Origin: a virus
IMG/VR virus record: IMGVR_UViG_3300044638_004201
Span: 9,790 to 73,789 of that record
DNA: 64,000 bases
Direction: 5' to 3' (one strand)
Part shown: piece by piece, positions 1-64,000 of the stretch
Layout of the letters: each line of letters begins with the position of its first letter
Position numbering within the stretch: the first letter of the stretch is position 1
Program-made: the position numbers and the translations under genes
Notes under the pieces: model-generated
Seen by the model: only the letters and a program-made list of their open reading frames with translations
The model's database searches: none
Told to the model about the DNA's origin: nothing

Positions 1-342
1 GTGCCTCACGGGCTCGGCTTGGGTCTAAAGCAATACGAACACATTGGCGAGTTCAACGGCACGCTCGCAGATGCCATGTACATTTTAATGATGACCAGTC
101 CAGCCAGAGGCGGTGGAGACTTCCCATCTACAAACATCTCTAGCCGTTGGGCTGGCGACAGAGTTCTAGTTCTTGGAGACTACACGGAAGATTCCGATGT
201 GCCGTCTATCCCTAATGTCGGCTCGCTCTATGCGGAGTCTGAGTCCTACACGGACATAACGGATTTGGTTGCCGAAGCCTTTGAGCAAGTGTTCCGATTA
301 AAGTTTTCAGGCGAGGGTTGGAAGAAACGGGTTTCTGTGTAA
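1..342 (+). CDS. Hypothetical phage protein, 5'-truncated by window edge
   Basis: Open frame from base 1; GRWAGDR-like motif (SRWAGDRVLVLGDY) seen in phage/plasmid hypotheticals. Confidence 0.6.
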   Translation: MPHGLGLGLKQYEHIGEFNGTLADAMYILMMTSPARGGGDFPSTNISSRWAGDRVLVLGDYTEDSDVPSIPNVGSLYAESESYTDITDLVAEAFEQVFRLKFSGEGWKKRVSV

Positions 343-358
343 TACTCTCTATACAAAC

Positions 359-408
359 GGCGAGCGCTTTAAGTTCCGTGCAGTGATACGGGCAAGCGCT
401 CGCTTTTG
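359..408 (+). terminator. Hairpin + T-tract after first ORF
   Basis: GGCGAGCGCTT ... AAGCGCTCGCT followed by TTT. Confidence 0.55.
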
Positions 409-583
409 TATTTAACGGCAAGCCCACATCGTGAAACAGAACCCGCTGTCAATCTAAATAAGTTGTTCCGATGTGCACCAGAAGATCCGTGCATTTTTAC
501 TTTTTGCTCAGATCCGGCGTTCGGGCTTGCTGCACTACAAACAACTTCTTGATGTCCGCCCGATAAGTTGCTACTTCCTACGC

Positions 584-612
584 TTGACAAAAAGAACGGC
601 GTGCTCTATGAT
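584..612 (+). promoter_or_regulatory. SigA-like promoter, probably giving a leaderless mRNA
   Basis: TTGACA(584-589)-17 nt-TATGAT(607-612); ATG at 619. Confidence 0.75.
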
Positions 613-618
613 ACGGGT

Positions 619-768
619 ATGAAAAAGAGAAACCCACTTGACGGCTTGCTTCGCTTGCGAGGTCGCTTCGTGCTGAACCAAAAAGCACAGGTGTTTGCGG
701 ATAAGCGGTCTAAGAGAAACAAAAGTCGTGCCGAACAAAAACGGCGTGCCCTAAACGAACAGGAGTAA
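619..768 (+). CDS. Small basic hypothetical protein
   Basis: ATG 7 nt after the -10 box, in frame with track ORF 568..768. Confidence 0.55.
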   Translation: MKKRNPLDGLLRLRGRFVLNQKAQVFADKRSKRNKSRAEQKRRALNEQE

Positions 769-775
769 AAAGTAA

Positions 776-1021
776 ATGACGAAAGACACAACGGAACAAC
801 GCTGGAATCAGGGATACTACTCAGCACTCAACGGGGCGAAGATTATCAACTTCGTAGGAACAGATGAGGACGAGTTTGGTGGAACTGGCTTTCCTAAGTT
901 CTTGGCACAACTTTCTAATGGCGAAATTGTAGAACTTGTTTTATCCCAAGACCCTGAAGGTAATGGTGGTGGATTTATGTTTGGACTTCCTGATTTTACT
1001 TTACCTGAGTTTCGCAAATAA
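776..1021 (+). CDS. Hypothetical protein (SQDPEGNGGG motif)
   Basis: ORF track; AGGAG RBS upstream. Confidence 0.65.
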   Translation: MTKDTTEQRWNQGYYSALNGAKIINFVGTDEDEFGGTGFPKFLAQLSNGEIVELVLSQDPEGNGGGFMFGLPDFTLPEFRK

Positions 1022-1079
1022 ACTTGACAAAGGAATAAAAAAGAGTAGTATGTAGTTGTCTTCATAGAAAGGGGAACAA

Positions 1080-1754
1080 ATGCCAAACTGGGTATTTAAT
1101 CATCTGACCATAGAAGGTTCAGAGGAAGACATAGCAAAAGTAAAGGCTCAACTCAATAAACCATTTACAAAACAATTCAGCGAGGAAAAAGACCCAGCAG
1201 TTTATTCCAATCCTGTAATTGCGTTTTGGAACATTGTTGCGCCACCTGAGGACAAACTAGAAGAATACTTTGGTGTTCATGGATACGCTGATGGTGGAAA
1301 GCAAGGCGATACTGAATACAACTGGTATAACTTCAATAACACTAAGTGGGGAACTAAGTGGGACATTGGCGTTGTTGATGGAGAAGGTTATTCAGAAACT
1401 TCTTTAGAAGATGATGAACCAACTCATTTACGCTATCGCTTTGATACTGCGTGGTCTCCACCAACTCCAGCAATTCAAGAACTATCAAGTCAATACCCTG
1501 AACTGACAATAACTCTTTCTTACGAAGAAGAGGGAGAGTGGGGTGGCGAGATTGAGTATCTTGCTGGCGAAGAAGTGAGTGTTGATGAATACGACTCTCC
1601 AGACTCTCATAAAGATTATGTGGATAGAGATAGAGAAGATAGTTGTGTCTGCTCTCGTGAAGAAGATAAAAGCGAGTGGTATGACGATTGCCCCGGTGCT
1701 AAAGGAAAAACAATAACTCTAAAAGCAGTAAAAGAAATGGAGATAGTCAAATGA
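1080..1754 (+). CDS. YubB/Api92-like ferredoxin-fold (DUF1281-like) protein
   Basis: MPNW start, WYNFNNTKWGTKWD and FDTAWSPP signature motifs; TTGACA promoter at 1024 and GAAAGGGG RBS. Confidence 0.75.
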   Translation: MPNWVFNHLTIEGSEEDIAKVKAQLNKPFTKQFSEEKDPAVYSNPVIAFWNIVAPPEDKLEEYFGVHGYADGGKQGDTEYNWYNFNNTKWGTKWDIGVVDGEGYSETSLEDDEPTHLRYRFDTAWSPPTPAIQELSSQYPELTITLSYEEEGEWGGEIEYLAGEEVSVDEYDSPDSHKDYVDRDREDSCVCSREEDKSEWYDDCPGAKGKTITLKAVKEMEIVK

Positions 1755-1891
1755 GTAATGATGTGGCTTGGCAATCAACTCTCACAGAAGAAATGATTGC
1801 CCACCTGAGCGAACAAGAAATAAGTTTGCTTATCAACTCCCTCAATGAGTCAGTAGAAGAAATCTGCAACATCTACGAAGTCAAGGGATAA
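1751..1891 (+). CDS. Small acidic hypothetical protein (46 aa)
   Basis: ATGA overlap with upstream stop; read manually. Confidence 0.5.
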   Translation: MSNDVAWQSTLTEEMIAHLSEQEISLLINSLNESVEEICNIYEVKG

Positions 1892-1900
1892 AAAGTAAAA

Positions 1901-2101
1901 ATGGGAAAACTTATTTCAATAGAACCAACCACAGACAACTCAACTACCTACTTTGCTCTGGACGGAAATTATGGCGAAGCGCAAGGCATGGTTGTCATTG
2001 ACACGACCAAATGGTCTGAGGACGATTGGACTCAGATTGACGAAGCAGGAGACTCAGACAGGGCGCAGGTTGCTCTTGATTTGACAAACAAATACGCTTA
2101 G
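1901..2101 (+). CDS. Hypothetical protein
   Basis: ORF track; AAGGG RBS. Confidence 0.6.
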   Translation: MGKLISIEPTTDNSTTYFALDGNYGEAQGMVVIDTTKWSEDDWTQIDEAGDSDRAQVALDLTNKYA

Positions 2102-2141
2102 TGTATTGTAATTCTTACACCTACTAGAAAGGGGAAACCAA

Positions 2142-2501
2142 GTGGGAGACAGATTCGTAGTTGGATTTCAGGATAAGCCTGAAAACCCAATCCTCTATCT
2201 TTACTCACATTGGGGTGGCGAAGCACAAGAAAAAATCTTGGCTGAGGCACTCAACAAATCACAAGGTCGCTGGAACGATTCAGATTATGGAACTCGCATA
2301 GTCGTATCACAAATCATTGGCGATAGTTGGAAAGACAATCTAGGATTCGGTCTTTCTGTCAATAACTTCGCTATGCCTGACTACGACACAATTCAAGTCG
2401 TAGAGTGGCACTCTCAATCAGTATCCACACGCCAAGCCTCTGCGCCTAGCGTAGAACTAGAAAACACACCCTTTGAGCATTACTGCCTAGAAAGGGTATA
2501 A
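2142..2501 (+). CDS. Hypothetical protein (MGDR...YLYSHWGG family)
   Basis: GAAAGGGG RBS, own TTGACA promoter at 2081; YxHW motif common in phage early proteins. Confidence 0.65.
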   Translation: MGDRFVVGFQDKPENPILYLYSHWGGEAQEKILAEALNKSQGRWNDSDYGTRIVVSQIIGDSWKDNLGFGLSVNNFAMPDYDTIQVVEWHSQSVSTRQASAPSVELENTPFEHYCLERV

Positions 2502-2601
2502 GACACGCCATAAGTGGGGGGCAACCCAAACTTGACAAAAGCCCCCCACCTATGGAATACTTCGTAATAGCAAGACCAACACTAGACAAGGAGAAATACA
2601 A

Positions 2602-3057
2602 ATGTTGGACAAAGAAAAGAAGGTTCAAGGTATAGCAATCTATGCCGAGTTCCGTAAGCCCGGTGAGACTATGCAAATAGTTATCACACCTGACGCCTAC
2701 ACGACTTCAGGAAGTCTTATTCCTATGACTATGGTTCGTAGAATTGTAACTAAAATTACGCCAAAGAAACAATGGAAAATTACTTCTTTCAGAGATAACC
2801 TCAGCGAAATGGTTTCTAAAGGTGAATTGGTCGCAGATAGCGACAAGGAAACTTTCACAGAGACTCGTATGCGCTACGCAACTTCCTACTTTGACTTAGT
2901 AATAAATCAAGGTTGGGAACTAGAAAAAAAGCCAATCTTGCTAGAGACTTCTCGCCACGACGCAGATGATTTAGCAAAAGGCAAAACACCTAATAAATTA
3001 CTTTACAGGGCGCACATCTCTAGGAAAGCACTTGGCTTCCCTGAGTTGTCAGCGTAA
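2602..3057 (+). CDS. Hypothetical protein
   Basis: ORF track; AAGGAG RBS; promoter TTGACA at 2532. Confidence 0.65.
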   Translation: MLDKEKKVQGIAIYAEFRKPGETMQIVITPDAYTTSGSLIPMTMVRRIVTKITPKKQWKITSFRDNLSEMVSKGELVADSDKETFTETRMRYATSYFDLVINQGWELEKKPILLETSRHDADDLAKGKTPNKLLYRAHISRKALGFPELSA

Positions 3058-3074
3058 GAAAAGGGGAAAATAAA

Positions 3075-4130
3075 ATGGAAACTATGAAAGAGCGTTATGC
3101 TTCACTTAGTCCAAATCTCACACCTACATTGTGGGAAATGATTATTGAAGTTGCCACACAGGGAGTAAATGAAAATGCTTCACTTACACTCAACGCAAGC
3201 GTTGCCCCACAGGGTCGCTATGTTGAAAGAGCGATTGGTTCAGAGCGTGCGCCAAGAAACTCCAAACTGAAAATGGAACTTCCAAATGTTGAAGGACTTA
3301 TTGGTGCGGAAACTTACCTGCGTCCAAATGGTTCTGCCTACCACGCTCGTATGTGGGGAGAACACAAAGATGTGGAAGCCCTACGCAAAGCACGAGAAGC
3401 AACAACTCAATCTGTTCTTACAGGTGTTGGTTCTCCAATGTTCCCACTTCTTTATGGTGCGCCGGGGTGCGGAAAAACTGCGCTAGTTGAAGCGTCTTAT
3501 GGAAATGAAGTTATTACTCTTATGGGTAATGGCGACATTGAAGCCTCTGACCTAATTGGTTCTTATGTCCAAACTCCAAGTGGAAACTTTGAGTGGATTG
3601 ACGGCGGACTAATTCGGGCTATGGAAAATGGTTGGGTTTATTTCATTGACGAAATTGGTCTGATTGACCCAAAGGTTCTCGCACTTGTTTATGGTGCTAT
3701 GGACGGACGCCGAGAAATTGTTATCACTACAAACCCTGAGAGAGGTGTTGTCAAGGCACACGAAAACTTCTTCGTAGTTGCAGCGACAAATCCAAATGCT
3801 CCCGGAGTTCGTCTAAGTGAAGCGTTAGTATCTCGCTTTACTGTTCAGGCAGAAATGACAACTGATTGGGCACTTGCTCGTAAGTTAGGTGTGCCAACAC
3901 TTTTGGTAACTTCTGCTCAAAATCTTTATCGCAAACAACTTGCTAGAGAAGGTGTTTCTTGGTCTCCACAAATGCGAGAACTTCTTGCGTTTAGAGACAT
4001 AGCAATAACTTTCGGAACTTCGTTTGCGCTTTCCAACCTGATTGCTTCTGCCCCTGAAAACGATAGGGCAGTTGTCGCAGATGTTTTGTCTCGTGCCTTC
4101 GGGGAAGAGATGAAACCAGCCAAAATCTAA
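3075..4130 (+). CDS. MoxR/CbbQ/CobS-like AAA+ ATPase (AAA_5)
   Basis: Walker A GAPGCGKT, Walker B YFIDE, sensor ATNP, LSEALVSRF arginine finger. Confidence 0.9.
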   Translation: METMKERYASLSPNLTPTLWEMIIEVATQGVNENASLTLNASVAPQGRYVERAIGSERAPRNSKLKMELPNVEGLIGAETYLRPNGSAYHARMWGEHKDVEALRKAREATTQSVLTGVGSPMFPLLYGAPGCGKTALVEASYGNEVITLMGNGDIEASDLIGSYVQTPSGNFEWIDGGLIRAMENGWVYFIDEIGLIDPKVLALVYGAMDGRREIVITTNPERGVVKAHENFFVVAATNPNAPGVRLSEALVSRFTVQAEMTTDWALARKLGVPTLLVTSAQNLYRKQLAREGVSWSPQMRELLAFRDIAITFGTSFALSNLIASAPENDRAVVADVLSRAFGEEMKPAKI

Positions 4131-4213
4131 GTATCCCTGTCCTTAGGTTTTGGTTCGGGGAGTTGGGGATTGAGCGTGGTTCATTGGGTGTCCTTCGCTC
4201 TCCCCAACACCCC
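4118..4213 (+). ncRNA. Candidate two-hairpin RNA with C/U-rich loops
   Basis: 14-bp stem AGCCAAAATCTAAG/CTTAGGTTTTGGTT with loop TATCCCTGTC; second stem GGGGAGTTGGGGA-TT-GAGCG/CGCTC-TCCCCAAC-ACCCC with loop ending GTGTCCTT. Confidence 0.5.
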
Positions 4214-4294
4214 ACCTTTAGATTTGACAAGGAAAAGCAAAAAGTGTAGTATCTAATTGTTAGGTCGGAAGCCTGACAGAAAAGGGGAAATAAA

Positions 4295-6073
4295 ATGGCT
4301 CATCTAAAAATGGGTGAAACCAAAGCACAGGCTACTCCTGTTGAGTGGCTCAAAGTTGGTAGAGACATTGGCTACATGGCTAACAAGTGGTCTCTACGAG
4401 ATGATTTAGTTGCGTATGTTGGTCCGGGTGCTGGTGGTCCGGCACCTGCGTGCTACTCACCTACACAAGCAGAAGTTGAAGTAAATGTTGATGTTGCGTT
4501 TGCTAAAGGTATTACACCTGAGGAAATTGGCGACATAACACTTCGCAAAACACAATACGAGTTTCCTAAGGCGACAGGTGCGATTATGCACGAAGCCTTC
4601 CACGCTCGCTTCTCACAATGGTCTATGCCTAAGGCGTATGAGGAATTAGAGAAGGACGAATACAACGCACTTATTCTTTTAGAGGAAAGTCGCATTGAGT
4701 ATCAAGGTGTCAAGTCTCTATCTATCGCTCGTCCTTTCCTTCGTGCTTGCGCTATGGAAATTGTTATTGGCGATACAAAAGAAGGTATGGAAAACGAAAC
4801 ACAAACACAATCGCTAACTAATTTAGTTGGTCTTGTCTTTGCTCGCATTGACGCAGGTATCTTAGATGAACACGAAGTCTTTGCGATTACAGAAATGATT
4901 ACAGACCAACTTGGTGTAGATGTTGTTGAGCAACTACGAACAATCGCTCGTTCAGCACAAATGCACGACAACCACAAAGACGCCACAGAACTTTATCCAC
5001 TAGCAAAAGAGTGGGCACGAATTGTTCGTGAAACTGCTAAAGAGCGTGGAGATGAACAAAAGCCTGAAGGTAACAAAGGTATTCCTTCTGAAATCATGGA
5101 AGCAATCATGGAAGCGTTGTCTGAGGCTTCAGATGAAGTAATGGCAAACAACTTCTCCGACTTGGGCGACCAAGAGCAGGGTGAGGACATGAGAGAGGAA
5201 GTCAAGGCAAAAGCCTCTGACGCACAAGAGCAAAACGAAAATCGTGAAATTGCTAATCAAGTGTTCTCTAAATCTTCAGGGCCGGGGCAATCAAAAACCA
5301 ATAGCAAGTTGATTGAACAACGCCAACCAACAAGTGAAGAACTATCTGCCTCTGTTCGTATTGGACAATGGTTAGAGAAAGCAAAGTATCGTGAGCGAGA
5401 TGAACTACAAATCGCAAGCGTGCTTCCACCCGGACGCCTTCGCACTAGAGCAATCGTCCAAAATGCAGCCTTGAAATCTCGTGGAGTAAATCAGCGAGTA
5501 GAGCCTTTCCGTAGAACTGTTCGCAAACACACAGACGACCCAACACTCAATGTTGGAATTATGGTCGACATTTCAGGTTCAATGGGAAGTGCTATGAACC
5601 CTATGGCTACAACTGCGTGGGTAATGGCTAACGCAGTAAATCGTATTCAAGGAAACTGCGCTATGGTCTATTACGGAAATGATGTGTTCCCAACTCTAAA
5701 GGTTGGACAAAAACTTTCTGAAGTAAATGTTTATTCTGCTTCGGACGGAACTGAGAAGTTTAGTAAAGCGTTCTCAGCATTGGAAGGCGCACTTAACTTA
5801 CTTCACGGAAATGGCGCAAAGTTGTTGGTAATTGTTTCGGACGGAGAATACACTTCAGATGAAACAAGAAATGCCAAAGAGATTGTTGCCAAATGTAAAG
5901 AGGCAGGTGTCGCAATTTTATGGCTACCTTTTGATAATGGCAGAAGTGCGAAAGCGATTGGTGGAGATTATGCCGAAGTTGTTTTGGACATAAGCCGACC
6001 TGCGGAAGCCTCTGAAATTATTGGTCGTTCAGCAGAAAAAGTAATGACGAGAATTGGGCAACGAGTGGCGTAA
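4295..6073 (+). CDS. CobT-like VWA-domain protein with N-terminal HEXXH metallopeptidase-like domain
   Basis: HEAFH + downstream LEESRIE; MIDAS DISGS, ...GT..., VSDGE; adjacent to MoxR ATPase. Confidence 0.85.
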   Translation: MAHLKMGETKAQATPVEWLKVGRDIGYMANKWSLRDDLVAYVGPGAGGPAPACYSPTQAEVEVNVDVAFAKGITPEEIGDITLRKTQYEFPKATGAIMHEAFHARFSQWSMPKAYEELEKDEYNALILLEESRIEYQGVKSLSIARPFLRACAMEIVIGDTKEGMENETQTQSLTNLVGLVFARIDAGILDEHEVFAITEMITDQLGVDVVEQLRTIARSAQMHDNHKDATELYPLAKEWARIVRETAKERGDEQKPEGNKGIPSEIMEAIMEALSEASDEVMANNFSDLGDQEQGEDMREEVKAKASDAQEQNENREIANQVFSKSSGPGQSKTNSKLIEQRQPTSEELSASVRIGQWLEKAKYRERDELQIASVLPPGRLRTRAIVQNAALKSRGVNQRVEPFRRTVRKHTDDPTLNVGIMVDISGSMGSAMNPMATTAWVMANAVNRIQGNCAMVYYGNDVFPTLKVGQKLSEVNVYSASDGTEKFSKAFSALEGALNLLHGNGAKLLVIVSDGEYTSDETRNAKEIVAKCKEAGVAILWLPFDNGRSAKAIGGDYAEVVLDISRPAEASEIIGRSAEKVMTRIGQRVA

Positions 6074-6094
6074 GTCGTTCTTGCTCAAAAAGAA

Positions 6095-6194
6095 CTCTCG
6101 GTTCGGGTGCGTCCTTCCAACGCATTTCCCACCAAGAACCGAACCGAGAGCCTATGTAGGTGAAGCCCCACCCCCTTTTCGGGGCTTCACTTAC
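6095..6194 (+). ncRNA. Candidate two-hairpin RNA with anti-SD-like loops
   Basis: CTCTCGGTTCGG/CCGAACCGAGAG stem enclosing CCTTCCA and TTCCCACC; GTAGGTGAAGCCCC/GGGGCTTCACTTAC stem with loop ACCCCCTTTTC. Confidence 0.55.
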
Positions 6195-6225
6195 TCAACC
6201 AAAAAGTAAAAAGGGGAGAGACAAA

Positions 6226-6639
6226 ATGACATACGAAATTAAATACAACGCTATTGACCCTGACCCAGCGCAACAAGACGCAATCTTTTATACGGGCATG
6301 GGTTTAATTGCTACTGTGATTTGGGAAGGTTTCCATGTTGATGTTTATTGCGACGGAGAAACGAGAGTAAATCTTTTAGACGCACCACAAGGGCAAGTTG
6401 TTTCTAGTCTCTACAATCCTTCAGATTTTATTGAAGCAGGGCTGGATACAGATGACGCCTTGCGAGTGGCTAACGACCAAGAACTTCTTGATTGGGTAAA
6501 TAACTCTTGGTTTGATTTGTATTGCGAAGGCGAACACCTTGATGCGGTATCTCACGAACTCAATGAAGCCCTAGCCATAGCGACTAACTATGTGAAGCAA
6601 GAGTGGCAAAACTCTGAAGAACTTGACAAAGCGTTCTAA
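6226..6639 (+). CDS. Hypothetical protein
   Basis: Start moved to ATG 6226 behind AAGGGGAG RBS. Confidence 0.65.
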   Translation: MTYEIKYNAIDPDPAQQDAIFYTGMGLIATVIWEGFHVDVYCDGETRVNLLDAPQGQVVSSLYNPSDFIEAGLDTDDALRVANDQELLDWVNNSWFDLYCEGEHLDAVSHELNEALAIATNYVKQEWQNSEELDKAF

Positions 6640-6682
6640 ATATGATTTACTAAGCAAAGACTAGGAAAGGGGAAAAAGTAAA

Positions 6683-7216
6683 ATGCACACTTGTCATTTA
6701 CTGCTCATTGAAGCAGAGGACGCAGAAGAAGCAAAGGCAAAGGTTCAATCAGCGATTGAGCCTGAGGAAGGAAACTATCCGACTTGGTCTGATTGGCACG
6801 GCGGATTTGATGAAGGACTTGCTGGACGCTGGTCAGGTTTGTTTGAGGGCTGGGAAGAAAACAGAGATGTTCTTCAATACACCGAGAACAAGGTTCTTGC
6901 TGACGACATCATCAAACAATTTGTTGGTTATCGTTTAGAAGAAATGAAAAGCCTTCTAAGTCAGATTGAAACTGCTGGGGACTTTGATTTCAATACTTAT
7001 GTAAAAGCCTACGACCCATACAAGCAAGAGTTCAATGACGCAGGTATGAACCTTTGGCGGGCACAGAGCCTTGTAAAGATACTCAATAACGATTGGTGTC
7101 CTTACACATACATTTACGACATACAAGACTATACGGCGAACCTAGAGTATTTCAAGGCACGGCTGGAAACCGCACCTGAAAAACAATTCATTGTTCCTGT
7201 TGATTTTCACTACTAA
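6683..7216 (+). CDS. Hypothetical protein (WSDW..GRWSG ... VDFHY family)
   Basis: ORF track; GAAAGGGG RBS; promoter TTGACA 6623. Confidence 0.7.
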   Translation: MHTCHLLLIEAEDAEEAKAKVQSAIEPEEGNYPTWSDWHGGFDEGLAGRWSGLFEGWEENRDVLQYTENKVLADDIIKQFVGYRLEEMKSLLSQIETAGDFDFNTYVKAYDPYKQEFNDAGMNLWRAQSLVKILNNDWCPYTYIYDIQDYTANLEYFKARLETAPEKQFIVPVDFHY

Positions 7217-7232
7217 TAGAAACGGATAAAAA

Positions 7233-7373
7233 ATGGAAACCTGTAAGCATTGTGGCTGGGAAGTAAAACAAGATTTTGGCGTATGGATTGACGCTTGGGA
7301 ACACCCTGTTTGTTTTTGGGTAGGAGATGAGCCACGCCAACACGAACCAATAAAAAAGTTTGCACACGCATAA
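7233..7373 (+). CDS. Small Cys/His protein (CKHC...C...H)
   Basis: Read manually, 46 aa. Confidence 0.45.
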   Translation: METCKHCGWEVKQDFGVWIDAWEHPVCFWVGDEPRQHEPIKKFAHA

Positions 7374-7393
7374 CGGATAAGGAAAAAGTAAAA

Positions 7394-7642
7394 ATGAAAG
7401 TAAAAAATCTGATTGAACAATTACAGGCATACACACCTGATACTGAACTGATTGTTGCTTACTGGGATAAAGAAACAGTAGAAGGCTACGCCTCTGGCTG
7501 GGGCGAACAAGATAGGTTCGTGCTTACGGACGACCAATGGCTTGATGTTGTTGATAAGTATGATGACGGAGAGTGGCATTGGCAATCCTCTGCTGCACAA
7601 GATTTTACTGACATGGCTAGAGATGTTGTTGCTAGTGAGTAA
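7394..7642 (+). CDS. Hypothetical protein (MKVKNLIEQL family)
   Basis: ORF track; AAGGA RBS. Confidence 0.65.
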   Translation: MKVKNLIEQLQAYTPDTELIVAYWDKETVEGYASGWGEQDRFVLTDDQWLDVVDKYDDGEWHWQSSAAQDFTDMARDVVASE

Positions 7643-7799
7643 GACTTGGAAGGCTACCTTCGTATCCCACTTCGGAACTGAACTAGACGCTGATACCAAA
7701 AGAGAAGCAGAGACTAAAGCCCTTGCTTGGTTGCAGAACGAATACGGACACGACCTTGCTCGTGCCACAGAGTTTGATGTTGAAGTTGTTGAGGAGTAA
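7635..7799 (+). CDS. Small hypothetical protein
   Basis: GTG overlapping upstream stop, in frame with track ORF 7542..7799. Confidence 0.5.
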   Translation: MSKTWKATFVSHFGTELDADTKREAETKALAWLQNEYGHDLARATEFDVEVVEE

Positions 7800-7856
7800 T
7801 CTCTGCAAAGGCAAAAAGTAAAAACTCACCAAAATCGCTAGTCACGAAAGGGAACT

Positions 7857-8012
7857 ATGGACAACTTGGAGATGTATGCAAATGCCATGACTTGGTGGAA
7901 CTCAAAGACCCCTGAGCAGAAACTAAAGATTGTGGGAGTAGAAACTTTGGACAAATGGGTTGAAGGGATAGTCCGAAAGGAGTATCTCGCCCCTGCCGAA
8001 AGTGTGGTCTAA
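7857..8012 (+). CDS. Small hypothetical protein (51 aa)
   Basis: GAAAGGGA RBS; read manually. Confidence 0.5.
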   Translation: MDNLEMYANAMTWWNSKTPEQKLKIVGVETLDKWVEGIVRKEYLAPAESVV

Positions 8013-8018
8013 ATCACA
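8003..8018. promoter_or_regulatory. CRP/GlxR-like box upstream of promoter 8040
   Basis: TGTGG-TCTAAA-TCACA (1 mismatch to TGTGA-N6-TCACA). Confidence 0.55.
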
Positions 8019-8133
8019 TAAGATTTATGCCCTTTTGATTTGACAAGCGTAAGCCTACTCGTGTAAAGTCTGTTTTGTTAGGTCGGATACCTAATGAAGG
8101 ACAAAATGACAAACGAAAGAGGGAATTGGGCTT

Positions 8134-8520
8134 ATGCCTAGAACCGAAATCGCACAAGAGGTAGTAGTCAAAACTACTATCGCAGTAGCAACAAAGGAAG
8201 TAGCACTTGACGCTACAAACGCTGGCGCACTTATCGCAGAACTCAATGCGACAAAAGACGCAATCAAAACTGCTCAGGACAAGGCGAAAGCCCTTCAGGC
8301 AGACATTTATCCTCTACTTGGATACACACTCGTAAATGGTGAGTGGGTTGGCGAAGCAGAGGTTGGCACAATCGCTGGTAATGTTGTTGTGAAGGTCGCA
8401 ACAATCAACGCAACAAAGTTTGAGAAGGATAGACTTCTCAACGACAAGCCTGAACTCGCACCTGTGTTCGAGGCATACACAATCCCAGCCCCTTACAAGG
8501 CTATGAAAACAGGGAAGTAA
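8134..8520 (+). CDS. Hypothetical protein with coiled coil
   Basis: ORF track; own promoter and terminator. Confidence 0.65.
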   Translation: MPRTEIAQEVVVKTTIAVATKEVALDATNAGALIAELNATKDAIKTAQDKAKALQADIYPLLGYTLVNGEWVGEAEVGTIAGNVVVKVATINATKFEKDRLLNDKPELAPVFEAYTIPAPYKAMKTGK

Positions 8521-8530
8521 TTTCCAAAGG

Positions 8531-8562
8531 AAAAGCCCCTCACCTTCGGGTGGGGGGTTTTT
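8531..8562 (+). terminator. Intrinsic terminator
   Basis: GCCCCTCACC-TTCG-GGTGGGGGGT + T-tract. Confidence 0.85.
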
Positions 8563-8665
8563 CTATAAAGATGTTTGGCAAAAAGTAAAAATGGAAGTTA
8601 ATCAAATCTTCGAGGGAAACTACGAACAACTTGCGTAGAAAGGGAAAACCTGATAGGGTGCATTT

Positions 8666-9880
8666 ATGAAACCAACAGACGCACTAGACATACGCGCTAA
8701 CTTCAAGAGTAAGTGTGGCGATGCTCGATGGAAAGAAATAGTAAAACAAAACATTATGATTTCTTCAGGGGCAAAGTTTCTTGCAGGAAACTTGGTCTCT
8801 ATTCACCATAAGGACGAGAACACAACACTAAGAGAAAAAGCAATAGATGTTTATGTTCAGGACATTATTCGTGCTGGTTCTTCAGGAGAGTGCTTCTTCG
8901 TCAAAGATGAAATGACTGACCTTGTTCTCTTTGCTTCAGAGAAGTTAGATGAAACAGATTTATTTGACCCAACCCTTGCGCCGACAGATAAAGGGTTTGC
9001 TTACTTTGAGAAGCCTATCCCACTTACAGATGTTCGAGGTAGAACACTTTTCATAAATGTTATTACTTGGGAAAAACTATTCAACAAAACAACTGGTGAG
9101 TTTCAAGTAACTATGTCTTGCTGGAACGATACTGCAAGAACACCTGATGATGTTGCAGTTGAGATTATGTCTAACCCCGACAAAGACTATCAAGAGTTTG
9201 TAAGACAACTGGGTCGCTTCCAATGGATAAAGAGCCAAACTGTAAAGTCTGGAACTATTGTTGGTGCTAAGCAAATAGAACTAACAGAAGAACAGATGCA
9301 AGAAATTAGAGCAATCACTTTCCAAAATAGCCACGGGTTAGACAAGAGCGTGGAAGATGTTGATGGAACTAAAAAACTAATAGATAAAGTAGTCAAGGAC
9401 AACACACACAGAACAAAAGAAATTGGCGCACAAATACAAAGCAACTTGGGTTGGGATAAACTTACAGATGAGCAATGGGAAGAATACAGAAAAAGAGTAG
9501 TTACAAACCCTACAAACTTGGTGCGGATACTTCACGCTTACTGGCTACTTATGTCGCAGACGATTGTTGAAAAAGCAAAAGAAACTGGCGATAGAACACA
9601 ACGCAGAAGATTAGAACGCGAAAGTTGCCCAACAGAGGTTGTTGTTATTCAATTCCGCAAGCGTAAGTATTACAATGAAAAAGGCGAAGAAACTGAGGAC
9701 AGTAAAAAGATAGATTGGTCGCACAGGTGGTTGGTTGGTGGGCATTGGCGTTGGCAACCATACAAAGACCCTGCGAGTGGTGGGGAAATCAAAAAGCGTA
9801 TTTGGATTAGCCCTTATGTGAAAGGTCCGGAAGATAAACCTCTAGTGATGAAGGAAAGGGTTTATGTTCTCGCTAAATAA
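8666..9880 (+). CDS. Conserved phage hypothetical protein (C-terminal HRWxVxGHWR...WIxPxxKGP motif)
   Basis: ORF track; likely leaderless (TTGCGT 8631-17-TAGGGT 8654, ATG 8666). Confidence 0.7.
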   Translation: MKPTDALDIRANFKSKCGDARWKEIVKQNIMISSGAKFLAGNLVSIHHKDENTTLREKAIDVYVQDIIRAGSSGECFFVKDEMTDLVLFASEKLDETDLFDPTLAPTDKGFAYFEKPIPLTDVRGRTLFINVITWEKLFNKTTGEFQVTMSCWNDTARTPDDVAVEIMSNPDKDYQEFVRQLGRFQWIKSQTVKSGTIVGAKQIELTEEQMQEIRAITFQNSHGLDKSVEDVDGTKKLIDKVVKDNTHRTKEIGAQIQSNLGWDKLTDEQWEEYRKRVVTNPTNLVRILHAYWLLMSQTIVEKAKETGDRTQRRRLERESCPTEVVVIQFRKRKYYNEKGEETEDSKKIDWSHRWLVGGHWRWQPYKDPASGGEIKKRIWISPYVKGPEDKPLVMKERVYVLAK

Positions 9881-9948
9881 TTAAATAGATACTTGACAAA
9901 ACTATCAAAGTATGATTTACTTAGGTATAAGGAAAGGGGGTTAGTCAA

Positions 9949-10203
9949 ATGACTAACGAAGTTATAAGTTTAGAGATTGACGCAGAAGAAGGCGCATTTA
10001 TTAATATGGGCTTGGCTCTGCTACTTGAGATGTTGAGTGAGGACATTGACAGGGTGGCGAACTTAAAGAAAGACCACCACCTAGAAAAGTTGATGTTCCT
10101 TATGGATACAAAAATGGGCGTAGGTAGTTTGTGGCGCAAGGTTCTAGTTACCTGTGGTGCTGACCCTGAGGACATAGCAGAACACCTAAGAGAGCAGAAC
10201 TAA
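9949..10203 (+). CDS. Hypothetical protein
   Basis: GAAAGGGGG RBS; promoter TTGACA 9893. Confidence 0.6.
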   Translation: MTNEVISLEIDAEEGAFINMGLALLLEMLSEDIDRVANLKKDHHLEKLMFLMDTKMGVGSLWRKVLVTCGADPEDIAEHLREQN

Positions 10204-10205
10204 TA

Positions 10206-10376
10206 ATGGTAATCAAAGAAGTAGAGTTGGAATACACGCCAAACACTCTTGCTAAGTTGGTAAGAGATAACTACGGAAAAAATGCCGTTGAGTATTTGAT
10301 TGGCAGACTAACTAGCGTCATAGACGAAAGACAACTAAAAGTTTTGATTGACTATGAAAGAGGTAAAAATGGATAG
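10206..10376 (+). CDS. Small hypothetical protein (56 aa)
   Basis: Read manually; fills operon gap. Confidence 0.5.
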   Translation: MVIKEVELEYTPNTLAKLVRDNYGKNAVEYLIGRLTSVIDERQLKVLIDYERGKNG

Positions 10377-10602
10377 CATACTTCTCAGTAGAACTGTGAT
10401 GTTTGTTGGCGATTACTTTACGCTAATGACCACTATTGTCTTAGACGAAAAACTACGCAACGAAAATGAAAGCGACAATGACTTTGCGGTTCGTGTTGCC
10501 TCTATTTTTATGAACGAGTATTACGGATTTGATGTTGAGGCAGTATCTAATAGCATTGGTGTTGTTGATGAAAATGGAGATGAGGTAGAGGAAGATGTCT
10601 AA
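10369..10602 (+). CDS. Hypothetical protein
   Basis: GAGG RBS before ATG 10369. Confidence 0.55.
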   Translation: MDSILLSRTVMFVGDYFTLMTTIVLDEKLRNENESDNDFAVRVASIFMNEYYGFDVEAVSNSIGVVDENGDEVEEDV

Positions 10603-10939
10603 CCTTGACTTTCTAGTATCTATTACTGAAGCCATTGAAACTGGCAAAGTAGATAATCAACTGGACACGATTGCTAAAGCAATTCAAGAGCGAAAGAACT
10701 TGTTGCGAACAGGAGTATCCATAGACGACTTCTCCATTGGGGATAGGGTTGTTATCAACGAAAGATGTGGCACAAAGTATTTGCGTGGTGAAGTAGCGAC
10801 CATTGTTGGTATTCGCAGAACCAAGATAACAATTCAGTTTGATAACCCTTCGGGCAGATTTGTTCGCAAGAACTCAGACGGAACTATCTACTCCTCAGAT
10901 GTGGTTGTGCCGATTGAGATTGTTGATAGGAAAAAGTAA
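10595..10939 (+). CDS. Hypothetical protein with SH3/KOW-like C-terminus
   Basis: FSIGDRVVI...GEVATIVGI pattern. Confidence 0.6.
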   Translation: MSNLDFLVSITEAIETGKVDNQLDTIAKAIQERKNLLRTGVSIDDFSIGDRVVINERCGTKYLRGEVATIVGIRRTKITIQFDNPSGRFVRKNSDGTIYSSDVVVPIEIVDRKK

Positions 10940-10968
10940 AAAACCTAAAAGTATGTTAAAGTGGTAAC

Positions 10969-11072
10969 TCCTTAGGTGTGGGAGTTATCCCCCTTTCACC
11001 CACCCTGAGATGAGAGTGGCATACCCTTCCACTCCGCTAACCTCTTTCTCCCTGTCTGAGACTGGGGTTAGT
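10969..11072 (+). ncRNA. Candidate three-hairpin sRNA with anti-SD-like loops
   Basis: Extended -10 TGtTAAAGT (10954-10962); loops TTATCCCCCTTTC, CATACCCTT, (C)CCTGTCT on G-U-containing stems. Confidence 0.55.
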
Positions 11073-11158
11073 GTCTAGAACTACTTGACTTCTGTGCGGT
11101 TTATGTTATGTTATAAAATCTAAAATCACTTCTTACAGACCCCATTACTATTTTGTGT

Positions 11159-11404
11159 ATGGAAATTGTCTCTAAGGATTATCACCCAAATGGTTCGGCT
11201 GCACCTTTTATGATTGCGATTGTTGATGACCCTGCGGACGGGGACACTAAACTGGTAATAATGTTTGATGAAACTGACTATGTTGCGGTTTTATCACTTG
11301 ACTCTCTACAAAGAGACGAGGACATTTCAGCAAGAAACAATGGATACCACGGGGATAGATACGAAAGATTGCGTTTAGACTTGTGGGACGGGTTTGCTGG
11401 CTAG
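11159..11404 (+). CDS. Hypothetical protein
   Basis: In frame with track ORF 11153..11404. Confidence 0.55.
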   Translation: MEIVSKDYHPNGSAAPFMIAIVDDPADGDTKLVIMFDETDYVAVLSLDSLQRDEDISARNNGYHGDRYERLRLDLWDGFAG

Positions 11405-11441
11405 GCAAAAAGTAAAAACTTACGAGGGTTGAGGGTGCGCT

Positions 11442-12008
11442 GTGACTACGATTGCTGCTGTTCAGGGTGAAAACTGGGCTGTCGTTGGTTATGACTCACG
11501 AGTAACTGAAGAAAACGAAAAGATTTACACACTTCCAAAAGATAATGGGAAGTTATTTAAGAACGGGGCATACCTTATTGGGGTAGCCGGCGACATGAGG
11601 GCTATCAACTTATTATCATTTGTGTTCAAGCCGCCTGCAATAACACCAACAACTTATGGAGTTAAACTCGACAAGTTTATGACTGCCATTTTTATACCTG
11701 AACTGAAGAAATGCTTTGAGGACAACTCATACTCAAAAGATGGCGACCAAGATAGCCAAGTGATGGTTCTTATAAATGGAACTGTCTATGAGATTGGCAA
11801 CGACTATTCGTGGGCACGGGACGAGAGTGGGGTTTATGCCATTGGTTCTGGAAGTGCTTACGCTCTGGGTGCTTTGCTGGGGACTCTAGAAACAAGAAAG
11901 AGGACTCTGGCAACTGCCAAGACGCTAATCAGACAAGCATTGACTATCTCTGCCAAACTTGACCCTAACACAAGTGCGCCTATCTATATAAATGTGCAGC
12001 ATTTTTAA
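11442..12008 (+). CDS. HslV/proteasome-beta-like Ntn-hydrolase (threonine protease)
   Basis: M-TTIAA start giving N-terminal Thr, DSRVT, GVAGD, AIGSGSAYALGAL. Confidence 0.85.
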   Translation: MTTIAAVQGENWAVVGYDSRVTEENEKIYTLPKDNGKLFKNGAYLIGVAGDMRAINLLSFVFKPPAITPTTYGVKLDKFMTAIFIPELKKCFEDNSYSKDGDQDSQVMVLINGTVYEIGNDYSWARDESGVYAIGSGSAYALGALLGTLETRKRTLATAKTLIRQALTISAKLDPNTSAPIYINVQHF

Positions 12009-12235
12009 TACCTAGTTAAGGCAAACTACAAACAACTTCTGTGCTGTGAGGACCGGCGTGCCGTAGATTTTTACTTTTTGCTGATGCACTGCTGCCGCTG
12101 CTGGTGACCTTCTGGAATTGTTGGTAGTCGTTAATACCTGGTTGAACAACCTATGAAACGATTTGCGTTAGCCCTTGTAAAAATAATTTGCGACACTACT
12201 TGACTTGCCTATCCTAAAATGCTATCCTTCAGTTA

Positions 12236-12312
12236 TTCGGTAGGGGGAAGTCGCTGGTCACCTGAACGCCTATAACTTGCAAGGGGCGGAAACAATACGA
12301 CTCCCTACCGAA
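12236..12312 (+). ncRNA. Structured 5' leader / small RNA
   Basis: TTCGGTAGGG(GGA)AGTCG...CGACTCCCTACCGAA closing stem starting at the TSS of promoter TTGACT 12200/TATCCT 12223. Confidence 0.45.
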
Positions 12313-12328
12313 CCTAAAAGGGGGAAAA

Positions 12329-12559
12329 ATGGATTCAGTAGAGTTTGACGAGTTTGGCAGAGTTTATCTTCGCCCAACTTATTACGCGGGTCGTGGTATT
12401 GCGGGGCCGGGTAGAACACCAACAAAAATAAACACAAAGATTCGTTTCTGCGTTATCTGCGAAAAGAAACTTTCTATTTACAACACCGACAAAGATAATG
12501 TTTGCTTTAGCGATACCTGCGAAAAAAAGTTTCAAGACTCAAAAAAGAATAAGAAATAA
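12329..12559 (+). CDS. Zn-finger-like hypothetical protein
   Basis: CVIC...CFSDTC; AAGGGGG RBS. Confidence 0.55.
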   Translation: MDSVEFDEFGRVYLRPTYYAGRGIAGPGRTPTKINTKIRFCVICEKKLSIYNTDKDNVCFSDTCEKKFQDSKKNKK

Positions 12560-12623
12560 TACTTGACTTTACTTTGGTAAAGTGTTACACTTGCTACAAC
12601 AACAACTTACAGGGGGTAAGTAA

Positions 12624-12752
12624 ATGTCCGACATGATTCTAAAGCACCTAGCACTCTATGCGAGTGGCAAGGTTGTCCCTATTTGCGGTGAGTGCGAGAA
12701 AGCACTTACACCCAATGAAATTGGGTATGGACACGATTGTGAGGTAGCGTAA
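12624..12752 (+). CDS. Small CxxC...HxC protein (42 aa)
   Basis: Read manually; AGGGGG RBS; promoter TTGACT 12563. Confidence 0.5.
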   Translation: MSDMILKHLALYASGKVVPICGECEKALTPNEIGYGHDCEVA

Positions 12753-12985
12753 TGAACACTATCTCAATGAGTTATCACTTGCGTGGAAACTTTTATCCAC
12801 CACTACCACTTGACTATGCAGAACCTGCTATCAAGGCTTGGGAGTTTTATCAAGAAGAAAACTATGATGCGGTAGTCGTATTACCTGCCGACATAGTGCC
12901 TCACCCTGCTACTGCCGTAAAGACAGATGCTGGTTGGGAAATAACTGCTAGCGAACTTGTAAGAATACTTAGATTGGATAGGTAA
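12752..12985 (+). CDS. Hypothetical protein
   Basis: ORF track; TAATG coupling. Confidence 0.6.
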   Translation: MNTISMSYHLRGNFYPPLPLDYAEPAIKAWEFYQEENYDAVVVLPADIVPHPATAVKTDAGWEITASELVRILRLDR

Positions 12986-13302
12986 TGAGCACACTAACAG
13001 AAGTATTTGATACTTTGGTAAAAGAAAGAGTTAGCGAGGCTAAGGCTATTGCCTTTGATACTTGCCACAAGATTTATCTGCTTATGGACAATGAACAGGT
13101 AGAACTAATGAGAACTTATGGCTACGACCCACTTATTACTAAAGAAGATGCCACACCTGATGTAATGCTTGCGACACTGCAAGAGTGGTATGAAGATTCT
13201 TGCGGGCTTAGATTTATTGAAGCGGTTAGCACTAATCACGAAAATCCTAATGCTGGATTCGAAACCCTAATTGGTCAAGGAGATTTTGCTGAAGACGACT
13301 AA
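12985..13302 (+). CDS. Hypothetical protein (FDTCHKIY family)
   Basis: ORF track; TAATG coupling. Confidence 0.65.
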   Translation: MSTLTEVFDTLVKERVSEAKAIAFDTCHKIYLLMDNEQVELMRTYGYDPLITKEDATPDVMLATLQEWYEDSCGLRFIEAVSTNHENPNAGFETLIGQGDFAEDD

Positions 13303-13314
13303 CAAACAATTAGA

Positions 13315-13342
13315 AATGCCCCGCCTAGTGCGGGGTATTTTT
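13315..13342 (+). terminator. Intrinsic terminator
   Basis: ATGCCCCGC-CTAGT-GCGGGGTAT + T-tract. Confidence 0.8.
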
Positions 13343-13486
13343 ATTTAATTTGCAGTGGGACGCTGTGGCAAAAAGTAAAAACCTGCAATAGCGCCCAGTG
13401 CATTTGCACACTACAAACAATTTGAGAAGTCTAAAATCCCAGAAACCCTGACCCAAATGATGTGAAGACAAAACGGACATTTTGCC

Positions 13487-13502
13487 TGTGAAATAGGTCA
13501 CA
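13487..13502. promoter_or_regulatory. Perfect CRP/GlxR consensus box
   Basis: TGTGA-AATAGG-TCACA. Confidence 0.65.
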
Positions 13503-13578
13503 AAAATAATCCATTGAGAAATGCCTACCTCAATCGTCATAAGAGGTAGAGGGAAAAACAGAAAGGAGGAAAGCCTCA

Positions 13579-13671
13579 ATGGAAAAGACACTACAACAGA
13601 AACTAGACGAACTAAGTAAAGCCTTAGAACCTGTCCTGTGGGATTTGCTAGATGAAGTGGAGAAAGACTAA
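13579..13671 (+). CDS. Small protein (30 aa)
   Basis: GAAAGGAGG RBS; read manually. Confidence 0.5.
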   Translation: MEKTLQQKLDELSKALEPVLWDLLDEVEKD

Positions 13672-13744
13672 GAGTCATTGACTTTTGGCTTACTTAATCG
13701 TCGTTAATAAGTAGAGGGATAAATAATCCCAAGAGGAGGAAGAA

Positions 13745-13912
13745 ATGCTAAAACTGAAACAAACAAGAAAGGCAAGAAAGCAATACGAGCCAGAAGATGA
13801 GTTAGTGCTAGTAATGGACACACCTGACCTAGACGCTATGGAACACGAAGCCTTTAGGCTCAACACGGAAGTTTGGCTAGATGAAGTCTTAGGTTTGGGT
13901 GGGGGTGAATAA
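13745..13912 (+). CDS. Small protein (55 aa)
   Basis: GAGGAGG RBS; read manually. Confidence 0.5.
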   Translation: MLKLKQTRKARKQYEPEDELVLVMDTPDLDAMEHEAFRLNTEVWLDEVLGLGGGE

Positions 13913-13980
13913 AAGGTATTTGACTTTTGTTTAGAGATGTAGTAAGATTAACTTATCAAAGAAGGAAGGGGGTGAAATAA

Positions 13981-14205
13981 ATGATTTCTTTCGGAGATTT
14001 TGTAAATTGGGTAGAGCCTAATGGCAACTACGAGAACTACTGTATTCAATGCGGACGCAAGACAGGTAAGAACGCTTACCTAGTAAATGTATCCACAGGT
14101 GGTGCGGTGCTACACCCAGCCAGCGAAGCAGACTCACAGGGGTTCTGGAACATAGGCAGAGAGTGTGCCAAAGAGTTTGATAAAGCGGTTCTGGTCAAGA
14201 ACTAA
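13981..14205 (+). CDS. Zn-binding hypothetical protein
   Basis: CIQC...GREC; own promoter (13920) and terminator (14225-14251). Confidence 0.6.
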   Translation: MISFGDFVNWVEPNGNYENYCIQCGRKTGKNAYLVNVSTGGAVLHPASEADSQGFWNIGRECAKEFDKAVLVKN

Positions 14206-14371
14206 AGCCCAACAGATTTTAGAGAAGCCCCCGTTGATGCGGGGGTTTTTTCTTTGGCAACTATAAACAACTTGGTCAAATCGAGGGCCCGGTGGTGCAT
14301 TAGCAAAAAGTAAAAACTCTCCTTCAGATCCGCTGCAAGTAAAAACAACTTGGGTTGTTTGCTGAAGGGAC

Positions 14372-14401
14372 TTGACAAATGTCAGGAAGGTTTGATAGTA
14401 T
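14372..14401 (+). promoter_or_regulatory. Promoter with GTCAGGAAGG operator in spacer (repeated at 14667 and 15277)
   Basis: TTGACAAATGTCAGGAAGGT-TGATA duplicated at 14372 and 14667. Confidence 0.65.
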
Positions 14402-14426
14402 GTGGATACCTAAGAAGGGGGAACTT

Positions 14427-14660
14427 ATGTTTAGAGATTGGCTATTCGGTGATTTCAAATACGCATACCGAACAACGAAGGTAGAGAAGATTATCTATAA
14501 GAAAATCGCTTTAGTAGTTATTGCGGTTCTGTTCATTATGATAATGATTGACGCCTCTGCTCTAGGTCTTGTTCTGTTCTTTGGTCTTGGCTGGTATGCC
14601 AAGCAAAAGTATGACTTGAAAAAGAAAGTAGTGCGTAAGCGCAAGAAAAAAGTTTCATAA
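14427..14660 (+). CDS. Membrane protein
   Basis: Two hydrophobic segments, basic tail; AAGGGGG RBS. Confidence 0.6.
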   Translation: MFRDWLFGDFKYAYRTTKVEKIIYKKIALVVIAVLFIMIMIDASALGLVLFFGLGWYAKQKYDLKKKVVRKRKKKVS

Positions 14661-14719
14661 GCCGATTTGACAAATGTCAGGAAGGTATGATAAACTCTCC
14701 ATAGAAAGGGGAAATACAA

Positions 14720-15253
14720 ATGAACACTTCTCCACAAGATGAAGCACTAGAACTACTAGAAACAAAAATAGCACCACGCTCTTATACGATTGACTATCCA
14801 AAAGAATTGTGGTCTGAGTTATTGCCCGGCTTATGGCAGGGTGGAACTGATGATGACGACATTTATGACCAACTAGCAACGCCAGCAATTACAAAAAAGA
14901 ACTTTGATTTTGTGATTACAGCCTACGCTTGGGCTAATCCTGTTGATTGGTTTGTCAAGGAAATCCGTTTCGGATTTTATGACAGCGACATGGCAGACTT
15001 TGACCCAAATGATTTACAAGGAATTGTTCGTATGGCTCACGCAGAGTGGAAGCGAGGACAGCGTGTCCTTATTCGTTGCCAAGCAGGTATGAACCGAAGT
15101 GGTCTAATTATGGCTCTAGTCCTTATTCGTGAGGGCTACACGCCACAAGAAGCGATTGACTTGATACGGGCTAAGAGAAGCAAGCACGCCTTGTTCAATG
15201 GTCGCTTTGAGAAGTGGCTGAGTGAAGTTGATGTTTCGGCGTGGAGAAACTAA
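14720..15253 (+). CDS. Dual-specificity / protein-tyrosine phosphatase
   Basis: P-loop VLIRCQAGMNRSG (CX5R), SELLPGLWQG, AIDLIRAKR. Confidence 0.9.
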   Translation: MNTSPQDEALELLETKIAPRSYTIDYPKELWSELLPGLWQGGTDDDDIYDQLATPAITKKNFDFVITAYAWANPVDWFVKEIRFGFYDSDMADFDPNDLQGIVRMAHAEWKRGQRVLIRCQAGMNRSGLIMALVLIREGYTPQEAIDLIRAKRSKHALFNGRFEKWLSEVDVSAWRN

Positions 15254-15350
15254 GACACGCCGAAAGTCAGGAAGGTTTGACAAAAGGTCAGGAAGGCTGT
15301 AATCTTAGGGTATTGACTAGGAAAGTCAATAGAAAAGGGAGAAAGACAAA

Positions 15351-15506
15351 ATGAAAACAGAAGCAAAGTTTATTAGACGCAGAATTGCCGTTGGACTTAT
15401 TTTGCTTGCTTTGTTCGCTTGGGCTCTTGACGCTACTACACCTGAGATGTGTAAAGTGCCGACAGAACAAATGAATCAATTTTGTTTAGACCTGTTGTAT
15501 CCATAA
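15351..15506 (+). CDS. Small membrane/secreted protein (51 aa)
   Basis: RRR + hydrophobic stretch; RBS AAGGGAG; read manually. Confidence 0.5.
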   Translation: MKTEAKFIRRRIAVGLILLALFAWALDATTPEMCKVPTEQMNQFCLDLLYP

Positions 15507-15527
15507 TAACTAAAGGGGGTAGTAATA

Positions 15528-15779
15528 ATGTCAGGTTGGAGAACTAAAAAAGCAAATGCTTTAGCAAAAAGAGAAGCCTCTTTTATCAAAAGCAGAGAAA
15601 GACTTAGCACACCTCGTGCGGAGTTTTTACTAAAGTTTGCTTTTATGAGTGATGAGCAGTTTGAGAAATGGTCTGAACTAAAGACAAGTGCCGAAGCAAG
15701 AGCCTTTATGGAAGCACTACCAATGCCTCAAATAAAAACAAATGAAGTGTTTATCAAACTAGACAAAGAAGAAAGATAG
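15528..15779 (+). CDS. Hypothetical protein
   Basis: AAAGGGGG RBS. Confidence 0.55.
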   Translation: MSGWRTKKANALAKREASFIKSRERLSTPRAEFLLKFAFMSDEQFEKWSELKTSAEARAFMEALPMPQIKTNEVFIKLDKEER

Positions 15780-15792
15780 GGAAAAAGTAAAA

Positions 15793-16284
15793 ATGAAGAA
15801 ATGTATAAATGCTACTTGCGAAAGCACGGAGTTAGTTTATTCAGGCGTAGATGCGTTCTTGCTTGGTGGTATTGAAACAGAGAAGTGGTGCTACACCTGC
15901 GCCAATGCGATTGCTTTATCTAACAGGAAGGAAGAATCAAATGTTGCTTGATAATGGAACAATGTTCGCAATAATTATTGCGCTTGCGGGTTCATGCTTT
16001 GTTATGGTTGTTGGTATCAGAGCGCAAGGTAAGTTGATACGGGAGAACAACAGACTTCGTAAAGAACTAACTGAACTTCACTACGAGAAGGTGAAGGGAG
16101 GAATCTAATGGAAGAAACTAATGTAATGCTTGACCCAATGGATTGCGGTCTTGCCTGTCAGTTTGAGTGGATAGAAGTATCATCAAACTTCTTCAGCGTT
16201 GCTGTCTATACACCTGCGTTGATAGTTGGTGTGCTTTCTTATTTCATCTACAAAGCGATAAAAAAGAAGAAACGAAAGGCGTAA
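15793..16284 (+). CDS. Three small overlapping ORFs (15793-15951 Cys-rich; 15941-16108 and 16108-16284 single-TM)
   Basis: Read manually; coupled start/stop codons. Confidence 0.45.
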
Positions 16285-16291
16285 TTCAGAA

Positions 16292-16495
16292 GTGGCAAAA
16301 AGTAAAAAGATAGAGATTGATGCTGCAAAGTTATACAACTCTGGTCTTGCCATAGATGATGTGGCTGAAGAACTTGGTGTCTGTTATAGGACAGCGAGGA
16401 AAGCGATTCGTAGTAGTGGAGTTGTTTTGAGAGACCCTTCAGCCCGTCTCAGAGGTAGAACTAGCCCTAAAAGAAAGAAGGCAGGAAATGAATAA
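16292..16495 (+). CDS. Helix-turn-helix DNA-binding protein
   Basis: LYNSGLAIDDVAEELGVCYRTARKAI HTH pattern. Confidence 0.75.
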   Translation: MAKSKKIEIDAAKLYNSGLAIDDVAEELGVCYRTARKAIRSSGVVLRDPSARLRGRTSPKRKKAGNE

Positions 16496-16643
16496 TCTCA
16501 ATGTAGTTTGGTCTGCGGTAGTTGCCAGCGTGGCATCTGCGCTCGCTGTTGTAATGGCTATCTGGGGAGACTCAGATGTGTCCTTAGCCCTCGGCGCTGT
16601 GGCGATTACTTCGGCTGTTCTGTCCATAAGGGAGAAACCTTAG
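16488..16643 (+). CDS. Small two-TM membrane protein
   Basis: Read manually; hydrophobic. Confidence 0.5.
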   Translation: MNNLNVVWSAVVASVASALAVVMAIWGDSDVSLALGAVAITSAVLSIREKP

Positions 16644-16681
16644 GACTTGATTTCCTGTCAATAGTATGACATAATGAAGTT

Positions 16682-16737
16682 GGACTAGAGGCTCTCTGAC
16701 ACAAACCTTCCCCCGTCAGAGGGTCTCTATTCTTTTG
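16682..16737 (+). ncRNA. Candidate single-hairpin sRNA with C-rich loop
   Basis: Promoter TTGATT 16647-17-CATAAT 16670; 15-bp stem TAGAGGCTCTCTGAC/GTCAGAGGGTCTCTA, loop ACAAACCTTCCCCC; T-rich tail. Confidence 0.6.
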
Positions 16738-16796
16738 GCGTGTCGCTTGACAAAGAACTTGGACTATTGTATTGTTGTCTATGAAAGGGGAAGAAA

Positions 16797-16913
16797 ATGA
16801 CAAAAACCAAGAAAAAACAAATCATTTACATAGCCTGTTGGAAGTGCGGTAGCCAGTTTTCCCTGTATGAAAACGACTACAACCACGGGGCTTGTTGCGG
16901 AAAGTGCCTGTAA
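16797..16913 (+). CDS. Small Zn-finger protein (38 aa)
   Basis: CWKC...CGKC; GAAAGGGG RBS; promoter 16747. Confidence 0.5.
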   Translation: MTKTKKKQIIYIACWKCGSQFSLYENDYNHGACCGKCL

Positions 16914-17097
16914 AAGGCTACCTTCCTGACTTTCCTGTGATAGAGTATTACCTATGAACGACATACGACCTAACGACAAACTTAGGAAAGGTAAGTAATA
17001 CCTGTCTCCCCAATGAGGGTGGCTCGGTTGGCTTAGTCAGCAACCCAACTGCGGTTTATACAACGCAGAGTCCATGTCCCCAAACAAAGGAAAATCA

Positions 17098-17730
17098 ATG
17101 CAGAAAACTAAGAGCAGAGTTGTCGAACAAATCTTGAGCGTATTGCTTTCGGTTGGAGTTATTTCGACTTTCTCTACCTATGTTCAAGCGTCCAACGCAG
17201 ACGAACAAAAAGTAAAAACTGTTGTCGAAGTGCAGCAGCAACAGCAAGAAAAGAAAACCTACGAACAACTTATCGAGGCTGAAATCGTCGCCCATAAGGA
17301 AAAAATCAAGGCTCTACAACTCCAGAGGTTTGCTGACCAGCGAACCACCTTCACGGACGAAGAACTCGCTCAACTGCTCTATGCCGTTGGGTTTGAGGGC
17401 AAAGCCCTAAAGGTCGCTTGGGCTGTTGTGAAGAAGGAGTCTAATGGTCGCCCTATTGCCTTCAATGGCAATACAAGAACAGGCGACTCTTCATACGGAA
17501 TCTTCCAGATTAATATGATTGGCGGACTAGGAGTAGACCGCCGAGAAAAGTTTGACCTCAAATCAAATGCGGAACTATTCAACCCAGTAGTCAATGCTGA
17601 GATTGCTTATCACATGAGTAATGGTGGCGAAAAATGGGAGGCTTGGAAAGTTGGTAGCGGGTATAATGGTGTAGACCAAGAACGCTATGAATCTTGGCTC
17701 AAGAAGTTTCCCGAAGGAGTAACCCCTTGA
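17098..17730 (+). CDS. Secreted lytic transglycosylase / lysozyme-like protein
   Basis: N-terminal signal/TM, KKESNG catalytic Glu, SYGIFQIN, LFNPVVNA. Confidence 0.85.
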   Translation: MQKTKSRVVEQILSVLLSVGVISTFSTYVQASNADEQKVKTVVEVQQQQQEKKTYEQLIEAEIVAHKEKIKALQLQRFADQRTTFTDEELAQLLYAVGFEGKALKVAWAVVKKESNGRPIAFNGNTRTGDSSYGIFQINMIGGLGVDRREKFDLKSNAELFNPVVNAEIAYHMSNGGEKWEAWKVGSGYNGVDQERYESWLKKFPEGVTP

Positions 17731-18206
17731 TAGAGAACGCCAAAGAACCTGAGGTCTCAGAGCCAACACCCGTGCTTGAGAGTGCGGAAGTTGTCCCTAC
17801 ATTTGCCCCACCAGCGCAACCCGAACCCGTGTGGACAGAGCCAGAAACTCTAGAAGCAGAAGTTGTTGAAGAAGTTGTTGCTGTTGCTGCACCTGTCGAA
17901 GAGGCAAAAAGTAAAAATGATGCACCAGCCCCGTCAAAACTTGCTGCATCTAAAAAAGTTGTTTCGTTGTCGAACCTTGTTTTCGAGTCGAAATCCAGAA
18001 ATTCTGCATCAGTTGGTTTGGTGCAATTCCGTCTTGTCGAACTCGGCTTTCTCGATGCGGGTAGTGACAAGTTTGGTTGGCTAAGTGCAGGGACTATGAA
18101 GTCTCTCGCTCAGTTTGCTAAGACTTCGGTAGAAAAAGTCAATGCTCAGGACGAGAAACTAATCTCTTGTTTGTTCGAAGGGACTTCAGTAGAAGTCACT
18201 AACTAA
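17727..18206 (+). CDS. Protein with acidic Pro/Ala-rich N-terminus and peptidoglycan-binding-like C-terminus
   Basis: VGLVQFRLVELGF...DKFGWLSAGTMKSL resembles PG_binding_1; GAAGGAG RBS before TTG. Confidence 0.5.
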   Translation: MIENAKEPEVSEPTPVLESAEVVPTFAPPAQPEPVWTEPETLEAEVVEEVVAVAAPVEEAKSKNDAPAPSKLAASKKVVSLSNLVFESKSRNSASVGLVQFRLVELGFLDAGSDKFGWLSAGTMKSLAQFAKTSVEKVNAQDEKLISCLFEGTSVEVTN

Positions 18207-18320
18207 GTATTAACAAAATCAACGCCTTGCTCGTCACTTAAACTTGACTTGCAGGGCGTTGTTTTTTACTTTTTGCGTCCTTGTGTGGAGTTTGGAAGGA
18301 CGGCATAAGGCGTCAAAAAA

Positions 18321-18352
18321 GAAACCCCCTAGCAAAAACTAGGGGGCTTTCT
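18321..18352. terminator. Bidirectional terminator between convergent units
   Basis: GAAACCCCCTAG-CAAAAA-CTAGGGGGCTTTC flanked by A and T tracts. Confidence 0.75.
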
Positions 18353-18370
18353 TTATTCCAGAACCAGAAC

Positions 18371-19036
18371 TTAGACTGTGCTTCTGTTTTTGTGTAGAAC
18401 GGGCTTGTAGGAAGAAGATTTTCCTAGTGTAGTTGTGCGGTATCCATACCGAACCAAGCGGAAAGCAAGTGCCGAAGTAGTTACTCCTAATAACTTTGCC
18501 AAGCGATAGAGAGTAACTTTTTGTTCGTTGTGTGCTTGATTGAGTAGGTAGGTGTATTCCTCAGCCTCAGCGCGAAAGCGAGGGCTGTTTGCTCTTACCT
18601 GCTGTGCGTAGGGTTGAAGTTCCTTCAGCCTTGCCAGTAGTTCAGGTGTAGGCATTACATAACGAGATTGCCCTACCTTTGGTGCGTGCTTTGGAACGGG
18701 TGGAACAAATAGCGTTGGCGGAACGCCTGTGCTAGTGTGAGAGTTTAGAATTACTCTAATCATCTGCGGAGATAATTTAGACGCTCTCGCTACGGACGCT
18801 TGTGTCCAGCCAGCACCTACTAACGCCACTACATAATCGTTTCTCATTTTTTTATCTAGTGGGCTTGTCAGCATAGAAAAAGCCACAACCACATTTTCAG
18901 GTAGTTGTAGTTTTGCTATTTTGTTCTGCCCTGCCCTGCGATAGAAAGTAGGTCTTTCTGTTCTAATTGCGTAGCGTGCCCCGTGAGCCTTTTCTAGTTG
19001 GCCGGGGTTAGTGCGGAAGTTGATTGCGGTTGTCAT
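18371..19036 (-). CDS. Tandem-HTH DNA-binding protein (paralog of 21326..21826)
   Basis: AGWTQASVARAS and VTLYRLAKLLGVTTSALAFRL HTH patterns. Confidence 0.7.
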   Translation of the reverse strand: MTTAINFRTNPGQLEKAHGARYAIRTERPTFYRRAGQNKIAKLQLPENVVVAFSMLTSPLDKKMRNDYVVALVGAGWTQASVARASKLSPQMIRVILNSHTSTGVPPTLFVPPVPKHAPKVGQSRYVMPTPELLARLKELQPYAQQVRANSPRFRAEAEEYTYLLNQAHNEQKVTLYRLAKLLGVTTSALAFRLVRYGYRTTTLGKSSSYKPVLHKNRSTV

Positions 19037-19053
19037 TTTGTCCTTTGTTTGAG

Positions 19054-19389
19054 TTAGTCAATACGGAGAAACTCACGAAGTTGTTTCGCGGTTTCATCAT
19101 TGAGTCCTAGCGTTTCGCCTTCCTCACCTGTGCCACCTGTGAAGATTACATCTCCACAAATAAAGTCAGTAAGTCCGAAATACTTTTCCCATAAGAAAGT
19201 TGCCATAGGGTTGATTGGCAACCCATAAAGTTTTCCTTCTTCATTTACCCAGATTGTCAAGTCTGCGGTGAAGTCTATCGCTTGAACAAGTCCGCCTACG
19301 GCAGATTGAAGTTGCTCTAGTTGAGAACCTTCATCTGCTAGTTGGACTTCCTCTGCTTGTCCTTCAGCATTTAGTTTGATAGCAAGCAT
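19054..19389 (-). CDS. DUF3846-like protein
   Basis: LEQLQSAVGG, VNEEGKL.GLPIN, ICGDVIFTG. Confidence 0.75.
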   Translation of the reverse strand: MLAIKLNAEGQAEEVQLADEGSQLEQLQSAVGGLVQAIDFTADLTIWVNEEGKLYGLPINPMATFLWEKYFGLTDFICGDVIFTGGTGEEGETLGLNDETAKQLREFLRID

Positions 19390-19450
19390 TTTATTTCCTT
19401 TCTGTTTGATAAGTGTAAGGCTAGACCATAGGAATAGCCCTTGTCAAGTT

Positions 19451-19624
19451 TTATTTATAAATTACTTTGTGCGTTGCTTTTATTGCTTTTACTACGACCC
19501 AAGAGAATAATTTACCAATTATTTCTGCTTGCTCGTCATAACTAACAATAGGTGCTTTACGCTTTGGCTTGCGGTGTAGGCGTTTGTAAGTTCCTACTAT
19601 TGCGCTATCAGGTAGTCCTCGCAT
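19451..19624 (-). CDS. Small hypothetical protein (57 aa)
   Basis: Read manually; own promoter and RBS. Confidence 0.5.
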   Translation of the reverse strand: MRGLPDSAIVGTYKRLHRKPKRKAPIVSYDEQAEIIGKLFSWVVVKAIKATHKVIYK

Positions 19625-19670
19625 TTTCTTTCCTTTCCCTTGTCTTAGTGATAATACTATGGCATAGCCT

Positions 19671-20160
19671 TACGCTTGTCAAGTCTTTAGGGTGTGTTTT
19701 AGGACACATTTAGTCTAGGGTTTAGAACGCTGTGTGCGGATAGTCTGCGAAAGTTGTTTGTAGAAGTAGAACCGGTTAGCCAGATTTTTACTTTTTGGCT
19801 ACCTTCGCCAGAAAAAAACCCCCTTTCGGGGGCTTTTAGTTTTTAGACTAGGGTTAGCGAGGCTTCGCTTTCCCTTTGTCTTGATACCTGTAAGCGGTAT
19901 TCAAGTCTGCTCTCTGGGCGATTTATGGCTTTTTGGCAACCTGTCCAGTCTGTGTGCGCTAGTGCCATAGTCTCTGCGCCTTTTTGTTTATGGACTAGTG
20001 CGGTGTAATCCTCGTTGCTCATAATCTCTACCGAGCAGGAATAGCAGACCTTTCCAAGTCCTACTACTTTCTTTTTGTTTTTCATCTTTCCCCCTTGTTT
20101 GTGCTTATAAGATAAGCCTATGCTAGTGTCTTACGCTTGTCAAGTCTTTAGGGTGTGTTT
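19671..20160 (-). repeat. 29-bp direct repeat (19671-19699 and 20132-20160) containing -35 box and half CRP-like box
   Basis: TACGCTTGTCAAGTCTTTAGGGTGTGTTT twice. Confidence 0.8.
19843..20085 (-). CDS. Zn-binding hypothetical protein
   Basis: CYSC...H...C; AAGGGGG RBS; terminator 19812-19838. Confidence 0.6.
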   Translation of the reverse strand: MKNKKKVVGLGKVCYSCSVEIMSNEDYTALVHKQKGAETMALAHTDWTGCQKAINRPESRLEYRLQVSRQRESEASLTLV

Positions 20161-20219
20161 CCTATCACATCTTTAGGGCAAAAGAAAAACCCCCCTTGCG
20201 GGGGGCTTCTCTGTAAGTT

Positions 20220-20378
20220 TTAGTTAGTTGCCCAGAAGTTTTCTACTGCGAAGTTCTCAGGCTTGGACGCCTTGCGCTTTGGCTTGCTCACCTTGCGGGC
20301 TTCCATAATCCATAGGATGATGAGAGGTGTGTTTAGAAGTAGTGCGCCTGCGATAATCTGAAGTAGTGCTGTTGTCAT
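20220..20378 (-). CDS. Small membrane protein (52 aa)
   Basis: Read manually; AAGGGG RBS; terminator 20185-20208. Confidence 0.5.
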   Translation of the reverse strand: MTTALLQIIAGALLLNTPLIILWIMEARKVSKPKRKASKPENFAVENFWATN

Positions 20379-20527
20379 TTTATTTCCCCTTGTCTGTAAG
20401 CACTCTCTGTGCTTATGAGATAAGACTATGATACTGTTCCACGCTTGTCAAGCCCTAAAAGGCAGATGACTGGTCATACTTTTGGCAACAAAAAAGCCCC
20501 CTTGCGGGGGCTTCCTTGCCTAGTTTA

Positions 20528-20749
20528 TTAGACTAGAGATAGGGCTGGCTTTGGGTGGTTGAGGACAATAGCCAAGATTTCCTCAGCGTTTAGCATACGG
20601 GCTTCCTTGCCGTAGCCTTCTTCCATAACAATTACCTCAGTAATTGGTGCGGTGGTGTTGAGTAGCAAGTCTCTAACCTGTGCGGTGGTATCTACTACGA
20701 AGTTGTAGTTATGTCCTTCAGTTGTAATGCTTACCCCGTGTTGTGTCAT
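20528..20749 (-). CDS. Hypothetical protein
   Basis: ORF track; promoter 20822; terminator 20491-20513. Confidence 0.6.
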   Translation of the reverse strand: MTQHGVSITTEGHNYNFVVDTTAQVRDLLLNTTAPITEVIVMEEGYGKEARMLNAEEILAIVLNHPKPALSLV

Positions 20750-21325
20750 TTCTTTTCCTGTCTTTTCGTGTAGCCCCTTTGACTACATACCTAACACTAG
20801 AACACGCCTAGACTATTGTCAAGTATTGTCCTAGTCTTTGTTAGTGTTTTGTATCACACCTTTAGACAAGAGCCTAGCCCCCTTGTTATCTAATCGTTAT
20901 CAAAAGCCTTGACACTTAGCCCCCTTATGTCTAAGACACTAGCCAAGTTGTTTGTAAGTTAGTCAGCCGGAGAGATGACCAAGTGATAACACTAGACACT
21001 AGAGAAAGTTTAGAAAATAAAATAAATAATAATTGTTTGTAAGTTTTTAGAGACAAGAACGCCTCAATAAAAGTCTTATAGCCCAAATAAATAAATAAAA
21101 TAATAAAAAAAGATTACCTAAGACTTCAGAACCTAAGAAAAAAATAAAAAGTTGTCTGTAGTTTATTTTTATCCGGAAACGATTTGGAAAAGTGTTAATA
21201 CTATGCAGAGCCTTGTCACAGGCCAAAACCAAAATATGGAAAGGTTCATATATTCGTCTTTGTCGTCCAATGATTTTGCTGCTTTAGTCTTGTACGGCAT
21301 CTAAAAAACCCTGTAGGATAGGGGT

Positions 21326-21826
21326 ATGAAGAAAAAGACAAGACTCCCAGATGATGAGGTGAGATTTTTGTCCAGTCTTCCAGATGAAATGCTTCCCCCA
21401 CGCCTCCGTGCCCTTTGGGAGGCTGGCTGGTCATTGGCTGTAATTGCTAACTCACTCAAACCTGTTCGTCCTAAGTCAACAGTTCACTTCTGGGTCAAGA
21501 ATGCTAAGTCAGAAGAGCAGAGAAGGCCAGTCCCACCTACCCCACCTAAATCTTTAACCTCTACCGCCCCACTAAACAATGCCCCACGCATGAGGTCTAT
21601 CTCCCCAAGCGTTCCGCCAGAGTTGAGACCTCAACTCAAGCAACTTGCTGACCTCTCAAAGAGATATAGAGCAAAGACACCAAGCAATAGCCCCCTTGCG
21701 ATAGCCAACAAGGAACTCACAGCGATTGCAAAAGAACTTAGAGACCGTGGCGTACCCGCTGCGGACATCGCTGAAGCCGCTGGAGTTACCTACAGAGCAA
21801 TGGCAAGGCGACTAAGCAATGTCTAG
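21326..21826 (+). CDS. Tandem-HTH DNA-binding protein
   Basis: AGWSLAVIANSL...KSTVHFWV and GVPAADIAEAAGVTYRAMARRL; probably leaderless (TAGGAT 21314). Confidence 0.75.
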   Translation: MKKKTRLPDDEVRFLSSLPDEMLPPRLRALWEAGWSLAVIANSLKPVRPKSTVHFWVKNAKSEEQRRPVPPTPPKSLTSTAPLNNAPRMRSISPSVPPELRPQLKQLADLSKRYRAKTPSNSPLAIANKELTAIAKELRDRGVPAADIAEAAGVTYRAMARRLSNV

Positions 21827-22166
21827 AACCTATAAAAACACTTCTGGCACATACTCTGAAGAAGACCTTGTAGTAGCAGTCTGGTTCAACCCTAAAAAAG
21901 TAAAGTCCAGACCTAACGCCAGACGTTTAGAGACACTTACCTCTGAAAAATCACACTACCCTATTGCTTTTCCATTAGCAACACTTCAGGAAACAGAGTC
22001 TTGGATGTATTGCCCTGTTGCTAAACAGCCTAGCGACTTAGAAACCTTTCTAACACCAGAGAAAGCAACTAGAGAGAAGCCTCTACTAGTCCCACTAACT
22101 CTTGCTAAGTCTTATCTTGGCTGGCTTGAGTTCCACATACCATCTGAATACACGGAGACTAAGTGA
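21819..22166 (+). CDS. Hypothetical protein
   Basis: ORF track, overlapping operon. Confidence 0.6.
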   Translation: MSRTYKNTSGTYSEEDLVVAVWFNPKKVKSRPNARRLETLTSEKSHYPIAFPLATLQETESWMYCPVAKQPSDLETFLTPEKATREKPLLVPLTLAKSYLGWLEFHIPSEYTETK

Positions 22167-22522
22167 GAGTACAAGCAGATGTATTTCCATCAGTAGTTGC
22201 TTTGGCAGAACCGAATTCTTTAGAGGATTTGAGAGAGTTGATGCCCAAAGGTGCTGCCCCGAAAGGAACCAGAAGGCTTGATAGGTGTCGTGTCGTGGTT
22301 TTCAACAATAAGTTGCTTATCGCTGTAGACTCTCCGTCAGGACCTAATCTAGTGTTCCAAGAAAATATTACTTTTTATGAGAAATACGAAAAGGTACATC
22401 GAGTGATTACCGAAACAGGAAAACTTATAGCCTTCAAAAAGGATGACAACTGTGGATGCGGCTCACGCTTGCGTTCTTGGAGCCCTTATGGAAGCACTTT
22501 GATGGTTCAGGGGGATAATTGA
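22163..22522 (+). CDS. Hypothetical protein (CGCGSRL motif)
   Basis: ORF track. Confidence 0.65.
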   Translation: MRVQADVFPSVVALAEPNSLEDLRELMPKGAAPKGTRRLDRCRVVVFNNKLLIAVDSPSGPNLVFQENITFYEKYEKVHRVITETGKLIAFKKDDNCGCGSRLRSWSPYGSTLMVQGDN

Positions 22523-22812
22523 TTACAGACTTCTTCCAGTTAGCAATTGCTGGACTAGCGACCTACAGAATATCTAGGTTGATAGTTAGAGACGAGATTT
22601 TTGATAAACCCCGTAACTGGATATGGGAAAAGTTCCCTCCAGAGAGCAATAAGTTCGGGTATTTCTTTACCTGTATGTGGTGTACTAGTGTTTGGGTCGC
22701 ATCATTACTTGTAATATCCCGTATCATTATTCCAGAGGCCACGCAAGTAGTTGAAATAGTCTTAGCGCTTTCTGCTATTGCTGGCTTGTTATCCGCACAC
22801 GAGGATAGGTAG
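22519..22812 (+). CDS. DUF1360-like membrane protein
   Basis: LATYRISRLIVRDEIF..R, CMWCTSVW. Confidence 0.75.
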   Translation: MITDFFQLAIAGLATYRISRLIVRDEIFDKPRNWIWEKFPPESNKFGYFFTCMWCTSVWVASLLVISRIIIPEATQVVEIVLALSAIAGLLSAHEDR

Positions 22813-22848
22813 TCCTGGTGTTCCGTAACGAAGACGAGGAGTAAATCT

Positions 22849-24618
22849 GTGGGCGTATTCAAACGCGAAGAACCATCCAGTGAACCTGTTCGTCCTGCCG
22901 TTCCCAAGAAAGCATCCTCGCCTAAAAAGGGTAAATCAAAATCTACTACTCGCTCTACACAATTAGTTGCTCGTCGTAGTTCTTCTAAAGTTTCTGGACC
23001 TGCCTCAGTATTTTTATCATCACCTGCATCTTCTGTTGCATATTCAACTCCACGTTCTTTAACTGCTGCCGCAGTTCAAATCAAAATTAATGATAAAGGC
23101 GAGTTTGAACAATTTAGACAACGTCGCGCCGCTGGTTCATCAGCATGGCAAGCAGAAGCATGGGAATACTACGACGCAATCGGTGAAGTGAAGTATGCCT
23201 TCAACCTTGTTGCATCAGTTGTTTCACGAATTAGAATTTATGCAGCGGTTGTAGAGAACGCATCTGAGTCCCCAACATCTGTACGCAATGCACGAATTAT
23301 TGATCCACGTCTTGCTGCTGCCGCAGAAAGAGCACTTGCTCGTTTAGATTCTGCATACGGCGGACAAGCAGGACTTCTTAAGGATGCAGCACTTAATCTT
23401 TCAGTTGCTGGTGAATGTTATTTAGTTCAGATGCCAGAGAAAAAGGGATCAGGCGTTCCTGAATCTTGGGACATTCGTTCCGTTGATGAAATTATGGCAG
23501 ATGCTCGTGGTGGATACAACGTTATTGGTCGCCGTGAACAAACAGCAGGTGGATCTATAGGAGTTAATCGTCTTGCTAATGGTGCATTCGTAGGACGCAT
23601 TTGGCGTTCACATCCACGTTACTCAGATGAAGCAGATTCATCACTACGCGGTCTTCTAGACCTTTGCGCAGAACTTCTTTTGCTCAACAGAACATTCCGT
23701 GCAACAGCACGCTCTCGCCTAAACGCTGGCGCTCTTTACTTACCAGATGGTTTATCAGTTGCTGCACAAGGCGACCCTGACTATCCATATGATGAGGCAG
23801 ACAGTGAATTAAATCCTGGCTTTACAGCAGAAGAAGCAGAAGATGAGTTTGAAGAACAACTTATTGATGCAATGACAACTCCGATTCGTGATGAAGAATC
23901 CGCATCAGCAGTTGTTCCGCTTATCATTCGTGGCCCTGCCGAACTTGGCGATGCCATTAAACAATTTAAGTTTGAGCGTTCGTTCGACCCTGCGTTGGCT
24001 CAACGTGCAGACCGTGTTCTTGAACGTATCCTTCAAGGTTTAGATGTTCCAAAGGATGTAGTCACTGGTCTTGCCAATGTGAAATATTCGAACGCTCTAC
24101 AAATTGACGAAGCACTCTACAAGGCACACATTGAACCATTGATGTTGCTCATTGCAGATGCTTTGACTATCGTCTATCTACGCCCATACCTCACTGCTCA
24201 AGGTTTCAACGCAACTGAGGTTGACAGAATTGTTGTTTGGTATGACCCAAGCGCAGTTTCAACTCGCAATGACAGAGCAATGGATGCTGACTCTGGATTT
24301 GACAGAGGAATTATCTCTGGAGAGACATGGCGTCGTGCTCACGGCTTCTCTGCATCTGATACACCTACAGCAGAAGAAGTTGGAATCAGAATGCTCTTTG
24401 AAAAGGGAGCAATCACACCTGAACTTACTGAAGCAATGCTTGGTGCACTAAGTCCTGAACTTATGATGAAGGTAAGAGAGGCTCAACAAGGCGCATCTGT
24501 TGCTCCGCTACCTGAAAGTGTTGAACAACTTCTACAACAAGCAACTTCTGGAGCACCTGCGGAAGGCGGTGAACCAAATGTCGAAGACAATCAGCCAGAC
24601 ACCAGCACCGAAGTCTGA
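22849..24618 (+). CDS. Portal protein (cluster-B-like)
   Basis: WQAEAWEYYDAIGE, NLSVAGECY, RIWRSHPR..EADS, ASAVVP; first large gene of head module. Confidence 0.85.
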   Translation: MGVFKREEPSSEPVRPAVPKKASSPKKGKSKSTTRSTQLVARRSSSKVSGPASVFLSSPASSVAYSTPRSLTAAAVQIKINDKGEFEQFRQRRAAGSSAWQAEAWEYYDAIGEVKYAFNLVASVVSRIRIYAAVVENASESPTSVRNARIIDPRLAAAAERALARLDSAYGGQAGLLKDAALNLSVAGECYLVQMPEKKGSGVPESWDIRSVDEIMADARGGYNVIGRREQTAGGSIGVNRLANGAFVGRIWRSHPRYSDEADSSLRGLLDLCAELLLLNRTFRATARSRLNAGALYLPDGLSVAAQGDPDYPYDEADSELNPGFTAEEAEDEFEEQLIDAMTTPIRDEESASAVVPLIIRGPAELGDAIKQFKFERSFDPALAQRADRVLERILQGLDVPKDVVTGLANVKYSNALQIDEALYKAHIEPLMLLIADALTIVYLRPYLTAQGFNATEVDRIVVWYDPSAVSTRNDRAMDADSGFDRGIISGETWRRAHGFSASDTPTAEEVGIRMLFEKGAITPELTEAMLGALSPELMMKVREAQQGASVAPLPESVEQLLQQATSGAPAEGGEPNVEDNQPDTSTEV

Positions 24619-25531
24619 TCAGATTAAAGGTTCATCAAAAAACAAAAAAGATTCTGCTAAAGGAACTAAAGAAGCACGCAAAGTAAAATTTTCAGCATCA
24701 GTTGAAGCATCTTTGAAAGAAAAAGTTTCTAAGCATAATGAAAAAGCACCATCTGGACGTAAAGCATCGCTAGGAATGCTCAAAGCGGTCTATCGCCGTG
24801 GCGCAGGAGCATTTAGTGTCTCGCATCGTCCTGGAATGAATCGCAATCAATGGGCTATGGGTCGCGTCAATGCTTTTCTAAAACTTCTCAAGTCTGGAAA
24901 GCCTACTAACTCTGCTTACACCACTGACAATGACCTTTTACCTTCTGGACATCCTCGTTCTACTAAAAAATTTAATTCAATTACAGCAGCAGGTCTTGTT
25001 CCAGAAGAACAAGAGTTAGCAGCAGCACTTGTTGAGATTGCTACCAAGTATGGAAAGTTTAATGAAGATGAAACTGGCATATGGGCTGGCTACACATCTG
25101 CGGCAGATAACAAAGACCAAGAAATCGGCGTTCATTGCGCCAACTGCGTTCTTTATGCTGGCGGAGACCAATGCCAAATCATTTCCCTACCTGTAGAGCC
25201 AATGGGAGTATGTCGTTTTGCTGTTCTTCCTGATGGCGTAATCAAAAAAGAAGGAAAAACATCTATGAAAGATGTTGAAGAGTTTGCATACGAGCAAGAA
25301 CTTAATATTGAACTAAAAAATAAAGAAGATTACCTATATCCAGAAGACGCTATCCTTGCTATGGCAGAGTATTCAGGTTATGGATATGAAGCAGAAGAAG
25401 CAATTAGAGCAAGTTGGCTTCGCGGCGTAAGAAATGGCGATGACCCTTTTCTTCGTGCTTCGCTTTTAGCATCTTTGGGTCATGCAAGTCTTGATGGAGA
25501 TTTATTACCAGAGTTTGAGGAAGGTATATAA
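24578..25531 (+). CDS. Head-associated protein: DUF5824-like leader + HiPIP-like Cys domain
   Basis: LKAVYRRGAGAF..SHRPG...WAMGRVNAF; CANC...C...C; start moved to ATG 24578. Confidence 0.6.
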   Translation: MSKTISQTPAPKSDQIKGSSKNKKDSAKGTKEARKVKFSASVEASLKEKVSKHNEKAPSGRKASLGMLKAVYRRGAGAFSVSHRPGMNRNQWAMGRVNAFLKLLKSGKPTNSAYTTDNDLLPSGHPRSTKKFNSITAAGLVPEEQELAAALVEIATKYGKFNEDETGIWAGYTSAADNKDQEIGVHCANCVLYAGGDQCQIISLPVEPMGVCRFAVLPDGVIKKEGKTSMKDVEEFAYEQELNIELKNKEDYLYPEDAILAMAEYSGYGYEAEEAIRASWLRGVRNGDDPFLRASLLASLGHASLDGDLLPEFEEGI

Positions 25532-25533
25532 GA

Positions 25534-28500
25534 GTGAGCAGAATTCGCAGACTAAGTCACGCAATTTCAGAAGAGGGACGTCGCTCTCAATCAATGAGCC
25601 AGGCTCTTCGTATTCGTGAGTCAGCACTTTCTGTAATTGAACAGGCGAACACAAATGCTAATACTTCTCGCCGTATCACAAAGAAGGCAGCATTTACTGT
25701 AGTTCTTCGCTCACTTCAAGCAACACGTCATCTTCCATTCTCACTACGTGAGCATATGGCTTTGAAGGAACTTACTCAGTACATCAACCTTGCTCAAAAC
25801 AATAAGAACAACTCTTTAACTCTTTCACACACAGATTTACTTCCAATCTCACACCCACGCTCAACTCGTGACCACTCTCTTACAGCATCTGCTTTAGAAT
25901 CTTCTCGTGCTCGTTGGTTTGTTGATGACGCACGAATTACAGATGAACGTGCACGAGTAATTCTTGCATCAGCACTTACTTCAGAGTTTGGCTCTGTAGA
26001 ACACACTTACTACAACTCAATTCTTGCTGGTCTACCACAAGGAACTTTGCCAACCGAGACATTGCTTGCTGCTATGGGCGATGGAAATTCTCCAATTGCT
26101 CGTTCTCTTCGTGCAAAACTACAACGTCGTGACCGCAAAGGTCGATTCGCATACCAAGGCGGAGGTCTTCGTGCTCTAGTTCGTCGTGCTGGAAAAGTAT
26201 TTAGCGTTGTTGGTAAAACTCTTATGGACTCCAATGATGGAGAAAATGTTCTTGTAGAACTTCCAGATGGTCGAATTGCTAAAATTCCACCTTCAAAGGG
26301 CGAGTTCGTAAAAGCAATCCTTAATCCAACTGCTGACGGATTTAGCAAAGCACCAGTTCGTTATTCAGTTAGCGATGATGTAATAAACGAAGAAGATATT
26401 GAATTTGTTGAAGCACCAGACGGCTGGGAAAAATTAGGTGGCTACACTTGGAAGAATGAAGAGTGGAGAGTTACTAAGGATGATTTTGGTAATCTAACTG
26501 CAAGCAATGGCAAAGGCCCAATTATCGATGCCAAATCTTGGTCAGAGATTTTAGATAAGATTGATGAAATTGATAAGCCTTCTCAGGAAACAGAATTTCC
26601 AGAAGCAAAAGAACAACAAAAACAAAAACAAGAAATTATAAAACCTAAAGAAAAAGCAGCGGCTTTTGCTTTTGCTATTCCTGAAGGCGCAAAAATAATT
26701 AACCCAGATTCATCATATGACCCTGAAGGTCGTATTGATGAAGAGTCAACAGATTTTACTGATGACCCTGTAGAACTTGCACAAAAGTATGACCCTCGTG
26801 ATTTAGTTGCTGCTTTAGAAGAAGCAGTTATTCCAAAAGAAGATGGCGAAAACGCAACTGGCTATGGAGCACTTGGTTTCAATAACGGAGACGAGTTTGT
26901 TCCAGCAGAAGCATTGTTTTTTGCTCTTCAAGAGGCTGGCGAAGATGCTCCTCTAGAACTTGCAAGAATCTACGACAAAAAACTTGGAACTAAACAAAAC
27001 GAAGAAGCACTTGCTGACTTCCGTAAGGGCTCAGAGAATGTTAGTGGACCTAATCCAGATATTGCTGAAGCGTTTGAAAGAACTATTGAGCGCGACGCAG
27101 ATGAGGCACCAGCAGCAGAGATTCCAGATTTCAATAAAGAAGAGATGGACCTAGTTCCACTTCCAGTTGTATTAGATGGTCTTGGCGAAGCCGAGATGGC
27201 TGAATTTATGAAAACTAAAGACCACACTCCTTATCTTCCAAAAAATGATGATATTGATATGCCAGCGGGATATCACAAAATCAATCCTGAGCCATACCAA
27301 AACTGGAAAGAAGTTACTGAAGAAGACCAGAATGAAAATCTTCCAGTTGGATTTAGCGACAACCCTGTTTTCTTGGCGCAGTCTGTTGAAAAAGAAAAAC
27401 TTGTTGAAGAACTAAAGCGTGGTATTGAGCCAGGTAATCCAATTCCAGGACACGCAAACGTGTCTATGAAAGATGATGATGGCGAAGAGTTTGTAGCAAA
27501 CGTTCCTGTAGAAGCAGTGCGTGATGCTTTACAACTTCTTGGAGAAGATACAAACGCACTTGTTAAGTCAATTGCTGATGAAGGATTTGTTGGACAAGAA
27601 GAGCAACAAGCAGAACTTCCTCTAGACCTTCCAACTGAAGCAAAGCCAATGAATGCTTACGAGCGTTTGATGGCAGAGCAAGCAGCAGAAAGAAAGGCTG
27701 TCGAAGACCGCATAGCAGAACTAAAAGCCAATGCTGAAGCCCGTGTTGATGACCAAGGACGTAATGTTCCTGAGGGTTGGGGAATCTCACAAACAGTAGG
27801 AAGAATGTTTGGCCGTGCTCTTCCAGAAAACTATAACAACGTTTATGGTTTGAATAACTTTGAAGCATCTACTGATAAAGATGGAAAGATAACTGTAAAA
27901 GACCGCAATGGTCTTGTTGAACCAAAGACTTATGAAAACTGGGATGAAGTACAGGCAGACCTAGATGCTCGCAAGGCAGAGTATGCAAAAGCATCTCGTG
28001 AAAAAATTAAAGAGTTTGCTAAAGGCTATGGTTTTTCTGACGAACAGATTGCCGCTTTTGATTCAATGACTCAAGCGGAGATTGCAGATTTCTTCGCTAA
28101 CCCAGATAACCATACAGAAGCCTACAAGAGCGCTTTAGATGATTTTGAAACATCATGGGCAGTTGATATGCCTCGTCCTGCTCAAAGAGAACGCTGGGCA
28201 GCCTTTGGAAAAGAAAAGCGTATTTCAGAACAGGCTGGAGATTTCCCAGATGGAAATGCACCAGTTGCAGAACTTCCAGTTGCAGCAGAGCGCAAGCCAG
28301 GCACTGCTACAGAAGGTGAAAAAGGTTTAGACATTGTTTCTGTTCCAGAAAACAAAAACATTAGACCAGCAGCCCCAGATGATTTTGAGGTTGATGGATT
28401 ACAAGAGATTCCAGACGGATTTGAAGAATATCCAGCGGCAGCAAACGTTGCACCTGCTCCAGCCCCAGGGGACGGTGGAGATGGACCAACACCTCCAGGT

Positions 28501-31500
28501 GGAAATGGAAATAGACCACCAATTCGTATTACTGTAAAAGCAAAAGACATTTTGCCTGGTGATATTACTGTTGGCGACCATTTTGTAATTACAGAAGTTG
28601 GCGAGAAAGTTCCAGGAACAGATCGCATAAAGATTAAGGGTTACTACCCAGGCCATGTCGAACAAGATACAAAGCAGTGGAATGAATGGCGTGAGATTCC
28701 AGTAATTCGTGGCGCACAGGCTCCTGAAATGGGAGACCTACCAGTTCTTTCTAAGCCAAAAGAAAAAGATTTTGGTCGCAGAAAGAAAAACGCAGATGGC
28801 TCTTGGGGATTTGCTAAGGCAGAAGACCAAGCAGCCTTTGATGCTGCTCGTGCTGACTACGACATACAACTAGACGCAGCAAAGAAGCGTTTTGTTGACC
28901 CAACAGAACCAGCAAACCAGCCACATCGTGTTATCTCTCGTGCTGCTGATTTGAAGGCTGGAGATGTAACTACAGACCCTAAGAAGGGTCACTTTGTAAT
29001 TGAAAGAATTTTTGTTGACGAAAACACAAAGCCAGAGTTTGTCAGTGTTGAGGGTTACTACCCAGGACACGTCACTCAAAGAAAAGAGTGGAAGGCAAAC
29101 GGCCCTATCGATGTTATTCGTAACGTTGAACCACCTGCAAAGGGTGATTTAGAAGAGTTACACCAACCTCACAACGTTGTTGATGGTAAATGGCGTCCAG
29201 ATAAGGACCCTGCCAAGCGTGCAGAGCATCAGAAGAAACTTGATGAGGCCGCAGCCTTGTGGCAAGCACCAGCAGACCTTCCAGTTATTAACCAGAAGGA
29301 TAATGTTGCAGAGCAAGATAAAGATATTCCTAATGCTGTCGCTGTGCGACGCCCTACACCTCCACGTCAGATTGAAATGCCAGCCTTCCAAGGTGATATG
29401 GCTGCAATTGCTCGTGAAGCAGGTGGAGACTGGAATAAGTTCCGTGAACTTCTTAAGGATAAAGATTTAGTCTTCTTTGATTTTGAAACAACTGGAGTAG
29501 ATCCAGAAGATGGCAACGAGCCATGGCAAGTTGCTGGTGTTCGTGTTCGCAACGGTGAAATTATTGACCGCGTAAATATTTTTATGAACCCAGGTCGCTC
29601 TATTGCTGATACATATGCTGGTCGTGATACAGATGGAATCCCTAACGCTGTAGATGACAAGGGCAACAAACTCAATGATGATTTCTTAGGTCAGCAACCA
29701 AACCAAGAAGATGCAATGCGTCAGTTCTTGGAGTGGGCAGGACCAAATGCAATCTTCGGCGCACAAAATATGGTTTTTGATGATGAAGTTGCTCGTCGTC
29801 TTGCTGACCGTCATGGTCTTGACTGGGCTCCAGGAGGTCTATTAGACATTCTGCCAATGGCACGAGACATCTTCAAAGACCAACCTAAGGAAAACCGTCC
29901 TCAGGCTCCTAAGGGCCGTAAAAATCATTACGCTTTAGGAAACCTTGCTAAACATCTTGGCGTTGACTTAGAAAATTGGCACGCAGCAGATGCTGATGCA
30001 GAAGCAGCAGCAAAGATTTTCAATGCTCTTATTGACAAGGGAATTGAACTTGATGCTGGTAAAGATTTGTTTGATGTCGATGCTCGCAACGATGAGTATG
30101 TGGCAAAGATGGATGGATATAACGCAGCCTTCGATGCTTACGAAGGACAACTTGCTGAATACGCTGCTGCTAAGGCAATGCGAGATGGTCTCAATGGCAA
30201 GCCCGTAAACACTGATGGTGCTGTAAAAGATGCTGTTGGTACTCCAAACCCTGGCGAAAATATTGATGCTGGTCCTGTCGGCCTTGAGCCAGAACCAGTT
30301 CGTGCTCGTGATGAAGTTGTAGTTCTTGATTTCACACCTAACACGATGTTCCCTCAAGGAAAGATGAGAATGATGGACCGCGACTGGGTGCTTAACCCAG
30401 ACAACGCCGTTCTTCTACCTCGTGAAAATATTCGTATGCGTGATTTACTTCCTGGAGACTTTATGTCTTCTAAGGATGGAAACATTATCTGGCAAGTAGT
30501 TGCTCTTCGTGGTGGAGAAGAGTTTGGTCTTGAGCCAGGAAAAGTTAGAGTTTATCGACGTAATATTGAAAACGGAGAAGTTTCTACATACGAACATTTC
30601 CATACAGTGTTCTTAGACGGAGTTCGTCGTCCTAAGAATCCAGAAGATTTGAATGTTCCAGAAGTTATGCCAGAAGGTGAAGCAGCACCGTTTATTGCTA
30701 ACGACCCTGTTGATTTAGATAAGAATGCAGAAGAGGTAGGAGCAGAGAGAATTTGGCTTGATGCTTTTGGTCTTCCAGGCATTGGCATTGGCACAATTAT
30801 TATTGATAAGACACCTGGAGGAAGATTTGCACTTCGTGCACTTATCCACAATAGCGATGATGGAAATGAAATCTACAGAGTAGAAGAAGAGTACAGAACT
30901 GCTGAAGGTGCTAAAGCAGAGGGTGAAGCACTTATCAAACTTCATGCAAAAGATTTGCTTGACCAAAAGCGTAAGGAACAAGCAGAGCCAGAAGAGGCAC
31001 GAGCAAAAGATGTTCCTATTGCTCGCGGAGACATTCCAGGCGATGCCAACAATGCCCCACAAATTATTGAAGTACAAGACCTACCAGACAATCTTGCTGG
31101 AGACATCAAGATTCAAAACGTTGGCGACGAGAAGCCAGACTTCCAAGCAGACGCTGTTGTTCGTGACCTTGACGGAGATTTGTTAGCAAATCAGACTACA
31201 AATCATCCTGACAAAGATAAGGCAGAGAAAGAAGGCCGCGAGTTTATTGCTCGTGTAGTTGACGCTCTTCAAAATCCAGAACAACCAGTAGAAGATAAAG
31301 ATGCGCCAAAGAACATTAATGGAAGACCTGTTGGCACTAAAGCCCGCGTTAAATTTATACCGAGTGCTCCTGGAGTTCCTCCACGAGAAGAAGTTTATAT
31401 TCTTCAAGAAGATGGAAAGTGGAAGAACGAAGAAACAGGTGCAGTAAGAGATGAACTTCCTAAAGCCTGGTCTGCTGAAAAAGATGGTTTTGGACGCGGA

Positions 31501-34500
31501 GGATATAACGAACCTGTATTTGAAGAGCCAAAGAAGAAGAAAAAGAGAGAGCCAAAACCTCTATCTGAAGATGCAAAAGCAAAAATTGAAGAAGAAAAGG
31601 CAAAAGAAAAAGATAACGCTTGGGTTGAGGAAAACGCTGGTCGTTTAGCACCTATTGAAGCCCAAGAAGTTCAAGTTGGCGATTTCTTCTGGTCTCCATT
31701 CTGGGGTAACTTCGAGGAAGTTCTTGCAGCACGCTACATCGGTGTCCTTGATAGGTATGAATTCATGATTCAAAACCGTGTCAATGGAAGAATTGAACCT
31801 CGCTACTTCAAGGCTGACTCACCGCTTCGTAACATTCGTCGTCCTGGTGTTGAAGATCAAGAGTTTGAAATTATTGATGAGCCAAAGGGAACAAAAGCAG
31901 TTCCTGGAGCAAAGCGTGGACAAATTAAGCGTAAGCCTCTTGGAGAAAGAATTGTTGCTAAAGAGGGTCGCCCAATGGGTGGAAGATATAAAGAAGAAGG
32001 ATTCTACGAAGATAGAAATGGCATTGCCCTACAAGAGGGAGATGTTGTTCGCTTCAAGGACCCAGTAAAAAATGCTAAGTGGGGCCGTGGTGTTGTAAAG
32101 GCTCGTATGGGCGCACAAGTTGAAGAAGGTCAAAAGGCTGGTGGTCAAGGCCGTAAAGGAGTTATTTACCTAGACAAACTTATCATTCAATTTGAAGGTG
32201 AAGATGAAAAATGGGCATTCCGTCAAGGTGGCCGTGAACTGAAGGGTAGAAATCTTATTCTTCAAAAGGGAGATAACACTGACATTGTTCTTCCTGATTT
32301 CCGTGGACCAAAAGCAAAGCCAGTAGATCGTGGACTTGGCATTGAAGGTCCTGGCGGACGTGTTGTAAAAGAGCCTAAGGTAGAGCCAGCATTACCTAAA
32401 GCAGAAGACGACCAAAAGGCTAAAAAACTTAGAGCAAAAGAATTAGGACGTCAAGCATTTGCTAGAGGTGGTAGAGGAAATCAACTACCAGCAAACGACA
32501 AAGAGTTTATGGAAATGTGGGAGTTTGGACCTGCTGGACCTAATAAGGCTGAACTCTGGAACGAATGGCTTGCAGGGTTCCAAGAAGCAAAAGATGGGGC
32601 ACCTGTTGATGTAGAGCCACAAGAACCAGTACGGGCTCAGGGGCAAAGGATTCGTGCTTTAGTTGACCGAAACCTAGGTAGAGACAAAGAAGAAGATTTG
32701 AAAGAGCAAATTGAGCAAGCAATTGCTGATGGAGATGCTATTGCTTTTATGTACAACGGAAAAGCAAGAAACTTTACTCCTAAGCGCGTCTGGGTAAATC
32801 CACAAAATGGAAATGTAAATGTTGGTGGCTTTGAAGGTGGCCAAATGAAAAACTTTACAATTCAAAAAATGGACTTTATGCCAACTGATGAAAATGGAAT
32901 TGTAGAAGGTATTCCAGTAGAGGCTCCAGCCGCAGATAAGCCTGATGCTGATGCTGCTGATGCCAAATTAGAAAAATTCAAGGCTGACTTCGGGAACAAG
33001 TTTGACGACCTTGAGAATAGGGAAAATGTTGTCGCTGGGCTTCAGCAAATTGCTGATGCTCTTCCAAAAGCAAGAAACTACAAAGCCGCGTTAAACTTAA
33101 GAAACGCTCGTCAAGCACTAGATGATATTAATTCTAAATTTGCTGGAGGCGCTGGTGTAGACGAAATAAGCGAATACAATTTAGATGCAGCAATTCGCCG
33201 TTTGAGAAGAGAATCTAATGATGCTTTTGCTCAAGATGCAGCGGATAAACTTGAAAAAATATCTAAAGAGATAAAAGCAAAACGTCAAGAACTTGTCAAC
33301 AAGAGACTTGCTGCACCGCTTCCTGAACTCCCTGAGCCTAAGGGCGTAGACAAAGATGGAATGAAGAATGTTATCAATGAGATTATTCAAAGACTTCCAG
33401 AGTATGGAGACTATAACGCACGGAAGTCTGCTAATAGAGATGCTGGCATACAGAGAGATGCACTAAGAAAATATCTTAAGTCTATAGATCAAGATATGCT
33501 TGATTTGGATGACATCATTCATTCAGACTTAGAAGAAATCGCTAATGCTTTAAGAAGAGTCGCTAGTGTAGAAGCAAAGGACGGCAATCAGCCTAATGCT
33601 GATAAGTATGAAAACTTTGCTGACATATTAGATGGCTACCGCACAGAGTTAGAAAGTCGCGGTGGCGGTCCAGTAGTAAAGCAACCATTAAATAATCTAG
33701 ACCCTGAAGAAGTAGCAAAGCAAAGAATTGCTGATAAGGCAAACGAGTTTGCTCCTGTAGAAAAACTTCAAGCATTTATGGCTGATGATTTGAATGTTGA
33801 TAACGACAGACTTCTTCAACCATTCAAAGATGAATTACAAGAGTTTTTTGCCAACGGCGACCCTAAGCCACTAGCAATGTTAACTCCCGCTGCTCGTCAA
33901 GCACTTGGTTTTTTTGTTGGTAAGGCGCTGAAAGATTCTAATAATCCAGTTGATCCAGACAAGAGCGAAGAGGTAGTTAATAATCTTGGTGATTTGGCTG
34001 TACAACTTCACGCTGAAAGACTTGCTTTTACTCCTAACGCTCCTGATTTAGGGGTTGGCGATGCTCTTCTTGATATGGACTTTTCAAAGATAAAAGAACT
34101 AGGAGACTTCCTATACAGGAACAGAGTTGAAAGAGATGTAAAACTAAAAATAAACGGTCAAGACACTGGATTCAATATAAAAGTAGCAATCGATGAAGAT
34201 AAAGGTGTAAACACAACTTATTTCATAACTCATAGAGCGTCTGGTCGTAAGTTTGTTATGAAGTTAGACACTATGGTTGGAGAGCGTGGTGCTGACGCAG
34301 AAATTGCATCAGCGGCCCTTAATCGTGCTTTAGGAAACATTGGCGCTTATCAAGTATTCCGTCATAGGAGTAGAAGAGATGTAGTTGTCACATCCTGGGC
34401 TGGAGAAATGGTTGACTTTGAGTCAGAGCCAAAGCGTATCGGAGACACCAAGTACCTAAGACAACATGAACAAGCCGCGATGAACGGTGCTTTTGTAGAT

Positions 34501-34944
34501 GTTATTGGACTTGCTATTATGGATGCAATTCTTATCAATGGTGATAGACATAGAAATAATCTCCTTGTAGGAAAAGTAAAAAATCTTGATGGTGTAAATG
34601 CAAATGACGACACCGAAGCAGTTCAATTTATGGCTGTTGATCACGGACTAGCGGGACTTATCGTCAAAGGCGGAATGATGTCTCCAGACGATTACATCCA
34701 AGGCGCTGACAGTGACGATAGTCATAGAAGAGCAATAAATATTGCTTCTCAACTTGTCGACAAAATTGGCGTTGATTTGTACAAACGAATTAATGATATG
34801 ACCATACAGCAAGCAGTTCAAGCACTAGAACGAGAGCGCGGAAAAGACATTACTGACGCTGATTTAGATGCAATAATTAAAAGACTAGAACTTCTTCGTG
34901 GAATTGATAATTCCAAGTGGAAGCGCATATTGAGGAAAAGATAG
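25534..34944 (+). CDS. Giant (3136 aa) polyvalent head-module protein: DEDDh exonuclease, WYL-like domain, C-terminal PI3/4K/HipA-like kinase
   Basis: FDFETTG/QNMVFD/HAADAD (29461-30030); AIADGDAIAFMYNG..R.FTP (32698-32880); FVMK, AEIA, DRHRNN, VDHGL (34200-34944). Confidence 0.8.
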   Translation: MSRIRRLSHAISEEGRRSQSMSQALRIRESALSVIEQANTNANTSRRITKKAAFTVVLRSLQATRHLPFSLREHMALKELTQYINLAQNNKNNSLTLSHTDLLPISHPRSTRDHSLTASALESSRARWFVDDARITDERARVILASALTSEFGSVEHTYYNSILAGLPQGTLPTETLLAAMGDGNSPIARSLRAKLQRRDRKGRFAYQGGGLRALVRRAGKVFSVVGKTLMDSNDGENVLVELPDGRIAKIPPSKGEFVKAILNPTADGFSKAPVRYSVSDDVINEEDIEFVEAPDGWEKLGGYTWKNEEWRVTKDDFGNLTASNGKGPIIDAKSWSEILDKIDEIDKPSQETEFPEAKEQQKQKQEIIKPKEKAAAFAFAIPEGAKIINPDSSYDPEGRIDEESTDFTDDPVELAQKYDPRDLVAALEEAVIPKEDGENATGYGALGFNNGDEFVPAEALFFALQEAGEDAPLELARIYDKKLGTKQNEEALADFRKGSENVSGPNPDIAEAFERTIERDADEAPAAEIPDFNKEEMDLVPLPVVLDGLGEAEMAEFMKTKDHTPYLPKNDDIDMPAGYHKINPEPYQNWKEVTEEDQNENLPVGFSDNPVFLAQSVEKEKLVEELKRGIEPGNPIPGHANVSMKDDDGEEFVANVPVEAVRDALQLLGEDTNALVKSIADEGFVGQEEQQAELPLDLPTEAKPMNAYERLMAEQAAERKAVEDRIAELKANAEARVDDQGRNVPEGWGISQTVGRMFGRALPENYNNVYGLNNFEASTDKDGKITVKDRNGLVEPKTYENWDEVQADLDARKAEYAKASREKIKEFAKGYGFSDEQIAAFDSMTQAEIADFFANPDNHTEAYKSALDDFETSWAVDMPRPAQRERWAAFGKEKRISEQAGDFPDGNAPVAELPVAAERKPGTATEGEKGLDIVSVPENKNIRPAAPDDFEVDGLQEIPDGFEEYPAAANVAPAPAPGDGGDGPTPPGGNGNRPPIRITVKAKDILPGDITVGDHFVITEVGEKVPGTDRIKIKGYYPGHVEQDTKQWNEWREIPVIRGAQAPEMGDLPVLSKPKEKDFGRRKKNADGSWGFAKAEDQAAFDAARADYDIQLDAAKKRFVDPTEPANQPHRVISRAADLKAGDVTTDPKKGHFVIERIFVDENTKPEFVSVEGYYPGHVTQRKEWKANGPIDVIRNVEPPAKGDLEELHQPHNVVDGKWRPDKDPAKRAEHQKKLDEAAALWQAPADLPVINQKDNVAEQDKDIPNAVAVRRPTPPRQIEMPAFQGDMAAIAREAGGDWNKFRELLKDKDLVFFDFETTGVDPEDGNEPWQVAGVRVRNGEIIDRVNIFMNPGRSIADTYAGRDTDGIPNAVDDKGNKLNDDFLGQQPNQEDAMRQFLEWAGPNAIFGAQNMVFDDEVARRLADRHGLDWAPGGLLDILPMARDIFKDQPKENRPQAPKGRKNHYALGNLAKHLGVDLENWHAADADAEAAAKIFNALIDKGIELDAGKDLFDVDARNDEYVAKMDGYNAAFDAYEGQLAEYAAAKAMRDGLNGKPVNTDGAVKDAVGTPNPGENIDAGPVGLEPEPVRARDEVVVLDFTPNTMFPQGKMRMMDRDWVLNPDNAVLLPRENIRMRDLLPGDFMSSKDGNIIWQVVALRGGEEFGLEPGKVRVYRRNIENGEVSTYEHFHTVFLDGVRRPKNPEDLNVPEVMPEGEAAPFIANDPVDLDKNAEEVGAERIWLDAFGLPGIGIGTIIIDKTPGGRFALRALIHNSDDGNEIYRVEEEYRTAEGAKAEGEALIKLHAKDLLDQKRKEQAEPEEARAKDVPIARGDIPGDANNAPQIIEVQDLPDNLAGDIKIQNVGDEKPDFQADAVVRDLDGDLLANQTTNHPDKDKAEKEGREFIARVVDALQNPEQPVEDKDAPKNINGRPVGTKARVKFIPSAPGVPPREEVYILQEDGKWKNEETGAVRDELPKAWSAEKDGFGRGGYNEPVFEEPKKKKKREPKPLSEDAKAKIEEEKAKEKDNAWVEENAGRLAPIEAQEVQVGDFFWSPFWGNFEEVLAARYIGVLDRYEFMIQNRVNGRIEPRYFKADSPLRNIRRPGVEDQEFEIIDEPKGTKAVPGAKRGQIKRKPLGERIVAKEGRPMGGRYKEEGFYEDRNGIALQEGDVVRFKDPVKNAKWGRGVVKARMGAQVEEGQKAGGQGRKGVIYLDKLIIQFEGEDEKWAFRQGGRELKGRNLILQKGDNTDIVLPDFRGPKAKPVDRGLGIEGPGGRVVKEPKVEPALPKAEDDQKAKKLRAKELGRQAFARGGRGNQLPANDKEFMEMWEFGPAGPNKAELWNEWLAGFQEAKDGAPVDVEPQEPVRAQGQRIRALVDRNLGRDKEEDLKEQIEQAIADGDAIAFMYNGKARNFTPKRVWVNPQNGNVNVGGFEGGQMKNFTIQKMDFMPTDENGIVEGIPVEAPAADKPDADAADAKLEKFKADFGNKFDDLENRENVVAGLQQIADALPKARNYKAALNLRNARQALDDINSKFAGGAGVDEISEYNLDAAIRRLRRESNDAFAQDAADKLEKISKEIKAKRQELVNKRLAAPLPELPEPKGVDKDGMKNVINEIIQRLPEYGDYNARKSANRDAGIQRDALRKYLKSIDQDMLDLDDIIHSDLEEIANALRRVASVEAKDGNQPNADKYENFADILDGYRTELESRGGGPVVKQPLNNLDPEEVAKQRIADKANEFAPVEKLQAFMADDLNVDNDRLLQPFKDELQEFFANGDPKPLAMLTPAARQALGFFVGKALKDSNNPVDPDKSEEVVNNLGDLAVQLHAERLAFTPNAPDLGVGDALLDMDFSKIKELGDFLYRNRVERDVKLKINGQDTGFNIKVAIDEDKGVNTTYFITHRASGRKFVMKLDTMVGERGADAEIASAALNRALGNIGAYQVFRHRSRRDVVVTSWAGEMVDFESEPKRIGDTKYLRQHEQAAMNGAFVDVIGLAIMDAILINGDRHRNNLLVGKVKNLDGVNANDDTEAVQFMAVDHGLAGLIVKGGMMSPDDYIQGADSDDSHRRAINIASQLVDKIGVDLYKRINDMTIQQAVQALERERGKDITDADLDAIIKRLELLRGIDNSKWKRILRKR

Positions 34945-34953
34945 GATGACACT

Positions 34954-35715
34954 ATGACAATAAAAATATATCGCGGATATCCAGATAACGAAGTTTATAC
35001 TGGCTATAACTATGTGTTGTCTATCGTAGCAGCAGACTCCGATTTTATTTATATCTCAGACCCAGATAGTGGGTTTGATGATGAAAGAAAAGAGATGCTT
35101 ATTGATGTTATGAAGCATAATAAGAGAAGCCTTCCTAAAGATGCTGACGGCTGGGCTGCTCTTGCTATGTATAACATTTCTGGTCTCTCCTATAAAAATG
35201 TAACTGGAGATGAAGAAATTTCAGACGACTCCTATGACGAGGTTGTTATGGATGAAATTGTTTCTTTTGAAGATGCAAGAGAATTTAGAGCAAGTCAAGA
35301 AGAGCCAATGACCGCAGCAGTTGGAGATGCTTGCCCACCTGCTACTCAAGACATCGCTCTAAACCTAAAGAACCGTAAAAATGCTATTGACACTGCTATG
35401 TACGGTCCACTAAATCCAGATGAGCCAAATAATGAATATTGGCAAGCACTGGCAACAGAGTGGAGCGTAGATGTGGAAACTGCAAAGCAACAGCGCTGTG
35501 GTAATTGCGCTGTTTTCGTAGTCACATCATCAATGAAGGATTGCATCTCTCAAGGGCTGACTGGAGAAACTCAGTCCGATGAGTTTGATGCAATAGACGA
35601 GGCTGGAGAACTTGGATACTGCGAAGCATTCGATTTCAAATGTGCGTCTGCTAGAACCTGCCGTGCATGGGTTTCGGGAGGTCCAATTGATGACGAAAAG
35701 GCTAAGGAGCAGTAA
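34954..35715 (+). CDS. Hypothetical protein with C-terminal HiPIP-like Cys-rich domain
   Basis: CPPATQD, RCGNC, GYCEAFDFKCASARTCRAW. Confidence 0.65.
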   Translation: MTIKIYRGYPDNEVYTGYNYVLSIVAADSDFIYISDPDSGFDDERKEMLIDVMKHNKRSLPKDADGWAALAMYNISGLSYKNVTGDEEISDDSYDEVVMDEIVSFEDAREFRASQEEPMTAAVGDACPPATQDIALNLKNRKNAIDTAMYGPLNPDEPNNEYWQALATEWSVDVETAKQQRCGNCAVFVVTSSMKDCISQGLTGETQSDEFDAIDEAGELGYCEAFDFKCASARTCRAWVSGGPIDDEKAKEQ

Positions 35716-36014
35716 TGGCATTCTCACCAAACAATCCAGAGTTTCCAACTGACTTAATATGTCATTGCGACACTGACCTGGATGAGGCAGCATTTCTTAC
35801 TTACCAATCTGATGATGGTGATTTTTACCGCGACAAAGGTCAATGGAAAGAAATCTCATTAGAAGACGATTGGGAGTTAGATTTTGATGGTTTAATTATC
35901 GTATACGTAGACCCCGCCTTCATTTCTGTCTATGACGAAGCCGATGAGCAAGACTTGGCTATTCCGATTGAAGAAGTTGTGAAGTACGAGTCAGTAAGTC
36001 CAGAGACGGAGTAA
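35715..36014 (+). CDS. Acidic hypothetical protein
   Basis: ORF track; TAATG coupling. Confidence 0.6.
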   Translation: MAFSPNNPEFPTDLICHCDTDLDEAAFLTYQSDDGDFYRDKGQWKEISLEDDWELDFDGLIIVYVDPAFISVYDEADEQDLAIPIEEVVKYESVSPETE

Positions 36015-36017
36015 AAA

Positions 36018-39000
36018 GTGCAATTTATTGGTCGCAGTGGCAATGAGGTTCTATTCGTTGCCGATAGCAAAGCCGTAATTGTTGACGAACAAACAAAACT
36101 CGTATGCTCTGTAGGTGATGCTGACTCTATGGTCGCATCTTTCATACCTGATGGCGACCAAACAAAACCAGAATCTTCTATCCCTTTTGAACTTGCTGTT
36201 GCTGCTACAACAGACCTTGATATTAAAGTTTTTTCCAACAATGACCGCTTATACACAATTCCTAAATCAGTTCAGGCCGAAGCAAAACGAGCATTGGAAT
36301 GGCGTAAGGAAGAAAAGCGTGGCGGAACTCCAGTCGGTCTAAACACTGCTCGCACTCTTGCTCGTGGTGGACAAATTGGTATTCGTAAAATTCGTCATAT
36401 TGCTAAATATTTTCCACGCCATGAAGTAGATAAAAAAGGCAAAGGCTACAAGCCTGGACAAGAAAACTATCCAAGCAACGGACGTATCGCTTGGGCACTG
36501 TGGGGCGGGGATGCTGCTAAGTCTTGGGCTACAGCAATTGTAAATCGTGAAAATAGAAAAGCCCAATCTAACTCTATTACCGCCTCTTTCGAGTATGTCA
36601 TGTCTGACTACGCTAAGCCAGAGTCAGTTGACCTTAACTCATTTATTGAAGCAGAAGTTATGCCAGAAGAAATGGCACCTCAATTTTATATGCGTGTTCG
36701 TTTAGATGGTTCAGGGATTGACCGTCTTTATAAAGTAAATCCAGATGGCTCTGTCTTTGTTTGGGACGATGCTATGTGGGAAGATTTAGGAAATATAAAT
36801 CACGACTTTGAAACCTACGATAAGTCTCTTGACGATGCTTATGACAATGTATCAAAACTACACTTGCCTATAGATTCCAAAACAGCAGTAATTATTTCTG
36901 GTCTCTTTGAAGCAGACCCTTTCAAAGCAGTTTATGTTTCTCAAATTGAGCCAGAAGAGTCTCAACTATTTGTTGATGAGATGGATGGCGTCGACTGGGA
37001 TTTAGTAGACGAAGTTGAATACGATGAAACTGATTATAGTGAGTATGAAGAATATTCAGAAGTAGATGATTCTCTAACTGCCGCAGGTGAAGCACCATCA
37101 AGTGGCGCACCAACAAATCAAGATGGAAACTACACCCCAGAAGAGCGCTCAGAAAAGGCTCGTGGTCAGGTTCGTGACAAAATGGGCAAGTTTGCTAAGG
37201 CTGGTGGAAAAGTTGTTATTGGTGGAAACCCTGAATACACGGGAACTATCGAGTCAATAAATCCAGAAAGTCAAAGCGTAAAAGTAAAACTTACAAATGG
37301 TAGTTATGTAGATGTACCTGCTAATACAACAGAGTCAGTAGACACTTTCAAACCAATGCCTCAGGTTCAGTCTGCTGTTTCAACTAAGCAGTTAACTAAA
37401 AATATTCTTGGAGAGCCTCGCACTCCTATTGATAGACCAGCAGCAACTCTTACAGCAAAACTTCCACAGTTGCAGGTAAATCAAGTGAAAACAATTCTTA
37501 GTGATTTCTCCCCCTGGGCAGTAGACCTTAGACAAGCAGCACAAACTCCAGCATCTTCTCCAGATGCTCCAACCGAACTTCGTAAAACACCTAATGCCTA
37601 TAACGACCCATCTTTACGTGCATTTTTAGAGAAGACAGTAGTAAAAGATGGAAAGACTTCTAATCCAAATGCAATTTGGTACCGACCAGATATTTCTAAG
37701 ACACCAGTAAAACCTTCCGATGTTGAAGCATATAAACCAGCAAAAGATTTGAAACCATCTCCTGGTCTTACACCAGTGCCTTGGTTAACACAGCCAGCAA
37801 AAGGATTTACTTCTTCTGCTGAAGCAGCAGAGGTAGAACTTACTCCAGACACATCTGATGTTCCTCCTATCTATATGGCAATTGTTTCTCCAGATGACCC
37901 TCAGGCTGTTATGGAATTAGTTTCATTAGTACCTGCTACTAATAAAACAACTACTCCAATGACTTATAAGCGTAAGCCAGGCAAGTGGGAAAAAGATGAG
38001 CAGATTCTCAATGACCTAAACAGTCCTACTCCTCCACCAGTTATTGTTTTAGATAATGACAACCTTGCTTTGGTATTAGACCAAATTGATTCTGTAAAAC
38101 CAGCAACTGCCTCTATCAGCAATATTGATTCAAGAATCATTGCTTTGATGGCAGCAGGTGGTGCTGATAGAAACCGTGGCAACGCTGAAAAACTTCGTCG
38201 CTACTGGTTATATGGAAAAGGCGCAGCAAAGATTCGTTGGAATACTCCAGGAGACTGGACACGCTGTGTTCGTCAACTTTCTAAATATATGGGACCTCGT
38301 TCTAAGGGCTATTGCGCCTTACGCCATAAAGAAGCCACAGGTATGTGGACAGGCGATAAAGAGCATCGTCAACTGTTTGGTAAAAAAGGAAAAGCAAAGA
38401 ATACTTTTAGTAATGATTTTGTCATTCCATCAGAGGCAGTTCTTGCTTCAGTAATTATGAAAGCAAGAATTGCTGACGCTAAGAATCGTGTTTTGACTGC
38501 TGGTGCTTCTATGGAAGAGCCTGGAGTTGGGGCACAGTTTTATATTCCTCTAGTTATCCCTGAAGCCATAGAGTCTGGCGATGGACGTAAATTTGTTCCA
38601 GGGGCTATCTCAATGAGAGAACTACCACTACCTTTCTTATGGCAAATCAAGACTGGCGAAGGCCATTCCGGATCAGTTGTTATAGGAAAAATTACCAAGA
38701 TGGAAAGAGTAGAAAATGGCATAGGAAATGCCTATGGCTATTTTGACACAGGTGAGTACGGAAAAGAAGCGGAAAGACTCGTTCGTGGCGGATTTATCCG
38801 TGGAGTTTCTGCTGACTTAGATATGTTTGAAGCAAATGAAGAAACAAATGCTTCAGAAAAAGAATCCGACGGCAAAGTCGGAGCAGGTAAAATGAAGATA
38901 ACAAAGGCAAGAGTTATGGCTGTAACGCTTGTCCCTAAACCCGCTTATCAAGAGTGCACTATTGAACTCGTTGATGAGAGTGGGAGAGACCAGGAGGAAG

Positions 39001-40757
39001 AAGTGATTCAAGATGGAGTGTACGTCGAGGGAGTAAATCCACTCGATGCTTCAGCACTCGTCGCTTGCGGAATTGTTGCTGGTGCTATTCCAGTACATCC
39101 GCCTAAGGAGTGGTTTGATAACCCTGGCTTAAACAAGCCAACCGCTCTGACGGTAACTGATGAAGGAAAAGTTTTTGGTCACATTGCCGCTTGGCACGTT
39201 GACCACATTGGAATGTCTTTTGGAACACGACCACCACGCAGTAAGAGTAACTATGCCTATTTTCATACTGGCGTAGTTCGTACTGAGGAAAGTGTCGATG
39301 TTCCAGTTGGACAATTAACATTGGCTGGAGGACACGCTTCTCTAGAAGCCAGTGCTTCAGAAGCAGTTCGTCACTATGACGACACAGCGTCTGCTATCGC
39401 AGATGTTCACGCAGGAGAAGATGCTTATGGCATCTGGGTTTCAGGAGCACTTCGCCCTGGAACAACTCCAGAGCAAATTCGTTCCCTTCGTGCTTCAGCA
39501 CCATCTGGTGACTGGCGCCCAATCAAGGGTTCACTTGAACTTGTAGCAGTTTGCCAAGTAAACGTTCCTGGCTTCCCAATTGCTCGTGCTCGTGTTGCAT
39601 CAGGTCAGGTAATGGCTCTTGTTGCTGCTGGAGCAAATGTTCTTGCTCAACTCAAGCATGACCCACTACGTGAATTAAATGAGCGTATTGACAAACTTGA
39701 AGCACCTATGGTTGCTGCTGCACAAGATGCTAAGTCTCGCATTGAGACAATAACTGCTGCTATCAAGGCTTCAGAACTTTCAAGCAGAATTGCAGAAACA
39801 AAAAATGCTGACAGCGCTTATATGCTTCAGACACTAGAAGATGCTGATACTGAACTAGCAGTGATTTCCCGCAAGATGCGTGAAAAACTTGCTGGCGAAA
39901 AGAAAGCACTTCCAGATGGCTCATTCCCAATCAGAAATGTTTCTGACTTAAGAAATGCTGTTCAGGCATACGGACGTTCAAAGCCAGGAAAACGTGGACT
40001 AGTTCGTCGCCACATCGTAAAGCGTGCCCGTCAACTTGAGAAGACAGACTTAATTCCAGAAAATTGGAAAGAAGCATCTGACACTTCAGACACTTTAATT
40101 GCCAGTATGAGAACCAAAATTGAAGCACTTAAAACAGTTGTTGCCGCAGCCGAAATCACCGAGAAAGACCTAGAAGGTCTGACCGATGAAGAACTTGACA
40201 TACTAAAAAAAGAAGTTAAGGGCAAGAAACAAGCAGATGCAGAACGTGCCAAATACACACCTAAAACCCAACCCCGCGATGCCGCAGGGAAATTTCGACA
40301 AGTTCTTGCCCGGTTGAAATTAGACTTAGGTGATGCTGGCGCTGACGCTGCTCTAAAAAAGATTGAGCAAGCAGAAAACTTAGATAATGCTGGAAACTAC
40401 GCTGGCGCAGCCAAGGCAGCGGGTGACCTTCTAGGCATTATTGACCGCTTGGACACTGGAGCACTAAATTCTGAATCTTTAGAAAATGTCAGAAGTAGTG
40501 CTGGTGAACTTGGAAAAGTTATTGCTAACCTTCCCTTTGCCTTTGGTCAGGACGCCCAAAAGATTCGTTTTAGCGATATCCCTCCTGCGCTACAACAACT
40601 TATGGAAGACATGATTACACGGGTAGAGGCCAAGATTGGCAAGGATGACGCCGCTATTGCCACAAAGGATTTGAACACCTTTATGTCTGGCGGCGACTAT
40701 TACAGCCAATCAGAGATTTCTAGTCAGATGGCTAAGTTACTTCGGTTACTTACCTAG
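36018..40757 (+). CDS. Capsid maturation protease fusion polyprotein
   Basis: ESGDGRKF..LPLP..GHSGSVVIGKI..IRGVSADLD..TLVPKPAY protease domain (~38540-38970); GHIAAW/SGDWR domain; DUF6582-like ALPDGSFPIRN; IAWALWGGD domain. Confidence 0.8.
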   Translation: MQFIGRSGNEVLFVADSKAVIVDEQTKLVCSVGDADSMVASFIPDGDQTKPESSIPFELAVAATTDLDIKVFSNNDRLYTIPKSVQAEAKRALEWRKEEKRGGTPVGLNTARTLARGGQIGIRKIRHIAKYFPRHEVDKKGKGYKPGQENYPSNGRIAWALWGGDAAKSWATAIVNRENRKAQSNSITASFEYVMSDYAKPESVDLNSFIEAEVMPEEMAPQFYMRVRLDGSGIDRLYKVNPDGSVFVWDDAMWEDLGNINHDFETYDKSLDDAYDNVSKLHLPIDSKTAVIISGLFEADPFKAVYVSQIEPEESQLFVDEMDGVDWDLVDEVEYDETDYSEYEEYSEVDDSLTAAGEAPSSGAPTNQDGNYTPEERSEKARGQVRDKMGKFAKAGGKVVIGGNPEYTGTIESINPESQSVKVKLTNGSYVDVPANTTESVDTFKPMPQVQSAVSTKQLTKNILGEPRTPIDRPAATLTAKLPQLQVNQVKTILSDFSPWAVDLRQAAQTPASSPDAPTELRKTPNAYNDPSLRAFLEKTVVKDGKTSNPNAIWYRPDISKTPVKPSDVEAYKPAKDLKPSPGLTPVPWLTQPAKGFTSSAEAAEVELTPDTSDVPPIYMAIVSPDDPQAVMELVSLVPATNKTTTPMTYKRKPGKWEKDEQILNDLNSPTPPPVIVLDNDNLALVLDQIDSVKPATASISNIDSRIIALMAAGGADRNRGNAEKLRRYWLYGKGAAKIRWNTPGDWTRCVRQLSKYMGPRSKGYCALRHKEATGMWTGDKEHRQLFGKKGKAKNTFSNDFVIPSEAVLASVIMKARIADAKNRVLTAGASMEEPGVGAQFYIPLVIPEAIESGDGRKFVPGAISMRELPLPFLWQIKTGEGHSGSVVIGKITKMERVENGIGNAYGYFDTGEYGKEAERLVRGGFIRGVSADLDMFEANEETNASEKESDGKVGAGKMKITKARVMAVTLVPKPAYQECTIELVDESGRDQEEEVIQDGVYVEGVNPLDASALVACGIVAGAIPVHPPKEWFDNPGLNKPTALTVTDEGKVFGHIAAWHVDHIGMSFGTRPPRSKSNYAYFHTGVVRTEESVDVPVGQLTLAGGHASLEASASEAVRHYDDTASAIADVHAGEDAYGIWVSGALRPGTTPEQIRSLRASAPSGDWRPIKGSLELVAVCQVNVPGFPIARARVASGQVMALVAAGANVLAQLKHDPLRELNERIDKLEAPMVAAAQDAKSRIETITAAIKASELSSRIAETKNADSAYMLQTLEDADTELAVISRKMREKLAGEKKALPDGSFPIRNVSDLRNAVQAYGRSKPGKRGLVRRHIVKRARQLEKTDLIPENWKEASDTSDTLIASMRTKIEALKTVVAAAEITEKDLEGLTDEELDILKKEVKGKKQADAERAKYTPKTQPRDAAGKFRQVLARLKLDLGDAGADAALKKIEQAENLDNAGNYAGAAKAAGDLLGIIDRLDTGALNSESLENVRSSAGELGKVIANLPFAFGQDAQKIRFSDIPPALQQLMEDMITRVEAKIGKDDAAIATKDLNTFMSGGDYYSQSEISSQMAKLLRLLT

Positions 40758-40821
40758 TCTGTCTAAAAATCGTACAAAACTAAAAATCACACTAATAGAA
40801 GTAATGTAGTATTCAGTATTA

Positions 40822-40926
40822 GGTGGAGTGCCTCCACGCTATCTACACAGCGTTTCGGAGTCCCTCGGCCTCGATTGATTAGCGAGATAGGTAATAGACC
40901 TATCGTGACTGGCCAGAGGAAGGACA
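40822..40926 (+). promoter_or_regulatory. Structured 5' leader of major capsid gene
   Basis: Stems GTGGAG/CTCCAC, CTCG/CGAG, GATAGGT/ACCTATC; GTCCCTC-GGCC can pair over GGCC-AGAGGAAGGAC (RBS). Confidence 0.5.
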
Positions 40927-40930
40927 GTTC

Positions 40931-43045
40931 GTGGACCAAATTAAAGAACAGATGGATCAACTCGCAGAGTTAGGCGACGATCAAGTTGTCGAACTTCAGA
41001 GTTCAATCTTGAAGCAATTTGAATTGGTTGAGAAAGAAGATCCTACCCCGCAAACAGTCGACGCGATGACGTCACTTGCCGATATGCTCGATGGAGTTAG
41101 AAACGAAGTCAAGCGCCGCGAGGCCGCAGCCATAGAACTCGCTCAGCGAGCCACTGAGGCCGCCTCCCGCGTTTACGGACAAGACGGCGAAAAAGAGGAA
41201 GAAAACATGGAAGCAAAAACAGAAGAGGCTCCAATGGCAGAGGAAGCACCAGTTGCTCCAATGACAGAAGAAGCACCTGCTGAAGAAGCACCTGTTTCTG
41301 ACACTCCTGCTCCAATGGAAGAGGAGAAAAAGATGGATGAGGCAGCAGAGATGCCTGTCGCTCCTGAAAAAGAAACTCCTTCTGATATGGAAGAGGACGA
41401 GAAAAAGAAAGAGGAAAAAACCATGACCGAAGCGTCTACCGAAGCGGGAAAGAACACAGAGTTCTCAACTGAATCACAAATTGAAACACCAGCACCAGTT
41501 GCTGTTGTAGAAGAACCAGTTGTTGCCGCTGCTGAAGAATCAGTAGCACCAGCAGCAACAGAAGAGGCACCAACAGCAGAAGTTGCATCAGCAGAGGCAC
41601 CAGTTGCCGAAGCAGTTGCAGAGACTGTTGTAGATGCTCCAGTGTCAGCAGAAGCATCTGTTGAAACTGTTGAAGGTGCAGAAGCATCTATTCAAGAAAC
41701 ATCAACCCAAGCAAGTGAACCAACCTTGGTTCAAGAAAATATGGAGGCACCCGTGACCGCCGCTGCAAATGCAGACAACCTCAACATTGAGGTCCCGGCT
41801 GACCGCCGTCCAACATCTCGGACATCTGCCGCTCCTGTGGCAATCACAGCGGGTGCAGATATTCCAGGATATACGGCTGGAAGCCCATTAACAGATATGA
41901 GCGCTGTTGCTGAAGCAATGGCAAAGCGTCTACATGGCCTACGCCGTGTAAACGGTGGAGATGGAGAACAACACATTGTTGCTTCTGTAACCACTTCATT
42001 CCCAGAAGACCGCACTCTTACACAAGATGCTGAATCAAACTGGGCAAAAATCAACGCTGTGACAAGCCCAGAAGCACTTGTTGCTTCAGGTGGACACGCA
42101 GCACCATTCGAGACCAAATACGACATTTTTGGACTTGGAACAACAGCACGTCCAGTACGTGATGCTCTTCCTCGTTTCCAGGCTGATCGCGGCGGTATTC
42201 GCTTCGTAACACCACCAGTGCTTTCCTCATACGGAAACGCAGTTGGCGTGTGGACAAACGCAGTTGATACAGCACCTGGTACCGATGTTAAAGCAAGCCT
42301 CACCGTTTCAGCAGCAGCAGAGCAAACCGTCGCAACAGACGCAGTAACTTTGCAACTACAGTTCGGTAACTTGATGACTCGTGCTTATCCAGAACTCATC
42401 GCTCGTCACAACGAGTTGGGTCTGATTCAGCACGCTCGTGAAGCAGAGCAAAACCTTCTTTCAAAGATTGGTACTGCTTCAACAGCAGTTACAACTACTT
42501 CCCTAATCGGATTTGGTCGTGACTTCCTAGTACAACTAGGTCGCGCTTCTGCTGCTTACCGTTCACGTCATCGCCTAGAGGCTGATGCACCACTTCGTGC
42601 GATTATCCCAGCATGGGTTAAGGACGCGATGGCTGCTGACCTTGCTTTGGCAATGCCAGGAGATTCAACTCTCAACGCATACGCAGAAATCGACGGATAC
42701 GTTGCTTCTCGTGGAGTCACACTAAGTGCTTCACTAGATCAGAACGTGTTTGGCGCACAATCATCGTCCGCTGCTCTAAACGAGTTCGCAGATTCATTCA
42801 CTTGGTACCTATTCGCAGAAGGTTCATTCTTGTTCCTTGATGGCGGTACTTTGGATCTAGGAATCATCCGTGATTCTACCCTTGTTGGAACTAACGATTA
42901 CAAGATGTTTGTTGAAACCTTTGAAGGTATCGCATTCGTTGGCGTAGAAGCACTAGCAATTACTTCAACCATTTCTATCAACGGTGTGGCTGCTGCCCTC
43001 CGCGATACAACTGGTGGAGCAACTGCTGCTGCTATTGAGTACTAA
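40931..43045 (+). CDS. Major capsid (hexamer) protein with N-terminal scaffold-like region
   Basis: Acidic E/A/P-rich N-half, then ALVASGGHAAP...YD, RGGIRF, LDLGIIRDSTL...NDY..FVETFEG as in cluster-B-like capsids. Confidence 0.85.
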   Translation: MDQIKEQMDQLAELGDDQVVELQSSILKQFELVEKEDPTPQTVDAMTSLADMLDGVRNEVKRREAAAIELAQRATEAASRVYGQDGEKEEENMEAKTEEAPMAEEAPVAPMTEEAPAEEAPVSDTPAPMEEEKKMDEAAEMPVAPEKETPSDMEEDEKKKEEKTMTEASTEAGKNTEFSTESQIETPAPVAVVEEPVVAAAEESVAPAATEEAPTAEVASAEAPVAEAVAETVVDAPVSAEASVETVEGAEASIQETSTQASEPTLVQENMEAPVTAAANADNLNIEVPADRRPTSRTSAAPVAITAGADIPGYTAGSPLTDMSAVAEAMAKRLHGLRRVNGGDGEQHIVASVTTSFPEDRTLTQDAESNWAKINAVTSPEALVASGGHAAPFETKYDIFGLGTTARPVRDALPRFQADRGGIRFVTPPVLSSYGNAVGVWTNAVDTAPGTDVKASLTVSAAAEQTVATDAVTLQLQFGNLMTRAYPELIARHNELGLIQHAREAEQNLLSKIGTASTAVTTTSLIGFGRDFLVQLGRASAAYRSRHRLEADAPLRAIIPAWVKDAMAADLALAMPGDSTLNAYAEIDGYVASRGVTLSASLDQNVFGAQSSSAALNEFADSFTWYLFAEGSFLFLDGGTLDLGIIRDSTLVGTNDYKMFVETFEGIAFVGVEALAITSTISINGVAAALRDTTGGATAAAIEY

Positions 43046-43078
43046 GCCGTACCCAGTACTAGAAGTAAATCTTGTAGA

Positions 43079-43104
43079 GGGAGCGCTCAGCAATGGGCGC
43101 TCCC
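43079..43104 (+). terminator. Hairpin after capsid gene
   Basis: GGGAGCGCTCA-GCAA-TGGGCGCTCCC. Confidence 0.6.
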
Positions 43105-43155
43105 GATACAGAATAAGTAACTAAATTAACTTTTAAGTTAGAAAGTAGAGTAAAG

Positions 43156-44031
43156 ATGGCCTTTACGGGAGTTTTTGAAGCACCGAAGCATATGCCTTCA
43201 CAGTACGGGCTACTCTCTGTCGCAAAGCCAGAAGCAGGTCCTAAAGAGGATCAATGGATTCGTGGCTTTTCACAAGAGTGGACCACTCAGTATTACTCTG
43301 CAAAAAATATTGACGACACAGACACGACACTTATTACTGTTGCAACTAATGCAACCCCTACTCGTTATGACGAGATTAAACCATTTTTTATTGAAGTCGA
43401 AGATTACCGCTCAACCCTAGGATTACTTGGCGTTGACCCAATTGAAAGAATTAAGAATCAGTTAGAGGGAATTACACAGCACGCAATTGAAAAAGAACTT
43501 TGGGAAGGTGGAGTCCGCATTGGCGAGACTCACACTAACAGAGCACTAGTTAGCCCAGAAGCATCGATTCTAAACTCAGGCACTGCACTGTCTCCTCGTC
43601 GAGCACTGGCTCTTCTTGATTTCCAAATTGGCTCAGCATCTCCTTCTGGAGAACAAGGCGTTATTCACATGACTCGTGACGTTGCTGCGTTACTCGCAAG
43701 CGACGCTCAGTTGCTTATACATAGTGAAGGTAAAGACCACCTTCAAACAATAAGCGGAACGCCCGTAATTGTTGGTTCTAGTTACACAGGTGCAGGTCCA
43801 ACTGACGCTGCTGGTGATACAGAGACGCCAACATCTACAAACAAATGGATGTACGCCACTGGTACTGTCAAGGTTATCCTTGGTGATATCGATGTCGTCA
43901 CTGACACACTGGCACAGGGATACAACGTGTCGGGAAATCAGAATGATATGAACCTTAAAGCAATTCGCCCAGCGGCGGTTTACTTTGACACCTCTATTCA
44001 CTTAGCAATCAGAGTAGATTTAACAGCGTAA
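43156..44031 (+). CDS. Second capsid (pentamer-type) protein
   Basis: YGLLSVA, GVIHM, GTPVIVG, WMYATG; position after major capsid as in cluster B. Confidence 0.7.
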   Translation: MAFTGVFEAPKHMPSQYGLLSVAKPEAGPKEDQWIRGFSQEWTTQYYSAKNIDDTDTTLITVATNATPTRYDEIKPFFIEVEDYRSTLGLLGVDPIERIKNQLEGITQHAIEKELWEGGVRIGETHTNRALVSPEASILNSGTALSPRRALALLDFQIGSASPSGEQGVIHMTRDVAALLASDAQLLIHSEGKDHLQTISGTPVIVGSSYTGAGPTDAAGDTETPTSTNKWMYATGTVKVILGDIDVVTDTLAQGYNVSGNQNDMNLKAIRPAAVYFDTSIHLAIRVDLTA

Positions 44032-44069
44032 AATAAGAACAAGTAAGACCGACTAAAGGAGAAATCAGT

Positions 44070-45116
44070 ATGGCCACTCAGGACTACGCGGCAAGCGTCC
44101 AAGGTGTGGCGATCCGAGTCACCAGACTGGACGCCTCAGGCAACTTACTCACCGAACCAGGTGATAGTTATACAACCTCGGCGTTCCTCCGCGCTTCATT
44201 CACACCAGAGTACGAAGAAGGCGATGAAATTGTAGAAAAGTCAGCAGACGGTACAGTCTGTGTTTCTTACAAAGCCCCAGACACTCTAAAGCGCATCACA
44301 ATGGAACTCGCAATTTGCGAACCAGACCCAGAACTAACAGCACTACTATCAGGTGGTTTGTTACTTCGTAAGAATTTTGGAACTTTTGCTTCACCAGACA
44401 ACGAAAGCATCGGTTGGGCCGCGCCAGCCGTAGGAGACGATCCTGCTGGAAACGGCGTTGCTATTGAAGTTTGGTCATTCGCAGTAAAGGATGGAAAGCG
44501 TGCAACAACAAATCCATACTTCTACTGGGTATTCCCATACGCAAAATTGCGTCAATCAGGTGACCGCGTAATTGAAAACGGTTTACTTGCTAACACATTT
44601 GAAGGTTATGGTTTAGGAAACGAAAACTTTGACACAGGTCTAGATGGCCGTTGGGAGTTCCCAATCGCAACAGAGCGTCCATACTCATACGCTCGTGCAT
44701 CATGGGCACCAACAGGTCTAAAGGGCTTCTACGAGTGGTACGACAACCTATCAGCCGTAGTAAACAACAAGTCTCTTACATCTAACGTAGCAACAATAAC
44801 TACTGCTTCAGCCCACGGCTTTGAAGCAGGTCAGAGCGTTGTTGTAGCAGGTGTTGATGCCACATTCAATGGTACTTACACAATTACCACTGTTGGAAGC
44901 AACACAACCTTCTCTTACGCAAAGGTTGCTACAAACGTTGCTAGTGCTGCTGTATCCCCTGTGGGCTCAGCGGTTCGTCAACGTGGATACACAGCGGTTA
45001 CAGACTTTGCCTCACAAGGCTCAACAACAACATACAACGTTCCTGGTAACTCAGATTACAACGCTGATGCTGCTGTTGACTTTATTATCGCATCGTCAGA
45101 AAACCCAACAGAGTAA
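44070..45116 (+). CDS. Major tail protein with C-terminal beta-rich add-on domain
   Basis: IRVTRLDASG, EEGDEI..K.ADG.VC, AIEVWS, YWVFP. Confidence 0.85.
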   Translation: MATQDYAASVQGVAIRVTRLDASGNLLTEPGDSYTTSAFLRASFTPEYEEGDEIVEKSADGTVCVSYKAPDTLKRITMELAICEPDPELTALLSGGLLLRKNFGTFASPDNESIGWAAPAVGDDPAGNGVAIEVWSFAVKDGKRATTNPYFYWVFPYAKLRQSGDRVIENGLLANTFEGYGLGNENFDTGLDGRWEFPIATERPYSYARASWAPTGLKGFYEWYDNLSAVVNNKSLTSNVATITTASAHGFEAGQSVVVAGVDATFNGTYTITTVGSNTTFSYAKVATNVASAAVSPVGSAVRQRGYTAVTDFASQGSTTTYNVPGNSDYNADAAVDFIIASSENPTE

Positions 45117-45129
45117 TTAGATAACTGAG

Positions 45130-45183
45130 GGCGGACGACGTGCCAGTCGTGTCATTAGCACACATGGTAAGTCGTCCGCTTTT
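45130..45183 (+). terminator. Hairpin + T-tract after major tail gene
   Basis: GGCGGACGAC...GTCGTCCGCT TTT. Confidence 0.6.
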
Positions 45184-45200
45184 AGTATTTAGGAGACAAA

Positions 45201-46346
45201 GTGAGCAGTAATCTTTGGACTAACGTAGAAGATTTAGGTAGCGCATATGCTGATTCTGACTACGCTTACGATGCTGTAAAAACTGCTTCCTATTTATTGT
45301 GGGGAATGTCTGGCCGCAAATACAGCGGAACAACAACTGTTACAGAACGCTATGTTTCTGTCTACGACCCATACCTTCGTGCTGGTGCATCAATAATGAC
45401 TTACTCACCAACTCTTATTCAAGGTGAGGTTAAGAACCTAAGAATTGGTGGCTCTGGTCTTTATGGAGACGATGACTACCTAGGTGATGGAACATCATCA
45501 AACACTCGTATCCGTCTTCGTGGTCGTAAAGTTGTAAAAATTCATACTGTAAGAGATATTGATGGAAATATCATTGACCCGTCTCAATACTATTTAGTAG
45601 AGCACTCAACTCTTTTAGCAACACCTGGAGCCACTTGGACTCCATCAAACGTAGAGGTTACATATACCTACGGAACTCCTCCTCCAACAGCAGGTAAAAA
45701 CGCTGCTCGTATGTTGGCTATTGAACTTGTAAAACTTTATGAAGGCGATGACACTTGCGCCCTACCTCAACGTGTTACTTCTATTTCTAGACAAGGTATT
45801 TCTTATACAGTACTTGACAATCAAGATTTTATTGATGACTTGCGTACTGGACTATACGCTGTTGATTTATTTTTGAAAACTTCTAACCCAGATAAAGCCC
45901 GTGCTCGTGCTCGTGTATTTAGTCCAGATGTTCCTAAGGCTCGTCGCATTACACCAAAGCCTTTCTTGTATACAGAAACAGCATTTGACCTAAGAGTCTT
46001 GCCAACAGGTGGAAGTGTTGTACTTTACTTAGATGAGGTAAGTGGAGATTTCTTACTAAACGACAATGCTTGGGTAGTCTCTATGACTGTCTCTGATTAC
46101 ACAGGATCTAAAACCGAGACTTTCACTGGCGCAGCCGTGTTGAATCGTGGAACTGAAAAGATAACTATTACAGTTAACTATTCAGACATCCTCGCTGTGC
46201 TGGGACCAAGAGAACCAGGTGTATACGATATTTACTGCACTAGACCAAGTTTGGCAAACCCTGCTGTAGATGAGGTAATCAATCTTCTTACAGCAAATGC
46301 ATCAATCCAACTTGGAACAAGAGTAGAGCCTATCTACACCTTGTAG
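45201..46346 (+). CDS. Head-to-tail adaptor
   Basis: LWGMSGRKY, VTYTYG..PP, CALPQRVTSISRQG. Confidence 0.8.
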   Translation: MSSNLWTNVEDLGSAYADSDYAYDAVKTASYLLWGMSGRKYSGTTTVTERYVSVYDPYLRAGASIMTYSPTLIQGEVKNLRIGGSGLYGDDDYLGDGTSSNTRIRLRGRKVVKIHTVRDIDGNIIDPSQYYLVEHSTLLATPGATWTPSNVEVTYTYGTPPPTAGKNAARMLAIELVKLYEGDDTCALPQRVTSISRQGISYTVLDNQDFIDDLRTGLYAVDLFLKTSNPDKARARARVFSPDVPKARRITPKPFLYTETAFDLRVLPTGGSVVLYLDEVSGDFLLNDNAWVVSMTVSDYTGSKTETFTGAAVLNRGTEKITITVNYSDILAVLGPREPGVYDIYCTRPSLANPAVDEVINLLTANASIQLGTRVEPIYTL

Positions 46347-46377
46347 AATTTACGTAAAAGACGAAAGAGAGACATAA

Positions 46378-46884
46378 GTGGCAACACCTATAAATAAGGC
46401 ATCTGTTAGCAGTAATGCTAAAAATCTTGCTGTATTTTTGCAAGCAGTCTTAGACCAAGTTGTTTCTTCTTATGCTTCTTACAATATGCCTTTGCCTTCT
46501 AGAAGGTATTACACCTTAGGACAACCAGCAGTCGACTGCGAACAACTTGTTGTTTCATTTATTCAGATGTATGTCGGCTCTCCAGGAGATGAAGCAACAG
46601 AACCCCGCCGTTGCCAAGACCCTCGAAGCGCGACAATCAACGTTTCTATCTCTAGAGAAGTGCCAGTCGTTGGTCAAAATGGAAGACCACCATCAGCAGA
46701 CAACATTGAATCTTTCGCTGAGATTTCAGCATACGATGCTTGGATTTTATTAGACAGCGCTGCTCAATTAGATACCTGGGAACCGTCAGGTTTTGGTATG
46801 GGAGTAATTGCAACTGTAGAAGTTCAGGCACCAGAAGGCGGATTTCAAACCGTAGTTCTTACATTGACAGCGGCGATTCCATAA
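46378..46884 (+). CDS. Tail terminator-like protein
   Basis: Synteny; DCEQLVV, PEGG motifs. Confidence 0.55.
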   Translation: MATPINKASVSSNAKNLAVFLQAVLDQVVSSYASYNMPLPSRRYYTLGQPAVDCEQLVVSFIQMYVGSPGDEATEPRRCQDPRSATINVSISREVPVVGQNGRPPSADNIESFAEISAYDAWILLDSAAQLDTWEPSGFGMGVIATVEVQAPEGGFQTVVLTLTAAIP

Positions 46885-46885
46885 A

Positions 46886-47269
46886 ATGGCAACAGTAATT
46901 ATTAGAAAAGCAGAACTAGATTTCATGCTCAATAATCCATCTGGTGATGTCGGAAGATATTTAGCAAAAAAAGGAAGAATAGTTCAGGCTGCTGCTAAGT
47001 CTCAGGTTGGAGTACGAACTGGAGCACTTCGTTCCTCTATTCATATGCGCCACCTTCGTGATTCTAGAGGTCAATTTGTAAAAATTGGCTCATCATTGAA
47101 CTATGCACTACTTCACCATGAGGGAAGTAAGCCTCATCTAATCGTTCCCAACAGGGCAACGGTACTTAGGTTTGTTAACAGGGGCCGTGTGGTCTATGCC
47201 CACGCAGTCATGCATCCTGGAACAAAGGCAAATCGCTATCTTACTGACAACCTAAAGTTGGTAAAATAG
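46886..47269 (+). CDS. HK97 gp10-like tail completion protein
   Basis: VRTGALRSSI, YALLHHEGS, VMHPGT. Confidence 0.75.
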   Translation: MATVIIRKAELDFMLNNPSGDVGRYLAKKGRIVQAAAKSQVGVRTGALRSSIHMRHLRDSRGQFVKIGSSLNYALLHHEGSKPHLIVPNRATVLRFVNRGRVVYAHAVMHPGTKANRYLTDNLKLVK

Positions 47270-47328
47270 TTAGTAATTTACTATGCCAATAGTAAATAAA
47301 GACATACGAGAAACGAGGATAAACAAAG

Positions 47329-47682
47329 ATGACAAATCCGAGATTTAGGGATTTTGGTGCTGGTGACAGCATTTCAGAACCCCTTTCTTTCAAACTCCAT
47401 GGGGAAGAGTTTCACTGCAAGCCAGCACTCCAAGGAAAAGTTCTTTTGGACATGGTTGCTACTGCCCAGTCGGGTGCTGAAAGCGCTATTGCAAACAACC
47501 TAATTGAAACTTTTTTTGCAAAAGCACTTATTCAAGAAAGCCTTGTTCGTTTTGAGGCCTTACTACAAGACCCAGAAAAAATCGTAACTGTAGAAACGTT
47601 AGGAGAACTTACTTCCTGGTTAGTGGAGCAATACTCAAGCCGCCCTACGCAGGGGCCAGGGGACTCCTTGAGTGGGCAGTAG
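47329..47682 (+). CDS. Tail assembly chaperone
   Basis: Position two genes before tape measure; C-terminal Y..RPT. Confidence 0.7.
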   Translation: MTNPRFRDFGAGDSISEPLSFKLHGEEFHCKPALQGKVLLDMVATAQSGAESAIANNLIETFFAKALIQESLVRFEALLQDPEKIVTVETLGELTSWLVEQYSSRPTQGPGDSLSGQ

Positions 47683-47714
47683 ACCTTTGGCCTTATGTCA
47701 ACGGGAAAGCACTA

Positions 47715-48056
47715 ATGAGCGGCCTACAGATTTCTGAGTTGTCTTCTTCTGAAATGTTAGACGTTATACACGTCTTATTTGAAGAAGATTACACTAGCGC
47801 TGTTAGTGGAGAACAAGTTGACGCAAAGAACAAGATTAGAAAAATTATGTATAAAGAGTTCTATGACAGAACTTATACATATGGCGGAGGTTCAAACGAT
47901 TACTCTGAAGAGCCTTTAGGGTCTCAGGTGGATTACAGCGATGTAACTCCATTTGATCCAAAAAAGGCAGCAGTAAAGCCGTTTGTTCCTGCTACAGATA
48001 TTAATGAAAACTCTCCAAAACCATTTGGAAAAGTATTAGACGGCCCACTGGGCTAA
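47715..48056 (+). CDS. Tail assembly chaperone extension (possible frameshift product)
   Basis: Frame stays open back across the end of the upstream gene. Confidence 0.55.
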   Translation: MSGLQISELSSSEMLDVIHVLFEEDYTSAVSGEQVDAKNKIRKIMYKEFYDRTYTYGGGSNDYSEEPLGSQVDYSDVTPFDPKKAAVKPFVPATDINENSPKPFGKVLDGPLG

Positions 48057-48078
48057 GAATGTCGGGAGGTGATGGTAC

Positions 48079-51000
48079 GTGGCAGTTGTAGGTGATGCAT
48101 ATGTGGTTGTTCGGGCCATCACCACTGGCGTTGAAAAAGATATTAAAAACGCTTTTAATGGTACTGATCGTATTGGTGAAAATGCTGGAGATCGTGTCGG
48201 TAGGTCTTTTGTAAAAGGCTTTATGCGTGGTGGCGATGGCAGAAGTATGTTTTCCAACATTATTAGCCAAGCCACTGCTGCTAGAGAAAGATTTACTTCT
48301 TTAACTAGAGCAGGATACGCACTTGCCCCAGCCTTAACTGCCCTTGGTGGAATTATTGGTTTACTTGGCACAGGTCTACTCTCTCTTGGTTCAGTTATAG
48401 CCGCTGCGACAGCGCCTGCTTTTTATGTTCTTGCACAAAGTGTTACTGCTGTTGCTCAAGCGGCGATTACTCTTAAATTAGCATTTTCTGGAGTTGGTAA
48501 AGCAATCCAGGCTGGAAGTAAAGCCAAAAAGGCTGGAGCAGACAGAGCAAAAGCACTTGAAAAAGCAGAAGATAGGCTTACTAAAGCACAAAGGGCTCTA
48601 GCAAATGCTTATGAAGATGCAGCAACTAGAGAAGTAAAAGCAAAGAAGACAATTACAGATGCAGAAAAAGAACTTTCTAAAGCCCGTGAACAAGCAATTG
48701 AAGATTTACAACAAATTGGTTTTGAGTCAGAAGATGCCGCTATTGCTGAGCAAAAAGCAGCAATTGAACTTGAAAAAGCCCGTGAAACTCTTGCTCGTGT
48801 CTCTGACCTTCCACCAAACTCTCGTGCTCGTAAAGAAGCAGAACTGGCGTTTGCTCAAGCAGATTTGAATTATAGAAAAGCCATTGATGCAAACAATGAC
48901 TTAAAAAAGACAGAAGCAAAGAACGCTGAACTTGCTAAAAAGGGTCCCCAAGCCCTTATTGATGGTCAAGAAAATGTTGTTAATGCTTTGGCGTCAGTAG
49001 ATGATGCTACAAATGCTTATAACGAAACAATAAAAGACAATGAACGTTCAATTCTTAGTGCCACTGAGGCACGAGACGAAGCGGCAGAAGCCGTAGATGA
49101 TATAAAAAATAACAAAGATGCGACAGATGCCTACGCCGATGCTCTAGCAGAGTTATCAAAAGAGGCAAGAGCATTTGCTGAGTATATGGTTAACACTTTT
49201 ATACCAGCCCTTAAAGACTTAAAAGCAGCAGCAGGTGAAGAACTATTTCCAAAGTTAGAAACCGCTCTAGAAAATCTTAGAACTAAATTATTCCCGGCGC
49301 TAATCCCGCTCCTTAAGGAGACTGGCGGAGTTATCGGCGACATCGCTGTAAAGTTCTCTGAAGCAGTAACAAAGGGAGAGAATCTAGAAAGACTAGAAAG
49401 AATTTGGAAATCTAACGACAAAGTATTGAAAAATTTTGGTGATGCTTTAGTTAGTCTTTACGAGAACCTGCTAATTATTCTTGACAACATTAGCCCTCTT
49501 ACAGAAGAATTTTCTGCGTGGATTGCTGCTGTAACTGCGGGTTGGACAGAAACCCTCAAGGCTGATGAAGCCTCTGGAAAACTTAATGAAAAATTTCAAA
49601 CTGCTAGAGGAATCCTAAAAGACTTAGGTAAAATTATTGGAAACACTTTTGGCGGACTAGGCAAAATTATTGCTGCCAACGTTGGTCCAGGCAGTGGTGG
49701 TCAGTTCTTCCTAGACTATCTCAAAGAGGTTACTGGCAGATTTAAGAATATAACCGAAATTGATGGAAGACCTCTAAAAGACTTCTTTTTAGATGCTGCT
49801 GAAAACGGCACTAGATTATTAGACTTAATTGGAAATATTCTTGGTGGATTTATTGGCCTGGCTGACAACGAAGGACTTGGAATTTTTCTACTTCAACTTA
49901 ATGATGTAGTAGACATATTCCAAGAAATTGGCGAAAATCTTGATGCTTCTTTGCCATCATTTGGAAATTTCTTAATTCAGTTTGCAACATTTGTCGCTTT
50001 AGTTACAGAGAGCGGCTCAATTACAATATTTTTTGATACTCTTTCCAAAGTATTAGGAAAAATAAATGAATTTTTAGCAAGCGATTTGGGTCAAAAAATA
50101 TTAAACATATCTGCTCAAGTCTTGCCGCTACTAGCAGCCATTGGTCTTATTGGTAGCGTTGCAAAATTTGCCTTTTTAGTTGTTCTTGGAGGAATTGTAA
50201 AACTAATTACCCCATTTATAACATTAGGCACTGTTATATTTAATGCATATAAGGCTTTTATGGGTTTGAAGATTGTTATGCTACTTGGTGCTGGACCTGT
50301 TTTAGCAATTGTTGCAGGGATTGCCGCTTTAGTTGCAATTGTTGTACTTTTATTTACAAAAAGTGAAAAACTTAGAGAAGCGTTTATGCTTCTTATAGAT
50401 GGCGCTCTTGGTGCTCTTAAGGGAGCCTTTAATGACATTATGGGAGCAATTGACAGCATAATGCCATCAATTAGAAGTGTTGGTGAACTTTTTGAAAGCG
50501 TTGGAAACTTCTTAGCAGTAACCCTTGTTCCTATTTTAAGTTTTATTCTTGTTAGAGCCATTGGTGTTCTTTCTGGAGCAATTCAAAAAGTTATTTATGT
50601 TATTGGTGGAATTATTGAAGCCTTCAAGGCTGTGTGGTACTTTGTAAAGGGTATCTTCCAACTCCTAACAGGTAACACCGAAGGTGCTGCCGACTCTATG
50701 AAGAAGTCTTTCTCGGCAGCATTTAGTGCTATCAAGAATGTGATTAAATCAATTGTTGCTCCTTTCACTGGAGTAATCAACGCAATCTCAGATGCTTGGA
50801 ATAATTCTGTAGGTAAACTTAGTTGGACTATCCCTAAATGGGTGCCAGGTATTGGCGGAAATACCTTTAGTGTCCCTAAACTACCTCGCATTAACTTAGC
50901 AAATTTTGCCGAAGGTGGAACTGTATTCCCTCAAACAGGCGGAGTAATTGCTCGTGTTGCTGAAGCAGGTAGACCAGAGCGTATTGAGCCTTTAGACCCA

Positions 51001-51165
51001 GAAGGTTTGTCAGTTAGAGATAAAGCAATCATTGACAGACTTTCTGGTGGTGGTGGAAAGGGAGTTGTTATAAATGTTCATCCATCTGAAGGCATGGACG
51101 AGAGAGAACTAGCAGCAATAGTTTCTCGTCAGATTGCTTTTGCAACTCGTAGGGGAGCAGCATAA
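48079..51165 (+). CDS. Tape measure protein
   Basis: MAVVGDAYVVV start, long Ala/Leu helical and hydrophobic repeats, AEGG..AEAGRPE. Confidence 0.9.
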   Translation: MAVVGDAYVVVRAITTGVEKDIKNAFNGTDRIGENAGDRVGRSFVKGFMRGGDGRSMFSNIISQATAARERFTSLTRAGYALAPALTALGGIIGLLGTGLLSLGSVIAAATAPAFYVLAQSVTAVAQAAITLKLAFSGVGKAIQAGSKAKKAGADRAKALEKAEDRLTKAQRALANAYEDAATREVKAKKTITDAEKELSKAREQAIEDLQQIGFESEDAAIAEQKAAIELEKARETLARVSDLPPNSRARKEAELAFAQADLNYRKAIDANNDLKKTEAKNAELAKKGPQALIDGQENVVNALASVDDATNAYNETIKDNERSILSATEARDEAAEAVDDIKNNKDATDAYADALAELSKEARAFAEYMVNTFIPALKDLKAAAGEELFPKLETALENLRTKLFPALIPLLKETGGVIGDIAVKFSEAVTKGENLERLERIWKSNDKVLKNFGDALVSLYENLLIILDNISPLTEEFSAWIAAVTAGWTETLKADEASGKLNEKFQTARGILKDLGKIIGNTFGGLGKIIAANVGPGSGGQFFLDYLKEVTGRFKNITEIDGRPLKDFFLDAAENGTRLLDLIGNILGGFIGLADNEGLGIFLLQLNDVVDIFQEIGENLDASLPSFGNFLIQFATFVALVTESGSITIFFDTLSKVLGKINEFLASDLGQKILNISAQVLPLLAAIGLIGSVAKFAFLVVLGGIVKLITPFITLGTVIFNAYKAFMGLKIVMLLGAGPVLAIVAGIAALVAIVVLLFTKSEKLREAFMLLIDGALGALKGAFNDIMGAIDSIMPSIRSVGELFESVGNFLAVTLVPILSFILVRAIGVLSGAIQKVIYVIGGIIEAFKAVWYFVKGIFQLLTGNTEGAADSMKKSFSAAFSAIKNVIKSIVAPFTGVINAISDAWNNSVGKLSWTIPKWVPGIGGNTFSVPKLPRINLANFAEGGTVFPQTGGVIARVAEAGRPERIEPLDPEGLSVRDKAIIDRLSGGGGKGVVINVHPSEGMDERELAAIVSRQIAFATRRGAA

Positions 51166-52322
51166 TGTCATTGACACAAGCGGAAGAAAATAATTATGTA
51201 GACCGCTCGCTCATTCCGCTACCGCAACCGCACCTAACAGGTATGAAGTTGCAGGAAGACATCTCGCTCAACGAGTTTGTTTTCAACAGGGTAGATGAGT
51301 TTGGCGTTGTTTGGGTCATTACAAATATTGAAGGATGGTGGCAACACCCTGCACCAGATGTTCCAGATATCAGACGCGGCTGGGGAGATGGCTCTTACGA
51401 CGTTAAGGGTCGCTACAACGCTAGAGATATTACTCTTGAGGGTGTAATTCTTACACCTAACCCAAGCCTACTTGCTGCTGCTAGAGCACGATTTATTGCT
51501 GCTACAAACCTTGTCTATTCGGGAGGATGGTTAAAAACAGATGAAAACCCTACTAAGGCTTGCTGGGTTAGACTCAGTGGAGAGCCAAAGATTGAAACAG
51601 TCAATGCTCGCGGTAGAACTGAGTTTTCCATTGGTCTTCGCGCTGCTGACCCAATAAAGTATCAGTGGAATGCGGCAAATGAAAGTGGCTATTTTGAACA
51701 AGAGATTCTTGCTAAATCAGTAAGCCCTTCTCGCACAGGCTCCGCTGTTATTACAAATAGTGGTGATTACCCTGTCAGTACATATATAACAGTTGTAGGA
51801 CCAGTTGTTGGTCCAGCAGTTATCTCTAACGAAACAAATGAAGAGTTTATTACTATTACTGGAACCCTTCGTGCTTTGACAACAAAAACTATCAACAACC
51901 GAGGAATCACAGACAACTTAGTCACTATCGGCACAACTGCGGCTCATGGGCTGACTGCTGGAGATTCTGTAACTATTAGCGGACTAGGTGCTCCATACGA
52001 CGGAGTGCAGATAGTTGCTAGTGTTGTTGGCTCAGAGTCTATTTCTACTCAATTTACTTTTGAAGTTAGTTCAGGAAATGTTGCATACGGTGCTGGCTCT
52101 GGCTCACTTGTTTATGGACCTGACCTACTTGAGATTGATACATACAACAGAACTGTCTACCTCAATGGTCAATACTTTGGAGCACGAACAAAACTTGAGG
52201 TCTACAACGACTGGGTTACTCTTTCCCCTGGCGCAAATACAATTCTTTATTATGACAATGGAGCAGCCTCTGCTTCGGCTTCAAAAATTACAGTTGAATA
52301 CAGGTCTGGCTGGCTAGGCTAA
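51165..52322 (+). CDS. Distal tail (Dit-like) protein
   Basis: Follows TMP; ARDITLEG, LRAADP, LSPGAN. Confidence 0.75.
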   Translation: MSLTQAEENNYVDRSLIPLPQPHLTGMKLQEDISLNEFVFNRVDEFGVVWVITNIEGWWQHPAPDVPDIRRGWGDGSYDVKGRYNARDITLEGVILTPNPSLLAAARARFIAATNLVYSGGWLKTDENPTKACWVRLSGEPKIETVNARGRTEFSIGLRAADPIKYQWNAANESGYFEQEILAKSVSPSRTGSAVITNSGDYPVSTYITVVGPVVGPAVISNETNEEFITITGTLRALTTKTINNRGITDNLVTIGTTAAHGLTAGDSVTISGLGAPYDGVQIVASVVGSESISTQFTFEVSSGNVAYGAGSGSLVYGPDLLEIDTYNRTVYLNGQYFGARTKLEVYNDWVTLSPGANTILYYDNGAASASASKITVEYRSGWLG

Positions 52323-52350
52323 AAACAACAAAACAAAAGGAAAAAGTGAC

Positions 52351-54765
52351 ATGGCAACGAATGAAGTAACACCAGCGGATTATCGCTACTACACTGTTGA
52401 TTTGCTGACCAACAATGTAATTGCTGAAATCCCTTTTACTGGCGTTTCCTATTCTCGTGCTCTTAGCAAGGCTGGCTCATTTTCTGGCGATATTCCAATG
52501 ATTGATGCCACTTCCTCTTTTAATCTTTATGAAACAACTATGCCTGGAAAGACAGCACTCTATGTATTGCGTAACGGAGTCTGTGTGTGGGGCGGAATTA
52601 TTTGGTCTCGCTCATACTCTCCAGCAAACAAAACCCTGACTATTGATGGTCAAGAGTTTATAAGTTACCTCTATCACCGTGCTGTTTGGCAGACTCTTTA
52701 CTACGGCTCAGAGGGCGTCTACTGTTCTAAGTATCAAGCAGGATCTGGTACAGCAACTGTATTTACAGATGTAGACCACGGCTTTGCTATAGGAGACAAA
52801 GTAAGAGTTGCGTCCCTCAATCCAGCAATTAATGGAGACCACACCATTACTGCAACTCCATCTTTAGCAAGTTTTAGTTTTGCTAGCGCAGCGACTCTTG
52901 CCTTGAGTCCATCAAGTACGGGACTGGCAAGAACTATCGTTGATTCTTACGAAGTTGTACGAGATATTTTAGGCTGGCTTTCTGATGATTTTGGTGATAA
53001 CCAATTTATCAATGATGAAATTAAGCCAGCAAGTGAAATTGAATACTCAATTGTAAATAAGGCTATGACAAGTGGCTTAGCAACCCTTACTACATCTCTG
53101 CCTCACGACCTTATTGAAGGACAACTTTTAGAGATTATTGATGTCGATGCTGCTATTGATGGATACAGAATAATTACATCTATACCTACCTCTACAAGTT
53201 TTACATTTCAAGTAGAAGGAAGTAGTGCAAATGTGGCTTCTGCTGCTACATCTGGTCTTTCTACATATAACGTAACCGCAAAAGCCATAGTAAATAATCT
53301 TTACTCTGTAACCAATAAACTTGCCTCAAACAACATTGTTACTCTCACAACTAATGCTGCTCATAATTTAGTTCCAGGAGATGAAGTAAGCATTGCTAAG
53401 GTGGACTCCAACCTCAACGGAACATATACTGTTCTTACCACCCCTGCTGCTAATACTTTTACATACGCAAAAACAGTAACTAATATTGCATCTACCGTTG
53501 TAACTGGCGGTGAGGCTTCATACAAGACTGCTGTTCTTGTGACCTCTACAAATCACGGACTTAGCGCTAGAAAAACTATTGTTGTTGATATAGATGATGC
53601 AGCGTATGACGGTGTAAAAACAGTGTCAAGTATTGTAGATGCTACGACTTTGAAGTTTACTCTATTTAGCACGCTCACCGCAGCAACAGAGAGTGTCTTT
53701 GGCGGAACTCTCAAGTGGGGCTCACGGGCTGTTGCTGGTACTTATGGTTCATACTCTTCTAACTCCAGTATTGGAATTGACACTACTAACAATTTGAGCG
53801 GAAAGTATCTTGGAGCAACCCAGCAGGTCTTTAGAGGCTCTGAGTTGAAGTACTTTGGAGAAATCCTCGAAGACTTTGCTAAGAATATTGACGGTTTTGA
53901 GTATAGGATTGATTGCGACTTTACTAACGATGAGTTTACTCGTACATTTAGATTTGTTCCTTTTATCCCGCCTCCACAAAAAATCAATGTTGTAAATAAG
54001 CAACTTACATCTAATATTGCTACTTTGACAACTGAAGGCGCTCACGGGCTAGAAGTAAATGAAGAAATTGTTATTGCTGATGTTGGTTTGAACTTTAATG
54101 GAACCTATGTTGTTTTATCAACCCCAACTTCTAACACCTTTACATATCAGTCATATGGCAACAATGTTCCCTCTACTGCTTGTTTAGGTTCTATCGGCTC
54201 TGTTCATCCGCTTAGTGTGCTCGGCGCAGACCAATATGTTTTTGAGTACCCTGGAAACATTCTTGATTTCAAGGTAGACGAAAACGCTGAAGATTCAGCG
54301 ACTCGTATGTGGGTTAGCGGAAACAATGATGGATTAGATGGAGAAGCAAGTCAGCCATACGCTGCGGCAACCTCAACAGATATGCTTGCTGGTGGATGGC
54401 CAGTTTTAGATTTAATTGAAGAAAAAAATGATGTACAAACTTCTATTGCAGGTGAAGCAGCCTTATACGACTACGCAAAAGAATTTTTAGATGAAGCACG
54501 ACCACCAGAGGCAACCTTTACTATAGAAGTAAATGGATCTATCAACCCTGTTGTTGGTGATTACTTGCCAGGAGATTGGTGCTCTATTATTATTGATGAT
54601 GAGTTTGTTCGACTTCGTTTAGGTAGCGATTTAGAGCCACGAGGCGACATCATTGTTAGAAAAATTGTTGGCTATAAGGTGAGCGTGCCAGACACTCCAA
54701 CCTTCCCAGAAAAAGTATCATTAGAACTTATTAGTGAGTGGAAGGAGGACAGAAAGAATGCCTAG
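52351..54765 (+). CDS. Minor tail / baseplate hub protein with inserted beta repeats
   Basis: IAEIP, LSKAGS, RNGVCVWGGIIW (ReqiPepy6 gp37-like); repeated T..HGL..GD.V.I units. Confidence 0.75.
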   Translation: MATNEVTPADYRYYTVDLLTNNVIAEIPFTGVSYSRALSKAGSFSGDIPMIDATSSFNLYETTMPGKTALYVLRNGVCVWGGIIWSRSYSPANKTLTIDGQEFISYLYHRAVWQTLYYGSEGVYCSKYQAGSGTATVFTDVDHGFAIGDKVRVASLNPAINGDHTITATPSLASFSFASAATLALSPSSTGLARTIVDSYEVVRDILGWLSDDFGDNQFINDEIKPASEIEYSIVNKAMTSGLATLTTSLPHDLIEGQLLEIIDVDAAIDGYRIITSIPTSTSFTFQVEGSSANVASAATSGLSTYNVTAKAIVNNLYSVTNKLASNNIVTLTTNAAHNLVPGDEVSIAKVDSNLNGTYTVLTTPAANTFTYAKTVTNIASTVVTGGEASYKTAVLVTSTNHGLSARKTIVVDIDDAAYDGVKTVSSIVDATTLKFTLFSTLTAATESVFGGTLKWGSRAVAGTYGSYSSNSSIGIDTTNNLSGKYLGATQQVFRGSELKYFGEILEDFAKNIDGFEYRIDCDFTNDEFTRTFRFVPFIPPPQKINVVNKQLTSNIATLTTEGAHGLEVNEEIVIADVGLNFNGTYVVLSTPTSNTFTYQSYGNNVPSTACLGSIGSVHPLSVLGADQYVFEYPGNILDFKVDENAEDSATRMWVSGNNDGLDGEASQPYAAATSTDMLAGGWPVLDLIEEKNDVQTSIAGEAALYDYAKEFLDEARPPEATFTIEVNGSINPVVGDYLPGDWCSIIIDDEFVRLRLGSDLEPRGDIIVRKIVGYKVSVPDTPTFPEKVSLELISEWKEDRKNA

Positions 54766-55903
54766 TAGACGCCGTTCCCGTAATAAAAACTTAGGAAATA
54801 ACCTTGCTGATGTTCAGCGCAGATTGCGTAATATGGAGCGCAGACCTGTCCGCACAAAACTCCAAAACAGAGTTGTAACTACCGCTGCTATTGCTGTCAA
54901 TGCTGTTGGTCCAGATGAAGTAAGTTTTGGTACAACAGTTATTACAGATGCCGCAGTAAACACTATTGAAAACCCAAAAGATGGTCTTTTAGTTATCAAT
55001 GAGACCGCTGGAACTACCTCTGTTTACTCAGAAGAACAAAAAGACTACATACAACTTCCAGCGGTAGATGATGACGCTAGAACAGTAGCAAACGGCAAAA
55101 ACACAATTTACTACCAAAACAGCGCACCTTCAGGGGGAACATATGCTGTAGATGACACATGGTTTGATTCTGATGATGGCTACAAAATGTATACCTGGAC
55201 TGGTACTACTTGGTCCGGGTTTCAACTAGGAAACAGCGCTATAGCAGAAATCTCTGCTACAAAAATTACCGCTGGGTCTTTGGCCGCTGGGGTCATTGTT
55301 ACATCTAACCTAAGTGCTGGTCAGATTACTACAGGCTCTCTCAGTTCTGCGGTAATTGCAACTACAGCCCTGAATGCAAACAATATTACTGCTGGAATTA
55401 TTTCTGGTATTACACTAAAAACATCTGGAACTGGTAGAAGAATTGAAATAACAAATGAAGATGACTTAATTTTTTATGATGCCGACTCTAGAGTAGGAAC
55501 TGTTACACCGATTGCGGAAAACTGGAATCCTGAAGAGGATGGAACTATTATTATTAATGATGGAATTATGATTTATGGAGGACCAGACGCTGTATCTCAG
55601 GGTGGTCAGAAATTTCCATCATATGTTGCTACTGACACTGGTCTTTCTATTTTTGGTAGCAATAAAAACTATATGGAATTTGATGCATCGTCTGTTAGAA
55701 CATATGGAGAATATTCACTAAATCAGGCTGACATTATTTCTCTAAATTCTGGATATGCCCCAACTCCTGGCGATTGGTATGTTGAAATTAATGGTCCACT
55801 TGTTTTTAACCGCAATCAAGATGAGGGCCCTCTCTCTGAAGGTTCTGGACAACCGCCATCAGATGGTCACACTTTTGGACAAATAGTATTTAGATATACC
55901 TAA
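54758..55903 (+). CDS. Minor tail protein
   Basis: NGKNTIYY..DTWFD, ISATKITAG repeats. Confidence 0.65.
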   Translation: MPSRRRSRNKNLGNNLADVQRRLRNMERRPVRTKLQNRVVTTAAIAVNAVGPDEVSFGTTVITDAAVNTIENPKDGLLVINETAGTTSVYSEEQKDYIQLPAVDDDARTVANGKNTIYYQNSAPSGGTYAVDDTWFDSDDGYKMYTWTGTTWSGFQLGNSAIAEISATKITAGSLAAGVIVTSNLSAGQITTGSLSSAVIATTALNANNITAGIISGITLKTSGTGRRIEITNEDDLIFYDADSRVGTVTPIAENWNPEEDGTIIINDGIMIYGGPDAVSQGGQKFPSYVATDTGLSIFGSNKNYMEFDASSVRTYGEYSLNQADIISLNSGYAPTPGDWYVEINGPLVFNRNQDEGPLSEGSGQPPSDGHTFGQIVFRYT

Positions 55904-55932
55904 AAGAATATAACAAAGGACAAAGACAAAAG

Positions 55933-58900
55933 ATGCCTATATATCAATGGGACAACGATTCATGGCGAAACATCAACAGTGTTTGGATGTGGGACAACGA
56001 TTCCTGGCGTCAGATTAATAGTGGCTGGATGTGGGACAACGATTCTTGGCGTCAACTTTTTTCATCTGGAACTTTTCAACCTGAAATTAGAAACACTTCT
56101 GGAGACGCAATAAGTAACTCATCTGTTGGAAACACTCTTGTCGGCTACCGTGGCTCAAATGTTTCTGGAACATATACTTTTGCTTGGCAGTATCGTATTG
56201 GCACAAATGCTGCTAATGGTTGGTTTAATCAGGGAGGCACTGGAGCAACTGGAACTCTTACAGGAGGAACCTTAACTACTAACTATGTAACTGATAGTTC
56301 AGACTTGGCTGCTATTGAGACTGCTGCATATAGTTATACGTTAAATATGAGATTTAGAGTAACTAAATCTTCAGAAACTGTAAACAGCAACGTTGTAAGA
56401 ATTAGAAAACGCACCCCTGTCAGACTTGTGAACGTAGCAAGCGGCGCTAGAGGATTTAACAGTTTTGCTACAACATATAACGCACTTACAAATGAGCCTT
56501 ACCCAACTGACAGAATTGATTTTTGGTCATCAACTGCCTGGCAGTCAACTACAACCATAACTAATGACACACGCCCTGATTACTATATTTTTACAATAGC
56601 AACTGGTACTGGTACATATATAAGAGACTCAAGAACTCTTGACTCATCAAATCCAAGAACGCCAACAAATTCTGCTAGGTACACAGTTCAAAATGGAGAT
56701 ATTGGAGAAACAATTAGAGTAACTATAGTCGCTTACAACAGTTCAACTGGCTCACCTGTTACAGCAACTACAACTACACAAATTGTAGATAACGGACTTC
56801 TAAAAGCACCAACCAACTTAATTCTTTCAGAGTCAGACTCTAACCCTGGAAAACTTGATTTACGCTGGAATCCTTCTTTAGGTGGTAATGACAATACGAT
56901 TACATATACGTGGCAGATATACAGAAATGATGTTTTTATTGATTCTGGCTCTACCACTTCTGGCGGTAATCCAATAGTTGCATTCTATCCAGCCGCTTCA
57001 GGCGTATTTGTTACAACGACTGGTAATTATAAATTTAGAGTTGTTGCTGTTCAATCTGGCTCAAGTACTGTTACCTCTGGATTTTCAAACACTGTCAACG
57101 TTACTGCTCCTGGAACATTTACAATAAGTCTTACTAATAGAACCTCTGATTTAGGTCAGCCTGTTGCTTTTACTATAGACCCATTTGAAGAAAGCACAAC
57201 TATTCTTAATAGGTATAACACCAGTTGGAGTTCTGCTGGTACTAGAGTTACAAATTATGATTCTCGATGGACTAGACCAGATGGCACTTTTTCAGACTAC
57301 GACAATGACTTAAATAGAACAGACTCTTGGGGTATTTTTCAAAGTGGCACTCACAGCCTAAGAGTTACAGCAACAAATGACAGATATCAATATATAAGAA
57401 TTGATTGGACAGCAGCAACAAATGCTGGAAGTTATAGGCTTGTATATCGTTTATACAACAACCCTAGAGGCTCTGGTTTTCCTGGTTCAAATATTACTGT
57501 AAATTTTGATTCATCAACAACTTTTTTTGATCTTGCCCTTCTTGATAATGATTTGTATTGGCAAGTAGAGGTAGTAAGTGTCACTGCTTATAGATTTGCT
57601 GACCAAATCGGTCCTTCAAGAGTAGTAACAGGCTCAACTACCTCTAATACTCAAGTTGTTGCTACTAGGGCTGTTACTAGAAGCCAAAGTCTGACCTTCA
57701 TTACTGTAAGTGCTGGAAGTGTGACTATAAGTGGTACACCTGAAGTTTTTGAATTTCTTACATATTCACTTTCTGGTTGGACACCCGCTGCTTCAAACTC
57801 TGAGTGGTCGTTTGAGCATACCTGGGGCAGAACAAATCTTGAAAGTCAAACAGCAAACACTTATACAAAAGGCAGCAACTCTTCAATAATCCCTGCTGGT
57901 GCGGATATTGGAGAAAATATTCTTATCCGTGTTAGAGGAACTTTTAGAGGAACGACTACTTCTTATGTATTTGACTCTTCTCCCACGATTCTTCCGTACC
58001 CTCCTACATACACGTTAACAAATAATTTTGACCTTACATTTACAATTAGTGATTTGACTTCTAATGGTGCTACAAGTTACTTTGGAACATACACTGGTGG
58101 AAGTATTATAAACACGTCTTTATCAGTCAACACCACAGTTTCCGTTGCAACTGAAGGAACTAAAACCGTGTCTTTGTTTGCTAGATTAAGAAAAACAATT
58201 AGTGGCGTTTCTCAACTTTTTGATAGCGCTAGGTCTAGAACTCAAACAATCAACGTTCAAGAAATCTCAGCCTTTAATTGGACCCCTTCTGATACAACTG
58301 TTACGCCTTCAACTCCAGGAGTAGTGACTGTTACATTTAGTAATAATGCAGTTAATTTGGACTGGGCGGATGCAGCAAATGCTACTGAATACACAAGCAC
58401 AATTAGTGGTGGAACTGAAGGATTTAGAACTTTTAATACAAATTTTTCTACCGATTCTTGGACTATTACAAATGGTGGAGTTGCTTACTCTGGAAGTGTT
58501 AGATCAAGAAATACTGATGGAAGAATTCTTATTGACTGGCCAGCAGTATCAGGAGCATCTAGTTATAGAGTTTTATTCACTATAAGCGGAACCACTTCAA
58601 ATGTACTAACTACATCAACATCGTACACAATTACAACAACAACTGGAACTGCTATTTCTAATATCAGAGTTAGAGCATATGCCAACAGTGGTGGTACTGG
58701 AGTCTTTAGAGAGGGCTCTGCTGTACCATTTCCCACTACACAAACGCCACAGCCAAAAACATCTGGTCTAAGAGAGTGGAGTGGTACATCTCTTTCTGCT
58801 CCAGCAACCCCTACAGGACTCTCTGCTACTGCAACAAGTACTTCTTCTGTAAGCCTTTCTTGGAATGCTGCCGCTAGAGCATCGACCTATGAGTGGTATT

Positions 58901-59349
58901 GGAATATTAGTGGAACCACACCTACTACACAGGGTGCTGACTTTTCTGGAATTACTGGCACAACTGCCACGCACAGTGGTAGAACATCAGGTACAACTTA
59001 CTACTACTGGGTAAGAGCAAGAAACTCTATTGGAGTAAGCGGTTGGTCTGCTCGTGATTCTGCTACTACTTTTGTAGCAGTCCCTTCAACCCCTACAGGA
59101 GTTAGCGTTAGTGGTGGTGGTCTTGTTACTTGGAATGCCTCTGCTGGAGCGACTTCATACACCGTTCGATATCAAAGCGCTGCTACTAACACTGGAGGAA
59201 GTCCTAATACTGCTGTTGCTCAAAACGTAGGAAACACTACAAGTTTTACAATACCTTTTGTGTCTGGAAAACTTTGGAGAAGAGCCCAAGTTCTTGCTAC
59301 CAACAGCGCTGGAAGTTCTGCCTACTCTGCATTTACGGCCTGGTCATAA
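55933..59349 (+). CDS. Tail fibre/receptor-binding protein with fibronectin type III domains
   Basis: APTNL..LRW, PATPTGLSA..LSWNA..YYYWVRA, Thr/Ser-rich. Confidence 0.75.
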   Translation: MPIYQWDNDSWRNINSVWMWDNDSWRQINSGWMWDNDSWRQLFSSGTFQPEIRNTSGDAISNSSVGNTLVGYRGSNVSGTYTFAWQYRIGTNAANGWFNQGGTGATGTLTGGTLTTNYVTDSSDLAAIETAAYSYTLNMRFRVTKSSETVNSNVVRIRKRTPVRLVNVASGARGFNSFATTYNALTNEPYPTDRIDFWSSTAWQSTTTITNDTRPDYYIFTIATGTGTYIRDSRTLDSSNPRTPTNSARYTVQNGDIGETIRVTIVAYNSSTGSPVTATTTTQIVDNGLLKAPTNLILSESDSNPGKLDLRWNPSLGGNDNTITYTWQIYRNDVFIDSGSTTSGGNPIVAFYPAASGVFVTTTGNYKFRVVAVQSGSSTVTSGFSNTVNVTAPGTFTISLTNRTSDLGQPVAFTIDPFEESTTILNRYNTSWSSAGTRVTNYDSRWTRPDGTFSDYDNDLNRTDSWGIFQSGTHSLRVTATNDRYQYIRIDWTAATNAGSYRLVYRLYNNPRGSGFPGSNITVNFDSSTTFFDLALLDNDLYWQVEVVSVTAYRFADQIGPSRVVTGSTTSNTQVVATRAVTRSQSLTFITVSAGSVTISGTPEVFEFLTYSLSGWTPAASNSEWSFEHTWGRTNLESQTANTYTKGSNSSIIPAGADIGENILIRVRGTFRGTTTSYVFDSSPTILPYPPTYTLTNNFDLTFTISDLTSNGATSYFGTYTGGSIINTSLSVNTTVSVATEGTKTVSLFARLRKTISGVSQLFDSARSRTQTINVQEISAFNWTPSDTTVTPSTPGVVTVTFSNNAVNLDWADAANATEYTSTISGGTEGFRTFNTNFSTDSWTITNGGVAYSGSVRSRNTDGRILIDWPAVSGASSYRVLFTISGTTSNVLTTSTSYTITTTTGTAISNIRVRAYANSGGTGVFREGSAVPFPTTQTPQPKTSGLREWSGTSLSAPATPTGLSATATSTSSVSLSWNAAARASTYEWYWNISGTTPTTQGADFSGITGTTATHSGRTSGTTYYYWVRARNSIGVSGWSARDSATTFVAVPSTPTGVSVSGGGLVTWNASAGATSYTVRYQSAATNTGGSPNTAVAQNVGNTTSFTIPFVSGKLWRRAQVLATNSAGSSAYSAFTAWS

Positions 59350-59351
59350 AT

Positions 59352-59540
59352 ATGCTAACTAATCAAGAAAAAATAGATTTTTTGTTAGGTAAATTGTCAA
59401 ACATAAATTTGGTAATAGAGCATACAGAGAGTAATCCAGAGATCGAAGGAAAGCCCTCGAAGGAGTACTACTTGACTCGATACCAAGCAGAAAAAGCAGC
59501 AATACTGCAAAAACTAGAAGAATTAGGCTATCAAGCCTAA
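59352..59540 (+). CDS. Small hypothetical protein
   Basis: ATG 59352 in frame with track ORF; resembles next gene (L...EK..I). Confidence 0.5.
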   Translation: MLTNQEKIDFLLGKLSNINLVIEHTESNPEIEGKPSKEYYLTRYQAEKAAILQKLEELGYQA

Positions 59541-59590
59541 AAACCTATAGATAGCAAAGTGCTATCATAGAACCCTAAGAAGGAGAAAAA

Positions 59591-59803
59591 ATGCCAGAGA
59601 CATATACCTACTTATCAGATGAAGATAAGCAGAACATCATCACCAATCACATTCGCAATTTAGAGTACACCATGTACAACAACGAGGTGTCAATTATTGC
59701 TCTTACAGGTATTGATGGTTCTACAGAACAAATTGATACATTGGAATCAGAAAACGACACTGTTAGAGGCAAAATCACGGCTCTAAAAGCCTTAATGTCT
59801 TAG
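59591..59803 (+). CDS. Small coiled-coil protein
   Basis: AAGGAG RBS. Confidence 0.6.
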   Translation: MPETYTYLSDEDKQNIITNHIRNLEYTMYNNEVSIIALTGIDGSTEQIDTLESENDTVRGKITALKALMS

Positions 59804-59816
59804 TAGAGGACTCTAA

Positions 59817-60038
59817 ATGACTGACGCTAATGACAGTAAAGACTTAGTAATTATTGCCTTACGGCAAAGAATTGGTGAGTTGGTTCAGAACTATGAGTAC
59901 GCTGTTGCTACTCTTCGTGCTGATATAACAAAACTAGATACCATTAACAAAGACCTTGTTAAAAGGCTAACCCCTCAACCTGAGACGCCTAAAGAATTTC
60001 CATCTGTCTCAGAATTACTGGAAGAGAAGAATGTTTGA
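59817..60038 (+). CDS. Small coiled-coil protein
   Basis: GAGGA RBS. Confidence 0.6.
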   Translation: MTDANDSKDLVIIALRQRIGELVQNYEYAVATLRADITKLDTINKDLVKRLTPQPETPKEFPSVSELLEEKNV

Positions 60039-60501
60039 GATAAAAGACGGCTCACGAACACTACAGTTCAATGGTAGGTTATTAGGAGAGTCTTCTTCTT
60101 GGCGTCGTGGCTCAACCAGATGGATTGAGTTTGCACTGTATCGGACAGAGAATGGTTCTTACATTTTGTCCCGTATTGGTGTATCTTTAGTATTTCACGG
60201 CGCTGCTTGTCCTTTAGTAAAGCAATACTTTTTAGTAGAGGGAGAGCCTGAGGATTTAGATACTGACGCAATCCCCTGCGACATTTGTAAGCCAGTAAGG
60301 TCGCTACCAATTGTCTTTCCAGAAAAGTATCGCTACTGGGCTCAAGTAAGTGAAGACCCTAAACCAGTCTTAGATGCTCTTTACAAATACGACCAAGGTG
60401 GGGCAAGATACCTAACTAACGTCGCACAGAGGTTGCTAGAGCGAGCAGCAGAGAATGATGAGAAGATAGATGCAGTCTACAGAGTCGAGATGATTCCGTA
60501 A
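60031..60501 (+). CDS. Conserved actinophage hypothetical protein
   Basis: RW.EF.LYRT..G.Y, CDIC. Confidence 0.6.
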   Translation: MFEIKDGSRTLQFNGRLLGESSSWRRGSTRWIEFALYRTENGSYILSRIGVSLVFHGAACPLVKQYFLVEGEPEDLDTDAIPCDICKPVRSLPIVFPEKYRYWAQVSEDPKPVLDALYKYDQGGARYLTNVAQRLLERAAENDEKIDAVYRVEMIP

Positions 60502-60528
60502 CAATCTGAAAGAAGGACCAAAAGACAA

Positions 60529-62349
60529 ATGACAAAAGGACTTGATGGAATTCAAGTCACCCTTGTTGATTCAGTAGAAAAAGCAAACGAGTTTATTAGT
60601 TGGCTTGGCGAACGCAGACCGCATAACGCAATCGCTATTGATACTGAAACAGGAGAAAGACCAGGGCGACCACGAGAAGATGCACTCTCTCCTTGGCATG
60701 GCGACTTACGCCTTGTTCAAGTTGGTGATGGAATGCATGGCTGGTCAATTCCTTGGCAAGAATGGTCTGGTGTTTTTTATGAAGCAATGGATAAGTTTGA
60801 TGGACCAATTGTGTGCCACAACATTGCATTTGAAGCGAAGTGGTTTGCTGTTAAGTCTCATTGGGAACTTCCTTGGCATCGTGCACACGACACAATGATT
60901 ATGGCTCACCTTATTGACCCTTTAGGTCCTGGTGGACTCAAGCCGCTATCTGCAAGACTTATTGATGGACAGGCTGCTCACCTTCAAGACAAGTTGGATA
61001 TTGACCTTACAAAAAATGGCTGGACGTGGGGAACTGTTCCTACAAACTTTGAGCCTTACTGGTCTTATGGCGCTCTAGACACCATTCTCACAATGCGTCT
61101 TTGGGAAAAGTTTTATGAGAAGTGTGGCCCTGGTCAGCCTTATCACAAGGCGTATGAGATTGAAATGGCTGCTAGAAAAATCGTTACTCGTATGGAAATC
61201 AATGGCGCTCGTGTTGACCTTGAATACTCTAAGCGTAAGTACCAAGAACTTATTGACTACACCGAATCTGTCAAAGATTGGGCAAATAAAACTTATGCTG
61301 GAACAAGCATTACTAGCAACATTCAACTTGTTCGTTTGTTTGAGAAACTTGGCGCAGAGATTATTGAATACACTCCTTCTGGACAAAAATCTGCCAGCAA
61401 AGACCAATTAGCCTTTCTTGCTATCAATGGAAACGATGAAGTAAAAAATCTTGCCGACATAGTTCTCAAGCAACGCAAAGCAGATAAACTTGCTAACACA
61501 TACTTCCTCAACTTTATCAATAAAAATGTTGATGGAATCTTGCACCCTTCCGTAAAGACTTTAGGTGCTCGCACATCTCGTATGTCAATCACAGACCCTG
61601 CGCTACAGACTCTTCCTAAGGGTGATGACACGGTGCGTCGTGCTTTTATTCCAAAAGATAAAGACCACGTCATTATTACTTCAGACTTAGACCAAGTTGA
61701 GTTTCGTATGTTTGCATCTTTGTCTAAAGACCCAAACCTCATCACACTGTTTAATCGTGCTGATGAAACTGGCTCTGACCCCTTTACAGAAATTGGTCGT
61801 GAGGTTTATCAAGAACCAGAAATGACTCGTTCAGATAAACGCAGAACTCTTATCAAGGGAATGGTTTACGGACGTCTTTATGGCGCTGGTGTTGCTAAGC
61901 AAGCACTTACTGCTGGAGTTGCTGAAATGCAGATGAAGGCGGTCTCAGATGCTTTTGATAGGCGATACCCAGGAATGATTAAGTTCCAAAAAGAGATTGA
62001 ACATCTTGGCGCAACTCGTGAGCGCAATGAAGGTCAAGGCTACATTTACACATGGACTGGTCGTAAGATTCCTTGCGATGAAGGTCGTGTCTATACTCTT
62101 ATCAATTATCTTATTCAAGGCGGTGCTGCTGAAGTTTTCAAGAGTAATCTTATAAAACTTGATCAAGCAGATTTGACTGAGCATTTGATTGTTCCTGTAC
62201 ACGATGAAATTGTTCTTCAAGCACCTCGTGAAGATGCTGAAGAAATCAAGAAGATAGTTCAAGAATGTATGACAACAACAGACGGATGGGATGTTCCACT
62301 TACTGCTGGAATTGACGGTCCACTAGAGACGTGGGGAGATAAGTACTAA
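60529..62349 (+). CDS. polA: DNA polymerase family A (3'-5' exo + polymerase)
   Basis: DTETG exo I, motif A DLDQVEFR, motif B K...YGRLYG, motif C VHDE. Confidence 0.95.
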   Translation: MTKGLDGIQVTLVDSVEKANEFISWLGERRPHNAIAIDTETGERPGRPREDALSPWHGDLRLVQVGDGMHGWSIPWQEWSGVFYEAMDKFDGPIVCHNIAFEAKWFAVKSHWELPWHRAHDTMIMAHLIDPLGPGGLKPLSARLIDGQAAHLQDKLDIDLTKNGWTWGTVPTNFEPYWSYGALDTILTMRLWEKFYEKCGPGQPYHKAYEIEMAARKIVTRMEINGARVDLEYSKRKYQELIDYTESVKDWANKTYAGTSITSNIQLVRLFEKLGAEIIEYTPSGQKSASKDQLAFLAINGNDEVKNLADIVLKQRKADKLANTYFLNFINKNVDGILHPSVKTLGARTSRMSITDPALQTLPKGDDTVRRAFIPKDKDHVIITSDLDQVEFRMFASLSKDPNLITLFNRADETGSDPFTEIGREVYQEPEMTRSDKRRTLIKGMVYGRLYGAGVAKQALTAGVAEMQMKAVSDAFDRRYPGMIKFQKEIEHLGATRERNEGQGYIYTWTGRKIPCDEGRVYTLINYLIQGGAAEVFKSNLIKLDQADLTEHLIVPVHDEIVLQAPREDAEEIKKIVQECMTTTDGWDVPLTAGIDGPLETWGDKY

Positions 62350-62813
62350 TGTATGTTCTTTCAGTAGACCCAGGAAAAATGAGTGGTGTGTGCCTTCTTG
62401 AATGGTCAGGAAATGAAGATGACCTGCCAGTTGTTAAATTTTCAGTTGAAGTAGATGATGCTGGATATGCCAGCCCAATTGAAATTGCGCTACATCAATG
62501 GAGATCCTATGATTCTTTTATGGTCGTATGTGAACGCTTTACTATTACAGCACAAACTGTAAGAAATTCGCAAGCGCCATACAGTCTTGAGCAAATAGGA
62601 ATTCTCAAGCATATGTGTAGAGTAAACGGCTATAAGCCTGAAGACATCACTTTTCAGGCTCCTGTAGACGCTAAAACAATGTTTACAAATGAAAGTCTCA
62701 AGAAGATTGGGACTTGGCATAAAGGCGGGGAAGGGCACGCAAATGACGCTATCCGACACGCCCTGCTAAAACTGGTTAAAAGTGGTTGGAAGCCAAAAGT
62801 TCTGCTAAAATAG
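62349..62813 (+). CDS. RuvC-like Holliday junction resolvase
   Basis: LSVDPG..SG, VCERF, HANDAIRH. Confidence 0.8.
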   Translation: MYVLSVDPGKMSGVCLLEWSGNEDDLPVVKFSVEVDDAGYASPIEIALHQWRSYDSFMVVCERFTITAQTVRNSQAPYSLEQIGILKHMCRVNGYKPEDITFQAPVDAKTMFTNESLKKIGTWHKGGEGHANDAIRHALLKLVKSGWKPKVLLK

Positions 62814-62890
62814 TACGGTCTTGAAAAAGTAAAAAACTATTTTTTCTGGTACCGTATGTTCTAAGTACATAATGACGGTTGGGGGTTGTA

Positions 62891-64000
62891 GTGACAGTAT
62901 CTGTAGATATAGATAACGGTGGGGAACACATCCTTATTACCGCTGAGTGGCGCCTCAAAGAACTCTGTAAGAGCCTTCCAGGAGCCTCCTGGAGCCCTTC
63001 TGACCAGGTTTGGAGAGTTCCCCTAAGTTGGACAACCTGTCTCGCTCTACGCTCTACATTCCGCAATGACCTAGTTATTGGACCAGCCTTATCTGAATGG
63101 GCTGCTAATGAAGTAACCACCAGAATCAACCCTTCTAATGCTTTTAGAGAGTTAGAAACCTTTGAAGGCGATGAAATCCTTTTCCCTCACCAAAGGGCTG
63201 GCGTTGAGTTTTTAGCAACAGCCAAACGAGCCCTACTAGCCGATGAGCCTGGCTTAGGTAAAACAGCACAGGCTATCCGTGCCCTCAAGATGCTCCACGA
63301 AAGAGGAGAAGAAATCTTTCCAGTTTTGATTGTCTGCCCTAACACTTTGAAAAAGAACTGGGCTAGAGAATTTACGAAGTGGTGGCCTGAGGTTCCAACA
63401 CAGGTAATCAAAGGCTCTGCGGTTCAACGCAAACGTCAGTTTGAAGACCCAGCGCAAGTATTTATTATCAACTGGGAATCTCTTAGAACCCACTCACGAC
63501 TAGCACCTTATGGCTCTGTTGCTCTGACTCGTTGCCGTGCTTGCGGTGGACAAGATGAAAAGATTAGCGAAACACGTTGCGAAGTACATCTTCGTGAACT
63601 CAATCATATTGATTTCAAAGCCGTTATTGCAGATGAGATTCACCGTTCTAAAGACCCTAAATCAAAGCAAAGTCGTGCTCTCTGGTCTGCTAGTGGAGAC
63701 TCAAAGATTCGTTTTGCACTTACTGGAACACCTATTGCCAATAATGTTGTAGACCTTTGGTCAATTCTTCATTGGATTTCTCCAAAGGATTGGCCAAGCA
63801 AGACAAAGTGGATTGACCGAATGGTTGACACGATGCTCAACGCCTTTGGCGGAATGATGGTTATTGGCGTAAAGCCAGCGATGCAAGATGAGTTCTACAA
63901 ATCTGTAAACCCAGTTATGCGTCGTATGCTCAAGAAAGTAGTGCTTCCTTGGCTTCCACCAGTTATCAATGAACGCCGAGATGTTGAGATGTCATCTAAG
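62891..64000 (+). CDS. SNF2/DEAD-family helicase, 3'-truncated (absent from ORF track)
   Basis: Read manually from GTG 62891: LFPHQ, LADEPGLGKT, VCPNTL..NW, ADEIH, LTGTP. Confidence 0.9.
   Translation, partial: MTVSVDIDNGGEHILITAEWRLKELCKSLPGASWSPSDQVWRVPLSWTTCLALRSTFRNDLVIGPALSEWAANEVTTRINPSNAFRELETFEGDEILFPHQRAGVEFLATAKRALLADEPGLGKTAQAIRALKMLHERGEEIFPVLIVCPNTLKKNWAREFTKWWPEVPTQVIKGSAVQRKRQFEDPAQVFIINWESLRTHSRLAPYGSVALTRCRACGGQDEKISETRCEVHLRELNHIDFKAVIADEIHRSKDPKSKQSRALWSASGDSKIRFALTGTPIANNVVDLWSILHWISPKDWPSKTKWIDRMVDTMLNAFGGMMVIGVKPAMQDEFYKSVNPVMRRMLKKVVLPWLPPVINERRDVEMSSK

Follow-up and report, generated by a model that had tools for sequence, protein, structure and literature searches.

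In an uncultured lake phage that infects actinobacteria, the early region raises the question of why one short word should be repeated, letter for letter, at gene boundary after gene boundary. The DNA analyzed here (the window) is a stretch of 64,000 nucleotides, positions 9790-73789 of a 73,789-bp IMG/VR contig. The window contains 18 copies of the core 12-mer AAAAAGTAAAAA, versus 0.05 expected from dinucleotide shuffles (shuffle maximum 1), and two extra copies upstream of it bring the total for the 73.8-kb contig to 20. An earlier, sequence-only reading had reported 17 exact copies in the first 20 kb and one at 62824, and all 18 were recovered with their coordinates and strands. It had also proposed a count against a Markov background; with models of orders 1-4 trained on those 20 kb alone, 0.02-0.06 copies are predicted where 17 are seen, far above expectation, so local A-richness is ruled out as the cause. 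No other A-rich 12-mer occurs there more than twice. In a logo built from 260 unique instances at 16 loci, conservation is sharply limited to 15 nt, with random flanks and an A-G-(C/T) consensus on the 5' side, and the full element AGYAAAAAGTAAAAA is the A-rich, asymmetric, sharp-edged 15-mer AG(C/T)AAAAAGTAAAAA. The 5' GGC previously ascribed to many copies is present in 7 of the 18, but the consensus is AGY and most of the others have AGC. Every contig copy except one falls in the small-gene early block, where the 15-mer marks about 20 gene boundaries, in keeping with the claim that 20-62 kb holds no exact copy; the only copy outside this block is that at 62824. The near copies proposed at 767 and 6673 are real, and prove to be shortened words pressed against an ATG. 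The sites are listed below in window coordinates, where B denotes a second motif, AAGTTGTTTGTAG, and B' its reverse.

494-505, minus strand: word at the center of a B'-word-B island, reversed relative to the neighboring genes; flanked by AAGTTGTTTGTAGT at 538-547 and by AACAACTT about 27 nt downstream.
767-778, plus strand: shortened word AAAAAGTAAATG, filling the stop-to-ATG gap before an 81-aa gene (776-1021), with AGGAGT upstream.
1890-1901, plus strand: word filling a stop-to-start gap and adjoining the ATG of gene 1901-2101.
6201-6212, plus strand: word 11 nt past the hairpin behind a CobT-like gene, followed by the SD GGGGAGAG and ATG 6226.
6673-6684, plus strand: shortened word AAAAAGTAAAATG between the SD GGAAAGGGG and ATG 6683.
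7383-7394, plus strand: word between TAAGG and ATG 7394.
7813-7824, plus strand: word just past the upstream stop codon; an SD and ATG 7857 follow, 33 nt on.
8580-8591, plus strand: word about 15 nt past a terminator T-run, adjoining an ATG, with the B-like CGAACAACTT 32 nt downstream.
10931-10942, plus strand: word containing, as its internal TAA, the stop codon of gene 10595-10939.
11407-11418, plus strand: word 2 nt past a stop codon, then an SD and GTG 11442 of an HslV-like gene.
12068-12079, minus strand: reversed word in an island that follows the HslV-like gene, with B' at 12029-12038.
13370-13381, plus strand: word in an island after the terminator at 13311-13343, with B at 13414-13423.
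14305-14316, plus strand: word in a B-word-B island, its B motifs at 14264-14273 and 14342-14351, with a terminator on one side and the sigma-A promoter at 14372 on the other.
15782-15793, plus strand: word filling the gap from a TAG stop to ATG 15793.
16297-16308, plus strand: word in a 67-aa HTH gene (16292-16495), overlapping codons 2-6, with K-S-K-K at codons 3-6.
17207-17218, plus strand: word in the N-terminal part of an SLT-domain ORF, reading Q-K-V-K-T; B-like site at 17262-17271.
17906-17917, plus strand: word of a whole island within ORF 17694-18206, reading A-K-S-K-N, with B' near -45 and +47.
18263-18274, minus strand: word past the bidirectional terminator at 18322-18349, where convergent gene blocks meet.
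19785-19796, minus strand: word 15 nt past a terminator T-run; B lies at 19751-19760, and the sigma-A promoter at 19682 comes after it downstream.
62824-62835, plus strand: exact 12-mer standing alone, with the RuvC-like gene on one side and the helicase gene on the other, without the AGY flank.

The last of these was correctly positioned upstream of the helicase gene by the earlier reading; it is probably an outlier rather than a member of the family, because it has no AGY flank and four relatives (G001, G002, G003 and G005) do not conserve it at the same junction. About 93% of the copies are co-oriented with the genes, more than 80% are found outside long ORFs, and for 35% the upstream stop codon is at most 10 nt from where the word starts. 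Among 233 unique copies, 57 (24%) end in the ATG of a real ORF with zero spacing, and the ATGs abutted in this way open at least 35 codons in 89% of cases versus 33% for random ATGs. An SD-like block lies directly 5' of the core in 72% of the ATG-abutting copies versus 20% of the others; with the ATG at its other end, the core thus fills the SD-AUG spacer. Spacing from GG to ATG across the word is 9-16 nt, the word lengthening a spacer of about 7 nt to one of about 12 nt, and the A-run of the core is trimmed to two or three A where the SD adjoins. This placement recurs in 10-12 unrelated gene families. A further 15% or so of the copies are placed immediately 5' of an SD, and about half are not near any start codon. 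The copies at 17207 and 17906 are, as had been claimed, inside ORFs, and coding copies are always in stop-free frames that read K-S-K or K-V-K. The assertion that the word is not just a ribosome-binding-site spacer is weakened by these counts: roughly a quarter of the copies are exactly that.

Around one-third of the copies (about 35-39%) are embedded in islands of about 100 bp, in which motif B lies at about ±45 bp (offsets of -45 and of +40 to +55) in either orientation. The islands are often placed between a terminator and a host-type promoter. One is inside coding sequence and is preserved across three lineages: this island, at 17906, is kept in L012 and L015 despite differing flanking protein sequence. 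The reversed island at 12068 is kept in at least nine relatives, and no promoter is present that could transcribe its word in the sense direction. A terminator T-run is found 11-17 nt upstream of the word in 17 unique copies, and a terminator lies within 90 nt of 15% of the copies versus 2.4% of random positions. The sigma-A promoters, about 25 in number with the canonical form TTGACA-N17-TAGTAT, are separate elements located 67-160 nt downstream of words; no sense copy overlaps any of the roughly 25 matches to TTGACA-N17-TANNNT. The sense strand of the word has no -10-like TANNNT, and beside it there is neither a conserved -35 or -10 nor a TANNNT or -35 at a fixed offset.

The sequence-only reading had also suggested a check in related contigs, and the word proves to be kept letter for letter in near relatives: it is unchanged in every relative with CobT-like protein identity of at least 67%, and all 17 loci at or above this identity carry 10-17 copies per approximately 20 kb. 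In three near-complete genomes (92-100%, 123-133 kb), 64 of 65 exact copies fall within one 20-30 kb block each, and complete relatives have 15-30 copies each. More distant lineages have their own word in the same slots, such as GGAGGTAAAAAA, (TA)4-N6-GGGGTAAAAA and others; the slot of the 6201 word holds the lineage's own word in L023, L025, L030, L033 and L036, and the start of the 16292 HTH gene does so in two lineages. Across lineages the 5' half of the word is variable and the AT-rich 3' half constant. That orthologous slots carry other words in other lineages implies a co-evolving reader. The gene content between words varies strongly among the relatives. An RNA-library contig of one relative skips 1755-1904, a segment that spans the word at 1890, and a relative's contig diverges upstream of 15790 with the word still kept. 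Two orthologous slots are occupied by a sigma-A-type promoter in the relative DSL-LC01.

Judging from this architecture, the 15-mer may be an oriented double-stranded DNA operator, stoperator- or SAS-like, for a candidate phage regulator, a reading to which we assign a probability of about 0.45. A putative sequence-specific phage protein would read the word and gate the expression of early cassettes at their boundaries. Early after infection, host RNA polymerase would start at the sigma-A promoters and pass through gene junctions and leaky terminators. Once accumulated, the factor would sit on the word in one orientation and hinder the polymerase and, where the word occupies the SD-ATG spacer, ribosome access too, with the outcome that expression of promoter-distal cassette genes is lowered. 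If the word is 11-17 bp past a T-run, the bound protein could stall polymerase with its active center on the U-tract and so tighten termination, and at the one-third of sites with AAGTTGTTTGTAG at about ±45 bp it may form complexes of about 100 bp, possibly nucleation sites. That motif B keeps its distance in either orientation, that islands are retained in coding sequence and in reverse, and that many copies stand after a terminator and ahead of the next promoter, suggests reading at the DNA level. A more specific version is rather doubtful, namely that a single small protein on the 15-letter word tightens leaky terminators by stalling polymerase 11-17 bp past the U-tract, blocks the SD-AUG spacer so that transcriptional and translational shut-off are coupled, and nucleates the 100-bp complexes with the second motif, each lineage rewriting the 5' half together with its reader. 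The proposal that a phage protein binds these sites and controls the early region agrees with a word that is asymmetric, sharp-edged, confined to the early region, gene-directed, mostly intergenic, conserved in the clade and replaced between lineages; it sits poorly with the lack of a copy at any sigma-A promoter, the most effective spot for a repressor, and of a lysogeny module. Exact placement in the SD-ATG spacer is likewise not required of a pure DNA roadblock, and fits an mRNA-level operator better.

Cluster A stoperators belong to temperate phages with an immunity repressor and an integrase, and their sites occur genome-wide. The true operator of L5 overlaps the early lytic promoter, and repressor binding blocks the elongating polymerase in a polar way. 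The L5 gp71 stoperators are reportedly the subject of Brown et al. 1997. These gp71 sites are asymmetric words of 13-15 bp in 20-30 copies, lineage-specific in sequence, placed mostly in short intergenic gaps touching stop or start codons and in one orientation relative to transcription (PMC3203893). The likeness to them drawn by the sequence-only reading stands as regards asymmetry, polarity, intergenic placement and the lineage-specific word, dispersed here in 20 copies over the contig and in 15-30 copies per complete relative, mostly intergenic and about 93% in one orientation relative to the genes. It breaks down in that no copy overlaps an early promoter, that no repressor or integrase module was seen, that the word is confined to the early quarter (one 20-30 kb block) and that it has a partner motif at ±45 bp, with a quarter of its copies in the SD-ATG spacer. 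The SAS/ESAS of Cluster K and EF phages are asymmetric repeats of about 13 bp that contain the SD core and lie 3-8 nt before starts, about half of them preceded immediately by a more variable second element that forms an inverted repeat (PMC3203893, PMC7302621, PMC12699233). They too are actinophage repeats of the 13-bp class in one orientation, restricted to the non-structural region and in part ATG-adjacent here; however, AAAAAGTAAAAA has no SD and sits between SD and ATG at zero spacing, and whereas virtually all SAS copies lie 3-8 nt from starts, here 24% abut an ATG, about 15% precede an SD and others are elsewhere, with motif B at about 35-39% of copies and on both sides at about 45 bp. 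T4 RegA operators likewise are A/U-rich sites at the initiation regions of early mRNAs in a lytic phage. RegA sites are degenerate and serve early shut-off, unlike the present word, which is exact and also occurs in untranscribed or antisense places. As in the PeSL cassettes of T4-type phages, small early genes in a hyperplastic region are punctuated by a repeated unit, and genes are gained and lost where it stands, but PeSL are promoter-plus-terminator units of 50-70 bp and the word is 15 nt long and not a host-type promoter.

The placement at start codons would equally be expected if the word were read in the transcript, by a RegA-like phage RNA-binding protein or as a start-associated sequence that controls ribosome entry on a subset of early genes. 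The 57 of 233 copies ending in an ATG, the SD directly 5' of 72% of them with the core as a spacer of trimmed A-run, the further 15% just 5' of an SD and the stop-free K-S-K or K-V-K frames all speak for such an operator, the 93% sense orientation would follow automatically, and the SAS provide a precedent (PMC3203893, PMC7302621, PMC12699233). We nevertheless hold it to be unlikely: about half of the copies have no start codon nearby, island copies between terminators and promoters should see little RNA, the conserved reversed copies would be antisense, and a motif B in both orientations at a fixed distance is impossible for an RNA element. The same SD sequences bear on the idea of a phage-specific (middle) promoter, a self-contained start signal for host polymerase and a putative phage factor that yields leaderless or short-leader mRNAs; as they precede the word in 72% of the ATG-abutting copies, they argue for a start of those messages further upstream. 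The word has no sense-strand TANNNT and none at a fixed offset, some copies point into a convergent junction, a gene 3' end or the last 300 nt of an operon, and a 100% complete relative yielded neither a sigma factor nor a T7-type or other polymerase candidate, although the PF00940 search was weak. These points make such a promoter improbable, even though the word is compact, runs in the direction of the genes, complements the sigma-A promoters in its distribution among early genes and yields to one in two slots of DSL-LC01, the order terminator, about 15 nt, word, SD, ATG leaves no space for a -35/-10, and a variable 5' half joined to a constant AT-rich 3' half recalls T7-type promoter logic. 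The RNA libraries consist of assembled contigs only, which cannot show 5' ends.

Whole-gene indels bounded by the word (the skip of 1755-1904), its retention where a contig diverges upstream of 15790 and the variable gene content between words are what one would see if it were a PeSL-like cassette-junction sequence, kept by recombination as a homology patch for the gain, loss and swap of small early genes, with no dedicated reader. Yet at 12-15 nt the word is a very short substrate for homologous recombination, and perfect conservation at 67% protein identity, strict orientation, the fixed geometry of motif B and lineage-wide replacement indicate selection by a reader, which leaves this explanation quite improbable. 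Least credible is a mark on the genome without a role in expression, such as a programmed nick, a modification or a replication or DNA-entry signal. The early block does resemble first-entering DNA (0 ACGT, 1 CCWGG and 3 GATC), and each of its three GATC sites is no more than 60 nt from a word; the orientation, however, tracks gene direction in divergent blocks rather than a single genome strand, which tells against the suggested analogy to T5-like nicks, and tight coupling to stop and start codons is unexpected for nicks or origins.

As regards the reader of the proposed DNA operator, the 67-aa HTH protein (16292-16495), whose own first codons carry the word, is weakly the leading candidate; the overlap with codons 2-6 bears out the earlier observation, and autoregulation of the gene would be plausible, given the lineage's own word at its start in two lineages. 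The type of HTH helix follows the GTAAAAA half-word no further than phylogeny also predicts. A Sigma70_r2 profile search gave no match while its positive control matched, and a search for a T7-type polymerase or PF00940 also gave none, but with its positive control silent, so that this search is a weak one. In the 100% complete relative G001 every large ORF is explained as a structural, replication or fiber protein, a check that covers large ORFs and that small divergent factors could escape. No integrase, immunity repressor or lysogeny module was seen, and in the annotation of DSL-LC01 a small resolvase-type recombinase is the sole recombinase, with no integrase or repressor. The phage looks lytic, and the stoperator precedent of prophage silencing is therefore not directly transferable.

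Private repeated words such as stoperators and SAS/ESAS are widespread in actinophage early regions, with a mechanism demonstrated for the stoperator only. The present clade, whose hosts are abundant, uncultured, low-GC lake actinobacteria, offers an unusually clean case, with an exact word in two sharply different contexts, the SD-ATG spacer and terminator-promoter islands with a phased partner. Since sister lineages rewrote the word in the same slots, the reader should be discoverable by covariation and the mechanism testable; a terminator-coupled roadblock, if true, would be a new way of timing phage early genes. With respect to short sequence sites, the rest of the window has 81 ACGT, 81 CCWGG and 32 GATC versus the 0, 1 and 3 of the early block, and two of its three GATC sites flank the word at 494. 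In DSL-LC01, every early promoter is wrapped in the palindrome GATTCTA...TAGAATC.

The window contains 18 copies of the 12-mer AAAAAGTAAAAA, here called the word, where dinucleotide-preserving shuffles lead one to expect 0.05; their coordinates and strands are exactly those that the sequence-only reading listed. With training restricted to the first 20 kb, Markov models of orders 1-4 give 0.02-0.06 expected copies where 17 are observed, and apart from the word no 12-mer with at least 10 A's recurs more than twice; local A-richness is therefore excluded as the cause of its frequency. The whole 73.8-kb contig, estimated by CheckV to be 55% complete, holds 20 exact words, 19 of them between contig positions 6.9 and 29.6 kb, and the copy at 62824 is set aside as an outlier because it is not conserved. 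A logo built from 260 unique instances (the window's contig and 15 related loci) resolves into a sharp 15-mer, A-G-(C/T)-AAAAAGTAAAAA, with random flanks on both sides. One sub-lineage uses the variant AGTAAAAAGTAAAAA, which amounts to two GTAAAAA heptads, and four heptads occur once. An Rfam search of 1-22 kb gave no match, on which ground a known RNA family is rejected as the identity of the word, and no tRNAs were found.

The genome carrying the word is that of a siphovirus, as indicated by its portal, capsid, tail-tube, tape-measure and DNA polymerase genes. Its capsid protein shares 72.5% identity with that of Actinomycetia phage DSL-LC01, a lake phage of 129 kb assembled from metagenomes, and a near-identity search of a phage collection returned no match. 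The word-bearing early block combines small genes with those for a MoxR-type ATPase, CobT-like and HslV-like proteins, an SLT lysozyme, a phosphatase and a few weak helix-turn-helix (HTH) proteins. The CobT-like protein, used as a query, recovered 33 related viral loci, among which the word proves to be conserved: it is present in exact form in 17 of the 17 loci with at least 67% CobT-like identity, with 10-17 copies in each ~20 kb. Loci at a greater distance, 16 in number, contain at most one exact copy each, and each has an over-represented word of its own. They are GGAGGTAAAAAA, (TA)4-N6-GGGGTAAAAA, the extended -10 promoter CCTGATATAATAGTAC and, on the opposite strand, GTGAAAAAATGAATACA, GGAAAAAACGAATACA or CAGAAAAAATAAATACA. 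In all lineages the slot directly behind the CobT-like gene is occupied by the lineage's own word; this lineage-wise swap is a concerted replacement, which argues for a co-evolving reader. In three relatives that are 92-100% complete (123-133 kb), 64 of the 65 exact copies are confined to a single block of 20-30 kb in each genome and take their orientation from the direction of the genes.

The word is absent from DSL-LC01, the closest cultured-type record. In that genome a palindrome-wrapped extended -10 promoter, GATTCTAAAGATGTTATAATAGAATC, is repeated ~33 times, and behind every copy comes a conserved ribosome-binding block, ACGACGAAAGGACAA. The promoter copies (OQ999401.1, 22600-43400) are enclosed by the inverted repeat GATTCTA/TAGAATC, the block is SAS-like and lies 3-6 nt 5' of the ATG, and the record's annotation makes no mention of them. 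In the GGGGTAAAAA lineage 6-7 nt separate the word from the (TA)4 core (L025 17870-17910 and similar), and in places two facing words share one TATATATA and so form a perfect ~36-bp palindrome. Three more distant lineages (L030 12083-21578, L033 12039-21303 and L036 12021-21228) have their own 16-17-nt word, which is T-rich on the gene strand, the A-rich strand being antisense. These words, apparently unrelated to that of the window, lie 9-23 nt behind terminators. In L030, a fixed 27-29 nt separates the word end from the -35 of a TTGACT-N17-TANNNT promoter, the -10 of which ends ~6 nt before the ATG, implying leaderless genes.

The copies of the word occur in two contexts, gene starts and non-coding islands. 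More than 80% lie outside long ORFs, and ~35% overlap the upstream stop codon or begin within 10 nt of it. Of 233 unique copies, 57 end their A-run in an ORF's ATG; 89% of these ATGs open at least 35 codons, versus 33% of random ATGs, and the genes that they head belong to some 10-12 unrelated families. A purine block resembling a Shine-Dalgarno sequence (SD; GAAAGG, AGGAG or GAGAGG) lies directly 5' of the core in 72% of the ATG-abutting copies versus 20% of the others, and it is just where the SD touches the core that the A-run shrinks to two or three A's. From GG to ATG there are 9-16 nt (mode 12) at these copies, versus 5-8 nt (mode 7) in genes close to a promoter. The core is therefore placed inside the SD-AUG spacer, with transcription coming from further upstream. 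Another ~15% of copies immediately precede an SD. Translational coupling by way of the internal TAA was rejected, as this TAA is the upstream stop codon in only 11% of copies, and pairing of AAAAAG with the 3' tail of the 16S rRNA in the manner of an SD was rejected by reasoning, because the aligned spacing would be ~1 nt.

The islands, ~100-bp arrangements, combine the word with a second motif, B (AAGTTGTTTGTAG), which occurs 35 times with at most one mismatch versus 10.8 expected, two thirds of the occurrences being in the early block. About a third of words have B at -45 and at +40 to +55, in either orientation, across GC-rich, unconserved 30-nt spacers; indels mark the islands as non-coding. 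An island usually follows a terminator and precedes a host-type promoter. A hairpin resembling a terminator, with its T-run, precedes 15% of words by no more than 90 nt, versus 2.4% of random positions; gaps of 11-17 nt are favoured. Two islands are each kept in other genomes:

Word at 17906: complete island in a coding region, kept in two other lineages despite differing surrounding protein sequence
Word at 12068, minus strand: island in reverse orientation following the HslV-like gene, shared by at least nine relatives

No promoter able to transcribe the reversed 12068 island in the sense direction was found.

The early block has ~25 canonical promoters of the form TTGACA-N16-18-TA(G)NNT, and behind each comes a leader of 20-35 nt that contains the SD GAAAGGGGAA. 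They lie between 584 and 20822 and are near the consensus (A/C)TTGACAA-N17-TAGTAT (e.g. 1024, 4224, 8040, 14372 and, on the minus strand, 19682), and in several leaders a small hairpin (e.g. gttaggtcggaagcctgac) separates the -10 from the SD. Words are almost absent within 180 nt downstream of these promoters, and for 43% of island copies a canonical promoter lies 67-160 nt further downstream. The reverse complement of the word includes TACTTT, a TANNNT hexamer; at 18244 a TTGACT stands 17 nt upstream of this TACTTT, directed at a bidirectional terminator (18322-18349), and the pair could be the source of a ~70-nt RNA.

Since the identical word is found in both contexts, a single reader is the economical assumption. 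We favour a DNA operator, with a probability of roughly 0.45. The main rival is an operator acting at the mRNA level, a rather unlikely reading that draws on the placement of the word inside SD-AUG spacers. An RNA site cannot account for the occurrence of B in either orientation at a fixed distance, the islands in untranscribed gaps, the conserved reversed island and the island embedded in coding sequence, all of which point to a site on double-stranded DNA; the word may also act at both levels. That the word is itself a promoter now seems improbable, given the SD 5' of the core and its long spacing to the ATG. A host-type promoter was rejected, as the canonical promoters are separate and no TANNNT or -35-like hexamer phased with the word was found, and a leaderless promoter at the ATG-abutting copies was downgraded, the SD being kept upstream and the spacer lengthened to ~12 nt. 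We consider a recombination patch more doubtful still; contigs of lake RNA show whole-gene indels with the word at their bounds and one mosaic junction at which the word is retained. A nick or entry mark ranks lowest, as a very slim prospect. What confidence remains goes to an unknown identity that is neither the DNA operator nor any of these four. As a DNA operator, a word 11-17 bp behind a T-run could, judging from the size of the polymerase footprint, bring about terminator-coupled stalling of the polymerase.

Among known systems, the strict co-orientation and boundary placement of the word recall the stoperators of phage L5. Unlike these, the word has no promoter-overlapping operator copy and is not genome-wide, and the phage bearing it shows no lysogeny module. 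Its position inside SD-AUG spacers is akin to that of SAS or RegA operators, but it has no SD core, unlike SAS, and stands only sometimes at gene starts. The word lacks defining features of both stoperators and SAS, and works like each in part. The function of SAS/ESAS is itself still termed unverified in the literature (PMC3203893, PMC7302621, PMC12699233).

Turning to candidate readers, Sigma70_r2 had no match in five relatives with a positive control, and a T7-type polymerase likewise had none, a weak negative as its control was silent. In a complete relative (G001), every ORF of at least 200 aa either has its homologue in DSL-LC01 or was scanned as a fibre or glycine-rich protein, except for a few unscanned ones, none longer than 340 aa but for one of 567 aa. 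A giant 3136-aa virion protein was considered as a hidden polymerase and rejected, since it showed no more than a DEDD exonuclease and a weak kinase signal. Its ORF (25534-34944) lies between those for the portal and a MuF/protease-like 1579-aa protein; the exonuclease domain spans residues 1307-1508, the weak signal is PI3/4-kinase-like and C-terminal, and relatives differ greatly in the length of the protein (G001, 2088 aa; DSL-LC01, 3289 aa). When proteins specific to word-bearing genomes were sought by presence or absence, nothing but small ORFs lacking a recognisable fold came up.

Among ~45 early proteins, scans with Pfam and PHROG picked up no more than weak HTH signals, at 16292 (67 aa) and 18371 on the minus strand (221 aa). 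The sequence-only reading had placed a word on the first codons of the 16292 gene, and in the window's lineage it does overlap codons 2-6; in the GGAGGTAAAAAA lineage that lineage's own word lies immediately 5' of the ATG of the same gene. The putative recognition helix of its product is YRTARKAI in three of three lineages with a word ending in GTAAAAA, and YGKARKLI or YGKARQLI in two lineages without this half-word; no homologue was found in the 93% complete genome of a further lineage. Phylogeny predicts this pattern too, so the match of helix and half-word is no more than a lead. An HTH-like segment, G-x-x-x-x-x-(I/L)A-x-x-x-G-V-x-Y-R, is common to three basic proteins (18371-19036 on the minus strand, 21326-21826 and 16292-16495 on the plus strand), and the 221-aa and 166-aa proteins seem to have two such segments each.

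The lake RNA comes from four metatranscriptome runs that cover parts of the region as low-depth assembled Logan contigs of related strains, which cannot show 5' ends. The deepest contigs in two of these libraries correspond to gene 8134-8520 (128 aa; region 8042-8526), at a depth of 37 and 22 versus 2-10 elsewhere in the early block, depth being a poor measure of expression. The early block is also nearly devoid of short palindromic restriction-type sites: ACGT, CCWGG, GATC and GGCC number 0, 1, 3 and 5 in 1-21300 versus 81, 81, 32 and 45 in 21301-64000, which looks like site avoidance in first-entering DNA. Each of the three GATC sites of the block has a word no more than 60 nt away, in the islands at 494 and 14305.

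Follow-up and report, generated by a model that had tools for sequence, protein, structure and literature searches.

Strong hairpins lie between genes at four loci of this uncultured lake phage, the hosts of which are actinobacteria, and the question is whether they only end transcripts or carry a function in their loops. A preliminary description had taken them for a multi-copy set of small RNAs with anti-Shine-Dalgarno (SD) loops that silence host mRNAs or time phage gene classes; its observations were confirmed in part, and its interpretation is supported in part. In the window (the whole stretch of 64,000 nucleotides analysed), strong hairpins were indeed found at all four loci, each immediately 3' of a + strand stop codon. 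The fold energies of loci 1 to 4 on the + strand are -49, -55.9, -46.5 and -31 kcal/mol, with z-scores of -6.0, -8.1, -3.4 and -3.9, versus -3.5, -4.2, -0.4 and -1.0 on the - strand. The hairpins are real and + strand-specific, and the strand preference claimed earlier is borne out by these values.

Of the eight apical loops, seven are of large size (7-16 nt) and have a pyrimidine content of about 75%; summed over these seven, 70 of 93 nt are C or U and 9 are G, versus 45% C+U in the intergenic background. The C/U-richness ascribed to all loops therefore holds for seven, but not for hairpin 1b (4157..4213, +). The long stem of 1b is rich in G on the 5' side and in C on the 3' side, and a conserved UGGGUGUCC motif, UGGGUG(U/C), is located in the apical part of the hairpin. 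Other terminators and intergenic hairpins of this phage genome have ordinary tetraloops (UUCG, GCAA, UGAU), and hence the large C/U loops represent a special subset, not a genome-wide habit.

The elements start 0-25 nt 3' of stop codons, and the hairpin clusters have a stop codon on one side and a promoter-like site of the following unit (4224, 11085, 16747) on the other; the cluster of locus 2 precedes a repeated AAAAAGTAAAAA motif (6201). No conserved promoters were present directly 5' of the hairpins in the relatives compared. Two loci had been credited with promoter-like boxes of their own, of which only one weak site could be retrieved, TTGATT-17-CATAAT (16647-16675), which is not conserved in relatives. 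Because the elements lie just past stop codons and upstream of the next promoter, without conserved promoters of their own, they are assigned to the 3' UTRs of early mRNAs with predicted transcript ends, and not to stand-alone sRNA genes as had been supposed. Most hairpins of the set lack a U-tract, and only hairpin 4 has a terminator-like one; they probably also act as terminators or 3' stabilisers.

The hairpins described below were identified by folding. At locus 1, hairpin 1a (4118..4155, +; apical 12 nt GUAUCCCUGUCC) spans the stop codon (4128-4130) of a MoxR-like AAA ATPase gene. Downstream of hairpin 1b, a sigma-70-type promoter-like site (TTGACA-17-TAGTAT; 4224..4252, +) precedes the VWA transcription unit, the predicted mRNA of which has a 5'-terminal hairpin (4259..4277, +; loop UCGGAAG) followed by the SD region GAAAAGGGG (4279..4287, +; ATG 4295). 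The gene itself (4295..6073, +) encodes a VWA-domain (CobT-like) protein, with Pfam VWA_CoxE/VWA matches below curated cut-offs; its homologue in phage DSL-LC01 is annotated 'cobalamin biosynthesis protein'. On its 3' side lie element 2a (6095..6150, +), a long outer stem around an inner hairpin with loop (G)UCCUUCCA(A) (6112-6119), and hairpin 2b (6156..6194, +), with a 14-bp stem, an 11-nt loop ACCCCCUUUUC (6170-6180) and no U-tract after it.

Complementary elements thus sit in both UTRs of the VWA gene, as loop 2b and the SD region are exactly complementary to each other. Both are fully unpaired; for the SD region, the opening energy in the ensemble is 0.02 kcal/mol. Duplexes between SD and loop of -13 to -15.9 kcal/mol, the latter for loop 2b with the ribosome-binding sites (RBSs) of the VWA and ATPase genes, are stronger than the -8.8 kcal/mol of the SD with a 16S tail that was assumed and not read from the host, and the opening energy of both partners is about 0. 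Loop 2a and the loop at the top of the 5'-terminal hairpin share complementarity over 7-9 nt in lineages L005, L009 and L011 and over 5+2 nt in the window, where this kissing pair is weak (-6.8 kcal/mol versus an opening cost of about 4 kcal/mol).

Locus 3 comprises hairpin 3a (10971..11009, +) with a 16-nt loop AGUUAUCCCCCUUUCA (10983-10998), hairpin 3b (11014..11034, +; loop CAUACCCUU) and hairpin 3c (11035..11072, +; apical region UUUCUCCCUGUCUGA), followed by a promoter-like site TTGACT-16-TATGTT (11085..11112, +). The best of 63 RBSs for loop 3a is that of gene 9949 (-18.3 kcal/mol), a gene that probably opens the unit ending at this locus. Hairpin 4 (16682..16739, +) has a 15-bp stem and a 14-nt loop ACAAACCUUCCCCC (16701-16714), then UAUUCUUUUGG; the unit after it has a promoter-like site TTGACA-17-TATTGT (16747..16775, +) and GAAAGGGGAAG as its first RBS (ATG 16798).

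All RBS matches listed in the preliminary description are present: GAAAAGGGG at 3058 and 4279, 9-mers at 9933, 12316 and 15512, GGAAGGAC at 40918, and AAGGACA at 8097 and 40920. When tested against composition-matched shuffles, complementarity beyond composition was clear for two loops only, ACCCCCUUUUC (2b, 6170-6180) and UUAUCCCCCUUUCA (3a, 10983-10998), both with P<=0.001; for each of them, 15 RBSs are matched by 7 nt or more (versus 2.2 in shuffles for 2b and about 2 expected for 3a). The excess is marginal for loops 2a and 4 (P about 0.04), and loops 1a, 1b, 3b and 3c do not exceed the shuffles, even though 11 nt of hairpin 3c are complementary to the RBS at 15336. In the window, the RBS of the own unit is not the best target for loops 1a, 1b, 3c and 4. 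Anti-RBS hexamers occur 9.6 times per kb of intergenic sense sequence versus 3.0 expected, and 4.0 times per kb of coding sequence.

Comparison with related phages, about 14 lineages with protein identities of 42-76%, revealed that loops are retained while stems are replaced, as had been anticipated. In an alignment (A1) of nine sequences of element 2a, 7 of 19 pairs are changed on both sides with an invariant loop, and 97% of cells are paired versus 30-41% with the partner slid; the selection at the RNA level postulated earlier is borne out by such compensatory changes. These are also seen in the stem of the VWA 5'-terminal hairpin, the loop of which (YGGAAG) is kept, and TTGACA boxes are conserved at the place of the VWA promoter. 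Loop 3a and the 3b motif AUACCCUU are kept on other stems in L045 and L044, and at locus 4 an ACCUUCC loop is found on a different stem in L054, with other loops in L050-L055. Every relative has the stop-codon hairpin 1a, and in most of them its loop is C/U-rich; the loops match own-operon RBSs in L027 (10 nt), L023 and L026 (8 nt), L029 (8-11 nt) and L016; in this window no such match was found. The 1b motif YUGGGUG(U/C) is kept in L005, L013, L016, L020 and L035. Some relatives have plain tetraloop terminators at homologous places, and the loops are therefore dispensable.

The loops follow the RBS flavour of each lineage. In particular, the loops of the VWA 3' UTR co-vary with the VWA 5' leader, in pairings of 8-13 nt that involve lineage-specific sequences: GAAAAGGGG in the window and L005, CAAAGGGG in L003, GUUCGGAAG in L011, GAGAAAAGG in L021, CUGGAAGGA in L016, UGACGGAAGGAC in L035, AACGAAAGGAAA in L027, GAAAGGAACGGAA in L029, and AGGACAAGUAAAC in DSL-LC01, where it is unique in 41.8 kb. 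The VWA leader ranks first among the 6-16 leaders of the locus in 13 of 16 lineages, the exceptions being L023, L026 and L008. Cognate 5'/3' pairs exceed permuted ones both in summed longest match (120 versus 88 +/- 5.8, P<1e-5) and in summed energy (-194 versus -149 +/- 10, P about 1e-4). In the window and L027 the target sequence is common to several RBSs, so that action in cis and in trans is inseparable there. The proposed silencing of host mRNAs finds no support, since matches run 12-13 nt into the phage-private leader outside the SD core (L027, L029, L035, DSL-LC01), and in most cases the hairpin's own transcription unit provides, in its 5' leader, the best-matched target.

On the basis of the observed structures and their conservation, the accessibility of the loops, the complementarity and the co-variation of 5' and 3' partners, we propose, with a probability of about 55%, that the anti-RBS loops of the 3' UTRs bind to 5' leaders, either of their own early mRNA or of a sister one, in the manner of icaR mRNA. 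The stems would hold out single-stranded loops resembling the anti-SD sequence, which would pair with the purine-rich ribosome-binding leaders of early phage mRNAs, that of the own unit first. In the VWA unit, loop 2b would cover the SD, and loop 2a (GUCCUUCCAA) would kiss the 5'-terminal hairpin loop. After synthesis of the 3' end, the 30S subunit would have to compete with this pairing, giving less initiation and probably faster decay, which would cap the output per mRNA. As some loops mirror the phage's own RBSs, their base-pairing probably damps translation; we infer that pairing takes place in the cell, is mainly intramolecular and is repressive.

Action in trans on a shared early RBS tag is possible, and we tentatively consider a network in which the hairpins titrate (G)AAAGGGG(A), and perhaps the late-gene GGAAGGAC sites, either as accumulating exonuclease-resistant 3' fragments of early mRNAs or as products of weak promoters of their own; this would amount to an RNA-only timer of early-gene shut-off. 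The RBSs matched by loops 2b and 3a mostly belong to genes that come first after a TTGACA promoter; AAGGGG is present at 10 of the 14 genes of this kind, and mean duplex energies are better for early RBSs (-10.5 and -10.8 kcal/mol) than for late ones (-7.2 and -7.9 kcal/mol). Loop 2a forms its best duplexes with the capsid RBS at 40918 (-15.5) and the RBS at 54758 (-16.1), and a 12-nt target is present at four RBSs in L027. The weak promoter-like site at locus 4 has its predicted start at the base of the hairpin, with the U-tract on the 3' side, and Actinobacteria have C-rich-loop sRNAs pairing with G-rich targets. However, the hairpins lack conserved promoters, and the longest matches are exclusive to the own unit's leader (L029, L035, DSL-LC01, L011, L016), a feature for which a general silencer has no need.

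The location at unit ends, the U-tracts on hairpin 4 and on the second hairpins of L023, L026 and L029, the composition-level complementarity of four loops and the plain terminators of some relatives would fit ordinary intrinsic terminators or 3' stabilisers, with C/U-richness and RBS matches as by-products of a functionless loop. This is unlikely, as loops are conserved on replaced stems at loci 2, 3 and 4, the 5'/3' co-variation is significant, the U-tract is missing from most hairpins, loops of 7-19 nt cost energy, and tetraloops are what the ordinary terminators of these genomes have. It is more improbable that the loops are bound by an RNA-binding protein of the host or the phage (e.g. 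S1- or KH-type) controlling stability or termination, with an incidental anti-SD likeness. AUACCCUU (3b), CCCUGUC (1a, 3c) and UGGGUG (1b) are conserved without a convincing RBS partner in the window, but a fixed site should stay constant, while the VWA 3' loops change with each lineage's leader; no candidate protein was identified. Finally, the segments formally are 8-13-bp inverted repeats flanking one gene, and might be mobile-cassette ends or recombination sites in the DNA around the VWA gene. This is very hard to reconcile with an ATPase-VWA order fixed in 33 of 33 loci, a left copy that is a working RBS, a right copy always in an apical hairpin loop, the G-U pairs and better + strand fold, and the lack of a recombinase gene near the VWA gene.

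A published description of such phage elements was not found in the literature. The elements can be compared with several known systems. In 6C RNA (Rfam RF01066; M. tuberculosis B11), C-rich-loop hairpins pair with G-rich targets, with no known chaperone. The phage elements have similar loops and hosts of the same phylum; however, 6C RNA is encoded by its own, stand-alone gene on the chromosome and has a conserved sequence, whereas the phage hairpins are in 3' UTRs and have unrelated stems, and the 6C model gave no match in an Rfam search, even at E<=5. The SAS/ESAS of cluster K mycobacteriophages are reportedly stereotyped sequences around the RBS of a gene subset, described as upstream tags only, comparable to the (G)AAAGGGG(A) of this phage and the AACGACGAAAGGACAA of DSL-LC01; we know of no description of a complementary loop-displayed partner at mRNA 3' ends. 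The hok mRNA is inhibited by fold-back and becomes translationally active only after trimming at the 3' end. In B. subtilis hbs mRNA, a 14-bp pairing of 5' and 3' UTRs shields an RNase Y site and leaves the SD uncovered, thus protecting and not repressing (PMC5737220). In both mRNAs, as proposed here, pairing of the ends governs access of ribosome or RNase, but neither has loop-displayed anti-SD motifs.

A close likeness is with icaR mRNA of S. aureus, the 3' UTR of which contains a C-rich UCCCCUG motif that binds the SD of that transcript, thereby blocking initiation and making an RNase III substrate (PMC3868564). The phage 3' UTRs likewise have an anti-SD-like sequence complementary to the SD or leader of their own unit, and L011 even shows UCCCCUG in a loop. 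In contrast to icaR, the phage motif is exposed in the loops of hairpins, of which a UTR often has two; it is found at several units, recurs across the phage family and varies together with the RBS extensions specific to each lineage. In B. subtilis mRNAs, an RBS can be bound by anti-SD-like 8-mers that lie hundreds of nt further downstream, with the result that initiation is inhibited and decay is promoted; native genes avoid such sequences, which are depleted there (Gill et al. 2025, PMC12697547). The phage loops are also pyrimidine-rich and anti-SD-like, but in the phage such sequences are enriched 3-fold in intergenic sense sequence and conserved, which suggests that they are used deliberately. 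By analogy, the icaR and B. subtilis precedents indicate that 3' anti-SD pairing is a mechanism that can work.

The virus contig totals 73.8 kb and is estimated to be 55% complete, the window covering its bases 9790–73789; the G+C content of the phage is 43%. Encoded in the window are a portal protein, a family A DNA polymerase and an HslV-like peptidase, as well as a MoxR-like AAA ATPase (3075–4130) and a VWA-domain protein (4295–6073); a search of the window for tRNA and tmRNA genes gave none. Megablast with a 9-kb query returned no nucleotide matches to deposited or cultured phages, and relatives could be identified at the protein level only. Closest among them is 'Actinomycetia phage DSL-LC01', a metagenome-assembled genome (PMC10611076), at 73% for the portal and 46% for the VWA protein, followed by phages of Microbacterium, Arthrobacter and Gordonia. 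Since the protein relatives are actinophages, DSL-LC01 is metagenome-assembled and the DNA runs containing the phage stretch derive from lake water, we infer that this is an uncultured freshwater actinophage. The 55% of the genome covered by the contig contains no WhiB gene that could serve as a host marker, and the host assignment therefore rests on protein similarity to actinophages.

Strong hairpins were found at all four loci, beginning at or just past stop codons on the + strand: 1a (4118–4155) and 1b (4157–4213) at locus 1, 2a (6095–6150) and 2b (6156–6194) at locus 2, 3a (10971–11009), 3b (11014–11034) and 3c (11035–11072) at locus 3, and hairpin 4 (16682–16739) at locus 4. The + strand RNA folds better than its complement (z-scores of -6.0, -8.1, -3.4 and -3.9 for loci 1–4, versus -3.5, -4.2, -0.4 and -1.0), and an inverted repeat with a role at the DNA level is very unlikely. 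Promoter-like sites whose TTGACA box is perfect or nearly so lie 3' of the clusters at 4224, 11085 and 16747, and at locus 2 an over-represented 12-mer, AAAAAGTAAAAA, comes next in place of such a site. With a stop codon just before them and a promoter-like site or this 12-mer after them, the hairpin clusters lie, by position, where short early transcription units have their 3' ends. The preliminary description had given two loci promoter boxes of their own, as for separate small RNA genes. Only at locus 4 is there a promoter-like site (16647–16675), which is weak and unconserved in relatives, plus a U-tract; the other loci start right behind stop codons. A G+C-rich hairpin followed by a U-tract, as in intrinsic terminators, is seen only in hairpin 4 (UAUUCUUUUGG), and there is no U-tract behind hairpins 1a, 1b, 2a, 2b and 3a–c. 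U-less terminators are reported for Actinobacteria, so that hairpins free of a U-tract may terminate too, and the hairpins may well act also as terminators or stabilisers. Rho utilisation sites were dismissed by reasoning, as the loops are too short and embedded in strong stems.

The asymmetric 12-mer AAAAAGTAAAAA is present in 18 exact copies, or 22 with at most one mismatch versus 2.3 expected (window 494–19796 and 62824–62835). Nearly all copies run along the local direction of transcription, many of them 0–35 nt 5' of start codons (1890, 6201, 6673, 7383, 8580, 11407, 15782), and relatives have it in corresponding positions (GCAAAAAGTAAAAA). Candidate roles are a stoperator-like repressor site, a promoter element specific to the phage, or a signal for translation. 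Elsewhere, the 18-nt loop of a unit-end hairpin (2508–2555) includes TTGACA, the -35 box of the promoter that follows (2532), an arrangement also seen 5' of the VWA gene in three related phage loci (L023, L026 and L029).

The loops of the hairpin set are 7–16 nt long. Seven of them are C/U-rich as first described (75% pyrimidine and 10% G, versus 45% pyrimidine in intergenic sequence), the exception being 1b, whose loop carries a conserved UGGGUG motif. A pairing of this motif with CACCA, a conserved segment in element 2a, was discarded, as by eye the registers do not fit. A census of local hairpins showed tetraloops in the other intergenic ones (UUCG at 8529–8564, GCAA at 43079 and UGAU at 14222, and on the - strand GCAA at 20183 and 20484), and the remaining intergenic regions of the contig yielded no further members of the set.

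Early genes have in common a stereotyped RBS, (G)AAAGGGG(A), and this applies most of all to the gene that comes first after each TTGACA promoter. Reverse complements of common RBS hexamers occur on the intergenic sense strand at 9.6 per kb versus 3.0 expected, and in coding sequence at 4.0 per kb. The loop-to-RBS matches listed in the preliminary description are all present in the sequence. When each loop was compared with shuffles of the same composition, counting RBS matches of at least 7 nt, complementarity was clear for loops 2b (ACCCCCUUUUC) and 3a (UUAUCCCCCUUUCA), with 15 RBSs each versus about 2 in shuffles (P ≤ 0.001), and marginal for 2a and 4 (P about 0.04), and for 1a, 1b, 3b and 3c it did not exceed that of the shuffles. 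Anti-RBS loops thus exist in kind, and are carried by part of the set rather than the whole. A rule by which every window loop addresses its own unit was rejected, as it holds for 2b and 3a (with 3b near the top) and fails for 1a, 1b, 3c and 4. An 11-nt match of loop 2a at 18292 is not significant, as chance would give about 0.3 in 128 kb.

With the VWA protein as query, 33 related loci were retrieved (42–76% identity), and in all 33 hairpins are kept in both intergenic regions flanking the VWA gene. The element behind this gene could be aligned for nine sequences from six lineages as an inner hairpin enclosed by a long outer stem, in which 7 of 19 pairs show changes on both sides and 97% of the cells pair, versus 30–41% after shifting the 3' partner; the loop reads CCUUCC(A)A throughout. 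Distant lineages have other stems at this position, with loops that are again pyrimidine-rich (GUCCCCUUUC, UUCCGUUCCUUUC, UUCCUUUCCUUUCGUU and UUGUCCUUUAC). Two other lineages (L045 and L044) also have a cluster of three hairpins corresponding to locus 3, where the stems are entirely different, the first two loops, UCCCCCCUUUCU and AAUACCCUU..., are kept and the third varies; the remaining relatives of this locus (L038–L044 at that position) have plain tetraloop terminators. At locus 4 an ACCUUCC loop sits on another stem in L054, and unrelated loops were found in L050–L055. Conservation of loops over changing stems, named beforehand as the supporting pattern, was therefore found at the post-VWA element, at locus 3 and, for locus 4, in L054. 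The anti-RBS loop device is dispensable, as some relatives carry plain terminators at the homologous place.

The VWA gene has its own promoter-like site, and the start predicted from it (about 4259) coincides with the opening base of a 5'-terminal hairpin (loop UCGGAAG) that is followed downstream by the SD GAAAAGGGG; the loops of its 3' UTR are 2a (GUCCUUCCAA) and 2b. From lineage to lineage, complementarity of these 3' loops to the leader of their own gene is maintained via differing sequences. The paired leader segment is the SD itself (GAAAAGGGG) in the window and in L005, and the loop of the 5' hairpin in L005 (GUUGGAAG) and L011 (GUUCGGAAG). It lies in the SD region in L021 (GAGAAAAGG), L003 (CAAAGGGG), L016 (CUGGAAGGA), L035 (UGACGGAAGGAC), L027 (AACGAAAGGAAA) and L029 (GAAAGGAACGGAA, ending at the start codon), and in DSL-LC01 the paired leader segment is a 5'-proximal sequence unique in 41.8 kb (AGGACAAGUAAAC). 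Matches are 9 nt long in the window and 8–13 nt in 13 of 16 lineages, and when the 6–16 gene leaders of a locus are ranked as partners of the VWA 3' loops, the VWA leader comes first in 13 of 16 lineage representatives. Permutation of the 5' and 3' partners over 14 lineages gave a summed longest match of 88 ± 5.8 versus 120 observed (P < 1e-5), and a summed duplex energy of -149 ± 10 versus -194 kcal/mol observed (P about 1e-4). The hairpin at the ATPase stop codon matches RBSs of its own operon over 10 nt in L027, 8 nt in L023 and L026, 8–11 nt in L029 and 7 nt in L016; the window has no such match. The ATPase (3055–3077) and VWA (4276–4297) initiation regions share nearly the same sequence for some 20 nt (AGAAAAGGGGAAA(A)UAAAAUGG), which suggests that translation of these two partner proteins is matched.

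In the window, both the SD and loop 2b are essentially unpaired (opening energies of 0.02 and 0.03 kcal/mol), and their 9-bp duplex amounts to -13 kcal/mol. For the 22-nt RBS segment the duplex with the loop reaches -15.9 kcal/mol, versus -8.8 with an assumed 16S tail of generic actinobacterial type. The contact of 2a with the 5' loop is weak in the window (-6.8 kcal/mol versus an opening cost of about 4 kcal/mol) and stronger in L005, L009 and L011. A cis pseudoknot of 2b with the SD at 6209 (AAAAGGGG, 8 nt), which belongs to the gene that follows, was rejected as a general mechanism, because the match is lost in L005 and L013/14/32.

Our preferred reading, with a probability of roughly 0.55, is that early mRNAs have a built-in limiter in the form of cognate 5'-3' pairing, because the loop duplex beats the assumed 16S tail and bacterial precedents exist in icaR and in B. 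subtilis. A stable stem would hold the anti-SD-like loop open on the mRNA that carries the target SD, and the loop is predicted to out-compete the ribosome's own anti-SD, whereupon initiation should drop. In the window and in L027 the target is the shared RBS tag, and there cis and trans action are not separable by sequence. A network or timer acting in trans is a live, if tentative, alternative, since loops 2b and 3a prefer early over late RBSs and loop 2a has the capsid RBS as its best partner. Rather doubtful is an RNA-only timer, in which the 3' hairpins of tagged early mRNAs shut the early regulon in cis and in trans, free of a protein repressor. Promoter-proximal early genes would bear a private RBS tag, and the 3' hairpins of the same early mRNAs would show its complement; with these hairpins resisting exonucleases, early transcripts and their 3' fragments would build up until translation of the tagged regulon is turned off. 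A second loop class (GUCCUUCC) may, within such a timer, hold back late structural mRNAs.

That the hairpins are plain terminators with functionless loops is improbable: the U-tract of hairpin 4, the only one in the set, agrees with it, whereas loop conservation, loop size and 5'-3' co-variation disfavour it. Some loops could instead bind protein, which would account for conserved loops that have no RBS partner (AUACCCUU and UGGGUG).

Of the words sampled from the 9-kb query (window 2400–11400), 10–20% are present in four metatranscriptome runs. Their contigs show 93–99% identity to window 1–20000, some spanning hairpins plus promoters (3906–4444 and 10779–11143), and, being contigs, carry no ends, strand or levels, may reflect DNA carry-over and give no information on discrete small RNAs. 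The deepest ones (8073–8512 and 8042–8526, depth about 35, lake runs X17 and X18) belong to the unit behind promoter 8040, and span from near its predicted start to just 5' of the UUCG terminator at 8529–8564, although contigs cannot prove transcript ends.

Other leaders also drew attention. That of a lysozyme-like gene at 17098 (16900–17097) measures about 200 nt and shows conservation in relatives at 60–69% protein identity, with invariant blocks UCUCCCCA(A/G)NG(A/C)GGGUGG and GUCCCC(U/A)AACAAAGGAA just 5' of the start codon and anti-SD-like CCCC runs adjoining the SD; it looks like a structured cis-regulatory RNA. The leader 12235–12320 of the gene at 12329 contains a long conserved hairpin (GGUAGGGGGAAGUCGCUGGUCACCUGAACG ... 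CGACUCCCUACC), also found in L044 and L045. In DSL-LC01 (record 18–44 kb) the early region is extremely modular, with more than 25 genes that each have their own promoter (ATTCTAAAG(A/T)TGTTATAAT), a leader of stereotyped sequence (AACGACGAAAGGACAA) and, as terminator, a GC-rich hairpin with a tetraloop. Two intergenic tRNA-like folds lie at 10766–10955 and 11440–11524 in the coordinates of the DSL-LC01 locus (L036), for which the feature table shown has no RNA gene.

If the favoured pairing is real, it would offer phages a compact, protein-free route to dose or time early genes, and a natural set of orthogonal RBS/anti-RBS pairs whose co-variation across lineages is already documented, in a feature now filed as 'terminators' in phage genome annotation. 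The proposed Rfam search gave no family at the gathering score in the 64 kb, and the covariance model of 6C RNA (RF01066) had no match in 1–19000 even at E ≤ 5. As no Rfam family matches, the hairpins are not 6C RNA, although the working mode may be alike. Phage 3'-UTR hairpins with anti-SD loops were not found described in the full-text literature, in which bacterial precedents were found; only a handful of cases of bacterial 3'-UTR regulation are known, e.g. icaR and hbs. In CpxQ/DapZ-type regulation a stable 3' fragment accumulates and acts on other mRNAs; the phage RNA is seen here as contigs, which show neither ends nor levels. Pairing of the UCCCCUG motif in the icaR 3' UTR has been shown to lower initiation (PMC3868564). 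The VWA unit shares the sequence hallmark of this type, a 3'-UTR anti-SD-like motif complementary to the SD or leader of its own unit; initiation block and an RNase III substrate are further icaR hallmarks, and for the phage the physical pairing is predicted from thermodynamic estimates. In B. subtilis, anti-SD-like 8-mers hundreds of nucleotides from the RBS lower initiation and promote decay, and such sequence can silence from anywhere in an mRNA (PMC12697547). Genes normally avoid it (PMC12697547), whereas the phage family appears to use it deliberately, displayed in loops at mRNA ends and kept matched to lineage-specific ribosome-site tags.

What the first reader, a model, noticed from the sequence alone, without database searches (positions are those of the whole stretch)
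25534..34944. 3136-aa polyvalent protein (exonuclease + WYL + kinase) encoded between portal and protease
Seen: intact DEDDh motifs, a WYL-like module, a C-terminal PI3/4K/HipA-like kinase, and internal duplications. These include two GYYPGHV domains (about 28530 and 28930), two F(T/S)D.PV.LAQ...VP.EA...ALQ..GED domains and four A.D(L/I)..GD SH3-like units. Knowledge: MuF-position polyvalent proteins are thought to be packaged and injected, and WYL domains sense nucleic acids. Inference: an injected anti-defence or host-takeover machine in which nucleic-acid sensing may gate nuclease/kinase activity. This combination is unfamiliar to me.
Basis: partly seen in the sequence, partly recalled or inferred. 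Interest (0 to 1): 0.8.

Follow-up and report, generated by a model that had tools for sequence, protein, structure and literature searches.

The report
Giant cysteine-free phage head-cargo protein
An uncultured lake phage of actinobacteria encodes, between its portal and capsid-protease genes, a real 3136-residue protein. It has no cysteine and joins a family-specific loading head to a DNA/RNA-trimming exonuclease and a HipA/PI4-kinase-like kinase. The kinase is swapped between near-identical phages together with a small partner domain in the next gene. The protein is most likely packed in the capsid and released into the next host, but nothing here shows that directly.

Summary
ORF 25534-34944 encodes a 3136-aa protein between portal and prohead protease. 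It has an intact DEDDh exonuclease, a divergent WYL domain, a C-terminal HipA/type-II-PI4K-like kinase and two internal duplications.

It is a polyvalent protein in the sense of Iyer et al. 2017, from an undescribed family. At least 417 clusters (50% identity) share one N-terminal module of about 335 aa, always at the N-terminus.

New points:
- Cargo comes as two independent cassettes, one exonuclease and one kinase.
- The protein has 0 Cys in 3136 aa; 143 of 215 relatives also have none.
- The first ~115 aa of the next gene co-occur with the kinase (23/23 against 0/8 loci).
- That domain is replaced together with the kinase in phages otherwise ~90% identical, as in a weapon-plus-safety pair.

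WYL gating of the enzymes is not supported: across the family WYL occurs independently of the kinase and less often with the exonuclease. Packaging and injection remain inferred.

This scan has reported the same family before on other genomes. Two of those leads, cysteine-free and swappable kinase, were re-tested and confirmed here. Verdict: new variant of a known kind.

The parts
25534..34944 (+). Giant ORF, 3136 aa, no cysteine
25534..26058 (+). N-terminal leader (aa 1-175). aa 35-121 are paralogous to the DUF5824-like part of the upstream 343-aa protein. It holds the invariant DLLPxxHP(R)S motif and the (L/M)TA(S/A) and LLAA motifs, which are putative protease sites.
   Evidence: cleavage is inferred
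24725..24997 (+). Paralogous leader segment in the upstream 343-aa head-module protein (aa 76-166)
   Evidence: hhalign probability 94.5%, E 7.5e-8; DUF5824 hit
26047..26538 (+). Anchor (aa 172-335): GDGNS..RSxRAxLQRRDRKGRFAxxGGG followed by a beta-rich domain. Homologous to the N-terminus of Microbacterium phage Cece gp68, which sits in the same gene slot.
   Evidence: hhalign probability 98.4%, E 8e-15
26677..27027 (+). FTDDPV alpha/beta domain, copy 1 (orphan fold; present in 95% of the family)
27259..27615 (+). FTDDPV-type domain, copy 2 (FSDNPV)
28486..28854 (+). GYYPGHV domain 1: SH3/KOW-like five-stranded barrel, then a hairpin and a helix
   Evidence: VIA Z 6-7 to EF-P/eIF5A domain I
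28900..29256 (+). GYYPGHV domain 2
   Evidence: Z 7.2, rmsd 3.0 over 63 aa
29452..30057 (+). DEDDh (DnaQ/PolC-type) 3'-5' exonuclease with a complete catalytic set
30301..31308 (+). Exonuclease-linked accessory region: S5 (aa 1590-1725) and S6 (aa 1735-1925). Almost always found together with the exonuclease.
   Evidence: no known family
31651..32328 (+). Kinase-linked basic region S7a/S7b (aa 2040-2265)
32683..32877 (+). Divergent WYL domain (aa 2384-2448)
32941..33933 (+). Helical region that precedes and co-occurs with the kinase (aa 2470-2800)
34039..34941 (+). HipA / type II PI4K-like kinase (aa 2836-3136), with K2910, E2923, D3004-R-H-x-x-N3009 and D3036-H-G
34954..35298 (+). Kinase-partner domain: the first ~115 aa of the next gene (253 aa). 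Co-occurs and co-varies with the kinase.
   Evidence: no known family
32392..35268 (+). Exchanged cassette: WYL + helical region + kinase + partner domain. This block is replaced in relatives that are otherwise ~90% identical at the nucleotide level.
22849..24618 (+). Portal gene (context)
36018..40757 (+). Prohead protease polyprotein (context). It carries the same TAA...RDxxGKF element twice.

Best explanation
This is a capsid-loaded polyvalent effector of a roughly 130-kb freshwater actinophage.

Loading. The N-terminal ~335 aa are a family-specific loading module: a leader shared with the neighbouring head protein, then an anchor carrying the RDRKGRF motif. This module takes the protein into the prohead, and the leader is probably removed by the prohead protease.

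Cargo. Two independent cassettes follow on a single chain without cysteine.
1. An exonuclease cassette: two SH3/KOW-like barrels, a DnaQ-type DEDDh 3'-5' exonuclease, and two accessory regions.
2. A kinase cassette: a basic region, a WYL domain, a helical region, and a HipA/PI4KII-like kinase.

Action. The protein is released into the next host with the DNA. There the exonuclease acts on host or defence nucleic acids, and the kinase phosphorylates host proteins, for takeover or to disarm defences.

Safety. In the producing cell the kinase is kept in check or escorted by its cognate ~115-aa partner domain, encoded at the start of the next gene.

Shown here: the domain identities, the architecture census, the absence of cysteine, and the co-occurrence, co-variation and cassette exchange of kinase and partner.

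Inferred: packaging, cleavage, ejection, the substrates, and the partner's inhibitory role.
For: Position and synteny.
- The gene lies in the portal-to-protease-to-capsid head module.
- Synteny is kept in DSL-LC01 (3289-aa gene) and in the cultured Microbacterium phage Cece (gp68).

N-terminal module.
- It is found in 417 clusters, always at the N-terminus, on proteins of up to 7004 aa.
- The cargo behind it varies.
- The leader is paralogous to the adjacent head protein.
- The TAA...RDxxG(K/R)F element is shared with the protease polyprotein in three phages.

Cysteine.
- There are 0 Cys in 3136 aa, against 5.4 per 1000 aa in other ORFs of the window.
- The capsid protein also has 0 in 704 aa.
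- 143 of 215 relatives have no Cys.

Enzymes look active.
- The DEDDh residues are invariant.
- The kinase K/E/DRHxxN/DHG residues are invariant.
- Fold matches: Z 11.6 to HipA and Z 10.8 to PI4KIIalpha.

Cassettes.
- GYYPGHV, S5 and S6 go with the exonuclease. S7b and S10 go with the kinase. Exonuclease and kinase are independent of each other.

Partner domain.
- It is present in 23 of 23 kinase-bearing loci and 0 of 8 kinase-less loci.
- Partner and kinase identities correlate (Mantel rho 0.65, p 0.0005). Partner and N-terminal module do not (rho 0.10).
- Window against L012: ~90% nucleotide identity on both sides, with 32392-35268 replaced.

Precedents from the literature.
- Polyvalent proteins (PMC5512222).
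- T7 kinase disarming bacterial defences (PMC13645617).
Against: - There is no virion proteomics for any member, and no cultured host.
- No MuF, portal-fusion or other known packaging domain is present.
- The putative cleavage motif is only about twofold enriched in head-module proteins (p about 0.03) and is not universal in the family.
- The kinase hit to Pfam stays below the curated cut-off.
- The partner domain resembles no known antitoxin.
- An active 3'-5' exonuclease packed beside the genome would itself need restraint.
- Benler et al. read a HipA-family kinase encoded between portal and capsid genes of gut phages as a late, non-injected superinfection-immunity function (PMC8008677).
Confidence: 0.6

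Rival explanations
1. A late-expressed cytoplasmic multi-enzyme that is not packaged. It is made together with the head genes and works in the producing cell, for instance degrading host nucleic acids and phosphorylating host proteins to block superinfection or defences while progeny assemble.
For: The gene lies in a late operon. Benler et al. proposed this reading for HipA-family kinases encoded between portal and capsid genes (PMC8008677). No packaging domain of a known family was found.
Against: A conserved, always-N-terminal module shared with neighbouring head proteins has no obvious use in a purely cytoplasmic enzyme. The same is true of total cysteine avoidance shared with the capsid protein. 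A tightly co-inherited partner suggests that the kinase must be restrained in the producer.
Confidence: 0.2
2. Mainly a structural or assembly protein of the head interior: a core, inner-body or ejection-conduit protein, as with T7 gp14-16 or the phiKZ inner body. On this reading the enzyme domains are accessory, for example processing the genome ends during packaging or ejection.
For: It is very large. The N-terminal module and FTDDPV domains are near-universal, the latter in 95% of the family. The region between modules is rich in helices and coils. The exonuclease, with its nucleic-acid-binding-type barrels, could act on the phage's own DNA ends.
Against: Half of the family lacks the exonuclease and half lacks the kinase. 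Cargo includes ArdC, ART, NUDIX and UvrD, which are typical conflict domains. Rapid cassette exchange between near-identical phages fits an arms race better than a structural role.
Confidence: 0.12
3. One reading: the WYL domain senses a nucleic acid or nucleotide and allosterically switches the exonuclease and/or the kinase.
For: The module is a real, divergent WYL domain. In this protein it lies inside the exchanged kinase cassette and is the best-conserved stretch of that cassette, at about 70% nucleotide identity.
Against: Family-wide it is independent of the kinase (odds ratio 0.9, p 0.78) and negatively associated with the exonuclease (odds ratio 0.27). It occurs in 1-4 copies at varying positions, often next to FTDDPV or the N-terminal module. 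These counts are not corrected for the relatedness of the proteins.
Confidence: 0.08

Closest known systems
Polyvalent proteins of phages and conjugative elements (Iyer, Burroughs, Anand, de Souza, Aravind 2017; PMC5512222)
   Same: Giant multi-domain protein with shuffled enzymatic cargo, encoded among virion genes. Family members carry the signature ArdC + MPTase-PolyVal, ART, UvrD and NUDIX domains. The predicted role is that of an effector delivered with the DNA.
   Different: No MuF or portal fusion is present. A family-specific N-terminal module stands in its place. A term search of that paper's text found no mention of a DEDDh exonuclease, a WYL domain or a PI3/4K/HipA-type kinase as polyvalent cargo. 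The paper's kinases are truncated Ser/Thr/Tyr kinases of Verrucomicrobia and Bacteroidetes phages. Cysteine avoidance and the kinase-partner cassette were not in the passages I retrieved.
HipA / HipT toxin kinases of HipBA and HipBST toxin-antitoxin systems
   Same: These are the best fold matches: 4pu4 at Z 11.6 and 7ab3 at Z 10.7, with about 230 residues aligned. Three of 12 relatives touch Pfam HipA_C. An adjacent small cognate gene co-inherited with the kinase recalls HipS or HipB.
   Different: The partner lies downstream, not upstream. It shows no detectable similarity to HipB, HipS or the HipA N-terminal subdomain. The kinase is the C-terminal end of a 3136-aa head-module protein. The catalytic loop reads DRHxxN, as in PI3/4-kinases.
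Type II phosphatidylinositol 4-kinases and the PI3K/VPS34 helical-plus-catalytic unit
   Same: Best sequence-profile hits in the PDB: 4wtv and 9hhm at E 1.5e-3. Pfam PF00454 is hit by all 12 relatives. Fold match at Z 10.8. Foldseek aligns the helical region plus kinase to VPS34 and PI3Kgamma at E 2e-5.
   Different: The score is below Pfam's curated cut-off. The TM-score over the helical part is low. A lipid substrate is unlikely in an actinobacterial host, so a protein or small-molecule substrate is more plausible (inference).
Actinomycetia phage DSL-LC01 3289-aa hypothetical protein, and Microbacterium phage Cece gp68
   Same: Both occupy the same gene slot after the portal. The DSL-LC01 protein shares the N-terminal module, the FTDDPV domain, WYL-like modules and a kinase-like region. 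Cece gp68 shares the anchor.
   Different: The cargo is largely unrelated. Cece gp68 lacks the ~170-aa leader. Both are annotated only as hypothetical proteins. The DSL-LC01 paper does not mention the protein in the passages retrieved by searching it for the phage's name.
HipA-family kinase of 'Gratiaviridae' gut phages (Benler et al. 2021; PMC8008677)
   Same: A HipA-like kinase encoded between the portal and capsid genes of uncultured phages.
   Different: It comes from a different phage lineage and host phylum. It is not reported as part of a giant polyvalent protein. Its authors interpret it as a late superinfection-immunity function. No sequence comparison was made here.

Membership tests
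Polyvalent proteins (Iyer et al. 2017) | Large protein with several unrelated effector-type domains in one chain, encoded by a phage or conjugative element | tested here: met
   At least ten modules, including an exonuclease, a WYL domain and a kinase. The phage context is clear.
Polyvalent proteins (Iyer et al. 2017) | Encoded among virion/head genes, or fused to MuF or portal | tested here: met
   The gene lies between the portal and the prohead protease. There is no MuF or portal fusion.
Polyvalent proteins (Iyer et al. 2017) | Signature domains such as MPTase-PolyVal and ArdC-N | tested here: not met
   These are absent from this protein. They are present in relatives that share the same N-terminal module (P0042-P0050, P0100, P0110).
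Polyvalent proteins (Iyer et al. 2017) | Packaged in the virion and delivered with the DNA | not testable with these tools
   Only circumstantial support: the N-terminal module, the absence of cysteine, and synteny.
DEDDh (DnaQ-like, Pfam RNase_T) exonucleases | Profile match above the curated cut-off | tested here: met
   PF00929 at 54.2 bits against a cut-off of 24. phrog_192 at E 1e-26. PolC exonuclease 2p1j at E 3e-7.
DEDDh (DnaQ-like, Pfam RNase_T) exonucleases | Catalytic D-x-E, D and H-x4-D residues | tested here: met
   D1316, E1318, D1416, H1483 and D1488 are invariant in 27 relatives.
WYL domain (PF13280) | Profile match above the curated cut-off | tested here: inconclusive
   This copy gets no hit, and 6 of 10 relatives hit only at E 0.046 or worse. 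A profile of this module finds the segments of P0088 and P0112 (E 1.6e-21 and 1.3e-5). Those segments score 29.5 and 34.9 bits against a cut-off of 21.8.
WYL domain (PF13280) | Small Sm/SH3-like beta-barrel fold | tested here: inconclusive
   The model shows a helix followed by 4-5 strands at pLDDT about 90. Five solved WYL chains match the whole module at E 0.4-0.9. The domain was not folded and searched on its own.
PI3/PI4-kinase / HipA-like atypical kinases | Profile match above the curated cut-off (PF00454) | tested here: not met
   20.9 to 24.7 bits against a cut-off of 27.1 for this protein. All 12 relatives match at E of 1.6e-6 or weaker.
PI3/PI4-kinase / HipA-like atypical kinases | ATP-binding Lys/Glu pair, catalytic loop D-R-H-x-x-N, and metal-binding D-x-G | tested here: met
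   K2910, E2923, D3004, R3005, H3006, N3009, D3036 and G3038 are invariant in 12 relatives.
PI3/PI4-kinase / HipA-like atypical kinases | Kinase fold | tested here: met
   VIA: HipA Z 11.6 (232 aa, 4.4 A), PI4KIIalpha Z 10.8, HipT Z 10.7 and CtkA Z 9.6 over aa 2836-3136. Foldseek: PI3K/VPS34 at E 2e-5.
HipBA / HipBST toxin-antitoxin systems | Adjacent cognate antitoxin homologous to HipB (HTH) or HipS | tested here: inconclusive
   An adjacent partner that co-varies with the kinase exists. It shows no detectable similarity to any Pfam or PDB family. Neutralisation was not tested.
MuF / SPP1 gp7 head-morphogenesis proteins | Phage_Mu_F domain | tested here: not met
   No Pfam or PDB hit for aa 1-350 in 34 relatives or in the whole protein.

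The most novel reading that the evidence does not exclude
The head module carries a virion-delivered effector-plus-immunity pair. A HipA/PI4K-like toxin kinase forms the tip of an injected, cysteine-free giant protein. A phage-encoded cognate antidote domain at the start of the next gene silences it in the producing cell. The pair is exchanged as a cassette between near-identical phages, much as polymorphic toxin tips are exchanged with their immunity genes. The shared N-terminal module would then be a general capsid-loading platform for hundreds of such cargo sets in freshwater actinophages.
Probability: 0.3. Interest if true: 0.8.

Novelty: new variant of a known kind. Interest (0 to 1): 0.6.

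Why it matters
If the protein is packaged, this family would be a large and diverse natural set of enzymes that phages carry into abundant lake actinobacteria. At least 417 clusters at 50% identity share one loading module.

The kinase-partner cassette gives a concrete, testable pair. Is the kinase toxic, and does the partner neutralise it?

The cassette exchange points to an ongoing arms race over the kinase's target.

The absence of cysteine offers a simple sequence signature for proteins that must pass through a phage tail.

The loading module could also be used to address how giant cargo is targeted to procapsids when no MuF domain is present.

Tried and rejected
- Megablast of the gene against 50,697 phage records found no match. 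tblastn found only exonuclease-domain hits and DSL-LC01.
- Profile searches of the N-terminal module, FTDDPV, GYYPGHV, S5, S6, S7 and the partner domain against PDB sequences and Pfam gave nothing convincing. The annexin hit for FTDDPV (E 0.008) covers one helix pair and was not pursued.
- ESM Atlas look-ups of FTDDPV and of the partner domain were uninformative.
- Foldseek of the aa 46-1245 model against the PDB gave no hit at E <= 0.001. The BFVD hits were small uncharacterised phage proteins, and no aligned ranges were given. No fold match was obtained for the N-terminal module or FTDDPV. Neither was folded alone, so this does not show a new fold.
- Complex prediction of the portal (aa 70-589) with the N-terminal module (aa 100-340) returned no verdict, score 0.00. 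This is neither for nor against binding. In hindsight the single job would have been better spent on the kinase with the partner domain.
- The [LIVM]TA[ASG] 'processing motif' is only about twofold enriched in head-module ORFs (p 0.027). It is kept as a hypothesis only.
- Gordonia phage Sixama's 1285-aa ADP-ribosyltransferase, in the same slot, shows no N-terminal homology.
- From memory, S6 looked like YegP/DUF1508-type units and aa 2300-2360 looked Rmf-like. Pfam did not support the first. The second was not tested.
- A first alignment for aa 1590-2789 placed fragments wrongly and was dropped. That region (S5-S8) was therefore never modelled.
Full report
**The observation**

The window is part of a 73.8-kb IMG/VR virus contig that CheckV rates 55% complete, which implies a genome of about 130 kb. 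ORF 25534-34944 (+) opens with GTG, nine bases after a GAGGAAGG site. It encodes 3136 residues.

The gene order is as follows:
- portal, 22849-24618;
- a 343-aa protein with a DUF5824 hit;
- the giant gene;
- a 253-aa gene and a 99-aa gene;
- a 1579-aa protease polyprotein (Peptidase_S78 / head-maturation-protease PHROGs);
- the major capsid protein.

The capsid protein's nearest cultured relatives are all actinophages: Microbacterium, Arthrobacter, Gordonia and Mycobacterium phages. The nearest record is the metagenome-assembled Actinomycetia phage DSL-LC01 from a lake.

**The named domains**

*Exonuclease.* Pfam RNase_T scores 54.2 bits against a cut-off of 24, at aa 1313-1496, and phrog_192 scores E 1e-26. 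The five DEDDh residues are invariant in 27 relatives. The nearest solved sequences are PolC proofreading domains and ExoI.

*Kinase.* PF00454 is hit by all 12 aligned relatives but stays below the curated cut-off. Three relatives also touch HipA_C. A profile finds type II PI4-kinases in the PDB at E 1.5e-3. The Lys/Glu pair, DRHxxN and DHG are invariant. An AlphaFold model of aa 2380-3136 has mean pLDDT 80.5. Its kinase part (aa 2836-3136) aligns to several solved kinases:
- HipA, Z 11.6, 232 residues, 4.4 A;
- PI4KIIalpha, Z 10.8;
- HipT, Z 10.7;
- CtkA, Z 9.6.

Foldseek puts VPS34, PI3Kgamma, mTOR and ATR on top, at E about 2e-5.

*WYL.* The direct evidence for the module at aa 2384-2448 is weak. 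A profile of this module finds the matching segments of relatives P0088 and P0112. Pfam scores those same segments as WYL above its cut-off. In the model the module is a helix followed by four to five strands, at pLDDT about 90.

*Duplications.* Both are real. In a model of aa 46-1245 (mean pLDDT 71), each GYYPGHV domain is a five-stranded barrel. Each matches EF-P/eIF5A domain I at Z 6-7.2 and rmsd 2.3-3.0 A over 60-63 residues. The 'A.D(L/I)..GD' units at aa 1003 and 1137 are the first strands of these same barrels. The third exact match, at aa 2836, lies in the kinase region.

**The family**

A word-indexed search found 110 giant relatives of 1.7-4.4 thousand aa on contigs of up to about 158 kb. 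Their cargo varies: RNase_T, PI3_PI4_kinase, ArdC + MPTase-PolyVal, UvrD helicase, WYL, ADP-ribosyltransferase and NUDIX.

A profile of aa 1-350 was scored against 1.84 billion representative proteins. It found 417 clusters at E <= 0.001. The match is always at the N-terminus, on proteins of up to 7004 aa. No Pfam or PDB family matches this module.

I ran a census of 215 members of at least 1700 aa:

| Module | Share of members |
|---|---|
| FTDDPV domains | 95% |
| exonuclease | 58% |
| GYYPGHV barrels | 55% |
| kinase | 52% |
| WYL-like modules | 37% |

Co-occurrence splits the cargo into two cassettes:
- GYYPGHV, S5 and S6 go with the exonuclease (113 of 118, 73 of 74 and 55 of 55).
- S7b and S10 go with the kinase (83 of 89 and 37 of 37). 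The kinase is always C-terminal.
- Exonuclease and kinase are independent of each other (odds ratio 0.96).
- The WYL-like module is independent of the kinase (odds ratio 0.9) and rarer with the exonuclease (odds ratio 0.27).

These counts are not corrected for the relatedness of the proteins.

**The loading module**

- aa 35-121 are homologous to the DUF5824-like part of the upstream 343-aa protein (BLAST E 9e-6; hhalign probability 94.5%). The shared motif is DLLPxxHPRST...(L/I)TA(A/S).
- A similar PR(S/T)LTAAA stretch is invariant in 28 portals.
- aa 172-333 are homologous to the first 172 residues of Cece gp68 (hhalign probability 98.4%). That is a 1654-aa protein in the same slot of a cultured Microbacterium phage.
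- gp68 starts just before 'LTAAGGNS...RDRFGRW'. It therefore lacks the leader.
- The element 'TAA, then 20-30 residues, then RDxxG(K/R)(F/W)' recurs in the giant protein and twice in the protease polyprotein. This holds in this phage, in Cece and in DSL-LC01.

I read this as a removable leader followed by a docking element. Cleavage is an inference. The short motif is only twofold enriched in head proteins.

**Cysteine**

The giant protein has no cysteine in 3136 residues. Other long ORFs of the window average 5.4 per 1000 aa, which would predict about 17 here. The capsid protein also has none in 704 aa. Of 215 relatives, 143 have none.

The lead came from earlier notes of this scan on other genomes, and it holds here. 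A plausible reason is that a chain which sits in an extracellular particle and must thread through the tail cannot afford disulfides. That reason is an inference.

**The kinase partner**

I tested this here.
- The ORF that starts within 30 nt of the giant gene's stop carries, after four profile iterations, a ~115-aa domain homologous to the first 115 aa of this window's 253-aa gene. It is present in all 23 kinase-bearing loci and in none of the 8 kinase-less loci. These correspond to about 17 distinct kinase-bearing and 4 distinct kinase-less lineages.
- In this phage the domain is fused, through 'PMTAA|VGD', to a Cys-rich C-terminal domain. Elsewhere that C-terminal domain is a separate gene or part of the protease polyprotein.
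- Against relative L012, nucleotide identity is about 90% from 22001 to 32391 and 92% from 35269 onward. Between those points only a 192-nt stretch, in the WYL domain, aligns, at 70%.
- At the protein level, aa 1-1921 are 91% identical. The kinase cassette is 32% identical and the partner domain 30%. The Cys-rich domain is 93% identical, the 99-aa protein 98%, and the protease 95%. L011 shows the same pattern.
- Across 17 loci, partner identity tracks kinase identity (rho 0.65, Mantel p 0.0005). It does not track the N-terminal module (rho 0.10).
- The partner matches no known family.

**Reading**

The protein fits the polyvalent-protein idea (PMC5512222). It differs in three ways: a new loading module replaces MuF, the cargo types differ, and a kinase-partner cassette behaves like a toxin tip with its immunity gene.

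A kinase of this fold family acts on proteins in HipA, HipT and CtkA (established knowledge). A recent paper reports that the T7 kinase disarms defences by broad phosphorylation (PMC13645617, abstract only). A takeover or anti-defence role for the kinase is therefore plausible, but it is inferred. Benler et al. offer the main alternative, a late superinfection-immunity function (PMC8008677).

The searchable literature did not describe this family. The DSL-LC01 paper does not mention the protein in the passages retrieved by searching it for the phage's name. The COBRA paper's actinophage passages likewise contain nothing on giant or polyvalent proteins.

The scan itself has reported the family on several other genomes.

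Noticed in passing
window 34954-35715: The 253-aa gene is a fusion. Its partner domain (aa 1-115) is joined through 'PMTAA|VGD' to a Cys-rich domain with 7 Cys. That C-terminal domain is a separate gene in DSL-LC01, where it is annotated as a high-potential iron-sulfur protein. In L035, L025 and L042 it forms residues ~1511-1661 of the protease polyprotein.
   Followed up: partly
window 22849-23070: The portal has a basic, Ser-rich N-terminal stretch of about 70 aa. It ends in PR(S/T)LTAAAVQ, which is invariant in 28 relatives and resembles the motif that ends the leaders of the next two proteins. N-terminal processing of the portal is possible.
   Followed up: partly
window 36018-40757: The 1579-aa protease polyprotein is itself modular. 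It carries the RDxxGKF element at aa 386 and aa 1420. In DSL-LC01 the equivalent region is split into three genes, all annotated as capsid maturation protease.
   Followed up: partly
window 31313-31537: A segment of about 75 aa (aa ~1927-2001) is absent from L012 and L011 and was found in only 3 of 215 relatives. It looks like a recent small insertion between the two cassettes.
   Followed up: no
window 33349-33519: Weak Pfam hit to Tad5, a Thoeris inhibitor, at aa 2606-2662 in the helical region. E is 0.084, below the curated cut-off, so it is probably chance.
   Followed up: no
window 40931-43045: The major capsid protein is 704 aa long and has no cysteine. It has an N-terminal extension of about 200-300 aa ahead of the region that matches the major-head-protein PHROG family (phrog_777). 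The extension holds VTAA and ITAG motifs.
   Followed up: no
L002 (DSL-LC01) 5736-7136: An extra 466-aa 'cytoplasmic protein' between the portal and the giant gene also carries QRRDRKGRFAEMGGG, the same docking-type element.
   Followed up: no
L082 (Gordonia phage Sixama) 8299-12156: A cultured phage with a related capsid gene has a 1285-aa ADP-ribosyltransferase in the portal-to-protease slot. It shows no homology to this family's N-terminal module.
   Followed up: partly
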